From Chrysomallon squamiferum (Eukaryota; Animalia; Mollusca), in contig CM022677.1 in the NCBI GenBank assembly GCA_012295275.1, positions 13,330,001-13,394,000 on the forward strand: a stretch of 64,000 nt of DNA, in the 5' to 3' direction. The translations under genes and the position numbers were made by a program. Below the pieces are notes generated by a model, which made no database searches, was not told the origin of the DNA, and was given only the letters and a program-made list of their open reading frames with translations. How positions within the stretch are numbered: position 1 is the first letter of the stretch; every line of letters starts with the position of its first letter. Below, piece by piece: positions 1-64,000 of this stretch.

Positions 1-469
1 TGAATATATTTAAATAATTTTTGTTCACTGGTTTTACAGGGATCTTTGGTTTCTGGGGGTTTTCAGCGTGAATACTCCAGCTAAAATAATGTGGAAGATT
101 CTAGAAAGCCACCCAGATTTCAGTTTCAAAGACCAGGTGAGCCTCTTGTTACTCAGTAGACTGTGACGAAAACAAAACTGTAAACTGTGAATTAATCTAA
201 CTACTGTTTAATTTGATCATGAACTTGATTATCAAGTCTTTTAGGTTTGTGCTGTAAACTTAGGTTCTACAGCTATTTGGTTGAAACCAAGAACTAGGGT
301 GGGCGTTTTTTCTTCAGTGGTAAAAGTAGAAGAGCCTCAGTCATTAAATGACATTTAGGTAAAATTTAGAAAGACAGGAAAAGGAGAAGAGGTTTGCATG
401 GAGCAGATTACAGTTAGTACACAGAATTCAACAGATTGATATCTCAAACCTGTGATTATACTGATGAGC

Positions 470-1575
470 AGAAGAAAAAGTTAGAAAGAATACTTAACAA
501 ATACTCTGATATTAAAGAGAATACTTAACTGATGTATTTGCTAAAGATGACCTTGATTTGAGTGTACTGACTCTGTAAAATAGAGTGCACATATTTCTTG
601 TCTTCTTGTATAACAGTGTAGTTATGTAGGCATAGATAAACTAGAAGAGATATTTAACATTTTAAAACAGCATGGGTGTAAACTAAAACCAAGCAAACGC
701 TGTTTCCTTAAGAAAGAAGTGAAATAGCTAGGATGTGATGTCTAGAGATGGGGTAGTTACAGATCCAGACAAAATAAAGGCTGTTCTTGAATGGGAAGTT
801 CCAAAGACGCCAAAGGACCTGATGTCATTTTTGCAGTTTGCCAGTTACTTCAGATGATATGTTAAATGATTCTCAGTTACTGCTCGACCTTTGCATTCTT
901 TGGTGAACAGGTTCTGAGATAAGAAAAATCAAGCATTGTTAAAGTACTTGGGATGAGAGTTGTCAAAAGAGATACTTTAAAAGAGAAGTTAACTTCAGCT
1001 CTAGTATCAGGAAACGCTGATTTAAGTGAACATTTCAAGTGTTCAGGGAGTGGGAGCAGTACTGTCATAAGAGCAGAATGGGCAAAGGGAATAAATTACA
1101 TATGTTAGACAGAGCTTGAGACCCACTGAGAGAAACATGAATAATAACAGTTCCATGAAATTAGAGCTTGGTCTGAAATGAGCTGTGACTGAAAAGATTA
1201 AAGATTATCTTCTCAAACATCAATTTACCATATATACAGACAATCCACAAAGTCGTCTTGATACCACAAAATTACATGCAGTGGAATAAACATGGGGATC
1301 TCAGCTGGCAGAATTTGATTTTGATGTGAAATATCGTTCAACACAATAAGAATGCGGATGGTCTATCCAGGAAGAAATTTCAGTGGAAGTTGCTTTGAGA
1401 GATACTGGTAGTGGGTCAGAAGTTCCACAACCAATAAGACAACTCAAACTGAAACTACCTCTGGGACAGCGTATTGTTATTAGACCTCATTAGACTGTAG
1501 CCATGGATTTCACAGTGCTGCAGCCATCTTCAAGTGGCAAAAAAAATGTCTTAAACATAACTTTATGTTTTCTAG
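470..1575 (+). mobile_element. Decayed Ty3/Gypsy LTR-retrotransposon pol fragment (RT end, RNase H, start of integrase)
   Basis: Hand translation gives broken but ordered pol motifs: GCKLKPSKRCF (~675), TDPDKIKAVLEWEVPKTPKDLMSF (~760-830), SSMKLEL (~1150), FTIYTDN (~1225), AEFDFDVKYR and NADGLSR (~1310-1370), VAMDFTVL (~1500). Many stops and frameshifts; boundaries approximate. Confidence 0.85.
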
Positions 1576-3394
1576 TATTTATTTTGTTTGTCCACGATGT
1601 TGATCATGTCAGTTCACGTGACAGAATTCTCACATTGTCTCCATGTTGTCTGAGTAGAATGTTCTCTACAGATCAAAGGTTTGAAACTGCTGTTTTTTAT
1701 AGGTTTCAAAGATATAATTAAACTAATATTGCATAAGAAAGTAAAACACAAAAGTTATTATTAACAAAAATCTTATATACAATAACCCATGTTTTGGAAA
1801 TTAGCAAAAAAAAGATTTAAAAAAAAGATAAAAGCAAAGTGGACTCTTTATTAAAATCCAAAAAAAAGTATAATGATAAATAAAGTAAATTCCTTTTGTG
1901 TCCCTCCAAAATATTATTTTGTTTATTTATGGTGAACAATCTTGTTAATTATAATGTTTGCCACAAAACTGAAGAAACTTGCTGATTATGAACACTAAAA
2001 ATTATAAACTTCTGTATTTTAAAAAAAAATAACAGACAAGCAGATAATTTTCAAGAGATATCTTAATGATGATGTAAAATGTATTTATTATGACTAAATC
2101 AGTTGTAATTTTTAATACTTCAGGTAACTTTTAAATAATAATTTGCTATCCTTTCCAATGATAAATGTTATAGTTTTTAAGTAAATCAATTTTATTTATC
2201 AGTGATAAGTTTTGTTTATTATTTTTACAGGATAAACAAGCCCTTGCTGACCAGAAAAAGTTCTATCAGGCCAAGGATGACCACTTGACCAGGCTTGTAG
2301 TACAATTCAGTGAAGAAGAATCACTTCTCCAGTTTGTGGTGTTAAAAGAAATTTGTACAAACTCAGAAACTCATATGAGTTCAATGTTTTCTAATCAAAT
2401 GCTGAGTATAATGGACAGGTAATTCAGTTTAGAACTAGATTTTATAAACTGTAAAATATAAATCATTTAATGCCATATGAGAATATTTTAATATTATTAT
2501 TATATATAATGTTCTTTTTTTAAATAATGGTATCTGTAGATGCAAAGAAAAAGACAAAACGTGACACTGATACAGCAGTTGGGAGAAAAGGAATGTACTT
2601 TAGAAAATGTATCTTCAAAAATTAACACATAAATATTACTGATCTTACTTGTTGTCAATTTTTATAAAATATATTAATTTATGTACTTAATAAAAAGTTA
2701 AATAGATGTTACTGCTTTAAAAAAGAAAAAGTGGGTCTTGTTAAAATGTTTGAATGTAATATTTTATATTTCAGTCACCACAGAAAGCTATTAACAAGAA
2801 CTGATGTACACTGAATCTAAATGACTTGACAAGGTTGCCTCCAAGTTCTTCAGGTTTTCTGACTGTACTGAACTAAGTAAACAGACGATAAAACATCTCC
2901 ACAGTAAATATAAAGAATTGAATAACTGGATAAAATAACATTTTAAAAACATTACTTGTGTGAATCATGGACTGTTCTTATTGAAGAATTTATAATATTG
3001 TGATACTGAATTTAGATTCAAAGTTACAATGTTGTTCATGAAAGATGTAATCAGATATACTCAGTATACTGAATGTTTGGACCAGACACAGCACCAAGTA
3101 CAGGCAAGTCTGTGATAAAACAAGTTACTTTTTTAAAATGATTTAGTGTCAGAAATCCTTTATTACTGACTTAAAATAAAAGTACAGACTTCGTATTAAA
3201 AAATGTTTGGTTTAAGGGAGATAATTTTTTTTTTAATTTAATTTTATATTTTTAAATAATTTTGTTTTGAAAGAATACTGTACTTAATAATCTAATCAAA
3301 ACTTAAAATAAATAAATACCAAGAGTTCTGGTAAAAATGTACCCTATAAAACATCGTTAAAACATAAAATGAAATCAGTTGACCTATTTAAATA

Positions 3395-3795
3395 ACAGAG
3401 TTGAACAGACTGGCTTTTGGCTTTTTGACCAAATGTACTTTAACACCCGAAGGTGCATAGTCACGTGACATAACGTCATCTCAAAATAAATAAAAAAGTA
3501 TATAGGGTGGGGGGGAGTGAAAGACAAGACGTGATATATTGTCAACCTAACTCTTGTGATTTGTAAAACAAACAAAGATCTTCATTACTGGCTTTTGGCT
3601 TTTTAACCCGAAGGAGCATAAGTTAAAGTACATTTGGTCAAAAAGCCAAAAGCCAATCATGGGGAACTTTGTTTTTTTAACTTATGATCCTTCGGGTTTT
3701 GGCTTCGCCCGAAGGAACATTATCACCTTCGGGTTAAATCTATCAGGTCATTACAAAATTCATCCCGCACTCTGTTTTTTTTTCTTTGATGAGTA
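3395..3795. repeat. Scrambled left terminus of unit 1 (type A hairpin/ITR fragments)
   Basis: Contains TGGCTTTT iterons and the type A hairpin core (3679-3736). AAATCTATCAGGTCATTACAAAATTCA (3736-3762) is the reverse complement of the unit 1 right end at ~8572-8598. Confidence 0.85.
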
Positions 3796-4059
3796 AATAT
3801 TATTTAAACGGAATATGACGTCATATATGTTTTAATGACGTTATGTATATGACGTCATATCCGTTATAATTGCAAACGATATTAAGATTTCTAAATAATA
3901 TTTAAAATATTAATAATTAATTAATTAATTTTTAAAAATATTTTAATAATAACTAATTAATTTAATAATAATATATTAATATAACATTTTAATTTTAACA
4001 TTTTGTAACAGTTTTTAAACAGTTTTTAAACAGTAATTATGTTTACTTTTATTATTTAA

Positions 4060-5799
4060 TAAGTCTGATTTATATTTATTAAAAATGTCCATTTGGGTTT
4101 CCAGAATAGTTTCAGTAAACTGATCCAGGAATGGTTGTGTTTCATGTACGTATTACTTGAGTTTCTTTTGATCAGATTCTTCTGGTTCGATTCCTGCTGT
4201 TATGTAATGTTCGTCAATATCTTCATCCAATTTTCGTTTACTTCCTCTTTCTTGATTTTGTTGATCATTAATCTCATGTTGACTTTTAATAAATAAGTCT
4301 TGTGAAGGATTGTAACATTCAGTTACATCATTTTCATCTTCATCACTTGAAATCATAATATAGTCTATTTTATCATCTTTCTGATTATTTAACATTGGAT
4401 TTTGTGTTCCACGTACGGATTGGCTATCATCAAAATTATCTCTAAAATAGCTATTGCGTCCATCAAATGTGTTGTCATTGATGTTATTATTGTTTTTATT
4501 GTAGAAATATTCTCTGTCATTTTCCAATGCAATATTCATCTCATCATCTGTTGGATCGAATCCGATAGTAAACAACTCTGGATGCATGAGATTAGATGCA
4601 TTTTTTAATACGTCACTCTTCTTTAAGTCTTGAATAAAATAAAGTCTTGTCTTCATGATACTGATTTGACTTGTAGTCAAACCATCTCCAAACCGATTAT
4701 TTGAGTTTATCATACAAATATTTGCTCGGCAGTAGCATAGTGTTGTTCCCTTACGTTCACACTAAGCAAATCTTTATATTTATCGATATTTGTTTGATTG
4801 ATTGAAATTTCTTCTCCTAACACGATCTTTTTGTTTCCAAGCATCTGCCAAGGGAAATTGTCTTTCGCTATTTTTCCTGCGCATGATAAACATTCAAACA
4901 TGCTACTCGATATCATGGTCTTTCCATAATCTGACTCTCCTTGTAAATATATGCCGACCTTCTTTTTCCCTTTTCCTTTCAATAATGCAACAATCAAACA
5001 ATACAGCCATCTCTCTGGCAGATGTTCAACGCACCAACTATTGAATACTTTCAAACTGTCCTCTGGTGTCATGTAATGTTCAATAGTATCATTTAAGTTC
5101 ATACTTTGTTCAAAGGCATTTTTATCCGATTGTTCATCTAAGAATTTTGATCTAGCCGCTTTAAAAAGTTGTTCACCAGATGTGTTTGCAACCGAATTAC
5201 ATAATGCCTTAAATTCGTTCGTACTACTGTCAAATTTACTAATCAACATGTTCAGTTTGTTAACTTCTGGATGTTTTACGATCAAATTGTAGAAGAAATC
5301 CAACGTATCAGCTGACTTGTTGGTTAATAGATGTGAAGGAATATTGTCATTCTTTGTATTAATTGTAGCAGTTTTATCATCTTCCATCACTGTATTCTCT
5401 ATCTTAGCCTCAGATGAAGCTGTTCCTGCTCCGTGATTGATAGACATATTCATAGTTGTTGGTTCTGATTTCACTTTAATTTCATCTTTTCTGATAGGTT
5501 CCTATATGGCAGACATCATGGACATATCGTTAGAGATATCTTTATTGTCAAAAAAGTCCATCGGCTAAATATTCATGGCTGGGTGTTGCCCAATGGTCAA
5601 CCGGTTTGTCTAAGATATCCTGTGGATCCATCTGATAGCTTTTTATAAAGTTTTTACCTTGAGCATAGACGTATTTACCTTCTTTGTCCTTCACTAGGCT
5701 TCTCGGAACTAAATATTTGGGATGCACCATATCATATAATGGATGTCCAACAATTACGCTGTAATAACTGTCTTCCGGTAATTCAATGTATCTATCCAT
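4060..5799 (-). pseudogene. NS1: NS1/Rep of unit 1, fragmented; HUH nuclease region deleted
   Basis: ORFs 5548-5799, 4710-5474 and 4153-4713 align in order to the intact NS1 at 9774-11954. Walker A GESDYGKT and Walker B VLGEE are present. The sequence jumps from HEYLA to the DFFD region near 5560, removing the HxH motif. Confidence 0.92.
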
Positions 5800-5856
5800 T
5801 TTTTATCAATATAGTTATAATATGTTGAAACAATTCTTTTGTAATGAATAACAAAC

Positions 5857-5987
5857 GAATGAAAAATTAAATTGAAGCGTCTTTATTTATAACAAATGTA
5901 ACATGACGTCATCCAAATGACGTAATAATGTGTACGTGACATTAATAATGTTAACATTTAAAAATACTTTTAACTGTATTAATACGC
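5857..5987 (-). promoter_or_regulatory. Internal NS1 promoter, unit 1
   Basis: On the minus strand: TGACGTCA (5904-5911), TATAAATAAA (5891-5882) and TCATTC initiator-like (5862-5857). Same layout in all six units. Confidence 0.75.
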
Positions 5988-6011
5988 AAATATAAGCACT
6001 ATTTACATCAG

Positions 6012-8096
6012 TTATATTGGATATGACCAATCAGTAGTACTACCAGTAATGGGTACAGATCTATCACCATAGATTCCATGAATAGGCCAAATGAATCTAC
6101 GTCTATTTTTACGTTTAAACCAATTGTCCCATATAGGTGCAACAATTCGCATTCTCAATTGTTTTTCAATTCTCTCTTTATACTGTTTACCAGTTTCATC
6201 CAAAAACTGATCTTGTTCAGTATGTTTTACATTGTCTTTATTTCCTGTTGGTATAGTGTCATTAGCTTTGAAAAATAAACCCTGCATTGGTCCAGGACAT
6301 CCACCTAAACCTATCGGTATATATTTAGGACACATACCAGTTCTTACAACAAATTCAACTTATTTGAATATTAGCATGATAGTTAAAGAATAAAGTTGAT
6401 CCGCTAGTAGTTTTTTCTACATCTGGATATATTCCAATTAAAAACATGGGAGGTCTATTACACTGAAAAGTCCTTCTATTTGATCCATCTATACATGTAT
6501 TAACATTAGGATCATCAGCATCATTATAAGATACACCAGATTTAGCTATCTTGGTACCAGCATCATCTACCATACATGGAGCACCTAGATCTCTAGATGC
6601 TTTATGTTGGTAACATCCTTTATAATTAACAGACCTATATTGATGATTGAAATAGGTAGTAACTGCTGTTGCCATAGGATGTGTTGAAACATTAGTTACT
6701 GTAATTTCATGCGTTGGCCAAACTTCTAGATTATCTTTATTTTCATTGATATTTATCTTTTCTAATAGTCATTTGAGTAAAATTTAAAATGTGACTAATT
6801 TCACCTGGAAATATAACTAATGTTGAATCTTTACATGTATAATATAATCCAAATCCACCTGCACTGATAACTTTCTCTATAACCATCATGTTTTTTCATG
6901 TCATAAATGTAATTAGGTGTTTCAGCAGTGTAATTAATATTATCACTGTTTTGGGTCCATGCATTATTTAATAATTGCATACCTATGTCACTAGGTAAAT
7001 ACATTTTACGATCTGGTTGAACTGGTATAGCTCTATGAGATGTATTATCCATACACTCTTCATCTCTAAATCGATTGTTATGAGACAAATTTAAATGTCT
7101 ATCTGGTAAACCGTAATCATTGTAAATATCTGTAAATGTCCAAACACGTGCATTTGGTGGTGCCATTACAGGTACTTCGTTTGGATCTGATTTATTATTA
7201 TTTAGTACATGTATTATCATATTATTTATATTAAATCCAAATCTTTTAATTTTATAACCAACAAATTCATCTGGTAAATTCCAGTCCTCAGGTTTCGTAC
7301 TTGCTTGTTTGTACCAATAAGGTATGATATGTCCTCCATGATTAAATACAAATTCACATACATTAGGATCACCTATTGCTTTTTTCTAGTTAGTATTATC
7401 TGTACCATTATCTAATATTTTCATTGTAGCTTTTCTAGTTTTAGTAAAATTGATCACACTAGTAAATGTTCTTTTGAATGTCTTTTTAATAGTTATATAT
7501 CTAGGATTAGCTCCTTTAGTGGTTCCTCCAAATCCTTGATACAAAACGTTGTTACCTGTAGCTGAAGCCATCGTAGCACCTTCAACAGCTTCGCTTCCAC
7601 CTGTATCGGTAACCTCTTCATTCATTATTGAATCAGGCTCCATTACAGATTCTTGTGGTTGAAGGTATGTTCCTTTAGAATTAGATTGTTCAATTACATC
7701 TTGTGATATTCTATCTGATAATTGATTGTTATTAGGCACTTTGGAACTTGATCCACCTGCTGGTTCACTTGTTTGTCTCTTCATAGCTTGTTTTGATTCT
7801 GATCTTGGTCTATCTTGTATTTGTTCGTCTTCTGGGTATAAAGGTGTATTGAAAGGGTCCTCTTCGTCCGAATTCTCAAAATTGTTATTGTTTTCCCGAA
7901 GATCTTGTATTGCCTTATATAAACTTTGATTAGGTATTTGTAAATTTGGATACTGACGTCGTATTTGTAACCACCTATCTTGGCGTTGATCAACCGGCAC
8001 ATTTAAATCTGCTGATATAGATAATGCCTTCGATTTAGCTATTGCCCAAAGTCGTGTAACTTCTTTCTTATTCAGCAGACGTTTTCCTTTATTCAT
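6012..8096 (-). pseudogene. VP: Capsid (VP) gene of unit 1, frameshifted
   Basis: Four ORF fragments (7386-8096, 6831-7220, 6355-6675, 6012-6335) are collinear with the intact 708-aa ORF at 12139-14265. Confidence 0.9.
7781..8002 (-). CDS. Candidate overprinted ORF (ORF-X, 73 aa) in the +1 frame of VP
   Basis: ATG-initiated and homologous to equivalent ORFs in all five VP copies. Its TGA overlaps the ATG of an internal VP Met (AMKR). Confidence 0.5.
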   Translation of the reverse strand: MCRLINAKIGGYKYDVSIQIYKYLIKVYIRQYKIFGKTITILRIRTKRTLSIHLYTQKTNKYKIDQDQNQNKL

Positions 8097-8458
8097 GAAA
8101 TCGGACTGTTTCTATATATGTAATTTACGTATTCGTCCTCTTCTTGTTCTAAATCTTCTCGTTCAGATTTAGAAACGTTGTTATCCAATTCTTTTTCACC
8201 TGATTTAACTAAATCACCAAACTGATTTAATGCTTCTTGTATTTGATTTTTAGTATATGTAGAAATACCTTCAATTGACGATTCTACAATAGATTGTCCA
8301 ATAGCTGTAGCTGGCTCCAGGTCTATACTATCAGCTCCCAATATTTCAGTAATAGCAGGTACTGTAGATTCTATTATGGCAGATATAGCTATTTCCACTG
8401 AAGCATCAAAAGCATATTCGATAATTTCAGTTGCTATAATGCCTAAAGCTGTGAACAT
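8093..8458 (-). CDS. Small acidic viral protein (121 aa) upstream of VP; possible minor capsid/entry protein
   Basis: Intact ORF conserved in units 1, 3 and 4 and damaged in 2 and 6. Its stop overlaps the VP start as ATGA (8096-8093). Function is inference only. Confidence 0.85.
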   Translation of the reverse strand: MFTALGIIATEIIEYAFDASVEIAISAIIESTVPAITEILGADSIDLEPATAIGQSIVESSIEGISTYTKNQIQEALNQFGDLVKSGEKELDNNVSKSEREDLEQEEDEYVNYIYRNSPIS

Positions 8459-8542
8459 CCTATCGAAGCAATAGCTTGATTACAAATGAATTATATTTTA
8501 AAAATTAAATATTAAATATAAAATATTACGGAAATTACGTAA

Positions 8543-9127
8543 TACTCTTCAAAATAAAAAAGCGTGGGGGGTGAATTTTGTAATGACCTGATAGATTTCA
8601 ACCTAACTCTTGTTATTGTAAAAAAAACAAAGTTCCTCATGATCTGGCTTTTTAGCTTTTTGGCTTTTTGACCATAATGTACTTTTAGCCCGTAACTCTT
8701 GTTATTGTAAAAAAAACAAAGTTCCTCATGATCTGGCTTTTTAGCTTTTTGGCTTTTTGACCATAATGTACTTTTAACTTATGATCCTTAGGGTTCTGGC
8801 TTCGCCCGAAGGAACGTTATCACCTTCGGGCTAAAAGTACATTATGGTCAAAAAGCCAAAAAGCTAAAAAGCCAGATCATGGTGGAACTTTTTTTTTTTT
8901 TTTACAATAACAAGAGTTAGGTTGAAATTGCAAAGTTCCTCATGATCTGGCTTTTTAGCCTTTTGGCTTTTTGACCATAATGTACTTTTAGCCCGAAGGT
9001 GATAACGTTCCTTCGGGCGTAGCCAGAACCCGAAGGATCATATGTTAAAAGTACATTATGGTCAAAAAGCCAAAAAGCTAAAAAGCCATGTAGTGAGGAA
9101 CTTTGTTTTTTTTACAATAACAAGAGT
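8543..9127. repeat. Type A right ITR with a partial arm plus two full hairpins (flip then flop)
   Basis: Palindromic arms surround the core at 8776-8832. The core at 8990-9046 is its reverse complement with about three substitutions. Confidence 0.92.
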
Positions 9128-9427
9128 ATCCCAACTCAACTCTTGTGTAATTTTTAAAAAACAAACCCCAACTCAACTCTTGTGTAATTTTTAAAAAACT
9201 ATGTATAACTTTACTGGTTTTCTGGTTTTCTGGTTTTCTGATCTTGAAAGCCAATATGTACTTTTAACTTATGACCGTAGGGCTCGGGCTACGCCCGAAG
9301 GAGCTAGTCACCTTCGGGTTAAAAGTACATATTGGCTTTTAAGACCAGAAAACCAGAAAACCAGGAAAGTTATACATTGTTTTTTAAAAAATGCACAAGA
9401 GTTGAGTTGGGGTATATCATCATACCA
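9128..9427. repeat. Type B terminal hairpin (left end of unit 2), flip form
   Basis: Imperfect palindrome of ~245 bp, 9166-9412 (CCCCAACTCAACTCTTGTG...CACAAGAGTTGAGTTGGGG), with CTGGTTTT iterons and a GC-rich core at 9266-9320. Confidence 0.92.
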
Positions 9428-9773
9428 TTTTTAACCACGTGTTACATTAATATATTACTATTAAACTATACTTAATAATAATAACACATATATAATTATT
9501 CATATATTTTATTATTATTAATATATATATTTACATTATTTTATTAATGATTTTTATTATTAACATAACATTGTTATTATAATAACACATATATAACATT
9601 TATGAATATATATATTTATTAACAATAATATATATATATATATATGATTAATATTTTATTAACATATTTATTTTAATATTTAACAACCATATTAATACGT
9701 ATTTTAAATTATTTAATTCAACATTTTAATATAGAACTATAACAATGAACATAGTTTATAATGTTTATATGAA

Positions 9774-11954
9774 TTATTCATTCTTATATTTATCGAAAAT
9801 ATCCATTTGTGTTTCTTGAATGGTATCAGAAAACATTGCCTCGAATGGTTGTGACGGCGGAATATAAAATTTAAATTTTTTTTGACTGTCATGTTCTGGT
9901 TCATGATCGACTGTGATGTACTGAGGATCTATGCAATCTGTATCCGATACGTCTTCTGTTTCCACTTCGTAAAATTTTCTTTTAATGCCTTTCTCATGTT
10001 GACTGTTATCTTTGATTTTGTTTTGTGATTGTCTGAATAAATCTTGAGATGGATTATAAATGGTATCATCTTCTGAGTCGGAAATCACAATGTATTCAGG
10101 TTCTGTGTTTATAACCAGTTCTTTTTTAATATTAGGTTCATTAGTGTCTTCAGAACAATCTTGACTAGGATCGAAATGGTCGTGATAATAGCTGAGTCTT
10201 CCTTCGAAAGAATTGTCATTGTTATGTATGTTGTTAATGTTATTAAAGTATTCTCTATCGTTCTCAAGCGCTAAATTGATTTCGTCATCGGTAGGTTCAC
10301 GACCTACCGTAAACAGTTTTGGATGCAACAATCCATAACATTGCTTGAGAATGTTACTTCTCTTTAAGTCCTCTATGAGAAACAGTCTAGTTTTCATTAT
10401 TCGAATTTGTGTTGTTGTTAACCCATCACCAAATCTATTGTTTGAATTTAGTAAGCACAGGTTACCTCGACAATACACAGGAGTTGTGCCTTTCCGCTCG
10501 CAGGTAGCCTTCGATCCACTTAGTAAATCCTTATACTTATCGATGTTAGTCTGATTTATGGATATTTCTTCACCTAGAATTATTTTTTTATTGCCTAACA
10601 TCTGCCAAGGAAAATTGTCCTTGGCAATTTTACCGGCTGTTGGTACGCATTCGAATAATGAGCTAGATAGCATCGTTTTTCCACTGTCTGATTCTCCTTG
10701 AAAATATACACCAATCTTTTTTTTTCCTTTACCCTTCAATAATCCAACTATTAAACTATACATCCATCTTTCCGGTATTTCTTGTTCGACACACCACGAA
10801 TTAAACATCTTGAAACTATCATCCGGGCTCATGTAGTGGTCTATCTTATCGTTAAGTATTTTTAATTGTTCGAACGCTGTTTTCTCTGCTTGTTCTTCTA
10901 AATATTTCGATCTTGCTGCGTTAAAAAGTTTATCACCAGATGCATTGGCAACTGCATTGCACAGCGCTTTGAATTCATTGGTGCCTGATTCAAACTTACT
11001 AATTAGTAAGTTTAACTTGTTGACATCTGGATATTGTTTTATGAGGTTATAGAAGAACTCTAGAGTATCAGATGACTTTGTATTTATCAGATGTGACGGA
11101 ATAGATATTTTTTCTGAATCCATATTTTTAGCATTTTCGGAAGTATCCATTGATTGAATTATAATGTTATCTCTCTTGACTTCGTTTACTGTAAGTCCGT
11201 CTTGTTTATATCCCGATGTCGATGGTTGAACAATAGAGTCGTACTTCTTAACTGGATTTCTAATAGTACAGGCATTATTTTTATTCAATTTGCTTGTTGC
11301 TGAATCATCGAAAAAATCTCTCAAAATGTTGAGAATATCTGTGTCATTTTCATTTATTTCCTTTTCGATCGAATTCCATATTTGTAACATTCCTTCGTCG
11401 GTTGTTCCTAAATACTGTTTTTCATCATCAGACATCAAATATTTTATATAATCGTCTATCGTAGATTTTTGTGGATCGCGTAGTTTCATGATCTCCATGT
11501 ATCCACCTTCGCCTAACACTGCTCTATGTAGTCGCCTATACTGCCTGTCTTGAGACGGTGTTTTAAGGGATGTTTTCCAGATAACATGGCAGTGAGTCCC
11601 GTATGTTGGATGGTTAACATTTGATTGGCAGTCTTTTTGGTGGTATACTAACAATGTCTTCCAGGATTTATTCCTTAAAAAGGCTTTAAATTCATTAATG
11701 ACACGATCCTGGCCACGAGGAAGATTTTCATAATTGGGTGTTGACCAGTGGTCAACCACTTTATCTAAAAGATCTTGTAAGTCCATTTCATATGATTTAA
11801 TGTATTGCTTTCCGGTAGCATAAATGAAATTGCCATCCTTATCTCGTGCCAGACATCTTGGTACGAGATACTTCGGATGTACCATATCGTAGTTAAGATG
11901 ACCAATTACGACACTGTAAAAGATCTGATCTGGTAGATCAACAAATCTATCCAT
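9774..11954 (-). CDS. NS1: NS1/Rep, intact (726 aa): HUH endonuclease + SF3 helicase
   Basis: HUH motif GTHCHVIW, candidate catalytic Tyr in YIKYLM, Walker A GESDSGKT, Walker B IILGEE, B' region KDLLSG...ERKG and motif C LLNSNN. This matches the parvoviral NS1 architecture. Confidence 0.96.
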   Translation of the reverse strand: MDRFVDLPDQIFYSVVIGHLNYDMVHPKYLVPRCLARDKDGNFIYATGKQYIKSYEMDLQDLLDKVVDHWSTPNYENLPRGQDRVINEFKAFLRNKSWKTLLVYHQKDCQSNVNHPTYGTHCHVIWKTSLKTPSQDRQYRRLHRAVLGEGGYMEIMKLRDPQKSTIDDYIKYLMSDDEKQYLGTTDEGMLQIWNSIEKEINENDTDILNILRDFFDDSATSKLNKNNACTIRNPVKKYDSIVQPSTSGYKQDGLTVNEVKRDNIIIQSMDTSENAKNMDSEKISIPSHLINTKSSDTLEFFYNLIKQYPDVNKLNLLISKFESGTNEFKALCNAVANASGDKLFNAARSKYLEEQAEKTAFEQLKILNDKIDHYMSPDDSFKMFNSWCVEQEIPERWMYSLIVGLLKGKGKKKIGVYFQGESDSGKTMLSSSLFECVPTAGKIAKDNFPWQMLGNKKIILGEEISINQTNIDKYKDLLSGSKATCERKGTTPVYCRGNLCLLNSNNRFGDGLTTTQIRIMKTRLFLIEDLKRSNILKQCYGLLHPKLFTVGREPTDDEINLALENDREYFNNINNIHNNDNSFEGRLSYYHDHFDPSQDCSEDTNEPNIKKELVINTEPEYIVISDSEDDTIYNPSQDLFRQSQNKIKDNSQHEKGIKRKFYEVETEDVSDTDCIDPQYITVDHEPEHDSQKKFKFYIPPSQPFEAMFSDTIQETQMDIFDKYKNE

Positions 11955-12002
11955 ATTGTATAATATCTTTAGTTTAACTTATTACGTTAAAAGATAATTG
12001 AC

Positions 12003-12132
12003 AACTGACAAACTTTCAAAACGTTCTTTATTTATACAATTATGTACATGACGTCACACAAATGACATAATATGGCGTACGTGACAAAATGAACGTAACG
12101 TTATTAAAAGACTAATCACTGTATTCATACGC
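12003..12132 (-). promoter_or_regulatory. Internal NS1 promoter / probable VP polyadenylation signal, unit 2
   Basis: TGACGTCA (12049-12056), TATAAATAAA (12036-12027) and TCAGTT initiator (12008-12003) with its A 30 nt from the TATA start. Conserved GCGTATGAATACAGT at 12132-12118. Confidence 0.8.
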
Positions 12133-12138
12133 ATATAA

Positions 12139-14265
12139 TTATATTGGATACGACCAGTCAAATGCGTTACCCATAGTTTGTACAGTTCTATCACCGTATG
12201 CACCATGTAATGGCCATAATTGTCTACGTCTATTACGTCTTTTATTCCAATTATCCCAAATAGGAGCAAAGCATCTCATTTTCCATGTTTTCTGAATTCT
12301 TTCTTTATATTTTTCAAGTGGTTCACCCAAGAACTGATCTTGTTCAGTATGTGTAACATTATCTTTATTACCCATTGGAGTAGATTCCCCTTTTTTAAAT
12401 GTTAATCCTAACATATTACCTGGACATCCTCCTAAACCGATCGGAATATATTTTGGACACATCCCTGTTCTAACTACAAATTCCACTTCACTGTAATATG
12501 TTATATGGATATTTGCATGATAATTGAAATATAATGTATTTCCTCCACTAGTTTTTTCTATATCAGGATATAAACCTATCATGTATATCGGAGGTCTGTT
12601 ACATTGGAATGTACGTCTATGAGAGCCATCTTTACATGAATCGACTTGTGGGTTATTAGCATTATTATGCATTACACCTGAGAGACTATATTTAGTACCT
12701 CCGTCATCTACCATAGATGGAGCACCAAGTTTATTAGATGCTTTATTTTGAAAACATGCTGTATAATGTATTCGTCTATACTGATGGTTAAAATAGCAAC
12801 ATATAGCTGTACCCATAGGATGTTTAGATTCATCCGTAATTATTAGATCATGTGTAGGCCATACTTCCAAATTACCTTTATTTTCATTAGCACACTGATA
12901 ATTTGTTTTTTGACATAATCCAGAAATATCTGTAAAATTTAATGTATGAGATGTTTCAGATGGAAAAATAATTAATGGTGAATCTTTACATGTGTAATCT
13001 AGTGCAAATCCACCTGCACTAATTACAGTTTCACGATAGCCATCATGTTTTTTAATATTGTAAATATAGTTAGGAGATTCGGCTTTATAAGTTATTCCAT
13101 CATCCTGTACATTCCATGCATGGTTTAATAATTGCATAGCCATATCACTAGGCATAAACAATTTTCTATCTGGTTGAACTTTTATACTACGTTCATTTAC
13201 ACTATCCATACATTCTTCATCTCGGAAGTAATGATTATGATGTAACATCAAATTATTTTCTGGTAATCCATAATCATTATGAACATCAGTGAATGTCCAT
13301 ACACGTGAATTAGGTGGTGCCATTACAGGAACTTCATTAGGATCTGATTTGTTATTATTTAATACATGAATAATCATATTATTTATGCTGAAACCTATTT
13401 TTTTTACTTTATATCCAATAAAATCATCAGGCAAATTCCAGTCTTCTGGATTAGTACTAGCTGCTTTATACCAATATGGAATTATATGTCCACCATGATT
13501 AAAAGTAAATTGACAAACATTTGGATCGCCTATGGCTTTCTTCCAATTTACATCATCTGTATTATTATCTAATATCTTCATTTCTGCTTTTCTGTCTTTT
13601 GTGAAATTTATAGTACTATTAAATGTACGTTTAAATGTTTTTTTTATCGTAATGTATCTAGGATCTAATACTTTTGTAGTTCCACCAAAACCCTGGTATA
13701 ATACATTATTACCAGTAGCTGATGCCATAGGTGCGCCTTCTATTGCTTCAGATCCACCAGTATCTGTAACCTCTTCGTTCATGATGGAATCTGGTTCCAT
13801 AACTGATTCCTCAGGTTGTAGATAGGTACCTTTAGTATTCGATTTATCCAATACATCTTGAGAAACAGTATTAGATAACTGTTTATTATCTCTGAATTTC
13901 GCATCTGATCCTCCAGATGGTTCACTTGAATTTCTCTTCATAGCTGATTTATCTGGATGTCTGGATGAGTCGTGTAAATCTCCTTGTTGTTCTTGGTTAT
14001 CGTAGAATAAAGGGGACCCGAAAGGGTCGTCTTCGTCCGAATCTTCAATAGAGTTATAGTCTTGCCCAATATTCTGAATTGCCTGATAGAAATCGTTATT
14101 AGGAATTTGTATATTTGGATACTGACGTCTGATCTGTAGCCACCTTTCTTGTCGTTGTTTGTAGGGGACATTTAGCTCAGCTAATTTGTTGAATGCTTTA
14201 GATTTGGCTATAGCCCACAGACGAGTTACCTCCGGCTTCGTCAAAAGTCTTTTGCCTTTTGTCAT
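12139..14265 (-). CDS. VP: Capsid protein (VP), intact (708 aa), no PLA2 motif
   Basis: The segment HIIPYWYKAASTNPEDWNLPDDFIGYKVKKIGFSINNM parallels the conserved parvoviral capsid stretch (AAV [42 protein letters not shown]). Disordered acidic N-terminus followed by a short Gly-rich GFGG. Assignment is by eye and by context. Confidence 0.85.
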   Translation of the reverse strand: MTKGKRLLTKPEVTRLWAIAKSKAFNKLAELNVPYKQRQERWLQIRRQYPNIQIPNNDFYQAIQNIGQDYNSIEDSDEDDPFGSPLFYDNQEQQGDLHDSSRHPDKSAMKRNSSEPSGGSDAKFRDNKQLSNTVSQDVLDKSNTKGTYLQPEESVMEPDSIMNEEVTDTGGSEAIEGAPMASATGNNVLYQGFGGTTKVLDPRYITIKKTFKRTFNSTINFTKDRKAEMKILDNNTDDVNWKKAIGDPNVCQFTFNHGGHIIPYWYKAASTNPEDWNLPDDFIGYKVKKIGFSINNMIIHVLNNNKSDPNEVPVMAPPNSRVWTFTDVHNDYGLPENNLMLHHNHYFRDEECMDSVNERSIKVQPDRKLFMPSDMAMQLLNHAWNVQDDGITYKAESPNYIYNIKKHDGYRETVISAGGFALDYTCKDSPLIIFPSETSHTLNFTDISGLCQKTNYQCANENKGNLEVWPTHDLIITDESKHPMGTAICCYFNHQYRRIHYTACFQNKASNKLGAPSMVDDGGTKYSLSGVMHNNANNPQVDSCKDGSHRRTFQCNRPPIYMIGLYPDIEKTSGGNTLYFNYHANIHITYYSEVEFVVRTGMCPKYIPIGLGGCPGNMLGLTFKKGESTPMGNKDNVTHTEQDQFLGEPLEKYKERIQKTWKMRCFAPIWDNWNKRRNRRRQLWPLHGAYGDRTVQTMGNAFDWSYPI
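13938..14171 (-). CDS. Candidate overprinted ORF-X (77 aa, basic)
   Basis: Open in the +1 frame of VP, ends at an ATGA overlapping the VP Met in SAMKR, and is conserved across units. Confidence 0.5.
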   Translation of the reverse strand: MSPTNNDKKGGYRSDVSIQIYKFLITISIRQFRILGKTITLLKIRTKTTLSGPLYSTITKNNKEIYTTHPDIQINQL

Positions 14266-14749
14266 GAAATTGGTATACGCGTGTATATATATGATACGTT
14301 TTCGTCTTCTTCAGCCTCTATTTCGTTACGTTCAGAATGTGTGACGTCAGTATCTATATCCTTTCTATCTGATTGAATGAATTCACCAAATTCATTAATG
14401 GCTTGTTCTATCTGATTTTTGGTATAATCAGCTACGCCTTCTATAGCCGATTCCACAACAGACGTTCCAATATTAATAGCAGGATCTAATAGTATACTAT
14501 CAGCTCCTATAATTTCTGTTATGGCAGGTGCAGTTGATTTTTAGTATATGTAGAAATACCTTCAACTGACGATTCTACAATAGATTGTCCAATAGCTGTA
14601 GCTGGCTCCAGGTCTATACTATCAGCTCCCAATATTTCAGTAATAGCAGGTACTGTAGATTCTATTATGGCAGATATAGCTATTTCCACTGAAGCATCAA
14701 AAGCATATTCGATAATTTCAGTTGCTATAATGCCTAAAGCTGTGAACAT
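14262..14749 (-). pseudogene. Chimeric, out-of-frame small ORF of unit 2 (unit 1-type 5' part joined to unit 3-type 3' part)
   Basis: 14534-14749 is nearly identical to 8243-8458, while 14262-14539 resembles 20151-20428. The join is at a shared TTGATT (14534-14539). Confidence 0.9.
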
Positions 14750-14833
14750 CCTATCGAAGCAATAGCTTGATTACAAATGAATTATATTTTAAAAATTAAA
14801 TATTAAATATAAAATATTACGGAAATTACGTAA

Positions 14834-15115
14834 TACTCTTCAAAATAAAAAAGCGTGGGGGGTGAATTTTGTAATGACCTGATAGATTTCAACCTAACTC
14901 TTGTTATTGTAAAAAAAACAAAGTTCCTCATGATCTGGCTTTTTAGCTTTTTGGCTTTTTGACCATAATGTACTTTTAGCCCGAAGGTGATAACGTTCCT
15001 TCGGGCGTAGCCAGAACCCGAAGGATCATATGTTAAAAGTACATTATGGTCAAAAAGCCAAAAAGCTAAAAAGCCATGTAGTGAGGAACTTTGTTTTTTT
15101 TACAATAACAAGAGT
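14834..15115. repeat. Type A ITR/hairpin, flop form
   Basis: Matches 8543-8692 continuing into 8990-9127; core at 14978-15034. Confidence 0.92.
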
Positions 15116-15410
15116 ATCCCAACTCAACTCTTGTGTAATTTTTAAAAAACAAACCCCAACTCAACTCTTGTGTAATTTTTAAAAAACTATGTATAACTTT
15201 ACTGGTTTTCTGGTTTTCTGGTTTTCTGATCTTGAAAGCCAATATGTACTTTTAGCCCGAAGGTGACTAGCTCCTTCGGGCGTAGCCCGAGCCCTACGGT
15301 CATAAGCTAAAAGTACATATTGGCTTTCAAGATCAGAAAACCAGAAAACCAGTAAAGTTATACATAGTTTTTTAAAAATTACACAAGAGTTGAGTTGGGG
15401 TATATCATCA
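15116..15410. repeat. Type B terminal hairpin (left end of unit 3), flop form
   Basis: Palindrome at ~15154-15400. The core at 15254-15308 is the reverse complement of the core at 9266-9320. Confidence 0.92.
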
Positions 15411-15661
15411 ACCGATTTTCTCAACCACGTGTTTATATATTTATTAATGTTATGATATTATTAAATAATAACAACAAATATATAATTTTAATAATATGTT
15501 TATTAATGATATTAAATATATATTTGAACATTATTTTATTAACATTTTAATTGAATAGTTGAACATAATATATTATTAATTCAATTATATTTTTATTTAT
15601 ATTACAATTTTTAATAACACAATTATAACTATTATTATTGTTCATAATGTTTTTGTCGTAC

Positions 15662-17842
15662 TTATTCACTCTTATATTTCTGAAAGATATCCATCTGAGT
15701 TTCTTGAATTGTATCATCAAACATTGTATCGAATGGTTGAGATGGTGGTATATAGAATTTAAATCGTTTCTGACTAAGATGTTCTGGTTCATTATCAATC
15801 GTGATGTAATTAGGATCCATTTCTTCTGTATCTGATACATCTTCCGTTTCAACTTCGTAATGTTTTCGTTTTAAGCCTTTATCATTTTGAATGTTCTCTT
15901 TCAATTTGTTTTGGGATTGTATGAATAAATCCTGTGACGGATTATAAACACTTTCTTCTTCAGAATCAGAAATTACTATGTACTCAGGTTCTGCGTTTAC
16001 AACAATCTCTTTTTTAATATTGTCTTCATTATCCACTTGAGTACAATCCTGACTATTGTCGAAATGGTCGTGGAAATAACTGAGTCTTCCTTCAAACGAA
16101 TTGTCGTTATTATGAATGTTATTAATGTTCGCAAAGTATTCTCTATCGTTTTCAAGAGATAAAGTTATTTCATCATCAGATGGTTCACGGCCTACTGTAA
16201 ATAGTTTTGGGTGCAACAGCCCATAACATTGCTTAAGAATATTACTTCTTTTTAAACCTTCTATCAGAAACAATCTAGTTTTCATAATTCTTATTTGTGA
16301 CGTGGTTAACCCATCCCCAAACTTGTTATTAGAATTCAGTAAACATAGGTTACCTCTGCAATATACGGGTGTTGTCCCTTTCCGCTCACACGTAGCCTTT
16401 GATCCACTCAATAAGTCCTTATACTTGTCAATATTTGTTTGGTTTATGGAAATCTCTTCGCCTAGAATTATTTTTTTATTTCCCAACATTTGCCAAGGAA
16501 AATTATCCTTGGCAATTTTACCTGCTGTTGGTACGCATTCAAATAATGAACTTGACACCATAGTTTTCCCGCTGTCCGATTCGCCCTGAAAATATACTCC
16601 TATCTTTTTCTTTCCCTTTCCTTTCAATAAACCTACTATTAAACTGTAAAGCCATCTCTCCGGTATGTCCTGCTACCTACACCACGAATTGAAAATCTTA
16701 AAACTATCGTCTGGGCTCATATAGTGATCTATTTTGTCATTAAGTGTTTTTAACTGTTCAAATGCGGACTTGTCTGCTTGTTCTTCCAAATACTTTGATC
16801 TTGCTGCATTAAATAACTTGTCGCCAGATGAATTAGCGACTGCGTTACACAGTGCCTTAAATTCATTACTTCCTGCCTCGAATTTACTAATTAGTAAGTT
16901 TAATTTGTTGACATCTGGATACTGCTTGATAAGATTGTAAAAGAACTCCAGAGTATCTGATGACTTAGTGTTTATTAAATGTGAAGGAATCGATATTTTA
17001 TCTGCTGTAACATTCTTTGGATCATCTGATGTATCCATAGCTTGTATGATACTGTTGTCTCTTTTTACTTCATTTACTGTTAGTCCGTCTTTTCTATATC
17101 CTGATGTTGATGGTTTATCATTAGATTCATTCTTTTTAACTGGATTCCTAATATTGGAAATAATGTTTTTATTCAATTTTGTTGATTGAGACTCATCAAA
17201 AAAATCTTTCAATATGTTCAAGATATCTGCATCATTTTCGTTTATTTCCTTATCAGTGTCATTCCATATTTGTAATAGTCCTTCATCAGTTGTTCCGAGA
17301 AACTGCTTCTCATCATCGTTCATCAAATATTTAATATAATTTTCTACTGTTGACTTTTGAGGATCTCTTAATTTCATAATTTCCATGTATCCGCCTTCAG
17401 TCAAAACGGCTCTGTGTAGTCTCCTGTACTGCCTGTCTTGTGAAGGTGTTTTAAGTGATGTCTTCCAAATTACGTGGCAGTGAGTTCCATATGTTGGATG
17501 GTTCGTAATAGATTGACAGTCTTTTTGGTGATATACGAGAAGTGTTTTCCATGATTTGTTCCTCAAGAAAGCTTTAAATTCATTAATCACTCTGTCTTGT
17601 CCGCGAGAAAGTTGTTCATAGTTTGGAGTCGACCAATGGTCGACTGCCTTGTCTAATACATCTTGTACGTCCATTTGATAGGACTTTATATATTGCTTGC
17701 CAGTAGCATAGATGAAATTTCCATCCTTATCTCGTGCCAGACATCTCGGCACGAGATATTTAGGGTGTACCATGTCGTAATTCAAATGACCAATCACAAC
17801 ACTATAAAAGGTATTATCTGGAAGATCGACGAATCTGTCCAT
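15662..17842 (-). pseudogene. NS1: NS1 of unit 3, full length with a single in-frame stop
   Basis: ORFs 16673-17842 and 15662-16627 are in the same frame. TAG at 16675-16673 replaces the Glu codon of WCREQ. All catalytic motifs are present. Confidence 0.93.
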
Positions 17843-17890
17843 GACGTGTATTTATTTTATATTAACGTGTTAAGTTAAAAGATAATTGAC

Positions 17891-18020
17891 AACTGACAAC
17901 TTTCAAAACGTTCCTTTATTTATACACTTATTTACATGACGTCATAATTATGACGTAATATGGCGTACGTGACAAAAATAACGTAACGTTATTAAAAGAC
18001 TAATCACTGTATTCATACGC
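17891..18020 (-). promoter_or_regulatory. Internal NS1 promoter, unit 3
   Basis: TGACGTCA at 17937-17944, TATAAATAAA at 17924-17915 and TCAGTT at 17896-17891. Confidence 0.8.
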
Positions 18021-18027
18021 GTACATT

Positions 18028-20154
18028 TTATATTGGATACGACCAATCCATTGAATTACCCATAGTTTGGACTGTTCTATCGCCATATGCACCATGTACT
18101 GGCCATAATTGTCTACGTCTATTTCGTCTTTTGTTCCAATTATCCCAAACAGGAGCAGTACATCGCATTATCCATGTTTTCTGTATTCGTTCTTTATATT
18201 TTTCAACTGTTTCACCTAAGAACTGATCTTGTTCTGTATGTTTAACATTATCCTTATTTCCCATCGGTGTAGCTTCACTTCCTTTGTATGTTAATCCTAA
18301 CATATTACCTGGACATCCGCCTAAACCGATGGGAATATATTTTGGACACATCCCTGTTCTAACTACAAATTCTACTTCACTATAATATGTGATATGAATG
18401 TTTGCATGGTAGTTGAAGAATAATGTATTTCCTCCACTAGTTTTTTCTATATCAGGATATAAACCAATCATATATATGGGAGGTCTGTTACACTGAAAGG
18501 TACGTCTATGCGATCCATCTTTACATGCATCGACTTGCGGGTTGTTAGCATTATTATGCATTACACCTGAGAGACTATACTTAGTACCTCCGTCATCTAC
18601 CATAGAAGGAGCACCAAGCTTATTAGATGCTTTGTTTTGAAAACATGCTGTATAATGTATTCTTCTATACTGATGGTTAAAATAACAACATATTGCCGTA
18701 CCCATAGGATGTTTAGATTCATCAGTAACTATTATATCATGCGTAGGCCAGACCTCCAAATTACCTTTGTTTTCATTAGGACATTGATAATTTGATTTTT
18801 GACATAAACCAGAAATATCTGTAAAGTTTAAGGTATGAGATGTTTCAGTTGGAAAAAATATTAATGGTGAATCTTTGCATGTATAATCTAATGCAAATCC
18901 ACCTGCACTAATGACAGTTTCACGATAACCGTCATTTTTCTTAATGTCATAAATATAATTAGGAGATTCTGCTTTATACGTTATACCGTCATCATCAGCA
19001 GTCCATGCATGATTTAATAATTGCATAGCCATATCGCTAGGCATATATAATTTTCTATCTGGTTGTACTTTTATGCTACGTTCAGCTACACTATCCATAC
19101 ATTCTTCATCTCTGAAGTAGTGATTATGATGTAACATTAAATTATTTTCTGGCAATCCATAATCATTATGTACATCTGTAAATGTCCATACACGTGAATT
19201 AGGTGGTGCCATAACAGGAACTTCATTAGGATCAGCTTTGTTATTATTCAATACATGAATTAGCATGTTATTTATGCTAAAACCTATTTTTTTTACTTTG
19301 TATCCAATAAAATCATCTGGTAAGTTCCAATCCTCTGGTTTAGTACTAGCAGCTTTATACCAATATGGAATTATATGTCCACCATGATTAAAAGTAAATT
19401 GACAAACATTTGGATCGCCTATGGCTTTTTTCCAATTTACATCATCTGTATTATTATCTAATATTTTCATTTCTGCTTTTCTTTCTTTTGTAAAATTTAT
19501 AGTACTATTAAATGTACGTTTAAATGTTTTTTTTATCGTAATGTATCTAGGATCTAATACTTTTGTAGTTCCACCAAAACCCTGGTATAATACATTGTTA
19601 CCAGTAGCTGATGCCATAGGTGCGCCTTCTATTGCTTCAGATCCACCAGTATCTGTAACCTCTTCGTTCATGATGGAATCTGGTTCCATAACTGATTCCT
19701 CAGGTTGTAGATAGGTACCTTTAGTATTCGATTTATCCAATACATCTTGAGAAACAGTATTAGATAACTGTTTATTATCTCTGAATTTCGCATCTGATCC
19801 TCCAGATGGTTCACTTGAATTTCTCTTCATAATTGATTGATCTGGATGTCTGGATGAGTCGTGTAAATCTCCTTGTTGTTCTTGGTTATCGTAGAATAAA
19901 GGGGACCCGAAAGGGTCGTCTTCGTCCGAATCTTCAATAGAGTGATAGTCTTGCCCAATATTTTGAATTGCCTGATAGAAATCGTTATTAGGAATTTGTA
20001 TATTTGGATACTGACGTCTGATCTGTAGCCACCTTTCTTGTCGTTGTTTGTAGGGGACATTTAGCTCAGCTAATTGGTTGAATGCTTTAGATTTGGCTAT
20101 AGCCCACAGACGAGTTACCTCCGGCTTCGTCAAAAGTCTTTTGCCTTTTGTCAT
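18028..20154 (-). CDS. VP: Capsid protein (VP), intact (708 aa)
   Basis: Same length as and closely similar to 12139-14265, with many synonymous differences in the 3' two-thirds. Confidence 0.85.
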   Translation of the reverse strand: MTKGKRLLTKPEVTRLWAIAKSKAFNQLAELNVPYKQRQERWLQIRRQYPNIQIPNNDFYQAIQNIGQDYHSIEDSDEDDPFGSPLFYDNQEQQGDLHDSSRHPDQSIMKRNSSEPSGGSDAKFRDNKQLSNTVSQDVLDKSNTKGTYLQPEESVMEPDSIMNEEVTDTGGSEAIEGAPMASATGNNVLYQGFGGTTKVLDPRYITIKKTFKRTFNSTINFTKERKAEMKILDNNTDDVNWKKAIGDPNVCQFTFNHGGHIIPYWYKAASTKPEDWNLPDDFIGYKVKKIGFSINNMLIHVLNNNKADPNEVPVMAPPNSRVWTFTDVHNDYGLPENNLMLHHNHYFRDEECMDSVAERSIKVQPDRKLYMPSDMAMQLLNHAWTADDDGITYKAESPNYIYDIKKNDGYRETVISAGGFALDYTCKDSPLIFFPTETSHTLNFTDISGLCQKSNYQCPNENKGNLEVWPTHDIIVTDESKHPMGTAICCYFNHQYRRIHYTACFQNKASNKLGAPSMVDDGGTKYSLSGVMHNNANNPQVDACKDGSHRRTFQCNRPPIYMIGLYPDIEKTSGGNTLFFNYHANIHITYYSEVEFVVRTGMCPKYIPIGLGGCPGNMLGLTYKGSEATPMGNKDNVKHTEQDQFLGETVEKYKERIQKTWIMRCTAPVWDNWNKRRNRRRQLWPVHGAYGDRTVQTMGNSMDWSYPI
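19827..20060 (-). CDS. Candidate overprinted ORF-X (77 aa)
   Basis: Differs from the unit 2 ORF-X by one residue and has the same ATGA overlap at its stop. Confidence 0.5.
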   Translation of the reverse strand: MSPTNNDKKGGYRSDVSIQIYKFLITISIRQFKILGKTITLLKIRTKTTLSGPLYSTITKNNKEIYTTHPDIQINQL

Positions 20155-20516
20155 GAAATTGGTGTACGTGTGTATATATATGATACGTTTTCGTCTTCTT
20201 CAGCCTCTATTTGGTTACGTTCATAAGGTGTGACGTCAGAATCTATATCCTTTCTATCTGATTGTATAAATTCACCAAATTCATTAATTGCTTGCTCGAT
20301 CTGATTTTTAGTATAATCAGCTACGCCTTCTACAGCCGATTCCACTACAGACGTTCCAATATTAATAGCAGGATCTAATAGTATACTATCAGCTCCTATT
20401 ATTTCTGTTATAGCAGGTGCAGTTGATTCTAATATAGCAGATGTAGCTATTTCAACAGATGCATCAAATGCGTACTCAATTAATTCGGTAGCTATTATCC
20501 CCAATGCTGTGAACAT
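20151..20516 (-). CDS. Small acidic viral protein (121 aa), intact
   Basis: Homologue of 8093-8458 with the same length and an ATGA overlap with the VP start. Confidence 0.85.
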   Translation of the reverse strand: MFTALGIIATELIEYAFDASVEIATSAILESTAPAITEIIGADSILLDPAINIGTSVVESAVEGVADYTKNQIEQAINEFGEFIQSDRKDIDSDVTPYERNQIEAEEDENVSYIYTRTPIS

Positions 20517-20529
20517 CCTAGTATCGACT

Positions 20530-21050
20530 ATTATTTTGAAATGATAAAATTATAATAATCAATATTATATATATAATATATAACGGATATGACGTAATAC
20601 GTCACGTGACATGAATGTGGTATGATGATATACCCCAACTCAACTCTTGTGTAATTTTCTATAATCAATTTTCTATAATCATTTTCTATAATCAATATTA
20701 TATATATAATATATAACGGATATGACGTAATACGTCGGTCATGACATGAATGTGGTATGATGATCAATTAATTCGGTAGCTATTATCCCCAACTCTTGTG
20801 TATCCTATTTCAACTATTATTTTGAAATGATAAAAAACCATCAAATTATATATATAGTTTTTTGAAAAATTACACAATGTATAATGTGGTTGATGGTTTT
20901 CTGGTTTTCTGTAATTTTCTATAATCAATTTTCTATAATAATTTTCTATAATCAATATTATATATATAATATATAACGGATATGACGTAATACGTCACGT
21001 GACATGAATGTGGTATGATGATATACCCCAACTCAACTCTTGTGTAATTT
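20530..21050. repeat. Triplicated and scrambled VP-promoter/ITR-proximal region of unit 3
   Basis: ATATAACGGATATGACGTAATACGTC...GACATGAATGTGGTATGATGAT occurs three times (~20577, ~20711, ~20971), interleaved with short pieces copied from nearby sequence. Confidence 0.85.
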
Positions 21051-22125
21051 CAAGATCAGAAAACCAGAAAACCAGTAAAGTTATACATAGTTTTTTAAAA
21101 ATTACACAATGTATAACTTTACTGGTTTTCTGGTTTTCTGATCTTGAAAGCCAATATGTACTTTTAGCTTATGACCGTAGGGCTCGGGCTACGCCCGAAG
21201 GAGCTAGTCACCTTCGGGCTAAAAGTACATATTGGCTTTCAAGATCAGAAAACCAGAAAACCAGTAAAGTTATACATAGTTTTTTAAAAATTACACAAGA
21301 GTTGAGTTGGGGATCCCAACTCAACTCTTGTGTAATTTTTAAAAAACAAAGTATAACTGTAATCGATTTTTGGTTTTGCGGTCTTAAAAGCCAATGTGTA
21401 CTTTTAGCTTATGACCGTAGGAGCTAGTCACCTTCGGGCTAAAAGTACACATTGGCTTTTAAGACCGCAAAACCAAAAATCGATTACAGTTATACTTTGT
21501 TTTTTAAAAATTACACAAGAGTTGAGTTGGGTCAACCTAACTCTTGTTATTGTAAAAAAAACAAAGTTCCTCATGATCTGGCTTTTTAGCTTTTTGGCTT
21601 TTTGACCATAATGTACTTTTAACTTATGATCCTTAGGGTTCTGGCTTCGCCCGAAGGAACGTTATCACCTTCGGGCTAAAAGTACATTATGGTCAAAAAG
21701 CCAAAAAGCTAAAAAGCCAGATCATAGTGGAACTTTTTTTTTTTTTTACAATAACAAGAGTTAGGTTGAAATTGCAAAGTTCCTCATGATCTGGCTTTTT
21801 AGCCTTTTGGCTTTTTGACCATAATGTACTTTTAGCCCGAAGGTGATAACGTTCCTTCGGGCGTAGCCAGAACCCGAAGGATCATATGTTAAAAGTACAT
21901 TATGGTCAAAAAGCCAAAAAGCTAAAAAGCTTTTTGGTTTTTTGGTCTTAAGTATCAATGTGTACTTTTATCTTATGACCGTAGGGCTCGGGCTACGCCC
22001 GAAGGAGCTAGTCACCTTCGGGATAAAAGTACACATTGATACTTAAGACCAAAAAACCAAAAAGCGAGAAAAGTTATACATAGTTTTTTAAAAATTACAC
22101 AAGAGTTGAGTTGGGATATCTCATC
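21023..22125. repeat. Cluster of five terminal hairpins: type B, variant B', type A flip, type A flop, type C
   Basis: Cores at 21166-21220, 21406-21440 (internally deleted), 21621-21677, 21834-21890 and 21970-22024. The stretch 21532-21930 re-uses the unit 1 double hairpin at ~8694-9086. Confidence 0.92.
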
Positions 22126-22371
22126 ATCCCGATTTTAACCAGGTGTTTTTTTTTTTTTTTAAACTATTTTAATTATTTATAATTTTTTTTATTATATACT
22201 ATTATTTAATATACTATTATTTTATTATATTATTAAAAATGATAACAAGATTATATATTTTTAACAATATATTTATTAATATCATAATATAACATTTTAA
22301 TATAACACATTATAACTGTTAACAATATATTAATATATTAATAATATATTAATAATGTTATTTTATTATAT

Positions 22372-24546
22372 TTATTCACTTTTATATTTTTGAAAAATGT
22401 CCATCTGTGTTTCTTGTATTGTATCTGTAAACATGGTATCGAACGGTTGCGATGGAGGTATGTAAAACTTAAATCGTTTATCACTAACATTCTCTGGTTC
22501 ATGATCAATGGTAATGTAATTAGGATCCATTTGTTCATCTTCCGATATGTCTTCTGTCTCAACTTCATAGTGTTTTCGTTTTACACCTGTATTATGTTGA
22601 CTTTCCTGCTTTAATTTATTTTGCGACTGTATGAACATATCCTGTGACGGATTATACACGCTTTCGTCATCTGAATCAGGAATGACTATATAATCAGGTT
22701 CTGTATTTTCAACTGTTTCTCTTTTAATATTGTCAATATTATCACGTTGGGTACAATCTTGGCTATTATCAAAATGATCGTGAAAATAGCTAAGTCTTCC
22801 TTCAAATGAATTGTCATTGATATGAATATTATTAATATTCATGAAATATTCTCTGTCATTTTCCATCGATAAAGTCATTTCATCATCTGAAGGTTCACGT
22901 CCAACTACAAATAATTTTGGGTGTAAAAGCCCGTAACATTGTTTGAGAATGTTACTTCGTTTCAATCCTTCAATCAAAAATAGTCTAGTTTTCATAATCC
23001 GTATTTGTGAACTTGTCAAACCGTCGCCAAATTTGTTGTTAGAGTTCAGTAAACATAAATTACCTCTACAATAAACAGGTGTTGTTCCTTTTCGTTCACA
23101 TGTGGCTTTCGATCCACTTAACAAATCTTTGTATTTGTCAATGTTAGTTTGATTAATAGAAATTTCTTCTCCAAGAATTATTTTCTTTCCCCCTAACATT
23201 TGCCAAGGAAAATTATCCTTGGCAATTTTACCTGCTGTTGGCACACACTCAAATAACGAACTCGAAACCATAGTCTTTCCACTGTCAGATTCTCCTTGGA
23301 AATATAGTCCTATTTTTTTCTTACCCTTTCCTTTCAATAATGATACTATCGAGGTATAAAGCCATCTCTCTGGTATTTCCTGCTCTCTACACCAGGAATT
23401 AAAAATTTTGAAGCTATCGTCCGGATTCATATAATGATCTATGTTATCGTTCATTGTTTTTAATTGCTCAAAGGCTGATTTATCTGCCTGTTCTTCTGTA
23501 TATTTTGTTCTAGCTGCTTTGAACAACTTATCACCAGACGAATTGGCTACTGCGTTACAAAGTGCTTTGAATTCATTACTTCCGGAATCGAATTTGCCGA
23601 TAAGTAAGTTCAATTTATTTACGTCTGGATACTGCTTTATCAAGTTATAAAAGAATTCAAGTGTATCTGATGATTTAGTGTTGATTAAATGAGACGGAAT
23701 GGATATTTTATCGGTTGTGTCAGCCTTCACATTTTCTGTTGTATCCATTGCTTGTATCATCATATTATCACGCTTTACATCAATTGCTGTCATTCCATCT
23801 CTGTTATATCCTGAAGTTGATGGTTTATCATTAGAATCATGCTTCTTCACTGGATTCCTTATATTGGATACAATACTTTTATTAAGTTTCGTAGATTGAG
23901 ATTCATCAAAGAAATCTCTCAATATATTCATTATCTCATTATCGTTCTCATTTAGTTCTTTGTCAATATCGTTCCATGTCTGTAGCATGCCTTGATCAGT
24001 TGTTCCTAGGAACTGTTTTTCATCATCATTCATTAGGTATTTTATATAATGTTCTAATGATGATTTCTGAGGATCTTTTAATTTCATTATTTCCATATAT
24101 CCACCTTCAGTTAAAATAGCTCTATGAAGTCTTCTATACTGTCTGTCCTGTGAAGGTGTTTTCTCTTCCAAACTATGTGACAATGTGTCCCATACGTTGT
24201 ATGATTTAGTAACAGACTCACAATCTTTCTGATGGTACACAAGAAGTGTTTTCCACGACTTGTTTCTCAAAAACGCTTTCAACTCATTTATAACTCTGTC
24301 TTGTCCACGTGATAACTGTTCGTAATTTGGAGTTGACCAATGATCAACTACTTTGTCCAATAAATCTTGCATGTCCATTTGATACGATTTGATATACTGT
24401 TTTCCTGTAGCATATATGAAGTTTCCATCTTTATCTCGTGCAAGACATCTAGGCACGAGATACTTAGGGTGTACCATGTCATAATTTAAATGACCAACTA
24501 CTACGCTATAAAATGTCTCATCAGGAAGATCGACAAATCTGTCCAT
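22372..24546 (-). CDS. NS1: NS1 of unit 4: open reading frame but HUH motif lost through compensating frameshifts
   Basis: The protein reads KSYNVWDTLSHSLEEK where other units have NHPTYGTHCHVIWKTSLK. NHTTYGTHCHIVWK is still readable in the adjacent frame at ~24165-24206. Helicase motifs are intact. Confidence 0.88.
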   Translation of the reverse strand: MDRFVDLPDETFYSVVVGHLNYDMVHPKYLVPRCLARDKDGNFIYATGKQYIKSYQMDMQDLLDKVVDHWSTPNYEQLSRGQDRVINELKAFLRNKSWKTLLVYHQKDCESVTKSYNVWDTLSHSLEEKTPSQDRQYRRLHRAILTEGGYMEIMKLKDPQKSSLEHYIKYLMNDDEKQFLGTTDQGMLQTWNDIDKELNENDNEIMNILRDFFDESQSTKLNKSIVSNIRNPVKKHDSNDKPSTSGYNRDGMTAIDVKRDNMMIQAMDTTENVKADTTDKISIPSHLINTKSSDTLEFFYNLIKQYPDVNKLNLLIGKFDSGSNEFKALCNAVANSSGDKLFKAARTKYTEEQADKSAFEQLKTMNDNIDHYMNPDDSFKIFNSWCREQEIPERWLYTSIVSLLKGKGKKKIGLYFQGESDSGKTMVSSSLFECVPTAGKIAKDNFPWQMLGGKKIILGEEISINQTNIDKYKDLLSGSKATCERKGTTPVYCRGNLCLLNSNNKFGDGLTSSQIRIMKTRLFLIEGLKRSNILKQCYGLLHPKLFVVGREPSDDEMTLSMENDREYFMNINNIHINDNSFEGRLSYFHDHFDNSQDCTQRDNIDNIKRETVENTEPDYIVIPDSDDESVYNPSQDMFIQSQNKLKQESQHNTGVKRKHYEVETEDISEDEQMDPNYITIDHEPENVSDKRFKFYIPPSQPFDTMFTDTIQETQMDIFQKYKSE

Positions 24547-24594
24547 CACTTTATATGGTTTTATAGTATCTATTTACGTTAAAAGATGAGTAAC

Positions 24595-24724
24595 AACTGA
24601 CAACTTTTAAAACGTCGCTTTATTTATAGAGTTATGTACATGACGTCATATTTATGACGTAATACGGCTTACGTGACAAAATTAACGTAACGTTAACAAA
24701 AGACTAATCACTGTATTCATACGC
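24595..24724 (-). promoter_or_regulatory. Internal NS1 promoter, unit 4
   Basis: TGACGTCA at 24641-24648, TATAAATAAA at 24628-24619 and TCAGTT at 24600-24595. Confidence 0.8.
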
Positions 24725-24732
24725 GTAATAGT

Positions 24733-26841
24733 TTATATTGGATATGACCAATCATTTCCGTTTCCCATAGTTTCTAACGTTCTATCAACATATGCACCAT
24801 GTAATGGCCAAAGTTGTCTACGTCTATTTCTACGTTTATTCCAATTATCCCATATAGGTGCAAATGTTCTCATTTTCCATGTTTTGCTTATTCGTTCCTT
24901 ATATTTAGCTGCGTCTTCACCTAAAAACTGATCTTGTTCAGTATGTTTAACATTATCTTTATTGCCCATTGGTGTACTGTCATCTTTTTTAAAGATAAGA
25001 CCTTCCATATTACCAGGACATCCTCCTAATCCTATTGGAATGTATTTAGGACACATTCCAGTTCTTACAATAAATTCAATTTCACTATAATATGTTATTT
25101 GAATATTAGCATGATAATTGAAAAATAACGTATTTCCACCGCTTGTTTTTTCTATGTCTGGATATAGTCCTATCAAAAACATAGGAGGTCTATTACATTG
25201 ATAGGTACGTCTATGTGATCCGTCTTTGCAAACATCAATATTAGGATTATTAGCATTATTATGCATAACGCCCTGATTACTAAGTTTAGTACCTCCATCA
25301 TCTACCATAGAAGGTGCACCCAGTACATTAGATGCTTTATTTTGAAAACATGCTGTATAATGTATACGTCTGTACTGATGAATAAAATAACAACATATTG
25401 CTGTTCCCATTGGATGGTCAGTTGTATTAGTAATCACTATATCATGGGTTGGCCACACCTCTAAATTACCCTTATTTTCATTAGCACATTGATATTTAGA
25501 TTTCTGACATAAACCAGATATATCTGTAAAATTAAGTGTATGAGATGTTTCAGATGGAAATAAAACTGTTGGTGAATCTTTACATGTATAATCTAATGCA
25601 AAACCACCAGCACTAATAACAGTTTCACGATATCCATCATGCTTTTTCATATCGTAAATATAATTGGGCGAAAATGTTTTATATTCTAAACCATCACCTG
25701 TCCAAGCATGATTTAGTATTTGCATTGCCATATCACTTGGTAAATATAATTTTCTATCTGGTTGTACTTTTATACTTCTATTAGATATATCATCCATACA
25801 TTCTTCATCCATAAAATAATAATTGTGAGATAAATTTAAATTTTTCTCAGGCAATCCGTAATCATTATTTACATCTGTAAACGTCCAAATTCTAGCATTA
25901 GGTGGAGCCATTACAGGTACTTCGTTAGGATCAGATTTATTATTATTCAATACATGAACAAGCATATTATTTATATTACGTTTTCTATATCCCATAAAAT
26001 CGTCAGGTAAATTCCAATCCTGAGCGGTAGTACTAGCAGCTTTATACCAATACGGTATTATGTGCCCACCGTGATTAAATGTGAATTCACATACATTCGG
26101 ATCACCTATTCCTTTTTTCCAATTTACATTATCAGAATTATTATCTAATACTTTCATAAGTGCTTTACGTTCTTTAGTAAAGTTAATAGTACTAGTAAAT
26201 GTTCGTTTAAATGTCTTTTTGATAGTTATATATCGTGGATCTGTATACTTAGTTGATCCTCCAAAACCTTGATATAAAACATTATTACCAGTTGCCGACG
26301 CCATAGGTGCACCTTCCACTGCTTCACTTCCGCCAGTATCTGTAACTTCTTCATTCATTATGGAATCCGGTTCCATAACAGATTCTTGAGGTTGTAAATA
26401 CGTTCCCTTAGAATTCGATCTGTCTAATACATCTTGAGAAACTGTATTGGACAATTGTTTATTATCTCGAACCTTTGAATCGGTTCCTCCAGATGGTTCA
26501 GATGAGTGTCGTTTCATAGCTGATTGATCTGGATATCCGGATGTGTCTTGTAAATTTCCTTGTTGTTCTTGGTTATCGTAGAATAAAGGGGACCCGAAAG
26601 GGTCGTCTTCGTCCGAATCTTCAATAGAGTGATAGTCTTGCCCAATATTTTGAATTGCCTGATAGAAATCGTTATTCGGAATTTGTATATTTGGATACTG
26701 ACGTCGGATCTGAAGCCACCTTTCTTGTCGTTTTGAATAGGGGACATTTAGTTCAGCTAATTTGTTAAATGCTTTAGATTTTGCTATAGCCCACAGACGA
26801 GTTACCTCTGGCTTCGTCAAAAGTCTTTTGCCTTTTGTCAT
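24733..26841 (-). CDS. VP: Capsid protein (VP), 702 aa, small in-frame deletions
   Basis: Collinear with the 708-aa copies. GYRKRNINNM replaces GYKVKKIGFSINNM, a likely damaging deletion in a conserved strand. Confidence 0.83.
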   Translation of the reverse strand: MTKGKRLLTKPEVTRLWAIAKSKAFNKLAELNVPYSKRQERWLQIRRQYPNIQIPNNDFYQAIQNIGQDYHSIEDSDEDDPFGSPLFYDNQEQQGNLQDTSGYPDQSAMKRHSSEPSGGTDSKVRDNKQLSNTVSQDVLDRSNSKGTYLQPQESVMEPDSIMNEEVTDTGGSEAVEGAPMASATGNNVLYQGFGGSTKYTDPRYITIKKTFKRTFTSTINFTKERKALMKVLDNNSDNVNWKKGIGDPNVCEFTFNHGGHIIPYWYKAASTTAQDWNLPDDFMGYRKRNINNMLVHVLNNNKSDPNEVPVMAPPNARIWTFTDVNNDYGLPEKNLNLSHNYYFMDEECMDDISNRSIKVQPDRKLYLPSDMAMQILNHAWTGDGLEYKTFSPNYIYDMKKHDGYRETVISAGGFALDYTCKDSPTVLFPSETSHTLNFTDISGLCQKSKYQCANENKGNLEVWPTHDIVITNTTDHPMGTAICCYFIHQYRRIHYTACFQNKASNVLGAPSMVDDGGTKLSNQGVMHNNANNPNIDVCKDGSHRRTYQCNRPPMFLIGLYPDIEKTSGGNTLFFNYHANIQITYYSEIEFIVRTGMCPKYIPIGLGGCPGNMEGLIFKKDDSTPMGNKDNVKHTEQDQFLGEDAAKYKERISKTWKMRTFAPIWDNWNKRRNRRRQLWPLHGAYVDRTLETMGNGNDWSYPI
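26514..26747 (-). CDS. Candidate overprinted ORF-X (77 aa)
   Basis: Same start, length and ATGA-overlapping stop as in units 2 and 3. Confidence 0.5.
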   Translation of the reverse strand: MSPIQNDKKGGFRSDVSIQIYKFRITISIRQFKILGKTITLLKIRTKTTLSGPLYSTITKNNKEIYKTHPDIQINQL

Positions 26842-27203
26842 GAAACTGGTATACGCGTATATATATATGATACGTTTTCGTCTTCTTCAGCCTCTATCTG
26901 ATTGCGTTCAGCAGGTGTGACGTCAGTATCTATATCGTTTCTCTCTGATTCTATAAAATCACCTAATTCATTAATTGCTTGTTCGATCTGATTTTTAGTA
27001 TAATCAGCTATTCCTTCGACAGCCGATTCAACTACAGACGTTCCAATATTAATAGCAGGATCTATTAATATACTATCAGCTCCTATTATTTCTGTGATAG
27101 CTGGTGCAGTGGATTCTAATATAGCAGATGTAGCGATTTCAACAGATGCATCAAATGCGTACTCAATTAATTCGGTAGCTATTATTCCCAATGCTGTGAA
27201 CAT
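26838..27203 (-). CDS. Small acidic viral protein (121 aa), intact
   Basis: The ATG at 27203 gives MFTALGII... with the same length as the other copies, and the stop overlaps the VP start as ATGA. Confidence 0.85.
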   Translation of the reverse strand: MFTALGIIATELIEYAFDASVEIATSAILESTAPAITEIIGADSILIDPAINIGTSVVESAVEGIADYTKNQIEQAINELGDFIESERNDIDTDVTPAERNQIEAEEDENVSYIYTRIPVS

Positions 27204-27305
27204 CCTACTATCAATAAATAATATCAAATGAAGATACTATAATAATTAATATATATATAGTAAATATACCGGATATGACGTAATATATCACGTGTCAATG
27301 AATCG

Positions 27306-27454
27306 GGATGATGAGATATCCCAACTCAACTCTTGTGTAATTTTTAAAAAACTATGTATAACTTTTCTCGCTTTTTGGTTTTTTGGTCTTAAGTATCAAT
27401 GTGTACTTTTATCCCGAAGGTGACTAGCTCCTTCGGGCGTAGCCCGAGCCCTAC
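27306..27454. repeat. Type C right ITR of unit 4, truncated inside the hairpin core
   Basis: Reverse complement of ~21981-22130; breaks off at GAGCCCTAC where unit 5 begins. Confidence 0.9.
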
Positions 27455-30034
27455 AAAGCGAAAAACGATTCTTAGTGTAACTTTGTTTATTCATAAATAA
27501 CAAGAGTTGATGTGATCTATCATCATCTGATTTTTTATAATAGCTTAATATAGTTAACAATTTATATATGTTTATAGTTATATATGTTAAACTATTTAAT
27601 ATATAACATAGAACAAATAGATTTAAAATTTTTTATTTAAACAGATTTAACAGTTTTAATATTTTTAAACTTTTAAATAAGTTAACATATTTTAACATTT
27701 TAAATGTCATTCATATTGAATGGTTGGCTAGGTTCAATGTAATGTTTAAATCTTTTATCCAATGGATCTTCTGGTTCGTAATCGACGATGATGTAATTAG
27801 GATCTAATGATCCTTCATCATCTGTCATAGCTTCATCCCTTTTACGCTTTTTACCTTGCGATAAGACAAAAAGATCTTGAGAAGGATTGTAATATTCTTC
27901 ATCAAATGCATCTTTACATTCCTTTTTTATATCCGTTTGACTTTCATCAAAGTTATCAGTAAAGTAACTAAATCTGCCTTCAAACGTATTGTCGTTTTTA
28001 CTGATATTATTCTTATTTGCAAAGTATTCACGATCATTTTCCATGGCGATTGTCATTTCATCATCCGAAGGTTCTCTTCCAATCGTAAATAACTTTGGAT
28101 GAAGCAGATTGTAACAGTTCTTTAACACTTGGCTTCTTTTCAATCCTTGAAGAAGAAACAATCGAGTCTTCATAATACTGATTTGCGAGGTAGTAAGGCC
28201 ATCTCCGAACTTATTGTTCGAATTGATAATACATATGTTAGCTCGACAGTAACATGGTGTCGTTCCTTTCCGTTCACAAGTTGCCTTACTACCGCTCAAC
28301 AAGTCTTTGTACTTATCAATGTTTGACTGTGTAATCGATATCTCTTCTCCAAGTATAATCTTTTTATCACCTAACATCTGCCATGGGAAATTGTCTTTAG
28401 CGATCGTTCCAGATGTATTCAAACATTCGAATAGCGAACTGATATCATTGTTTTCCCACTGTCAGATTCACCTTGTAAATACAGTCCAATCTTTTTCTTG
28501 CCTTTGCCTTTTAACAATGATACTATAAGACAATACAGCCAACGTTCTTCTATATATTGTTCCCTACACCACGAATTAAATATTTTAAAACTATCTTCGG
28601 GTGTCATGTAATGATCGATATTATCGTTGACCATTTTGATTTGTTCATAGGCAGTTTTATCAGCTTGTTCTTCCATATACTTTGATCGTGCTGCTTTGAA
28701 CAGTTTATCGCCAGAAGAGTTGGCAACAGCATTGCATACAGCTTTAAACTCATTACTGTTTGTATCGAATTTACTGATGAGTAAGTTTAGTTTGTTAATA
28801 TCAGGATACTGTGTAATCAATTTATAAAAGAAATCTAGAGTTTCAGCTGACTTGTTATTAATCAAATGTGATGGAATAACAGGTTTGTCTTCTTTCTTTA
28901 TATCTGATACATCCATTAGTTCAATGACAGCATCTTCAATCTTCATTTCTTTAGCAGTCATTCCAGCCGTAGACGTACTAGGTACACTATCTGTCATGTC
29001 TTTCTTTAAAATAGGTTCTCTAATTTTCGGAGTGATTACAGCATTATCTGTAGTTTCTGGAGTATCGAAAAAATCATGTAATATGTTTTTGATCTCGTAA
29101 TCGTTCAGATTGATATTTTTATCAATGTCGTTCCATATATCTAGCATCATTTGATCATTTGTTCCTAAGAACTGTTTTTCTGTATCGTTCATCAAGTATT
29201 CCATGTAATGTCTAATTGATGCATCTTGTGGATCTTTCAGCTTCATTATCTTAACGTAACCATCTTCGTTGAGAACAGCTCTATGCAATCTACGATACTG
29301 TCTATCTTGAGAAGGCGTTTTAAGATTAGTTTTCCAAATAATATGAACATGGTTACCATATGTACGATGATTCGTAATAGCCTCACATTCTTTCTGGTGA
29401 TAGACCATGAGAGTATTCCAATTCTTGTTTCTGACGAAAGCTTTCAATTCTGTAATCACTCTATGTTGTCCTTTATTCAGGTATTCGTATTTCGGAGTAG
29501 CCCAATGATCAACTAATTTATCGATGACATCTTGGTTATCCATTTGATACGATTTAACGTACTTTCTTCCAATGGCATAAACATAGTTGCCATCTTTATC
29601 TTTAACAAGACAACGAGGTATCAAGTATTTAGGGTGAACCATATCATAGTTGACATGGCCCACAAGTACACTGTAATAATGTTCTTCAGCTGATTCTACA
29701 AATCTATCCATTTTCCTTTCTATACGTTACTGGTATACGTTTATATAAAATGAAGTCAATGACTTTGAACGTTTTTCGATTTTAGCTTTATTTATACTAT
29801 ATATATATAATGACGTCATTATCATTACTTCATATTTAAATATGTAACAAATGAACGTTATTTCAAATGTAGACTGTTCACTGTATTCATACGAACCTAA
29901 TAACATTATGTCTTTTAATCTATATAATTATTTTAATATTATTATGTTATTAAAAAATCAGATGATGATAGATCACATCAACTCTTGTTATTTATGAATA
30001 AACAAAGTTACACTAAGAATCGTTTTTCGCTTTG
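27454..30034 (-). mobile_element. NS1-only element (unit 5, ~2.6 kb) with perfect 84-bp terminal inverted repeats
   Basis: 27454-27537 is the exact reverse complement of 29951-30034. The interior holds only NS1 and its promoter (TGACGTCA 29811-29818, TATAAATAAA 29796-29787), with no VP or small-ORF sequence. Confidence 0.9.
27700..29711 (-). pseudogene. NS1: NS1 of unit 5, one frameshift just after Walker A, shorter C-terminus
   Basis: ORF 28419-29711 (GNHVHIIW, GESDSGKT) and ORF 27700-28422 (IILGEE, IINSNN) join with a 1-nt correction near 28442. Confidence 0.92.
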
Positions 30035-30059
30035 ATAATAACTTAAACCACGTGGTTTG

Positions 30060-30312
30060 AATTGGGGGATGATGAGATATCCCAACTCAACTCTTGTGTA
30101 ATTTTTAAAAAACTATGTATAACTTTCCTCGCTTTTTGGTATTTTGGTCTTCATAATCAAAAGTACATAGTATAAGCTTAACACGTTATAACGGCGGCTA
30201 AAGCCGCCATATAGTGCATGTTACTATGATAATAACAATAACAAGAGTAGAGTTGATAATCTATCATATCTTGCATTTTCACACCCCCACTCCTATTTTT
30301 TATTTTGAAGAG
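30060..30312. repeat. Terminal remnants: partial C-like arm, a different hairpin core, and A-like left ITR of unit 6
   Basis: 30066-30150 resembles 27306-27390. GGCGGC-TAAA-GCCGCC stem-loop at 30194-30209. 30238-30312 resembles the reverse complement of 8543-8617. Confidence 0.75.
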
Positions 30313-30518
30313 TATATCATTTAAACGGATATGACGTCATATCCGTTTTTTTAAATGACGTTATTTTATATGACGTCATTTCCGTTATATTTAAATAATT
30401 AACTAAACGAAGGTAATTAATTTTAATAAATAATTTTATTTCAAGAAATAACTTTTAGTGAACATTAATATCAACGTAACAACAATAAATCAGCACTGAT
30501 GTCTTTTAATGTTTATTT

Positions 30519-32328
30519 TTATTGTTTATAACGTTTAAATATGTCTATTTGTGTCTCTTGAATTGTTTCTGTGAAGTCGTCGTAGAACGGTTGAGATTCC
30601 GGTATGTAGATCTTTAATGTTTTGTTATTTGAAGGCGGTGTGGGAGACACCAGTTCATCCTCTTCTTCTAATTTACGTTTACTACCTTTGTTTTCATCAG
30701 ATTCACCTTTGAATCGTTTCTGACTCTGTATGAAGAGATCCTGCGAAGCACAATAATTATTTTCCTGTTCTGGTTCGTCATCGTCTGACGATATCTCGAT
30801 ATATTTTCTTTTGTTAGGTGATGAATTGCAAAGTATATGTGTTTTTGACTGTCTGACTGTCATCAAAGTTATCTCTGAAATAACTATTCCTGCCGTCGAC
30901 TGTATTGTCATTTATATTGCTATTATGTTTTAGTCTAAAATATTCCCTGTCATTTTCCAAAGCTATCATCATTTCGTCCTCTGTAGGTTTGAAACCGATT
31001 TTGAATAATCCTGGATGTATCAGATTATAGGCTTGCTTCAATGTATCACTTTTCTTTAAATCCTGTAGAAAATAGAGTCGGGTTTTCATTATACTGATCT
31101 GACTAGAGGTGAGTCCGTCTCCAAACGGGTTGTTAGAGTTGATCATGCATAGATTAGCTCGACAGTAGGTTTAAACTGTCATCTGGTGTCATGTAATTAT
31201 CGATGTTTTCCGATAATGACAGAATCTGGTCGTATGCGTTCTTGATAATGACAGAATCTGGTCGTATGCGTTCTTGTCTGCTTCCTCTTCCATGTATTTC
31301 GATCTAGCAGCCTTGAATAGCTTTTCTCCTGATTTGTTAGCTACATATAGCTTTAAACTCGTTACTGTTACTGTCATATTTGCTGATTAACAAATTCTGT
31401 TTGTTCACGTCTGGATGTTTAACTATTAGTTTATAAAAGAAGTCAAATGTATCAGCTGATTTGTTCGTTATCAGATGAGATGGAACTAGTTGATCCTGTT
31501 TTCGTCTTCAGGTATAGTTTCTAACATCACTTCCTCCATCTTAGCTGCTGCGGAAGATGTTCTTTTGCCGTGATTCACGACAGGAGATGATGTTGCACTC
31601 TTATTGGAATTGACGTCTTCCTTTCTCACAGGCACTTTGATATCGGAAATAATTGTACTGTTATCTTTTATTGGTTGATCGTCAAAAAAATCTAACAGAA
31701 CGTTCATTAAGTCTTCTTCCTCCTCTTTGGAACATTTTTCTGTTTCGTTCCAAATGTGTAGCATCTTTTCGTCATTTGTTCCTAAATACATCATCTCCGA
31801 ATCGTTCATCAAATACATCATGTAGTTTTCTACAGATGTACATTGTGGATCCTTCAATTTACGAATCCTGATGTATCCATTTTCATTTAAAATTGCACGA
31901 TGGAGTCGTTTGTATTGTCTATCTTGTGATGGGGTCTTCATGTTAGTTTTCCATATAATGTGAACGTGAGAACCATAAGTAGGATAATTACTTTCTACTT
32001 GACAATCTTTTTGATGATATACTAATAGTATCTTCCAGTTCTTGTTTCGTATAAAGGATTTCAATTCTGTCACGACTCTGTCCTGTCCTTTTGCCAGATA
32101 TTCATAATTGGGCGTGGCCCAATGATCCAAAGTCTTGTCTAATATGTCTTGCTGATCCATCTGGTAGCTTTTAATATAATTCTTGCCTGGTGCGTAAACG
32201 TATTTACCTTCTTTGTCTTTAGCTAGAGATCTGGGTACCAAACATTTCGGGTGTACCGTGTTGTAACTGGTGTGTCCTATAACCACACTATAATAACTAT
32301 CTCCAACGGTTTCAACATATCTATCCAT
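30519..32328 (-). pseudogene. NS1: NS1 of unit 6, fragmented; Walker A/B region deleted
   Basis: HUH GSHVHIIW is retained in 31486-32346. A large deletion lies at ~31169 and a ~31-bp tandem duplication at ~31212-31274. C-terminal fragments span 30519-31146. Confidence 0.9.
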
Positions 32329-32405
32329 TATTAATCCTGATGACAATCAAAATTAAATTTATATGTTTGTTTAAAACATTCAATTTCATGTAACAGATAA
32401 CAAAC

Positions 32406-32538
32406 AAATGAGTAATTTTTTCGCTGAACGATCTTTTATTTATAACGTTATGAACATGACGTCACAAACATGACGTAATAAATGTTACGTGACTAAATTA
32501 ACGTAAATATTAACAGACTTTTAACTGTATTCTTACGC
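32406..32538 (-). promoter_or_regulatory. Internal NS1 promoter, unit 6
   Basis: TGACGTCA at 32457-32464, TATAAATAAA at 32444-32435 and TCATTT at ~32411-32406. Confidence 0.72.
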
Positions 32539-32576
32539 AACTATGAGAAAGTATTTTCATTTATTTATTTTTGTTT

Positions 32577-34267
32577 TTATACTGGATAAGACCAATCTCC
32601 TGTAATAGTTACACTTCTATCTCCATAAGCACCGTGTACTGGCCAGATAAATCGTCGTCTGGCTTTACGTTTATTCCAATTGTCCCATATAGGGGCATAT
32701 ATTCTCATTTTCCATGTTTTTTCGATTCGATCTTTATATTGTTTTACAGTTTCATCTAAGAATTGATCTTGTTCTGTATGTTTCACATTGTCTTTATTTC
32801 CTACAGGTGTTCAATTTAAAAAAAAGTCCTGACATAGTACCTGACGGACATCCACCCAAACCTATAGGTATGTATTTTGGACACATTGCCGTTCTGACTA
32901 AAAACTCCACCTCGCTATAATAAGTTATTTGTATGTTAGCATGGTAATTAAAGAATAATGTAGCTCCGTTGCTAGTTTTCTCTACATCAGGGTATAAACC
33001 TATTAGGAACATAGGAGGTCTATTGCATTGATAAGTGCGTCGGTGTTTACCGTCCATGCACGTGTTCACATTTGGATTATCTAAATCATTGCTAGATATA
33101 CCGCTTTTACCTAGTTTGGTGCTAGCATCATCTGCCATCGATGGTGCTCCTAAATCTTTACCAGCTTTATTTTGATAACAAGCTGAATAGTGTACATTTC
33201 TGTATTGATGGTTAAAATAGGTGGTGATAGCAGTCCATACATTCTTCATCTTTGAATCGATTATTATGAGATAGGTCCAAATGTTTATCAGGTAATCCAT
33301 AATCATTATAAATATCTGTAAATGTCCAAACTCGTGCATTTGGAGGTGCCATTACTGGTACTTCGTTTGGATCTGATTTAGTATTATTTGAAACATGTAT
33401 TATCATATTATTTATATTAAATCCGAATTTTTTAATTTTATAGCCTACAACCTCATCAGGTAAATTCCAATCGTCTGCCTTCGTGCTAGCTGCTTTATAC
33501 CAATAAGGTATAATGTGACCACCATGATTGAATGTAAATTCACATACATTTAGATCACCTATTGCATTTTTCCATGCTGAAGCATCTGTTGCATTATCTA
33601 TAACTGACATACTAGCTTTTCTTTGTTTAGATAAATTAATCTCACTAGTGAATGTTCGTTTAAATGTTTTTTTAATGGTAATATACCTCGGATTAGCTCC
33701 AGACGTTGTACCTCCAAATCCTTGGTATAAAACGTTATTTCCTGTAGCAGAGGCCATAGGAGCACCTTCACTTCCACCTGTATCAGTTACCTCTTCGTTC
33801 ATGATAGAATCAGGTTCCATTACGGACTCTTGAGGTTGAACATACGTTCCTTTGGAATTATATTGATCCAATACATCTTGTGATATCCTCGTAGATAGTT
33901 GATTATTATTATTAGGAACTTTGGAGCTAGATCCTCCTCCAGGTTCGATGTTTTGTCGTTTCATGCCTTGTTGTTCTGATGCTTTTAATGCTTGTTCGTC
34001 TTCTGGGTATATAGGCGTATTAAAAGGGTCCTCTTCGTCTTGATCTTCAATATGGTTATATTCGTTCCGAATATTTTGTATTGCCGAATAGAAATCTTGA
34101 TTTGGAATCTGTAAATTTGGATATTGACGTCGAATTTGTAACCACCTGTTTTGGCGCTGATCCACCGGCACATTTATCTCTGATAATATATCAAATGCTT
34201 TAGCTTTAGCTATAGCCCAAAGTCTGGTAACGTCCTTCTTGTTTAATATACGTTTCCCTTTATTCAT
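32577..34267 (-). pseudogene. VP: Capsid (VP) gene of unit 6 with internal deletion and frameshifts
   Basis: Fragments 33212-34267, 32794-33339 and 32577-32786. The sequence jumps from DEECMD to TAITTY near 33234. Confidence 0.9.
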
Positions 34268-34629
34268 GAAATTGGACTAGTAGTACGCATATATGATACG
34301 TATTCGTCCTCTTCAGTTTCCAATTCCTCTCGTTCTTCAGATTAAACGTTATTATCTACTGCTGTATCTTTTGAATTCACAAAATCAGTGAATTGATCCA
34401 AAGCGTCCTTTATTTGAGTTTTAGTATAGCTAGCAGTGCTTTCTACAGAAGATTCAACTATACTTTGTCCAATAGCAGTCGCTTGAGGTAGATATACACT
34501 GTCAGCTCCGACAATTTCGGCTATAGCTGGAGCGGTAGAATCTATAATAGCTGATGTAGCAAGTTCCACTGATGTATCAAACGCAAATTCAATGATTTCA
34601 GTAGCAATTATACCCAAAGCTGTGAACAT
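34264..34629 (-). pseudogene. Small acidic viral ORF of unit 6 with premature stop
   Basis: MFTALGII... with a stop at 34344-34342. Homology continues to the ATGA overlap at 34267-34264. Viral sequence ends about 30 nt upstream, with no right ITR. Confidence 0.87.
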
Positions 34630-34664
34630 CCTAATTCAACAACTGATAATAATCAAATGAACAA

Positions 34665-34960
34665 TATGCTGAATGACTCTTTGGCGTAATGGTCGGCAAG
34701 TTTGTTGCTGATGATGCTGACATGTGCTGGGAGCCACTTGATGATTAGTTGTTTGTCGTTGTGTTGTATGTCCTCGTGTAGATGTTGTATTCTGCTGAGT
34801 AGGTCTGGTCTGCTGGAATTCGGCCGTGCATGCTGAAAGGTGATTTGTGATACGGCTGAATTGTATGCATGTGGGTTTGTTTGTGTGATCTTGGACTATG
34901 AAGGCGAATCCTACTCTCCTGTTGTCTGGGATTTTGGATGTACGTGTGTTGTTTATAGTG
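34665..34960 (-). mobile_element. Possible decayed non-LTR retrotransposon fragment flanking the array
   Basis: Higher-GC, A/C-rich minus strand with an RVGFAF-like stretch reminiscent of LINE endonuclease regions. Weak evidence. Confidence 0.25.
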
Positions 34961-35258
34961 GTTGTTTGCTGCTGCTAGAAATATGGCTTTTTTGAACAGA
35001 TTATGTTGTTGTTATTTTTTATAATTAATACATTTTTACTATTTTCACTCTTTGTTTTTTACCTGGACATCTCCTCACACACAGAGACCCTAATGTGAAC
35101 TTGGCTTTTGGAATAAGCACCGTTTTATCAAGGTCAAGGTCATATGTATACTGCTGGGGACAGCAGGACTCGCAGGTACCTTCATTGAGGAAACGACAAG
35201 ACTGAAAAAAACATTAAAACAACAACAAAAAACACTTGTAAGTCAAGGTACCACTGCA

Positions 35259-35290
<32 letters not shown>

Positions 35291-35549
35291 ATATTACTAT
35301 TAATAAATTTGGGTATCAAATGCACACACACACGTTTACAAACAATTACAAACAACAGACATAGTTACATATACAGTTCAGCAAGCTATTGTTCAGTTTG
35401 AGGTCAAAGTTCAACTCAGCAGACAGTCAGTGTTCTTAGTTCCGTTGCATCCCCCAGCACACTCGGGGTGACAGCATTGGTTCAGCAGTTTTCCAAAACA
35501 ACACACATCACACTAGTCAGCACACTCCTCTCCGTGGATTACTCAACAA

Positions 35550-35582
<33 letters not shown>

Positions 35583-37081
35583 TAACAACAACAACAACAG
35601 ATAATAATAATAACAATAATAATTATAATAACAGTGGTTCACAAGCTTTTGTGAAATGGATTGTGGGAATCGGTGTAACTGGTGAAAGTTAAACAAAGGG
35701 AGGTTACTGAAAATGTTCAGGGTACAAGAACTTTGAACAATGTTCAGATTACTTGTTTGTCAAAAATACTATAAATAATGTGCAAATTTCCACTTTGTTA
35801 GACACAGGCATAGAGTAGGTGAAATTACACGGTGTGTTATAGTTTTTATTTCACAGTGATAATAAAATGAAGGTGACTGTTTTTCAGTGAGATCTGACCA
35901 ACAAGATCAGTTTTTGTCTCAGTAAGTATTAGGATTTTCCTGTTCTGAGTAGAACTCAGTGAATGAATGATCAAAATCTGTGACAGATGTTTTACTGTCT
36001 ATGAGAAGGTGTTTATAACATATTTTTTCTTGCTGACCAATGGAAGCAGTTATCTAACTGTTTGTTATAACTGTCTTCATGATTGAGTGGATGTACATTG
36101 ACAGACATCTGCAACAGACATTTAAGTATCTGATAACCCAAACAAAGCCTCATAACAATCATCATTAAAATAAATAACAATAAAAACCATCTCTAATTAC
36201 ATTATCTGATCTAGACCGAACAGAACTTAAAGGAGTAAGAAATAATAATAAAAAAAACAACAACAACACACTCTCTCTCTCTCTCATAATTATGAAAAAT
36301 TTATTAACATTAAACTTATTTTAAAATTCATTCAGTCTTAGTCGTTGTTTTCTGCTAAGTACTTAATTGTTTTTATTTGTATTACTAATACTTTAGTAAA
36401 TTTTAAGTGAAATGAAGTAAACTGAAACTATTTTTATAAATTACTTTGTTGTTTTCTTAACTATTTAGTGTAAACATTAAATATGAAATAAAAGCAATTT
36501 TTAAAATCATTTTGTTATTTCTTTTTACTATTTTCTGTAAACAATTTATTATTAAATGAAATAAAATAATGTAAAGTTAATGCATGTTTTTATATTTTCT
36601 GTAAACAATTAATTGTTATATGAAATAAAATGATTTTTGAAATTATTGTTTTTTTACTATTTCTCTATTAAATGAAATAAATATGGTTTTTGAAATTAAT
36701 GTGTTAACAACTATTAAATGAAGTAATTTTAAAAACTAAAATTTACCAGTTTCTGTAACCATTAATTGAAATAAAACTGATTTTAAAACCACAATGTGCT
36801 TGTTTTCTTTACGGATAATTTATTTCTAACATTACAAACATTTATATATATATATGATGGAGGAGGGTATACAGATCTGTTGAATATTTTTGAGGGGTGT
36901 GTTAATTCTCTAGGGACAGGGAAGTGATGGGTAAAATCAAAGTAAAACAGTAGATAAGTGCTGGTGTAGGTGGACATTTTTTAAAAATAAAAATTGGATT
37001 TGGGCAACATGTCTATTTTCAGTGACTTGTTTATGTAGATATGATTCTTGGTGACTGTATCTGTGTGTGTGTGTATGTGTT

Positions 37082-37085
<4 letters not shown>

Positions 37086-37170
<85 letters not shown>
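37086..37170. repeat. (GA)n microsatellite
   Basis: Directly visible. Confidence 0.98.
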
Positions 37171-37174
<4 letters not shown>

Positions 37175-38485
37175 TTTAAAGGAATGGAGACAGAAACAGA
37201 ATAATTGCTAATCATGTTAAAGAGTGTGGTGAAGGAAGGATAGGAATAAACAGAAGGAATTAAGAATCATGTTAAAGAGTGGTGAAGGAAGGATAAACAA
37301 AACACTATAATTAACTGTACAACACTGAAGGAAGGAGGGAATATTCAGACAATGGCTTTCATGTTAAATTTTATGGTCAAAGGAAGGATAGGATTTTAAA
37401 CAGAAGGATGGTTTTTAAAATTTTTTGTTAAATAGTTGTTGTTTTGAAGGAAGGATAGGAATAAAATAAGATTGTAAAGTTTATCATCTTAACAAGAATG
37501 AAGGAAGGATAAAATAAACAGATGAAGACATTGATTCATATCTTTAAAGTTCTGTGGTGAAGGAAGGATAGGAATAAATAGAAGGAATTAAGAAACAAAA
37601 AAAGGGCGCGCAAACTTACAGATCTTAAACATAACACTATAATTAACTATACAACACTAACAGAGTTTACATTCATACAACTTTTCAAATTAAATTTTAT
37701 ATTTCTCATAGAAACTACTATTTTTTCTTAAATTTCGTAGGTTTTTTTTTTTATATATTATTATTATTGTTGTTGTTGAGATAGAAGCTATTTTGAAATA
37801 TTAATTATAAGATTGTAAAGTTTACATTCTGTACAAGAATATGTCTAAGAAAATAAGCAGATGAAGACAGTGATTCAGTATCTTTTCTAACCGTTCTCGC
37901 TTTCCTCTAATTCAGTACACAGACTACGTGTGTCCCTCTAGTCATCGCTCTAAACCAGGGCTGCGCAAACTTTCAGATCTTACAGGCCGCTCCGCTTTAA
38001 CTTCACTGGCCGCACAAATTTCATTTGTGACTACGTAAAATCTGAAAGCGTAACATACATGACTTTGCCTAATTTTCTAACAGTGAATCTCTGTAACGTA
38101 AATGTAAACAAAACTTAAACTACGTTGTTCGTCCTCTAAATTAACCGGTCCAGAGGCAATCCATCAGCGAAGTGAACAACACTAACGCACAGTAAAACAT
38201 AAATCCCACTTTACAAATGTATTTCCTTCATGGCGTTTACTGTTGTGGGGTGCATAATTTCGATTAATTTCCCGTTCCGAATACTTTACTTTGCTATTTC
38301 TCTTTCGATTATGTGATTAAGTAGATTATACTTTCCCCAACAATTTATTTATCCTGTAACTACAGAAACTCATAAAATCACATCTGCACGTCTTTTCCTT
38401 TTTATAATAATAATAATAATAACGGCAATGATAATAATAAAATAATAATAATTATTATTAGTATTATTAGTATTAAAACAACAGC

Positions 38486-38486
<1 letters not shown>

Positions 38487-38549
<63 letters not shown>
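38487..38549. repeat. (AAT)n microsatellite
   Basis: Directly visible. Similar tracts lie at ~39482-39635, ~46700-46780, ~50755-50801 and ~56630-56830. Confidence 0.97.
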
Positions 38550-39481
38550 GTAATAAGTTTTCTGATCTGTTCAGTTTTAACAATGTCAAGTACAAAACTC
38601 TTGAAAGACTGAACTGCTTGGTATCGTGTAATGGTTTATGGTAAAAACGGCTTGAGACTTTTTTATTACATTATTTTTGTATTAAATATTATTATTGTTA
38701 GAATAGCAATAATAGCAGGAGTAGTAGTAGTAGTAGTATAAAGTGTTTGACTGGCAGTAGTAATAATAGTAGTAGTAATAGTAGAAGTAGCATAGTAGAA
38801 GTAGTAGTTAAAACATACCAGTTTTTTATAAATGAAGATATTAGCTGTAACATGTTCATCAAACAATAAGAGAATAACAGAACAAAATAACAACAACAAA
38901 AATATTTTCACTAATCATTTATTTTTAACAAAAAGACAAATGAAAATGGAATATAATTTTTTTTTCTTTTTTCCAAGCATGATGCAAAAATGAGAGAAAA
39001 AAATTAAAAATACAACTACTGAAAATTATTATTGAGCATTCATGTAGGTATTTCACAACGATTCTTTAAAAATTAACAGACCGACAGACAGACTAGAAAA
39101 CAGAACATAGATTCATAACTAGATTAATGAACAGAAATACAATAAGAACAAATAAAATTAAATGAAATTGAATGAGAGAAAAATATACAGAAATGAAAGA
39201 AAAATGTATGAGGATGATTGAGACAGAAGAATATAAGAGGAAAAATTTAGAAACTTTTAAATATTATATTTTTATCCTGAAAATATTAACGTTTTTTAAA
39301 AACAAAAAAATAACAATTAAAACAGATGAGGTTCTTTGTCCAAATTAATTTGCATACGCACACAAGTACACACATGCACACACACATTGTTTGAATGAAT
39401 GTATTTTTAAATAAAATTCTTCAAGAAAAGAGAAGATCCCACCTAACAACCCCCAACTTTTATGAAACTATTTCTTCCAAA

Positions 39482-39513
<32 letters not shown>

Positions 39514-42500
39514 TAATAACAATAATAATAATAACAATAATAACAATACTAATAAAAACAATAATAAAACAATAATAATAATAATAATAACAATAATAAC
39601 AATAACAACAACAACAATAATAATAATAATAATAAACCATACTAAATAATAAAGAAATAAAGAAATAGATAAACAGTATTCTTTAATTTTCTCCATTTGA
39701 CTGCCAGCTACTTTTTAAAATTACATAATCAGAAATATACAACTGAAAAATAAAATAAAAATAATAAATACTAATAAAAAAATATTTTGTAATAAGCAGA
39801 CATTGAAGAGAACATTTTGTTGGCAGTATAATTATAAACAACACAAATTATGGATGATGTTTGTTTTCATCTGAAGAGCTGAAATGGTGAAATCTCTTAG
39901 TGTTTGATGCACAGCATAACAGAGACTTTTCTTCACTAAAATTATTAAACTTATTATATAAAAGCACCGACACATTATCAACTAAACCTATATTATTAAA
40001 CGATACATTCATTTTGAGTTAATTTTGATTCTAAATATATTGGATAACTGTTTTATAGTCAAACATTAATTAGTAATGTTATATATTGAAAACTACATAT
40101 TAACATCAAATAAGTGTTTTATAGTCAAACATTAATTAGATAGCAATGTTAATACTGAAAATTATTTATTAAAATAATATGATTAACTTTCATTAAATTA
40201 TTAAAGTTATATTTTAATACTAAAATGTTAACATTATAAAAAAACTGACAAATCCATTACATAAATAAAATAAAAATAAATATTACACACCAAACAGAAG
40301 AGAACAAAACCCACCAAATCAAAACATATTGTTGAAAATATTGGATATTTGTTGTTCAAAGTGATTTAATAATAATGGAATTAACATTTATATCTGAAGA
40401 CTTTTTGATGTTGATTTCAAAATTGCATGATCCAAATATTGCAAACTTCTCACATTAACAGTAAAACAAACAATTTTGGAGAATTAAAAAAATATATATT
40501 AATATAAAAGTAATAATAATTATTATTATAATAGAAAATTAAAATAACATCACTGACTAATACATATTTAAGTACTGAGGTTTGTTAGCATTCATAAAAT
40601 GAAATAAAGTTGTTTTTACACACACACACATACATGTGCGCGAGGCATAGATACACACATACAATGATAGCAGAATATAAATCTCTTTCCCTTGCTCCAC
40701 ACAAATAACATATAAACAGACACCAAGGAAACATTAAATAATAAGTACATTTTTAAAATAGCACTTTTATCAAATTCCAGAAATATAATAAGAGTTAAAA
40801 AAGATGCTAACACAAAAGATAAAAAGTAAAAACCTAGAAATTTGGACAGTATTCAATATTCACTAGACATAATTAGCTGATATAACACTGATCAAAAAGT
40901 TTCTATAAAATATGAATGCCACCCATATTTTACACCTGTACTGTCAAAGATACATCTAAAAGTATTAAAACATCTTTATAAAGTAAATTGTTGATACAGT
41001 ACTTTATCAAATAACAAAAACTAAAACAATATTTTAAAAACCATCTACTCTAAAAGATAAAGAGGTAAACATTTTGAGATAAAACTGGAAATGGTGTCTG
41101 ATGGTTTTCTCAAGGTGTTAATATCTGGAGAAAAGTTTATTTGTGTTTCTATCAGGCTCTGCAGACTTAACCCACGAACATCATATAAACTGCACACATC
41201 TAACAAATTCTAAACACCAAGTCATTTATAGAGTTCATCATCATCGTCCATGACAGCATCATGTTCTGTCTGCCGTTGTCTTATGTTCTCTTCTTTAGCT
41301 GCTGCGTCTCTTTTTGCTGTCTCGCAGGCTAACGTTTCCTTTATGATCTCCTCTAGTTTGACACTGATACCCTCCTCCATTCAGCTTCATCACCATCGCT
41401 CTGGTAGCTTACAAGAGGTGAACTGTTTGTGTTGGGACTAGAATCATCATCACTTGATAAAGGAGAGTTTCAGTTTGTTGGTTTCATGCTGCTGCATCTG
41501 TGACAGGAACATCTAACAGCCCTGTTTTTACAATACCCGAATATTTCCCAGAAGCCTTCCCAGCATCCTCTGTCTTTGAATGAGACACCATTGTGATCCC
41601 AGAATGCAATCCAGTACTAGCAGAATTATAACCTGACTGCAGCAGAGAAGTGGCTGACACATCACTAACAACCCTTTCAGACACACTGTTTAGTTGTTTT
41701 CTTTTCTACATTGTCACTTTCCAGCTGTGGTTTGTGACCTTGTGTTCCTTCCTCGTGATTATCTTTGTTTCACCTTGGAAAGTTATTGTCACTTGTAGAC
41801 CATGAATGTTCTTCCTTCTCTGTTTTCACTAAACTATTATTAGTTTAGTCAACCTGCTGATAGGTTCAGTGTTTTGTTCACATCAATGTTCCCATCCACT
41901 ATTTCATTCGTTTCAAAACTTGGCGTTTGACCTTCTTCAGTGCTTTGTTTATCAACCTGTTGTAGCTTGTCTGATTCAATCTTTGAGAAAAAGCTTTGAA
42001 CTTGTTGAAGACAACCTCTGCTTTCATCATCCTCACTTTTTTCTTGTTTTCGATCATCATCCAGTTTTTTTCTTGTTTTTTAATCATCTGCTCCCAACTT
42101 TCTTTTTTGTTAGTTTAGTTTTTTTACTTTTTGCGTTCATCCTCTTTTACTTTAGTATCTGTTTTTGACTTTTCCTTCACCTTTTCATCACAATGTTTAT
42201 CTATGCTGTGTTGATTGGTGTCATCTTCTCTAGCAGACTGAGTTTCGATTTGCTTTCACTGCCATGTAATACTTTCCTTTTACTCGAAACAATCAGTTCA
42301 CACTGGCTGGCAAGGATTGATGACCTCCACCATCAGTAAAAACTCCAAAATACCCAATTTTCTTCTATGGACCCTATCGGGCTGCATTCCTTGCATATCC
42401 TAAAGATATCTATCCATACGAGATGTTCAAAGACAAGTACCACACATGAAAGAGGAGACTGGGTTTTAATGAAGGCCTGCGTGAGATTATCCACAAACCA

Positions 42501-45500
42501 CCAGGAGAAGATATGGCTCATTGAACCAAAGCAGAGGGAACAGTGAAGTAGAGGTAAGATGAACTCAAAAGTAAACAGAAAGGTGGCAGAAAACGTGTAA
42601 TGGTGGAATCGAAAAAGATGTGCAAGAATATGAAGGTGAAAAGAGGGAAGATCATTAATGACACTGCAAAAAAAAAGATGTTTGAAGGATTTCTTGATTT
42701 GGAGGAATAAAAAGTACTGGTGTGAAAGTATAGAAAAGTCTAAGACAAAGAAGATTAAATCCACTGAAAAAATTACTGCCAGAGTGACAAAGAGTGACAT
42801 AGGCATTCTTGACGTGTACAATTCTGAAAAGAGAAAATACAAACTTTAGTTTATCTTTCAAAAGATTGACTAAAATGAAGAATTTTCATTGAACATAATA
42901 AACTGTAACAATCATTTTCTGTACTACAGCACTAGTCCGTACATGACTTTAGTCTTATACAAACACTGTCAGTCCACAGTAAACTGATGCCCACATATTT
43001 CTCATTAATTCACTGTTTCTACAATTCTTGTTCTCTCCTGACTCTTCATGAGCCACCGTTTTCAAGTGGAAAACATACAAGAAATTATTACAAATTGAAT
43101 TATATTCACAAATTTGTGAGATGTATTATGGTTTATCTAATTTGCATGAAATCTTGTGCTATCAGAAAAAGAATGATAATAATAACAATAACTTTAAGGA
43201 TTATCAGAGTGCTGTAGGTTTGATCATGTTGAGTTTTTTTATAATCATCTTTAACAAAATATGAACTGTTTTCAATTAATTATCTCTAATTACATATAAA
43301 TGATGCATTTATGTGTAATAATGAAATAGTTCTTAAAAGAAACTGATTTATATTTGCACATGCTTTTTCTCTTCTGTTCATGTAGACAAAAAAGTAGTGG
43401 ATATTTCAGAATGTTATTGCAAAAGCTGAAAAGTAGTATGAACCATGTTAGAATATTCAACACCTGTCATTAAAAAACACAAAAATACAACAGTCACCAT
43501 GCAGGCATTTTGAACATACAGTAATATTAAAAACAAACTTACAGAAAAACACACTAGATGTGTCTAAGTAGCAACTTTCACCTTGAAGAAATCTTTGCTT
43601 GGTAAAAATAAACTTCACCGGCTTAGCCCAATTCAAAATATAACTGAAATATAAAAAAAAAAAAAAATAAATCTGCATTAGCTCATTAAAATATATACAT
43701 CTAAAAACAATGAATTACGGTCATAAAACATTGAAAAATATCCATAAATACCTATCACTTTCAAAAACTCTTTACAGATTCTTGAACCTAAGATGTAGAC
43801 AAAGTATCAGCCCTGTAGTATTTCATCATATAATGACACAAAACAAAATCAAAAAAAGAAATTAAAATATAAAAAAATTCAAATAATTACTCAATTAACT
43901 GGAGCCAAAAGAGCCATTAAGAACACTTCTTCTGTAGTGACTTTATTAATGTTAACTGATTGTTTAAGCTTCCACTACTTTAAAACCAAGAAGTAAAATC
44001 TTTCATAGAAACAGCTTCCAAAACAAATGACTAGCTGCACAAATTTCAAAACACTGCCCATAATAAACTCCAGGATAGTTAATACAAAATCTGATTAACA
44101 TGACCAGGAAGAGTAGCTGTTTTAATTCTTAAAGATAGTACAGATCACACTGAACATATTGTGTTATTACCGGTTGCAGTTAAAAAAAAAAAAAAAAAAA
44201 AAGGACAGTTATTAAATGTTTAATCTCAGGAAGATGTCAGATTCTAGAGAACACTGCATCATGAACCAGGAAAGCAGGAAACTGCATCAATGTGCCAAGT
44301 TCACACTAAAAGTTACTGGCATTATTTTGCTAGTGTTTTTAAATAAATGTTTCTTGTTCAGCAATTTTTCTCAAACCTATCAGTTTTGATAATAGTTACA
44401 GACAACGTGCACTGGGGGAGGGGAGACAAAGTACTCTGATTATATCACCAGTAGAACAAATTAACAGTGTACATGCAACAATGGCTACAACCTTAACTTA
44501 CATACTTAAACTGAACCTATTGCTAGGACAACAATTTGTTTTTTCTCAGAAGTGTTAAGTACAGTCTGGCTTAATATTTTTTAGCACAAACATATCACTC
44601 ACCTACTGGGATGACCACACACCCAACCTTAATCACTCAAAACTATCTCATAAATTTGATATGAAACAAAATAATGCAATACATATTTCAGTCATAATAT
44701 TTTCATGATTACAGATCTTCTAACATGAAAGACGCAAAAACTGAAAGAAAATAAACAGGAATTTGAAAATATATGTTTAATCATGAAAAATTGTGTTTTA
44801 AACACTGGAAGACATTATTTACAACATATGCATGCAAATAAACACGTATTTTTGGCAATATTGTATCAAACCTTTTTTTTTAACCATCTTGCTGTGCACA
44901 TAATTTTTAAACTACATGAACAGGTAAAATTTATTTTATCTTTATATGTAACTTCTCCTCTAAATTTGAAGCTTATTTTTCCATAATACAGCTAATATAA
45001 AAAGTATGGCCTATAAAGTGAATATAATACTTAAAACACACCAGCATTTTCAACCCCTCAACCTTATGAAACCCTTGACATAAGTTTCATGTCTCAGGAA
45101 TCACTAAAACAAATTACTATATGCCATTATTAATAATTTTTTCTTTTATATTTTTATTATAGTATTTTTATGTATGATAAACTTAACTGGTTTAAGTAAA
45201 CAAATGATGCCCTTTTTTGGCAAAACTATTGGGATTGGTACCATAGAGAGACATCACTAAATATATTCCTTATAATTGTAACTAATCACTAAATATATTC
45301 CTTATGATTGTTATAACTTTAACTAATACAAGAGCTGAAGCCTATATTATTATAACCAAGACTTTCTTGGTAATCTGCTGTACATGTATAATAAAGTTAA
45401 AATATGAAATCAAAAATGTGTTAGCCTATCTATCTCTATTTCACAAGCACCCTCGGGTGATATCTAGCCAAACCCTGCTCATCTACACTGACAGAACTTT

Positions 45501-45628
45501 CAAAAACAGGCAAAAGCAATGTAAAAAACGAGAAATATATCAAATTAATATTTTAATAATAATGAAAAGTTTGCATTCCATAGGACACTATCAAATCTGA
45601 GATGTGATGGTTACAGCTGTTTCCAGAG

Positions 45629-45663
<35 letters not shown>

Positions 45664-46199
45664 GTATGTTTGCAAGCTGAAGGTCAGACTGAAGTGGCAT
45701 TTGTTGGTCATTTGTCACTAAAATATAACTGCATGTTGAATAATTCTTCATTGGGCTTGTTACAATGACAACAGTCTACCAGTTTTTAACTTGGCCAACC
45801 AAACGTCCTTCATTTGGGAGTATTCCTCTTTCACAATTAGCAACAACTCTGCAGCATTAGCAAGACTCAGCTCCTTTTTCTCTGCAGTGTTTAACTTCTA
45901 CATTTTCTTCTCTTGTTGGATGGGATTTTAGATGGGATGTCATTCTGACACGTTCTTGTTCTTGCCTGAGTTCTGTTTATGCTATTACCACACGAGATTT
46001 ATCATTCGATGTAAATATATCCTGACAATGCTGCCCTGTTTGCTATTGATGTGTCTGGTTTCAGTACTGGTGACAGTGAACAACAACCTGTTATTTTAGC
46101 TGTAACGTTACTGCATACTTTCGATACCGTTGTCATTGTTACAAATTCTGATGCTGCGTGTTGTTTCGCTTTTTATAAACTATTCTGCTTCTTACCTTC

Positions 46200-46698
46200 G
46201 TACTGTAAGCGCACTATATTAAAACATATTATTATTACTATTATTGTCGCCGTCGTTGGCGTCGTGTCTGCGTTGTCCTGCACGGTATTCTTGTCTTTGT
46301 CATTATTCTTTTGAGCTTTTTATTAACTGCTGTCCTTAATTTCTTGGTGTGTAGATCCTATTTCAAAATATATTATTGCTATTTGTATTCATGTTGACGT
46401 CGTCGTTCTTAACGTTATTGGTGTAACACTATTGGCGTCGTTTTTGAGTTGTTCTTTGCGCTTTTGGAGTAGTTTTAATTATTCTGTTCCGCTTTTTGTT
46501 ATGTGTTTTCCTCACTTTGTTAGTGTGAGCATCCCACATTAAAATATATTATTATTGTTTCTATTAATGTCGCCGAGGTTGCTGTCGTGTCTGCATTGTC
46601 TATAACATTTCTGAACTACTTCTCGTTATTATGTTCCGCTTGTTATTAACTATTGTTCTGACTTTCGTAGTGTTCGCACCCAATATTAAAATATATTA

Positions 46699-46780
<82 letters not shown>

Positions 46781-47307
46781 GTCGCCATCGTTGGTGTCGT
46801 GTCGGTGTAGTTGTCATCGTATCTGGCCTATTTTTGCACTTTTCATTATTGCTTGTAGCTTTTTGTTAACTATTATTCTTACCTGTATTAAAATATTTAT
46901 TATTATTTTTATCAACGTCGACGTCGTATTTGCGTTGACCTTAACGTAATTTACGACCTGGTCATTATTCTTTTCAGGTTCTTATTAACTTCTATTCCTA
47001 CCTGCTTAGTGTGCACATCCTATTTCAAAACATATTATTGTTATTTGTATTAATGTGGACGTCGTAGCCACGTATCTGCGTTGTTCTTGACGTTATTATT
47101 GTTTTTCGAATTTTTATGGTTTTTTAATAAAAAAAGAATTGTATTAACTGTTATTCTTTCTTCTTATTATTATTCCTATTGATGTCGCCGTCGTTGTAGT
47201 CGTGTCCACGTAGTTCTTAACGTTTTTGAACTATTTCTCGTTATTCTGTTGCGCTTTTTATTAACTATTGTTCTTACTTTCGTGTGTGCGCACCTAATAT
47301 TAAAATA

Positions 47308-47350
<43 letters not shown>

Positions 47351-47400
47351 ATTAACGTCGCCATCATTGGAGTTGTGCCTCCTTTGTACTTCTAATGTTA
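46200..47400. repeat. Degenerate CpG-containing minisatellite array
   Basis: Recurrent ATATTAAAATATATTATT...TGTCGCCGTCGTTG...TTATTAACT units of roughly 130-170 bp. Confidence 0.65.
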
Positions 47401-48126
47401 TATTGTCTTTTTCAGTAACTGTTATTCTTACTTTCGTGTTAAAATGTCCTATTAAAATGCATTATTGTTTCAGATAATACCTTCCTTGTATGACTCTCTG
47501 CTGATATTCATCATCAAGAGCTGGTAACTCTCTCTCTAGATAGATTCATCTCAGTATTACTTATTTTTCTTTTACATACATGTATGTGATTCAGCGTGGC
47601 TTGGGTAATATTCTAGTGAGTGTTTGATAACTAAATGCATGTATTTGTGAATTAACTTCTCACATAGCTTTTTTTTTATACGTGTTCAGAACGACTACTA
47701 ACCCAAAATATAAAATAAATCACAACCGTTTATACGACAAAATAAAAATAAATAAATAAATAAATAAGAAAGAAAAACTCCTTCAACTAACATCACTGTT
47801 GTTTATACGACAAAACTGAGATTGATAGAAATTGATAGAAATTGAATTCATCAAACCTGATCAAAAATAATTCTCTGTCTTAGAAAAATGAAATATTTTA
47901 TTATAAACGACATTAACGTTATGAATGATTTTGTGAACTTAACGTAAAACAGAAGCATAATATGTTCGCTTCACATCTAAATACGAATATGTTCTTTAGA
48001 CGAAATATTAACATTAAAATTATATTCACGTTATTAAAATTTAATTCTTAATATGCCGTGTACATTTTCAATGAAAAATAGGATTCCTTCGGTAATGTTA
48101 TTAGCTATACAACACAGTACATTGAA

Positions 48127-48159
<33 letters not shown>

Positions 48160-49234
48160 CGCACACACACATCCACACACACACACACACAATTTTGTTT
48201 TTCCCAAAAAATTAATGTCCTTCTCATTGTATACTGAAAAATGATGGTCTTTCATGTTAAGTTATTTTATTATTAACAGAAACAGGACTACACCGAAAAG
48301 CATGATATGCTAGATGAAGATTGTACTTACTGTTGTATTGATGTTACTGACAATATGTGATATTTTATTTTATGACCGTAGTAACATCAGATTCCGCGAC
48401 ATAATTTACATCTCTCGCTCTATATGAAATTACACGATTAACCTAAAATTCAGGGGTTATTTATCAAATTATTTAATTAAAAATATATCTGTTTCAGATT
48501 AATTTTAAAAAGATTTTATTACAATAAAAAATAAGAAGCAATTTTTGTATACACTTTCAGAACAGTTCTAATGAAACTAAGAGAATAGCGTCAACAAAAT
48601 AAAAAATAATAATAAAGAAGCGAGAAGGCGCGATATTAAGGTGTTATTATTGTTGTCATTGTTCTATTATTGACAAATATAATGCTTGTTATATTGATAA
48701 TTACTGGTGGAGCGGTTATATTAATATCTAATGTAATACGAGAACTTCAGGTATAATAAGAAATATAAAGTATATTACACTGCGCTGATGTACACCTTGA
48801 ATGTAATGAAAAAATAAAATTTCGCAGTCTCAATTATCGTAATAAAACAACATGTTAATCTTGTTTGTTCTCAGCTAATCACTACAAACTGTCGTGATTC
48901 CAGGGAATTAACTCTGAGATGTTTAAATGTAATCTGTACGATATTAACAAAATCTGACATATATATACTGTTCTTTTTCCTATATAATCTCTAATATTGT
49001 TAATTAAAAAACAACACGCGCTGTATTTTCCAAAACAATGTGTTAATATTACCGCTACACCTCTGTTGAGAAACTAATGACGTCTAATACAGATAGTGAT
49101 GGCTGCGTTAAAACTGCAAGTGATATTTTCATGACGCTGAGTCAAGTATCTGAGTGTTTCTGTTTCTGCTGAACATTAATCTTACCTTTCAGCAACTTCT
49201 TTTCAATGATCCATTTCCCCATCCACGCAATAAT

Positions 49235-49865
49235 CAGGTGTACATCAAGACGTTAAGAACAATACTGGAACGACGGCAACGACGACCTCATTAATAGAAA
49301 GAGTAATGATATTTTTTTTAATGTCGGATGTGGACACTAATTGCAATACTTAATAAAAGAACAAATAATAAGGTTGAAAGCAACGTCGTTACGACGACAT
49401 TAATAAACGTAATAATAATATATTTTAATATAGGACGGGCCGTGTCAGAAAATATAAATAACTGCGAATAAAAAAGCTAAGAGGAATGATGAGGAGTGCA
49501 CCAATAACTTTAGGAACGGCGTTCGTACCATGTCAACGACGGCGACATTAATAGAAATCACAATAATATATTTCAATAGGTGATTCGCCCGCTCAGAAAG
49601 TATGAGGAATGATTCATAAAAAAAAGCTAAAGAATAATGAGACCTCTACGCTAGCTAGAAACAACGCCGTTACGACGGCGACATTAATAGAAATACAGGC
49701 GCACGGCCACAAAATAAGAGAACAGCGAATAAAAAGCGAAAAAGAATAACGAGATGTACACCAAGACGTTAAGAACAATACTGGAACGACGGCAGTGACG
49801 GCCTCGTTAATAGAAAGAGTAACGATATTTTTTAACGTAGGATGTGCACACGAATTGCCATACTT
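49235..49865. repeat. Related minisatellite array in the opposite orientation
   Basis: Recurrent ACGACGGCGACATTAATAGAAA (reverse complement of the 46.2-47.4 kb motif), with a higher-order direct repeat at ~49239 and ~49755. Confidence 0.65.
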
Positions 49866-50752
49866 AATGAAAGGGAAAATAATATTTTTTATTTTTTTTC
49901 AGAGCTGATGTTTTCAGATGTATTGGTAAATTCCTGGACAATAATAAGCAACTTATTCTAGTGTGAGTTGTAAGCTTTGTGGTTTTATTTGGTGCATTAA
50001 TATAAATTATAAGAAGAAAGAAAAAGTAGGTTTAAAAAAATAACAACACCGTTTATTTGAAGTTTACGGTGAACGATTGGCTAATAATAAAAAAATATAA
50101 ATAAATAACTAAATAAATAAATAAAAGAAGAACCACATCGATTTATAATTTTTATTTTATTTGTTTTGAACATTAATTTAATTTTTTTTTTTATTTATTT
50201 TTTGTTATCATATTTGCAGAAAAATACGGGATGATTTCGGTCTTAGCGGATTTACTTTCTTGTTGGATGTTCGAAGAATAGTCTACAGAATTGGGATAAT
50301 CGCATTATCATGCAACAAAAAAGTTGCTTAATGTATTTCATTTTGTGAAGGAGACAGGTATTACTATTTATTATTATAGTTGTTAATGTGTTTGGATGTT
50401 TTTTGTTTTATTTAATTATAATTTAAAAGTGATACACGTGATGGCAGCCATCTTATTTTGGAATAATATTTATTTATTTATTTATTTATTTATTTTCAGT
50501 TTTTTTTTGTGCAAATAACGACACTCGATTAGTAATAACATTCACCAGAGGTTGTACTAATGTGAACAGCATAAACAACGTCATATAAATAAGAAATCAT
50601 GTTTAGTCTAATTTTGTTTTACCAATCACTGTATGATACATCGGGGGCAAATTTTGTGTGACCAGTAATTAAATTTGTTTTAAAATAAATTGACTTGTGT
50701 AGCACACATCACACGACAACTATGTGTCGACTGTCAAAGGATTTATTTATTA

Positions 50753-50802
<50 letters not shown>

Positions 50803-51140
50803 TTTTGAAATAAACTAATAAAACTATTTTTAAAAATATGTTAATTTTGTTTCACATGTTTTCTGTCAGTTTTTTTATGATTTTTTTTTTTTTTTTTAAA
50901 TTCATATTAAATTCATGCTCTATACATTATTAAACATATTTAATTGATTTTTTAAACATATTAAAGGATATAATGGATGGGGCCATAAATGGTTTCATTA
51001 TTTAAGCTAAATAATTTTATAACTCTATGTTAACATTAATAACTAATAAAGATAAATAAAAATTTAAGAAAAATATGACCAGGTTATTTCATATGTAGAC
51101 ACTGTAAAATATTAATAAAATTACTTGTTATAATAATATT

Positions 51141-51179
<39 letters not shown>

Positions 51180-52152
51180 TAATTTGTTATCCTCAGTGAT
51201 AACTGTTCATTGTTACCCTTCTTTTCTTAATTGTCAATTTTAATTTATTTACATTTTGTTTTGTTTTGTTCTACTTCCTTCTTTTTTATCTTCTTATTAT
51301 TAGTATTACTTTTAGTTATTATTATGTTTTATTTTTTATTATTATTTTTTATATCTTTATTATTATTATCTATTTTATTTTTCTTATCATTACTAATACT
51401 TGTTTATTTGGGATGTTTTCAAGGACATATGGAGAAAATGTTCCAAATGAATTTAAAGAATTTTCTATGAAAAATCAGATGTGAATGAAACATTTTATGC
51501 ATATCTTATCCGGCTACACAATCATTGACAAGAACCACACTGTAGAGTGCAAGTGCTGCTGGAATACTGTAATATGGATATATCGATGGTTTACATTCAG
51601 CATGGACAGGAACAAAAAGGAAAGAGTACAGCACAATTGAAGTCTGTGTTCTTGTGAAAACAAGCTGATGCTGGTAAAAACACTTCATCTGCTACACTGC
51701 TAAACAAAATAACTTGATAGATGACTGCGATGGCTCTGCATGTCAGTGACAAAGACAACAGCCAGGAAGTTGAGCAGCAGGTGATGTCTGAGCTTGCTGC
51801 TCTGAGAATGAAGTTGGATGTGAAGATAAAGAAAAGAGAGAAAGAAAACAGAGGCTGTAGCTGCAGCAGAACAAGATGAGACTTGGGAAGGCAACATTCA
51901 TGAGAGTGATGTCTCGCCACATTGATGATTCAAATGACTGGGCTAGTCCTGTACCTGATTTAGAATGGTACCACGCACCCAGGTCCCTGTCCCCTACTTC
52001 ATCATCACAAAAATCCAGGCAATTTTTCAGAGAAGGGATACAAGAGACTAATGATAATATGAATCAACAGTCTGGTGTCAGGTGATGTGTCAAGCCTTGT
52101 TAGAATGTTTTCAGAAACCTCTCAACAGTGGCAGGGTATGTTTTATTAGTTT

Positions 52153-52223
<71 letters not shown>

Positions 52224-53055
52224 TATTGCATGAATGATAATAATCAAAATAAAATATGCCTTTATCAGATAAATGTAGATTGATTAAAAAAAAAAGTATT
52301 ATGTTCATGTTGGAATTTCTTAAAACTTTGTTTACTGTTGATGTTAAATATTTTATGTAGGTCATTGCAGTAGTGTTCAGTTGCTGTCTAGAAAGGGAAT
52401 TTGCTTTATGGAGAAGGATGAATCAGATGTACAGAAACTGCAGATGCACAATTCAAAGTTGTGAGTTCTTTTTTTTTTTTTTTTTATTTCTTATTTTTAT
52501 TTCTTAGCAAGTAAAATAAGTTGTATAGTAACAACTCTTTACTGATAATAAAATAGCATAATAATAACCATTTGTTTCCTGTTGTTTTGATAATTATTTA
52601 AATTATTACCATTATCATCATTATCATTATAATGATTATACAAAGTATATCAAAAATAACCCACACCCCTTTGTGTCTGAATAATCCAGTAACTGGTACC
52701 AGTACAATTTAAATTTTAATAATAACAGAAACATTAGTTATTTATTTATAACATTTTATTATTTTTATTTTCAGATAGCACATACAGCTCTAATTGATGT
52801 GCTGATGTTGGCTAGTGAAGTTGTTTCAGTAGAAGTTGCTGTCCAGCACTGAGGATAAAGTTTGTACTGCTGCCACAGGAAAAGAGAAAAACAACAACAA
52901 CAACAATTGAACAGGTGAATTTGAGTTTGTTTTCTTATGTATTTCTCATTATTCTAAACCGAATGCAGTTTAATTTAAATTAATGTAGAAAGTTGCATTT
53001 TGTACACATGCACTTACAGTAGAATCTTGTATCATACACTGCATTTTAATTTATG

Positions 53056-53124
<69 letters not shown>

Positions 53125-53471
53125 CAGTTCCATTCATATAAACCTGATTATTTTGTTGTAAATTTCTATATTTTAAAACAAAAGAAGAAGGAGCAGCTGT
53201 CAGCCTTCACACAGTGTCACTGTTCCTGTGAGGACAGACACACTAAAATACATTGAAGATGGATGTATGGTAGCTGTTGTCTATAGTTTCTATTGTCTGC
53301 AGTCTTTCAGTTTTCATGGTTTGTTTAACAGCACAATGTTTGTAAATAAAATATTGAATCAGGTTGTTGCATGTTAAATATATGAGTCTTAATAACTAGT
53401 TAATCAACAAAATTATAATATTAGGTCTGGTTTTCTTTTTTGTTTTTGAATATGATATGTATGTAAATCTT

Positions 53472-53512
<41 letters not shown>

Positions 53513-53703
53513 GGAGTAATAGTGAAGAGAGTAAAAAATATCATTTTTATTATTAATTGATAGTAATTTTAGTAATAGGAGTATTATTTCAATAACTAAT
53601 CCTAGTTGAATAACAAATAATAGTAAATAGTAATTATAGTAATGATGGCTATACAAATAGTATAGTGATTGCAGTAAATGTAGTAGTAGCAGTATTTTAT
53701 ATT

Positions 53704-53734
<31 letters not shown>

Positions 53735-56700
53735 CTCAGACTAGGGATCCACCAATGAGATGTGTCAGCAATGTACTAAACTGTGGATTTAAACTGTTTA
53801 TTTTCAGAAGTTAAATCAGCTTGTTAAGGATAAAAATATTCAAGAAATTGTTTGTAAAATACAAACTCAGATTGACATTTTGGAACAAAGAGCAGCTCAA
53901 GTCTCCAGTAGAGTTGAAGTATTTGGTGCTGTCCAGCAGGTATTTAAATACATTATTCATTGTAAACCTTTCCATTTTATTTCAGTTTTAAATAATTCTA
54001 TGCAAAATATTTTCTCATATCCTGAATTAAACCATGTATTTCAAAATATAATACATTTGTATTTTTGTAAAATGAAGTACTGAAAATTAATTTGCAGGAC
54101 AGCCTAATAGAGTAGTGAACAGAACATTTGTATAAATTTGTAATTTGATGTTATTAATTTCTAATCTGAAATACATACATTTAATATATTTAATACATTT
54201 ATTAGATGGATGGAATTTTGGTGGATTTGAAAGATGCATAAATTGGCTTGAAAGAATTAGCTTCTTTTGTTATTTTATCACATGCATGTGTAATGTTGTC
54301 TTTGTTTTAAATACATTTTAAAAATACCTAAATGATTCATACCATTAGAATACCATTTTCCTACTGTCTAATACAATAGGTTAAAAATGTATAGGTTAAA
54401 AATGTTTACTTAATATTCCTGGCAGTCTTCTTAAACTGGACTAAAAGTCTAAAACACAGTGTAAATATCAAATTTCACCAAGTATTCAAATAAATTAAAA
54501 CATATTTTTCATAATCTCTTTTATTGATGTATTGCTATTTTAATCCTTTTATATAAAAGTTAAAAACATAATGTTAATCTGATTGCAACTAAGAATATAA
54601 AAACATTTAATAAATTATTTTTATTAAAAGTATATGGACAAAATAAAAATGTGGACTAAAACTCTTCTTGCTAAGACAGAGAACTGCAGTTAGAGCTGAC
54701 AACAAAAATACTACTTGCACTTTATTTTATGTTTAGTTTATTAATGATCCTAGACAACAGATTCAAGCTGCCTCAGCCAGCACTTCAGTTGAAAATGTTG
54801 TAAGACCCATTTTCAGAAAATGTTCACTAGAGCACCAGAATGCTTTTACATCACAGTCTTCCCTGTCCAGAGAAAGAACAACACTTTCAAGAGAAAATCT
54901 GTCTGAAATGTAATTTGAATTTCAAAAACTCAGTGATCTTCAAGAGACTGCATTGTCAGTGTGATCAGAACATCCAGTGTACACATTGTACATCATAGCA
55001 GCTTGCTCTGTTTTTATCATTGATATCTGTGCTTGGTTATTCTAATTTTCATCACTGAAAGAGGAATAGAGATTCATCACTGCTATGGAATGCCATTTTT
55101 CCAAATAAGCTAGAGGTGTTAAATTATTTAATCATCTAATTTTTGTATTATTTAAATCGGGGAAAATGAAGGGTTTGCTGGGATAATCAATGTAAATATA
55201 TTTAAAATTAGGTAATTACAGTAATTAGAATTTTTCATTAAAAAAAAAGAAACTAGTCAATTGTTTTTTTAAAAATGTTTTTTTTTTTTTTCTTTTTTAA
55301 ATCAGGGAAAATCAAGGGTTGCTGTGGGTAATCATTGTATAAATATATTTAAAATTATGTAATTAGGGATAATTAGAATTTGTTTATAACAAAAAAAAAA
55401 AAAAAAAAAATATATTTTTTTTTGACATAAAGTCATTTGATAGACATTTGAAGACATACATGAAAATATTATGTCTGATTGTAAATATCTGTGTTTCTAA
55501 TTTTATCATCCTTACTGTATGAAAACTTATTCTGCTTGTATTTTTATTTTTAGATATGAAAAGTAAATTATTTCAGTCATGTGTTCTTTCTCTTTTTATT
55601 TTTTTTTATTTTGAATGGAACTTAATGATACATTTTTTGTTGTATTTTTTATTGCAATAACAATGAGAAATATTTAAATATTTTAAAAATAATAACAATT
55701 ATATAAAAAATGTTTACTATTATGTTATTTTAATCTTTATAAATCTGCAATATGTCTAAAACCTTAACATTTGTAATTAAAATCAATTCCAATTTTATGT
55801 TATTTTAATTTTTATAAAAATGCAATATATCTGTAACATTTGTAACACAAAATATTCCAATTTTATGTTATTTTTAATCTTTATAAATCTGCAAAACTTA
55901 ACTGTAAAATTTAAAATTTTATATTATTTTAACATTTAAAACCTTGTAACAAAAAAATTCAAGTTTTTTTAATCTTTATAAGTGTGCAGTCTAAAATGGC
56001 ATTACCCAACAGTCTCCTGTTATTATAGAATCCACTGTAAATATTTTGTTTTTATTTTAATTATTTATCACATATTAACAGATACAAGTTGAAATATAGT
56101 GTTCTTGGAACATGTTTATACTGATTCCTCTTTATACAACTGTATATGTATAGTACAAGATATTTTATTATTCATTATTTGTCTTGTGTTGTATTAAAAG
56201 TGAGAAACAAATAAAAATTCTGTTAATTCTAAAATGTAATACAAATTCTTTGATACATTATGGATTAAAGTTCCATATATTGTATCTCTAATGTAAACAA
56301 AACTCTTTTTTTTTTATTAAAAAAAAAAAATTGTTGGGTGGGGGTCTGTGTAATGTGTTTATATTAATTTGTTTTTATTAGTTTACATATTAGAGAAGAA
56401 AAAAATTCACATTATCCGAATGTTTCATTTCATGTACTAGCATGATTAATTTTGTTGTTAAATAACAATGTCATAAATTAAAAGTATCTAAGTGTTTGTG
56501 GTCATGTGTGTGTATATGCATGTGTGTGTGTGTGTGTATTTGTGTGTGTGTGTGTGTGTATGTGCACCTCTTTACTTAGTGGTTTGAATTTCATTTTAAT
56601 GAAAAGAAAAAGGCAATTATTATTATTAATATCATTATTATTATTATCATATCATTGTAATTATTATTACTATTATTGTAATTATTATTATTATTATTCT

Positions 56701-56789
56701 TATTATTATTATTTTTATTATTATTATTTTACTATTATTATTACTATTATTATTATTATTACAGTTATTATTACTGTTACTATTATTGC

Positions 56790-56823
<34 letters not shown>

Positions 56824-58084
56824 GTTATTGTTAATATTATGTAATGATAGTCTTTGACTAGGAGTAGTGAGTATAAATAAAAAAAATACAGAAAGGGTTT
56901 CCAAATTAAAAGTGTTTTTTTATTAAGAATATTAAAGGCTTGAGGTAATGTTATATTGATAACTAGAGGTAGAATGGTAACCTTTGACTTAGTGGTTTAA
57001 GTTGGTGTACAGAGAGACATGCAGTGTTAGTTTACACTGAAACACTGATTAGTTTGTAGTCTGTGTAGAGATCATCTGAGAATAAAAGTCATTAATGTAA
57101 TATTTTATTATGTGTGTGTTTGTTTGTGTGTGTGTCTGAGTGTTTATGCCTGAGTGTTTGTGACTATGAGTGTGTGTCTGTGTGTGTATGTGTCTGTGTG
57201 TGTGTATGTGTGTGTGTGTGTGTGTTATTTATATTTATATAAAAGGGTATAACTAGTTTCAGACTTAAGATAACAAAGTTACATTGCGGCTCTAAAGCAG
57301 AAGAATGCAATACACTGTAAAAGAGTAATTTAATGAGACATGGAAAGAGATGGTGTGTTAATCAGAAAGAACAGATACATAGAGTGTCTGTGATACTCTC
57401 AGTGTGAATGATATGTCAACTACAGTGTGTGTGTGTGTGTATGTGCATGTTAGTCTGTGTTTGCATATTATGTGTATATACGTTATTGTTGGTGAGTATA
57501 TGTCTGTCTATATGAATATGTGACTAGATTAAAACATGACTTTATGTGTTTGTAGATATGCAATGTGTATGTATGTATGTATGTATGTGTCTATGTATTT
57601 ATGTATTTTTAGGTGTGAGTATGTATGTGTATGTATGTATAGGTTTGTGTAGGTGTAGGTGTGAGTATGTATGTGTGTATATATATATGTATGTATATAT
57701 GTATAGGTGTGAGTATGTATGTGTATGTATGTGTATCTATGTGTATGTATGTGTGTATGTATGTATAGGTGTGTGTATGTGCAGGTGTGTGTATGTGTGT
57801 GAAACACTGGGTGGAGTTGTTGATTATTGCTGGTGTGTATATGTCTGTCTAGGTGAATGAGTATATGTGACAAGTTTAAAACATGACTGTGTATATGTGT
57901 TTATGTTTGCATATTAGCACATGTATGTGCATGTGTATTACAGTAATAGTACATATGGGATTGTGTATTTTATGACTATATGTATGAAACTGGTGTATGT
58001 GTATGTTTTTGTTCATGTGCACGTGTATGTATATTTATGTGTATAATCTGTCTGGGAGACTGTTTATGTTTGTAGCCTATCCAG

Positions 58085-58123
<39 letters not shown>

Positions 58124-58365
58124 TGTCTGTAATATTATGTATGTATGTATATATATATATATATAATGTGTGTTTTGTGCATTGTGGGTGTGCATGTATG
58201 TGTATGAGTGTGTTTTGTGCATTGTGTGTGTGTGTGTATGTGTAAGAGTGTGTTTGTGTGTGTGTGTTTATGTAATGATGGTGAGCAGTTGTGACAGGGT
58301 GTTCCTCTGAGACACTGGGTGGAGCTGTTGATCAGGATAAATATTATTTATTTATTTATTTATAT

Positions 58366-58396
<31 letters not shown>

Positions 58397-59740
58397 CAGA
58401 TGACAACATTTGTTAAAAACTGGAAGTTTCAGCTTGATGTGATTGTTGTGAAAAGAAAATTTGATTGTTTGTGCTTAGATTAATCACTGGATTCATGTAT
58501 ATGTGTGGAAGTATAGGATTGAAAGATGGATGGATGATGAATAAGAGATATGAATGGATAAAGTAAAATGTTAGCCTGGTTAGAGATAAGGATAGATGAT
58601 ACATTCACATAATATCCAAATAGAATAACTCACTGAATGTGACAAATGCTGGACGAATGAAAGAATAAATGAATAGAAGCACGTGTAGTTGGATGAGCAG
58701 AAATGTGGTTAATTACAGGATGATATATTGATATATAAAATATTTTGTTCTAAATGTGTGACAGCATAGAGTGTTGTGTGTGTACTTTATAAGATGTCTG
58801 TGAAGACAAATCAGTATTTCACATACTCACTCTCACTATTTGTACATTTAACAACCTCTAAATATCACTAATTAGTCTTTAAAATAAAATGACAAATATT
58901 TACATTTTACAAAGTGTAAACAGTTAAGAGAAAAAGATTAACAAAAAAATACACATTGTAAAATAAATAAAATTACAAGGTAATGACAATAAGAACAGAA
59001 ATAATTTATTTTGAGAAACAAATATTCTAAGATTCAATATGATGTACACTGAGTTACTGATCTTTATTAAATCCTTCATGTAAATTTTCAGTGAGTTCTG
59101 TGGATCCTGATGTGCATGATGAGTGAAATCTATGAGAACTAAGTTAGAAGCAGTTCATCGTGTATATAGAATAAAGTGACAAAAGAATCAAGATAAGACC
59201 ATATTTTGAAAAAGCTGATGTTTAAAAGATTGTATATGAGGACAATCCATCAAAATGTGACTGTTTTAAAAAACTGACAGTGTTCACACCAAGTGAATGA
59301 AATTCTTCAAAAATAAAAATATTGTCAAAGTAAATTGACCAATGCTGGGAGGACAAAGACAATTTCATCCATCTTTATTTGCCTGTCTCCCTCCTTCATT
59401 CATCTAGCTAAGTGTGTTAGATATGTATGTGTGTATGTGTTCGAATATGTGTTTTCTTATTACTGAGAGAAAATGGTTATATATGCATAATGTGTGTGCA
59501 AGTGTGTATGTATTTTTGAGAGAGAGATAGATGAAAAGATGGACTGGAAGTTTGATAGACTGACAAATAGAGAGATATGTATAATGAGAGGGATATACAA
59601 TTAGTGAGAGAGATTGACAGAGGATGAGGTATAGATGACAGATATACGGATAGATACAGAGATATGCAGAGAGCTATGTTGATATGTGTGTGAGAAAGAA
59701 AGTGTTAGTATGTTAATGTTTTAGTGATATAGGATGGGAG

Positions 59741-60060
59741 TATATGAATTAGAGTGAATTATGTTTGTGTATGTGTTTTATAGATAGATAAAGAGATGGT
59801 AATGAGTATGTGAATTAGAGTGAGTTATGTTTGTGTATGTGTTTTATAGATAGATAAAGAGATGGTAATGAGTATGTGAATTAAAGTTAATTATGTTTGT
59901 GTATGTGTTTTATAGATAGATACAGAGATGGTAATGAATATTGAATTAGAGTTAATTATGTTTGTGTATGTGTTTTATAGATAGATAAAGAGATGGTAAT
60001 GAATATATGAATTAGAGTGAGTTATGTTTGTGTGTGTGTTTTATAGATAGATAAAGAGAT
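59741..60060. repeat. Tandem repeat, ~65-bp unit x5
   Basis: GAATTAGAGTGAGTTATGTTTGTGTATGTGTTTTATAGATAGATAAAGAGATGGTAATGAGTAT repeated. Confidence 0.93.
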
Positions 60061-60837
60061 ATACACACTGGCTGGCAGTAAATTGATTTGTAGATTGAAA
60101 CCTAGAAAGAAAGATTTAGAACATTAGATATAGACTGATAGAGAAATAGATGAATAAAAACTGTTGTGTGCAAATTAATATAAGTGAAAGTCATGCATTT
60201 TCCAAAAAACTTTCAACTATAGTTTTGGATAAATTATGAGTGTTTGACAGATAGAGTGGTAGGTACATAGAATGACAGACAGACAGTCAGTCCCACATTG
60301 CTTGACTGACTGATTGAGAGACAGTTAACATTTATTCATCCATACGTAGGTAGATAGATGTGTTTGTCTGTGTATCTGTCTATTGAAAGACAGACAGCAG
60401 ACACACACAGGAAGATATACAAACAGGGACATTTTAGAGAAAGCATTATGGTGGATGGACATAGGGGATAGACCAGTGGACAGAAAGTTTTTGTTTGGAT
60501 TATCAATGACTTATTAATAGTAAAATAATTCCTAGAAGCTAAGATTACCCAAGATATTTCAATATACTCAGTCTTTCAAGGTATTTTCTTTTGACAATTC
60601 TGTATATCAAATATAAAAATATTTCATCATTTATTCCAAAATTTACTGTCATTTTTGAATACATTTTTAAATGTGACCAATTTGGAACGGTTTCAAAAGT
60701 CCAGTTCTGTTGTAAATATCTCTGTGTGTATATGTTTGTGTGTGTGTGTGTGTGTGCGTGTGTGTTTGTCTATCTGCTCTCTGTGTTTCAATGTATCAAT
60801 CTGTCTGTCTGCCTGTCTATAAAATGTTTCTATGTAT

Positions 60838-60842
<5 letters not shown>

Positions 60843-60926
<84 letters not shown>
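60843..60926. repeat. (CT)n(AT)n microsatellite
   Basis: Directly visible. Confidence 0.97.
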
Positions 60927-61133
60927 TTATTTACACACATATACATAAACACACACACATACACACTGTGAATATATATATCAAGGACATTAATGGAAGT
61001 CTCTCTATCTTTTCAACATATACTGAGTCTTTCCTATAAAGGTAAATATGCATTGCTCCATTTATAACTATGAATAATATTAATTGTAAAACAAACAGAA
61101 TATCTGCTTAATGTTGCCCTTTCTCACATTTCC

Positions 61134-61996
61134 TGTAATAAACCAGTTACAATTAATACATTATTAAATATTTTTCAATATTTTAGACTTCTCATAATAA
61201 AATCAAAGATATAACTATTACACCTATAATTAATTCTAATATTCTATGTGGAATATTACCTTAACCTGGCACCTTTCCACCTGATAATCCTATTTTAATG
61301 TTAATGTTTTCGTGGTTGGCGTCATAATGGCGTTGTTCTTAATGTCATAAAGATAAATTATGAGAGATTTGATTGTATCAATTAAAATTATTATTAAATG
61401 TTTTATGTTGCTGAGGATGGCAACATTTTAAGTAGGGAAGTGTGTAGAATGGACAAATAATAGCCATTGCTTCCTATTCTGTAAAGGTCAGATTATGTAA
61501 TGTGTTAAAGTAATTAGTGGGGAGTAAGTGCTAGCAAGCTAGATTAAGATGTCTGCCTCCTATTGGGAACTTTCATGTGACATGACCGCATATGGCAATT
61601 TCTGCCTGGAATTTTTCGGGGGACGTTCTCAGAGCAAAAGGTTGCACTTTGGCCTTGGACATTGCAGGACTTAAACTATTGCTAGTGAAGGTGGTGACAC
61701 CGGTATGTGTGTGTCTTGTATTCTTTTTTTACCTTTTTTTTTTTTTGTATTGGTTTGGTGTTTTTAGTTTGGAACTGTAGAATTTTTTTTATGATTTGTT
61801 TTTAATGAACCTGGTCAGTTTATCCTCCTTGGAGACGCCATTGTTACTATGTTGTAAATGTTAACATTGCTATATCAGGGATTACCTCGTATTAAAGCCC
61901 TTTAATTGGAAACCCCATCTTGTTTGTTTATTCCTTACTTAGCTAAGAGAACCGCTTGCTTCCAACCTCCGTTACATTTGGTGTCACAAGTGGGAC
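61134..61996 (+). mobile_element. Probable 5' LTR end plus primer-binding site of an LTR retrotransposon relic
   Basis: ...GTTACA (ends 61976) is followed after 2 nt by TGGTGTCACAAGTGGGAC (61979-61996), close to the common tRNA-Leu PBS TGGTGTCAGAAGTGGGAT. ATTAAA at ~61891. The LTR start is a guess. Confidence 0.6.
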
Positions 61997-63891
61997 TATA
62001 AGGCGGTTAGGATTAAACTGGTATTTAGAAATAGGTGAAAGTCAACCAATATCCTCACCTGACCAGGCCTACAGAAGATTTGATGTTGATGATTATGCTA
62101 GACTACATGTTGATGACACAAGATTCCTAACTGAAGAGAGATACCTGATGTACATGATTCCAAACTGATCCAAGAATATTTACCTTTTTTTTCACCCTTG
62201 AAGACTGAATGAAAACAGTAATAATAACATGTTTATTAGGATGTCAGCATTCACGTTAATATTAAGTTTAGAGGATGCTATAACTATTGGTAAACATTTC
62301 TTCAGGCCTACCTGTAGTTTAGATTGCGTAGCATATGCCATTGACTAATAGTTCATAAGCTAATAAGTTTTCTCAAGAGCACTTAGCAGGATATACATGA
62401 TAATTATGCGTAACAAAACCAGCAAACTGTAAAGAAGTCAGAGCTAGAGGAGAGGGTATTATTTTTCTTTAAAAATTGAGAAATACATTAATGTGCTTTT
62501 TTTTACGTGTTCATTATATATATATATCGATAATGTCCTTTTCTAAATTAATAACACTGCATTTTATTATTTGTTAAAAACAAAGAAAAAAGTTCAGCGA
62601 AAACAATGGTGCGATTTACACGTGAAATTTTACTACAGTTGATATGGGTAACTGTAAGTGATAACAACGATGATATTTACTCATACAGAAAACCCGAGTA
62701 TTGAGAAATACAGAGTGTACACCAGAATCTTGCTACATTTCAGTTCTAAAATGTGCTCCAGTTTTGTTTATTATCTTATAAGTGGATTTATGTCAGCATG
62801 GTCCAGCATGCTTAGGTAGTTATAAAGATTTGTTCGGTATCATTCGTCATTTTCCGGCTGCGAAGGCAGTTGCATGTAAAATTATTATTATGATACAGCT
62901 GAATGACAAAATTAGTATATTTTTATACTGTTCTTCGCCTCAGAAAATGTTTATAAAGGGTTGTCATTCATTTACTTATTTATTTATTGAAACTACTGTC
63001 GTAATCGAGACCTGTCTTCAACTCGCACCAGACCGTTTTACTCTTGAACGATGAACGATAAAAGAAAGAATAACGTTGTATAACAATAAATTTTCTTTTA
63101 TTAATAATATTATTATTTCTCTTCAAAACAGACATCACAGGAAGAAATCCTACTTTTAGAAACTTGGGTCATGGTGTAAGATTCTAATTATGTTTATGTA
63201 AATAATGTTCAGTTTCATAAACAATGGAAGTTTACTAAACATTTCTTTCTTTTTGTTTACAGTAAAGCTGGAGAAGTAAATATAATAATCCTACATCTCA
63301 GTTTGGAAATGTGTTACAGTTTTGTTTTGTTATCTTATAAATGGATTTAAAATCACCACGGTGTGTGTGTGAGTGTGTGTGAAATAAATATATTTTATTT
63401 CATTTTAATTTTAATTTTATTTTTTCATTTAACAGTGAAAAAACAATTATTTAAATAAAATACATATTTTGATGGATGTAAATAACTATTTTAAAAATGT
63501 TAATTGAATTAATAAATTAATAAACTAAAATGAAAGTTACTAGTGTAATAATATCTCCCATGCACATGCGCAGTCTATAAAGATTTACGTCAGCGGATTT
63601 AAATTCGGGTATAAATAAAACATCCAACGGTTTTACGTCAGTTGACATGCGAATGCCAATACTAGTAGGTCATATTTCTTTTTTTTTTTTTTTTTTTTTA
63701 AATTTATTTTTAGTCCAAAGTGAATTTTTTTTTTAAATTTATTATAATCAATAATAGCAGTTAACTGTATATTTAGTTAGTATTATTATCATTATAAATA
63801 ATTATTCTTCTATAAGAAGAGCAGTTACGAAATGAATTTGAATAAAATAACTTAACTTTCTTATTTTTATTTTATATTTATTTATTTATTC

Positions 63892-63931
<40 letters not shown>

Positions 63932-64000
63932 GTTATTATTATTATTATTGTTATTTTAATTTCAAACAAAAATAACTGGGGGTTTTAATTTCTAAAATCT

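Follow-up and report, generated by a model that had tools for sequence, protein, structure and literature searches.

The Rep-mediated integration of AAV2 at AAVS1 was reportedly described by Henckaerts in 2009. In AAV Rep integration, the target is described as being nicked and the locus as being partly duplicated (PMC3413126). The endogenous densoviruses of Echinococcus multilocularis reside in the germline, have hairpins of ~230 nt and include several head-to-tail concatemers with intact and broken copies; they represent one virus, with capsid versions that are 91-97% identical and NS1 located before the capsid gene (PMC6880638). The jumbled IHHNV EVE of Penaeus monodon is a cluster bounded by a 591/590-bp repeat, the interior of which differs between genomes and consists of inverted, jumbled fragments of one virus (~99% identical) (PMC8982415), and the segmented densovirus of Acheta domesticus has its NS cassette on a terminal-repeat-bounded segment of its own (PMC10267136).

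The locus reported here lies in a 64,000-nucleotide stretch of Chrysomallon squamiferum DNA (contig CM022677.1, positions 13,330,001 to 13,394,000), referred to as the window. It resembles the E. multilocularis loci in that germline parvovirus-like copies with terminal hairpins are arranged head to tail and show mixed decay, but differs in that its units show 62-93% identity and saturation at synonymous sites, that the capsid gene precedes NS1 and that nested duplications suggest an order of arrival. Like the P. monodon element, it groups parvoviral EVE sequence at a shared locus; in contrast to that element, it comprises whole genomes of different lineages in one orientation. Its fifth unit appears as an NS cassette with its own ends, as in the A. 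domesticus virus, although the window contains no matching capsid-only segment.

Six parvovirus-like units occupy positions 3395..34662 of the window, all on the minus strand and head to tail, with only hairpin-end DNA between them. All 28 tblastn segments for NS1, capsid and small ORF are on the minus strand, the unit junctions are made of hairpin, promoter and small-ORF pieces, and a blastn and tblastn comparison of the flanks with the array yielded no match, in agreement with the original observation of a single orientation without host DNA between units. The gene order per unit is unusual: a 121-aa ORF is followed by the capsid gene and then by NS1, and in all five units that have both genes, the two share a strand and lie within the hairpin pair, the capsid gene being 5' of NS1. 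At the left edge lies a pile of rearranged A-type hairpin pieces (3395..3737) with an orphan promoter-side end that has no unit body of its own (~3455-3604; 120 matches and 25 mismatches to the left end of unit 1). Unit 1 (3738..8600; NS1 ~4063-5799, capsid 6012-8096, small ORF 8093-8458) is followed by unit 2 (9165..14540; NS1 9774-11954, capsid 12139-14265), in which the small ORF is cut at 14535-14540 and the own promoter end is missing, and by unit 3 (15153..20657; NS1 15662-17842, capsid 18028-20154, small ORF 20151-20516), the NS1 gene of which has one in-frame stop. Unit 4 covers 21931..27454 (NS1 22372-24546, capsid 24733-26841, small ORF 26838-27203). Units 3 and 4 are ~5.5 kb each and have matched ends (239/240 and 154/154 letters, the latter at 21981-22134 and 27301-27454). 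In unit 5 (27455..30034), NS1 (27700-29711) is the only gene; its conserved promoter is present, and the unit has 84-nt matched ends of its own; capsid and small-ORF genes are both absent. It is separated from unit 6 by a stretch (30035..30234) consisting of an orphan C-like end (30035-30160), which is 90-95% like the unit 4 ends and inverted relative to a right end, and a short hairpin linker. Unit 6 (30235..34662; partial right end, NS1 30519-32328, capsid 32577-34267, small ORF 34264-34629) is without left hairpin or promoter, and its small ORF abuts a high-copy host repeat on the minus strand (34663..34900), likely a retroelement piece, which matches the RNase H profile PF00075 weakly (E 0.0023, short of the curated cut-off). 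The flanks contain retroelement-like pieces, an MRVI1-family exon at ~53.8 kb and a predicted exon at 2231-2418, for which no homologue was found; the array strand is opposite to both exons.

Units 3 and 4, with their ~5.5 kb and palindromic hairpin ends, agree with the 4-6 kb hairpin-bounded genomes of Parvoviridae. NS1 matches the Parvo_NS1 SF3 helicase profile PF01057 above the cut-off (E 4.6e-10 and 1.5e-8), and its best matches among PDB sequences are parvoviral NS1 and AAV Rep. In its N-terminal region, which no profile matched, relatives share conserved H-x-H and Y-x-x-Y motifs; these may be HUH motifs. Four close relatives of NS1 were retrieved (44-53% identity), while matches to named parvoviruses were confined to the helicase core. 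For the capsid protein no sequence-level match was found, but an AlphaFold model (mean pLDDT 61) retrieved parvovirus capsids in all matches listed from the PDB (best E 8.2e-10) and likewise from BFVD (best E 8e-14), and the protein is predicted to be a single jelly-roll of parvoviral fold. The 121-aa ORF has no family in Pfam, where weak THDPS_N matches were ignored, or in the Atlas (best 0.79). In Parvoviridae, the NS gene is on the left and the capsid gene on the right (PMC11357303), a layout found in none of the five units with both genes. On account of this difference the units are filed here as parvovirus-like; membership in the family is likely but not claimed. A permuted arrangement, in which an NS1-capsid genome would carry its hairpins at mid-length, was ruled out because matched ends bracket capsid plus NS1 and the linker between the two is conserved in all six units. 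Unit 5 may be an NS1-only segment or, instead, a defective genome. Searches of viral_contigs and metagenome_contigs yielded neither free or named relatives with context nor a free genome closely related to the units, and the literature searched, in which subscription journals are largely missing and supplements fall outside, contained neither a multi-lineage parvoviral array nor a capsid-first parvovirus; tables of EVE surveys could already contain the locus. The array would bring to light an unnamed lineage in which the gene order is reversed and which has a small ORF that is conserved and, possibly, a segment with NS1 only.

The six units are not copies of one insertion, as had been proposed from the sequence: codon identity between pairs of units ranges over 62-81% in NS1 and 72-93% in the capsid gene. 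The dN/dS comparison put forward as a check gave values of 0.09-0.17 for the capsid in ten of ten pairs, and for NS1 dS was saturated in 13 of 15 pairs, with dN/dS of 0.035-0.046 in the remaining two. Because capsid dN/dS is low and synonymous sites in NS1 are near saturation, we conclude that the units diverged as free viruses under purifying selection, before insertion; tandem duplication after insertion with neutral decay is ruled out by the dN/dS values. The suggested relationship between units 1 and 6 was recovered in four of four trees (support 100/99 for NS1 DNA, 100/100 for capsid DNA and 96/93 for NS1 protein), the capsid protein tree leaving the fork open. Mosaic structure is seen in units 2 and 3, which agree at 97-100% in the first 240 codons of the capsid gene but at 81% in NS1, and units 2-4 form a clade with mosaic genes. 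The ladder of the tree matches the physical order of the units, which is suggestive only, given that 4 of 24 interior orders would fit from one end or the other and that the position of unit 5 is not fixed in the protein tree. "At least five lineages", as predicted, holds as a lower bound, because additional hairpin ends exist that belong to no unit body.

Decay is distributed unevenly over the array. Units 1 to 6 have 7, 0, 1, 2, 1 and 6 frame breaks, respectively, counts that are upper limits for the window because two of the four interior breaks are absent from contigs of three DNA runs. Thirteen of the 17 breaks fall in units 1 and 6, which hold 33% of the codons (binomial P 2.6e-4), and large deletions accompany the many frameshifts there, as anticipated: 132 codons of NS1 are lost in unit 1, and deletions of 110 and 131 codons accompany the six breaks in NS1 and capsid of unit 6. 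A greater age of the outer units is supported. Of the original claim "oldest outside, youngest inside", the stronger decay of the outer units stood, but the youngest unit would be unit 2, beside unit 1 and not central. Units 2-5 cannot be separated by decay; their description as carrying few lesions fits the break counts but is misleading for unit 5, because its capsid and small-ORF cassette is missing. Private changes at invariant sites (4-5% in unit 1, 5-7% in unit 6, 4% in unit 5, 0.3-2% in units 2-3 and 0.4-3.6% in unit 4) were set aside as an age measure, being confounded by tree position, and so were CpG ratios, which did not sort the units by age.

The junctions provide information on the order of arrival. 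Unit 2 is bracketed by two blocks, T1 (8243..9266) and T2 (14534..15254, on the far side of the unit), which form a direct repeat with 720 of 721 aligned letters identical plus one 303-nt indel. T1 contains part of the small ORF of unit 1 with its promoter, A hairpins, a 37-nt piece of an orphan hairpin and a unit-3-type left arm. The A-type hairpin block (8595..9127) consists of a partial arm (8595-8692), a full hairpin (8693-8919) and a second hairpin with flipped loop (8931-9127); a second copy at 21532..21930 is identical to 8693-9086 in 393 of 394 letters, one homopolymer indel aside, so that units 2+3 are bracketed by the two copies. Adjacent to this second copy are scrambled copies of the left end of unit 3 and a second unit-3-type hairpin (20654..21312; the hairpin, at 21024-21312, matches the unit 3 right hairpin in 239 of 240 aligned letters), followed by the orphan hairpin B' (21313..21531) with perfect 94-nt arms. 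B' shows 11-15 differences in ~95 letters to the ends of units 2, 3 and 4, and its first 37 nt recur (37/37) at 9129-9165 and 15117-15153. Within the assembled window, these three nested direct repeats (720/721, 37/37 and 393/394) would correspond to the duplication seen in AAVS1-type integration, and they bear out the proposal of repeated later insertion into the interior. Because the repeats are nested around unit 2 and around units 2+3, the likely order of arrival is unit 4, orphan hairpin B', unit 3 and finally unit 2. The divergence of the duplicates gives no order by itself, because all are about equally young. Growth was likely one-sided and not symmetric, because all three events that can be placed in order adjoin the left hairpin of unit 1. 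Units 5 and 6 are placed by decay and position only; no target duplication was found for them or for the outer ends of the array, the longest shared flank word being 8 nt.

We consider the chances somewhat better than even that the array consists of six separately evolved genomes and grew by serial insertion at resident hairpins, likely started by an NS1 nick. Each newcomer would enter by copying at the end of a resident hairpin, and junction DNA next to it would be duplicated: synthesis arriving at the resident hairpin would switch template to the similar hairpin of an incoming genome, copy it and return to the chromosome 0.04-1 kb upstream, and the return upstream would rebuild the hairpin target in every round. 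The right hairpin of unit 2, half resident in type and half its own, and the microhomology at the opposite end of that unit, both described below, favour such copying. A starting nick by the NS1 of the incoming virus is likely by analogy with the AAV precedent and the HUH-like motifs. CRISPR arrays, which acquire spacers at the leader end, and serial phage integration at dif likewise grow from one side, rebuild their target and record order. This is an analogy only, as our locus has no dedicated host integrase and no fixed repeat length, duplications measuring from 37 to about 1000 nt, and its units are whole genomes. The likeness to AAV2/AAVS1 extends to an HUH/SF3 replication protein (HUH here putative), hairpin ends, partial target duplication and junctions rearranged inside terminal repeats (PMC3413126, PMC2900306); differences are that the target is the end of an earlier provirus and not a host look-alike site, that dependence on NS1 is putative and that the events are inherited, repeated and due to different viruses.

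A Rep/NS1 landing pad fits this anatomy, but similar traces would be expected from host repair acting at palindromes. The same serial history could have arisen if palindromes stalled forks or broke and incoming genomes were captured via hairpin similarity and microhomology, with no NS1 nick. This we regard as unlikely, though deserving serious attention. The right hairpin of unit 2 (9165-9413) is chimeric, with a left arm identical to the unit 3 type (102/102) and a right arm of its own with seven mismatches; the switch point lies at the arm/loop edge, and the opposite end joins the duplicate through 6-nt microhomology. Scrambled DNA at 20654-21050 and the very stable folding of the ~240-nt palindromes (z -21 for the A-block copy at 21532-21772, which forms a single long hairpin; z -29 for the unit 3 right hairpin at 15153-15401) also agree with repair, and latent AAV is often rearranged at its terminal repeats (PMC2900306). 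Several other joins lie at loops or in mid-arm, off the stem base, and NS1 is therefore not required there. On the other hand, complete hairpin ends are fused at a conserved 9-nt stem-base motif at 9127/9128, 21312/21313 and 21531/21532, the motif occurs 24 times, always inside the array, and the one orientation of 28/28 segments is not predicted by random capture at breaks.

Serial insertion, by whichever start, also has to be weighed against mixed concatemers from one or two co-infections that were integrated whole, with the nested repeats arising from later rearrangement in place. Multicopy concatemers predominate in latent AAV (PMC2900306) and are known as endogenous densovirus loci (PMC6880638), the clade of units 2-4 with its mosaic genes is what co-circulating strains would give, and decay does not separate units 2-5. 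We nevertheless judge this history improbable: frame breaks are concentrated in the outer units, and the repeats bracket whole units and contain unit 1 DNA, which a concatemer of newcomers would not.

Reads were mapped on 22400-35250 only, i.e., on the side of units 4-6, in 4 of 12 runs; units 1-3 and their junctions lie outside this range. Unit 4 is present in three of three DNA runs, 2.4-kb contigs from two studies span 27508-29980 of unit 5, which varies between runs as an inherited allele would, and unit 6 is covered in four of four runs by contigs that follow its deleted form. DNA runs from three studies all contain units 4-6, with relative depths that are similar between studies and contig depths of 55-94 for both units 4 and 5, and the presence of units 4-6 in the germline is supported as far as reads were mapped. 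The contigs listed include none that bridges the unit 4/5 or 5/6 joins. Variant letters at the capsid start of unit 4, considered as a signal of units 2 and 3, matched in one of seven cases (4/11 of all letters); they therefore stem from another relative and are no presence test for units 2-3. An assembly artefact, in which dispersed, allelic or episomal genomes were joined via similar hairpins, could produce near-identical junction blocks by false duplication; the window may contain errors, to judge from one-letter differences that the three DNA runs have in common, and sequence like unit 6 has 3-9 times the depth of units 4 and 5. Such an origin is nonetheless highly improbable in view of the recurrence just described, the non-homologous join between unit 2 and T2 and the structural difference between T1 and T2. 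In addition, five runs contain 68-85% of the words of 1-10000, the flank making up only 34% of those words, and, by eye, a loose end in run X1 agrees with the junction of A block and orphan piece at 9100-9165.

Selection could, in addition, have retained the array as an antiviral small-RNA or antisense source, without targeted insertion. All units share a single strand opposite to the neighbouring exons, retroelement-like pieces lie in the flanks, unit-6-like sequence is covered in one RNA run, a contig of which extends across the join with the repeat (the repeat itself has a depth of 1500-6000 in DNA runs), and densovirus EVE-derived piRNAs have been reported in an insect. However, this RNA run, for which no strand is given and which may contain DNA, has almost no cover on the bodies of units 4 and 5, and target duplication is left unexplained. 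As the sole explanation we hold it to be quite improbable, but it is compatible with serial insertion as a second layer.

If serial insertion at resident hairpins, started by NS1, is true, the locus would be a time-ordered record of infections and a natural, inherited case of integration with target duplication under the direction of a parvoviral replication protein, so far known mainly from AAV in cultured cells; it would also show that later relatives can be drawn to a provirus. In this one locus the germline entry of non-retroviral DNA viruses becomes testable and, should the order be true, so does the rate of virus lineage change, the units being ordered samples through time. More tentatively, and with rather less confidence, we propose that the capsid-first lineage may use old proviral hairpins as a self-renewing landing pad, with unit 2 as the newest and unit 6 as the oldest arrival, orphan hairpins as the remains of lost genomes and at least one further host with arrays of the same making. 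The genome contains additional relatives outside the window, and the array locus is therefore not an exclusive target. Sister viruses (~50% identity) also appear to be clustered, on other contigs: in ENA, two or three divergent copies fall on contigs of the same length.

Comparison of the window with itself resolves six blocks related to one another, spanning about 3400 to 34660 (units 1 to 6: 3738-8600, 9165-14540, 15153-20657, 21931-27454, 27455-30034 and 30235-34662). When the open frames of the window were used as tblastn queries, 28/28 segments lay on the minus strand, which bears out the single orientation of all units claimed in the original prediction. Read from its promoter end, a complete unit consists of a 121-aa open reading frame, a capsid gene (about 708 codons), a linker of 160-230 nt and an NS1 gene (about 726 codons). 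The units terminate in palindromes that measure about 240 nt and have predicted folds at z -21 and -29. NS1 matches Parvo_NS1 (E 4.6e-10), and solved parvoviral NS1 and AAV Rep structures give weak sequence matches to it. The capsid sequence has no match in Pfam or PDB; its structural model (mean pLDDT 61, from a 33-row alignment) retrieves parvovirus capsids throughout the matches listed by Foldseek, and Atlas features likewise point to a parvovirus capsid, though recognition is low. In all five units having both genes, the capsid gene precedes NS1 on the same strand inside matched ends, which are identical at 154/154 positions in unit 4 and at 239/240 in unit 3. In contrast, a review places NS on the left and the capsid on the right in all parvoviruses, in the sections available to us (PMC11357303), and in the literature, incompletely covered and supplements aside, we found no capsid-first genomes. 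Given this capsid-first order against the reviewed rule, we call the units parvovirus-like and place them in no genus.

The small open reading frame (units 1-4 and 6; e.g., 20151-20516) specifies an acidic protein of 121 aa with a hydrophobic start, for which no protein family was found in Pfam or Atlas. Its dN/dS between units (0.14-0.34) indicates purifying selection, and in units 1-4 its stop overlaps the capsid start codon; our guess is that it might take the place of a minor capsid protein's unique region. In unit 5, NS1 is accompanied by the conserved NS1 promoter and by matched 84-nt ends of the unit's own; resemblance to the other units breaks off near the stop codon of the capsid gene. 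Unit 5 may represent either a defective genome or one segment of a genome, in the latter case comparable with the segmented densovirus of Acheta domesticus as described in the part of that report available to us (PMC10267136). At both ends of unit 5 (27455 and 30034) the repeat is truncated at an identical position, which is not the case in the other units.

The claim that the units are not copies of one insertion is borne out by capsid dN/dS, which is low throughout (0.087-0.170 across 10/10 pairs) and not near 1, and by saturation of synonymous sites in NS1 in 13 of 15 pairs, the remaining two having dN/dS of 0.035 and 0.046. Judged by their sequences, the units represent separate viruses. 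Trees group them as (1,6) and (4,(2,3)) with unit 5 apart, so that the expected kinship of units 1 and 6 is recovered. Units 2 and 3 are mosaics: their capsid genes (13463-14274 and 19352-20163) are 97-100% identical in codons 1-240, versus 81% in NS1, with exact runs of up to 234 nt, either through recombination between viruses or through gene conversion inside the array. In addition, no fewer than three ends lack a body, namely a left-edge promoter end, the orphan hairpin B' (21313-21531) and a C-like end (30035-30160). No sequence shared between the flanks and the array was found.

The order of arrival follows from the nesting of repeats, not from their divergence. Blocks 8243-9266 and 14534-15254 bracket unit 2 and are identical at 720/721 aligned letters, with one 303-nt indel. 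Since the block flanking unit 2 contains the unit 1 promoter end, the unit 1 hairpins and the left arm of the unit 3 hairpin, and thus DNA of both, units 1 and 3 already adjoined when unit 2 arrived. The right hairpin of unit 2 is chimeric, with a left arm of unit 3 type (102/102), a flipped loop and a right arm different by 7 letters; at the other end the unit breaks off within the small open reading frame and is joined to the duplicate via a 6-nt microhomology. One level outward, the first 37 nt of B' are repeated across unit 3 (37/37); a level beyond that, 21538-21930 repeats the A-hairpin block (8693-9086) directly before unit 4 (393/394 and a homopolymer indel). For units 5 and 6, no such bracketing repeats were found in the window. 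In the simplest reading of these sequences, unit 4, B', unit 3 and unit 2 would have arrived in this order, each on the unit 1 side of its predecessor, and the near identity of all nested repeats argues that the insertion events were recent.

The nested repeats are known from the assembly only, save for one loose end in the DNA run X1 found on visual inspection to match the join between the A block and the B' piece. Part of 1-10000 was found in 10 of the 12 runs compared, and five runs from three studies hold 68-85% of the words of this stretch, 34% of which is flank. All 30 bins of 22400-35250 are covered by X1, X3 and X5, DNA runs from three studies; none of the contigs listed for this stretch shows a bridge over the 4/5 or 5/6 joins. 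Contig depth, which reflects copy number only roughly, is 57-85 on unit 4 and 55-94 on unit 5; two runs cover the latter with 2.4-kb contigs, in one case carrying a 44-nt deletion. We regard it as very unlikely that the array is an artefact. Contigs resembling unit 6 (30235-34662) are 3-9 times deeper than units 4-5 and have other joins, one of seven variant letters on unit 4 matches unit 2 or 3, and a unit 4 relative absent from the window was seen in DNA and RNA runs (26678-26897). The deeper contigs and the unmatched letters point to further relatives elsewhere in the genome, and by this sequence evidence more copies or arrays exist in the organism. The RNA run X6, in which DNA carry-over is possible, covers unit-6-like sequence and crosses its join to the flanking repeat, and hardly touches units 4 and 5.

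Frame-aware alignment of NS1 (first 600 codons) and capsid yielded 7, 0, 1, 2, 1 and 6 frame breaks for units 1 to 6, counts that are upper limits because contigs of the runs do not show two of the four interior breaks, nor at least one in unit 6. Of the 17 breaks, 13 fall in units 1 and 6, which make up one third of the codons (P 2.6e-4) and are the only ones with deletions of 110-132 codons, in keeping with the large deletions and many frameshifts foreseen for them. The contrast with the interior units remains despite the upper-limit counts. Few lesions had been expected in units 2-5, which agrees with their break counts, but unit 5 is an NS1 without a capsid cassette. The proposed sequence from oldest outside to youngest inside likewise stands in part: the outer units are the most decayed, but by nesting the newcomers each lie on the unit 1 side.

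As a mechanism, DNA synthesis would arrive at a resident hairpin, switch to an incoming genome through its similar hairpin, copy that genome and return to the chromosome upstream, whereby the target would be duplicated. According to the accessible parts of two reports, AAV Rep nicks AAVS1 and integration partly duplicates the target (PMC3413126), and wild-type AAV favours Rep-binding sites, with concatemers rearranging at terminal repeats (PMC2900306). The end of an old provirus is the best possible site of the Rep-binding type. A conserved stem-base motif occurs 24 times in the window, only inside the array; several joins fuse ends at this motif, others at loops or mid-arm. We lean towards serial insertion started by NS1, and consider it rather unlikely that the same serial history was produced by host repair at palindromes. 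That the array was retained mainly as a small-RNA source appears very unlikely. That the locus is a self-renewing, time-ordered landing pad is offered tentatively.

Head-to-tail endogenous parvoviral arrays are already known; the arrival order from nested repeats is the new result. In the portions available to us, endogenous densoviruses of Echinococcus form head-to-tail concatemers (PMC6880638) and a jumbled IHHNV cluster of shrimp has a 591-bp repeat at its bounds (PMC8982415); both consist of copies of one virus, whereas the present array contains different viruses. An origin of this array as one-time concatemers seems quite improbable. Complete endogenous elements of a divergent parvovirus are described from beetles in the accessible text (PMC13426907), and a word search found neither 'tandem' nor 'concatemer' in the main text of a survey of vertebrate endogenous elements (PMC9707805). 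In the literature, covered incompletely and without supplements, no account was found of multi-lineage arrays with target duplication.

The nearest relatives are ENA and Logan proteins with 44-53% identity. Among proteins P0001-P0079 (ENA) and P0007-P0040 (from Logan as far as looked up) is a sister lineage with identity of about 50%, present as copies on contigs of equal length. The relatives' cluster members fall on contigs of few lengths, and those of 60905 nt and 297455 nt carry three NS1 starts each, 77-95% alike, and several capsid pieces, placement on a shared contig being judged from equal length alone. No loci were found in viral or metagenome contig collections. More distant capsids (25-36% identity; 43 at E<=1e-10), of which the examples looked up sit on contigs of 3-7 kb and fall in no Pfam family, make up a large virus group that has no name.

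In the left flank, decayed frames at 732-1105 on the plus strand have no Pfam match and resemble the Ty3/gypsy retrotransposon RT/RNase H linker. A host exon is predicted, with clear splice signals, at 2231-2418 on the plus strand, roughly 1 kb to the left of the array; no homologue was found for it. To the right, several short minus-strand frames at 41484-42114 look like decayed gene pieces (no Pfam match), a cytochrome c oxidase subunit II fragment (44006-44128, minus strand; PF00116, E 8.3e-6) is probably mitochondrial DNA copied into the nuclear genome, and an exon of the MRVI1 family occupies 53793-54083 on the plus strand (PF05781, E 1.8e-6, above cut-off), from which the host is recognised as an animal. 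Microsatellites abound in the right flank, which also contains a minisatellite at 59738-60060 (66-nt units, 4.9 copies, 94% matches).

What the first reader, a model, noticed from the sequence alone, without database searches (positions are those of the whole stretch)
9128..27454. Parvovirus-like genomes with inverted gene order: capsid upstream of Rep on one strand
Seen: in every full unit the minus strand runs small ORF -> VP -> NS1. Terminal hairpins lie only downstream of NS1 and upstream of the small ORF, while the ~190-bp VP-NS1 gap holds a promoter and no hairpin. Units 1, 3 and 4 are each bounded by mutually inverted termini of their own type (e.g. ~21981-22130 vs 27306-27454), so the order is not a concatemer permutation. 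Established: monosense Parvoviridae place NS 5' of VP, and ambisense densoviruses put them on opposite strands. Inference: this is an undescribed cap-before-rep lineage of homotelomeric parvo-like viruses, present here as several distinct strains or species. I know of no classified example but cannot search.
Basis: partly seen in the sequence, partly recalled or inferred. Interest (0 to 1): 0.93.

Follow-up and report, generated by a model that had tools for sequence, protein, structure and literature searches.

The report
Parvovirus genomes with capsid gene first
An animal chromosome carries six back-to-back parvovirus-like genome copies whose end hairpins place the capsid gene before the replication gene, the reverse of the textbook order, and they likely belong to an unclassified lineage whose distant relatives are already deposited but were not noted for this layout.

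Summary
Observation confirmed. Window ~3390-34660 is a head-to-tail array of six endogenous parvovirus-like units. Five run small ORF -> VP -> NS1 on the minus strand; one has NS1 only. Large hairpins lie only outside that block, and none lies in the 184-232-nt VP-NS1 gaps. In U3, U4 and U5 the two ends match each other best, inverted. The 708-aa ORF folds as a parvoviral capsid; NS1 has HUH motifs and an AAV/B19-like SF3 helicase. The units diverged under purifying selection (dN/dS 0.04-0.21), so the order is likely viral.

Novelty is lower than claimed. Buck et al. 2024 deposited four relatives (VP about 25% identical) whose proteins are listed accessory -> VP -> NS1. Their text does not remark on the order and suggests most Cah-bearing parvoviruses are circular. 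No classified genus with this layout turned up in 10 literature searches. What the window adds is real termini that fix a linear, capsid-first genome, and a shared TATA/poly(A) site between VP and NS1. Named relatives are sea-slug gene models.

The parts
3387..9127 (-). Unit U1: small ORF 8093-8458 (121 aa), VP remnant 6012-8096, NS1 remnant ~4063-5799; type-A termini (VP side 8595-9127 with repeated hairpins, NS side 3387-3783 degraded). VP and NS1 are broken by frameshifts, stops and a deletion.
9128..9440 (.). U2 NS-side terminal hairpin (type B, ~250 nt, dG -101.8, 8-nt TTTTCTGG repeats in the stem)
9774..11954 (-). U2 NS1, 726 aa: HUH motif (H121/H123, Y172), SF3 helicase (Walker A GESDSGKT)
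11955..12138 (-). U2 VP-NS1 gap, 184 nt: CRE-like TGACGTCA (12056) and TATAAATAAAG (12036), a TATA-like site overlapping an AATAAA; no hairpin
12139..14265 (-). U2 VP, 708 aa; predicted parvoviral single jelly-roll core (residues 180-708); no PLA2 motif detected
14262..14533 (-). 3' part of the U2 small ORF; its 5' part and terminus are replaced by a copy of U1's
14534..15115 (.). Near-exact duplicate of the U1 small-ORF start and type-A terminus (450 nt at 99.8%), plus hairpin
15115..21312 (-). Unit U3: type-B termini 15153-15401 and 21092-21312, NS1 15662-17842 (one in-frame stop), VP 18028-20154 (708 aa), small ORF 20151-20516; rearranged repeats at 20555-21110
21313..21930 (.). Extra orphan hairpins: a type-B variant (21313-21531) and type-A copies (21532-21930)
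21929..27454 (-). Unit U4 (~5.5 kb): type-C inverted termini (21981-22134 = 27301-27454), NS1 22372-24546 (open frame, but the HUH-motif stretch is scrambled), VP 24733-26841 (702 aa), small ORF 26838-27203
27454..30034 (-). Unit U5 (~2.6 kb): NS1 only (27700-29711, one frameshift) with the gap motifs upstream, between its own inverted ends (27454-27589 vs 29901-30034)
30049..34660 (-). Unit U6, degraded: terminal fragments 30049-30400, NS1 remnant 30519-32328, VP remnant ~32567-34267, small ORF 34264-34629; cut at the host junction near 34660
53793..54080 (+). Probable host exon, MRVI1 family (E 1.8e-6), in the microsatellite-rich right flank; marks the array as part of an animal chromosome

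Best explanation
The region is an array of six parvovirus-like units in an animal chromosome, five of them reading small ORF, capsid gene, then NS1 between inverted terminal hairpins, and they are likely integrated copies of several related linear viruses that use this capsid-first layout. Shown: gene order, hairpin positions, flip and flop hairpin isomers, unit-matched inverted ends, predicted capsid and helicase folds, purifying selection. Inferred: (1) the free virus replicates by rolling hairpin, with NS1 nicking at identical ends as in AAV or densoviruses; (2) a promoter next to one end (E-box, CRE-like and AT-rich elements) drives the small ORF and VP, the VP start overlapping the small ORF's stop (ATGA); (3) a second promoter in the gap drives NS1, and its TATA-like box contains the first AATAAA after the VP stop, so VP transcripts would end on top of the NS1 promoter and could damp NS1 late in infection; (4) the acidic small protein with a hydrophobic N-terminal half may stand in for the missing PLA2 as a membrane-active minor virion protein (weakest step); (5) the array grew by repeated capture and recombination at the hairpins. 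The lineage is the one holding Buck et al.'s Parvo6835/7226/7324/7825 and sea-slug gene models.
For: Order in 5 of 6 units. Hairpins at termini, none in the gaps. Flip/flop: type-A core 3 flip and 3 flop, type-B/C core 3 flip and 2 flop. Own-unit end matching. VP core model pLDDT 64.6: the 48 PDB rows shown are all parvovirus capsid entries, best 9nek E 2e-9; VIA Z 15.6, rmsd 4.7, 302 aligned. NS1: Parvo_NS1 E 4.5e-10; model matches AAV2 Rep68 over 602 columns, E 5e-14; helicase Z 18.6, rmsd 4.0, 258 aligned; H105, H123 and Y172 invariant in 17 rows. dN/dS 0.04-0.21 in the 10 of 16 pairs where synonymous sites are not saturated. TATAAATAAAG and TGACGTCA in 6 of 6 NS1-upstream regions; CRE-like sites 21 in the array against 2 in a similar length of flank; ATGA overlap in 5 of 5 junctions. 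Relatives: 55 VP hits; 8 of 10 clusters checked include a 5.8-7.4 kb contig. One of 107 stored proteins is a VP(2-110)->NS1-tail(122-313) fusion, so both genes share a strand and VP comes first there. Four published genomes list accessory -> VP -> NS1. That list order matches the published map order for a megaparvovirus-like entry, Parvo6706.
Against: No free genome of the window's own clade with termini was obtained (scans). Gene strand in the published relatives is inferred from list order; their maps and full sequences were not readable. The fusion protein could span two tandem units. Buck et al. suggest most Cah-bearing parvoviruses are circular, though their table lists these four as linear. 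Promoters, poly(A) use and the small protein's role are motif-level inferences; the small ORF has no significant match. The nuclease domain was not folded or searched alone (spans residues 287-580). No family-wide tree was built.
Confidence: 0.82

Rival explanations
1. The virus is really circular, as Buck et al. suggest for most Cah-bearing parvoviruses, and 'capsid first' only reflects where the circle was opened at a hairpin origin.
For: Text of Buck et al., section 13. All units face the same way, as rolling-circle concatemers would.
Against: Units carry two inverted copies of a unit-specific end (U4 154/154; U5 123/131), with flip and flop isomers. That is the product of hairpin transfer on linear genomes (established knowledge). 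Neighbouring units are different genotypes, not copies of one circle.
Confidence: 0.07
2. The units are a parvovirus-derived selfish element that spreads within the germ line, not captured infectious viruses.
For: Many variant contigs in host runs; similar multi-copy arrays in another unnamed assembly and on one Plakobranchus contig; an NS1-only unit with its own ends (U5).
Against: The capsid is under purifying selection (0.09-0.17). Relatives sit on genome-sized stand-alone contigs. The array edges share only a 7-nt AT-rich word. Most units are broken.
Confidence: 0.07
3. The order arose after integration, or in assembly, by shuffling ordinary NS1 -> VP genomes.
For: The termini region is clearly rearranged: a 450-nt exact duplicate and orphan hairpins. 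No listed short-read contig bridges VP to NS1 in one piece (32 of 413 pieces shown).
Against: Five units at 56-95% amino-acid identity share the order and an alignable gap. Five runs from three studies hold 0.61-0.87 of U2's words (one may be the source). A contig with one difference spans the NS1 start and 167 of the 184 gap bases. Distant relatives show the same list order.
Confidence: 0.04

Closest known systems
Buck et al. 2024 large parvoviruses Parvo6835, 7226, 7324, 7825 (BK066838, BK066305, BK066733, BK066677; two labelled 'Cah')
   Same: Same VP family (shared motifs; 24-26% identity over about 450 residues for the three matching stored hits); visibly similar NS1 motifs; proteins listed accessory -> VP -> NS1.
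   Different: 6.8-7.9 kb genomes, longer NS1 with an overprinted ORF, and larger upstream proteins (about 260-550 aa where seen) against a 121-aa ORF here. Found in vertebrate metagenomes, termini not described, group proposed to be mostly circular. The order is not remarked in the text ('order' and 'orientation' 0 hits).
Buck et al. clam 'Cah' parvoviruses (Parvo6526, 6935, 7277, 7597)
   Same: Mollusc-derived; VP listed before NS1; nuclease piece or Alt listed before the helicase piece, which suggests a plus-strand NS cassette on the right.
   Different: Different-looking, shorter VP and a large Cah gene between VP and NS1; homology to the window was not computed.
Sacoglossan gene models (Elysia marginata ElyMa_000467900 and 000468000, E. 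crispata RRG08_013928, E. chlorotica EGW08_005440, Plakobranchus PoB_004493000/004495100/004495400)
   Same: VP about 25-27% and helicase 38-40% identical; the E. marginata VP and NS1 have adjacent tags and the same 7,432-nt contig length.
   Different: Annotated only as hypothetical host proteins; strands not seen.
Classified Parvoviridae (AAV/Dependoparvovirus, B19, Densovirinae, Hamavirinae)
   Same: Hairpin-ended homotelomeric genome of about 5.5 kb, HUH + SF3 NS1, jelly-roll VP.
   Different: NS on the left and VP on the right, or ambisense (PMC11357303, passage); structure-aligned identity only 9-19%; no PLA2 in the window's units.
SwaBA megaparvovirus lineage (PMC13426907)
   Same: Homotelomeric; extra ORFs upstream of NS1; complete endogenous copies.
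   Different: The order is PLA2 ORF, unknown ORF, NS1, VP, so NS1 still precedes VP.

Membership tests
Parvoviridae | Linear genome of about 4-6 kb with palindromic terminal hairpins | tested here: met
   U4 about 5.5 kb, 154-nt perfect inverted ends, hairpins to z -31, flip/flop isomers
Parvoviridae | NS1 with SF3 helicase | tested here: met
   PF01057 E 4.5e-10; Z 18.6 to AAV2 Rep40
Parvoviridae | NS1 with N-terminal HUH endonuclease | tested here: met
   HxH and Tyr motifs conserved over 17 rows; full-length Foldseek alignment to Rep68; the domain was not searched alone
Parvoviridae | Single jelly-roll capsid protein of parvoviral type | tested here: met
Parvoviridae | ssDNA packaged in T=1 particles | not testable with these tools
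   needs virions
Parvoviridae | SF3 helicase falls inside the family-wide tree | not tested
   no classified reference sequences were held as usable records; the trees hold only this lineage
Classified monosense genera (Parvovirinae, Hamavirinae and others) | NS cassette 5' of the VP cassette | tested here: not met
   VP precedes NS1 in 5 of 5 full-layout units; not filed in any genus or subfamily
Densovirinae (ambisense genera) | NS and VP on opposite strands | tested here: not met
   all ORFs on the minus strand
Parvovirinae / Densovirinae | PLA2 domain in VP1 | tested here: not met
   no Pfam PLA2 hit in window VP or small ORF; present in 1 of 29 relatives scanned
Buck et al. Parvo6835-like group | Homologous VP | tested here: met
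   24-26% over 445-477 residues, E about 1e-42 to 1e-46
Buck et al. Cah-bearing parvoviruses | Large helical Cah gene | not tested
   the window has a 121-aa ORF in that position; the published Cah proteins were not compared
Buck et al. Cah-bearing parvoviruses | Apparently circular genome (most members) | tested here: not met
   paired inverted hairpin ends

The most novel reading that the evidence does not exclude
One short sequence serves as both the VP poly(A) signal and the NS1 TATA box, giving a built-in early-to-late switch, and the host keeps capturing strains into one same-strand cluster.
Probability: 0.45. Interest if true: 0.8.

Novelty: new variant of a known kind. Interest (0 to 1): 0.62.

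Why it matters
Reviews state that parvoviruses put NS on the left of the genome (PMC11357303). Here the termini themselves show the reverse layout, which short-read contigs without ends cannot show. It gives a direct test of whether the related 'possibly circular' parvoviruses are in fact linear and capsid-first. It asks how a virus that needs NS1 first makes it from an internal promoter behind the capsid gene. It links dozens of unnamed metagenomic genomes and sea-slug 'hypothetical proteins' to one lineage, and offers a candidate for a new genus or subfamily. The same-strand array of several strains at one locus also suggests a capture site worth testing for small RNAs.

Tried and rejected
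Sequence searches of VP against Pfam and PDB found no significant hit; the fold was needed.

Contig scans for gene order in relatives failed: 5 scans of viral contigs, 1 of genome contigs and the first metagenome scan gave nothing. The second metagenome scan gave one 1,011-nt VP fragment, L001, too short to show order. No whole genome is held for the window.

The small ORF has no significant match. A suspected likeness to the N-terminus of P0058 was rejected (probability 0.1).

RNA runs X6 and X8 (one study) have contigs in 11 and 10 of 30 bins of U2, nearly all in VP or the small ORF. RNA libraries may hold DNA and contigs do not rank genes, so no expression claim is made. Whether the host junction and U5/U6 are present in other individuals remains open.

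No convincing target-site duplication at the array edges. The VP and NS1 trees are quick trees without classified references; four fragments or short rows were added to the VP tree and one short row was left out of the NS1 tree. They only show the window clade as distinct and nearest to the unnamed ~50% relatives.

Plus-strand ORFs 13532-13825 and 21008-21427 have no significant Pfam match; the latter lies across hairpins and is probably spurious. Earlier-findings look-ups returned nothing.

Ten literature searches listed no paper that, by title, abstract start or the passages read, states a VP-before-NS1 parvovirus; most listed papers were not opened. The library lacks most subscription papers.
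Full report
1. What is there. ORF listing and self-comparison show six related units between about 3390 and 34660, all coding on the minus strand. Mapping with the U2 and U4 proteins gives small ORF -> VP -> NS1 in U1, U2, U3, U4 and U6, and NS1 alone in U5. The right flank is rich in microsatellites (1,110 bases against 18 in the array) and holds a probable MRVI1-family exon, so the array lies in an animal chromosome. Five runs of one coded organism from three studies hold 0.61-0.87 of U2's words (5 of 12 rows listed). Two were laid and cover 27 and 30 of 30 bins, with exact pieces of 904-964 nt; one of them may be the source of the assembly.

2. The ends define the order. Ten of 15 terminal regions fold into hairpins of 156-249 nt with z -12.9 to -30.7, and the rest are partial or degraded ends. 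The VP-NS1 gaps give z -2.4 to +0.8. The hairpin cores occur in both flip and flop orientation, the mark of hairpin transfer (established knowledge). U4's two ends are identical and inverted over 154 nt and match each other better than they match U2 or U3 (135/135 against 113/130 and 97/108). U5's ends match at 123/131 and U3's at 88/89, though U3's NS end scores highest with U2's near-identical end; U1's NS end is degraded. Reading the array as NS1 -> VP would put two to four hairpins of different types inside each genome. U2's VP-side end is a duplicate of U1's, and no unit is whole in every part.

3. The proteins. VP has no sequence match in Pfam or PDB. A model of residues 180-708 built on 37 sequences (pLDDT 64.6) matches parvovirus capsids throughout the rows shown: best 9nek, E 2e-9; Z 15.6, rmsd 4.7 over 302 residues. 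The best viral-library rows are unclassified Parvoviridae at 14% identity. NS1 matches Parvo_NS1, B19 NS1 and AAV Rep, keeps HxH and Tyr motifs, and its model aligns with AAV2 Rep68 over its length and with the Rep40 helicase at Z 18.6. The 121-aa small protein is conserved (64-91%), strongly acidic, and hydrophobic in its first half, with no match found.

4. Distinct viruses, not host duplicates. Amino-acid identity between units runs from 56 to 95%. dN/dS is 0.04-0.21 in 10 of 16 comparisons, and synonymous sites are saturated in the other 6. U2 and U3 are mosaic. The shared order therefore likely predates integration.

5. Likely gene expression (inferred from motifs). E-box and CRE-like sites lie between the VP-side end and the small ORF, whose stop overlaps the VP start as ATGA in 5 of 5 units. 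All 6 regions upstream of NS1 keep TGACGTCA followed by TATAAATAAAG. The AATAAA inside it is the first one after the VP stop in U1-U4; U6 has two more at its stop. One site would thus serve as VP poly(A) signal and NS1 TATA box, and late VP transcription could occlude the NS1 promoter. None of this was tested.

6. Relatives. A full HMMER scan found 55 VP relatives, 31 at E below 1e-30. All 10 representatives first checked were unnamed Logan proteins, and 8 of their clusters include a 5.8-7.4 kb contig. One of 29 scanned carries PLA2. A helicase profile found 14 proteins among 7,996 candidates. Of 10 further look-ups, 6 are hypothetical proteins of Elysia or Plakobranchus, including adjacent VP and NS1 tags in E. 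marginata. A mollusc host is plausible for the lineage but is not shown for this window. One of 107 stored proteins is VP followed by an NS1 tail. DNA around relatives could not be fetched, so their order is indirect.

7. What is known. PMC11357303 (passages) says all parvoviruses carry NS on the left. PMC13426907 (passages and sections 3, 17, 22) lists six subfamilies and a megaparvovirus lineage with extra ORFs upstream but NS1 still before VP. PMC5013282 (passages) reports unplaced mollusc parvovirus sequences. Buck et al. 2024 (bioRxiv 10.1101/2024.03.25.586562 = PMC11071296; abstract, outline and passages; parts of supplement files 1, 2 and 5) describe large Cah-bearing parvoviruses, most of them possibly circular. 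Their protein file holds four genomes of this VP family, listed accessory -> VP -> NS1 and tabled as linear; the first ORF of Parvo6835 starts at base 1 on the plus strand. List order agrees with map order in a control case (Parvo6706). Three supplement archives were too large to read and probably include the maps, so strands are unseen and the maps may already display the order. PMC10269833 (search listing only) reports reversed layouts in Iflaviridae, an analogy from RNA viruses. No statement of a capsid-first parvovirus was found in ten searches.

8. Verdict. It works like a homotelomeric parvovirus and meets the protein and terminus criteria tested, but fails the gene-order feature of classified monosense genera and was not placed in a family tree. 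I call it an unclassified parvovirus-like lineage and file it in no genus. The lineage is not wholly new, since distant members are deposited, but the proof by termini of a linear capsid-first genome, the shared TATA/poly(A) site and the multi-strain array appear unreported in what I could search. Novelty: new variant of a known kind. Interest 0.62.

Noticed in passing
window 27454-30034: NS1-only unit of about 2.6 kb with its own inverted ends and the internal promoter motifs; either a defective deletion genome or an NS segment of a bipartite relative.
   Followed up: partly
window 9430-14533 vs 15410-20430: U2 and U3 are 98-100% identical in the 5' part of VP but 77-83% across NS1, which suggests a recombinant or a recent local gene conversion.
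   Followed up: partly
window 22372-24546, around codons 110-130: U4 NS1 keeps an open frame, but the stretch holding the HUH motif reads as unrelated residues, as after a pair of offsetting frameshifts.
   Followed up: partly
window 3817-3870 and 30330-30385: CRE-like repeats also sit just inside the NS-side ends of U1 and U6, downstream of NS1, with no ORF behind them; possibly a relic of a two-ended promoter layout.
   Followed up: no
P0001-P0024 (ENA contigs of 8.4, 61, 297 and 452 kb): Another unnamed assembly holds many VP and NS1 copies about 50% identical to the window's, so probably a similar array in a second host.
   Followed up: partly
P0057: A relative with a PLA2 domain fused in front of the same VP, in the position of the window's small ORF.
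   Followed up: no
P0096-P0100: Related NS1 proteins carry a further conserved-looking C-terminal region of about 300-400 aa (1,049-1,118 aa in all) that the window's NS1 lacks.
   Followed up: no
window 53793-54080: Probable exon of an MRVI1/IRAG-family host gene about 19 kb from the array.
   Followed up: partly
window 59738-60060: Tandem repeat of 66 nt, 4.9 copies, 94% matches, in host flank.
   Followed up: no
window 9430-14530, runs X1, X3, X8: Loose ends and variant contigs at the gap and VP show further strains of this virus elsewhere in the same organism's data.
   Followed up: no
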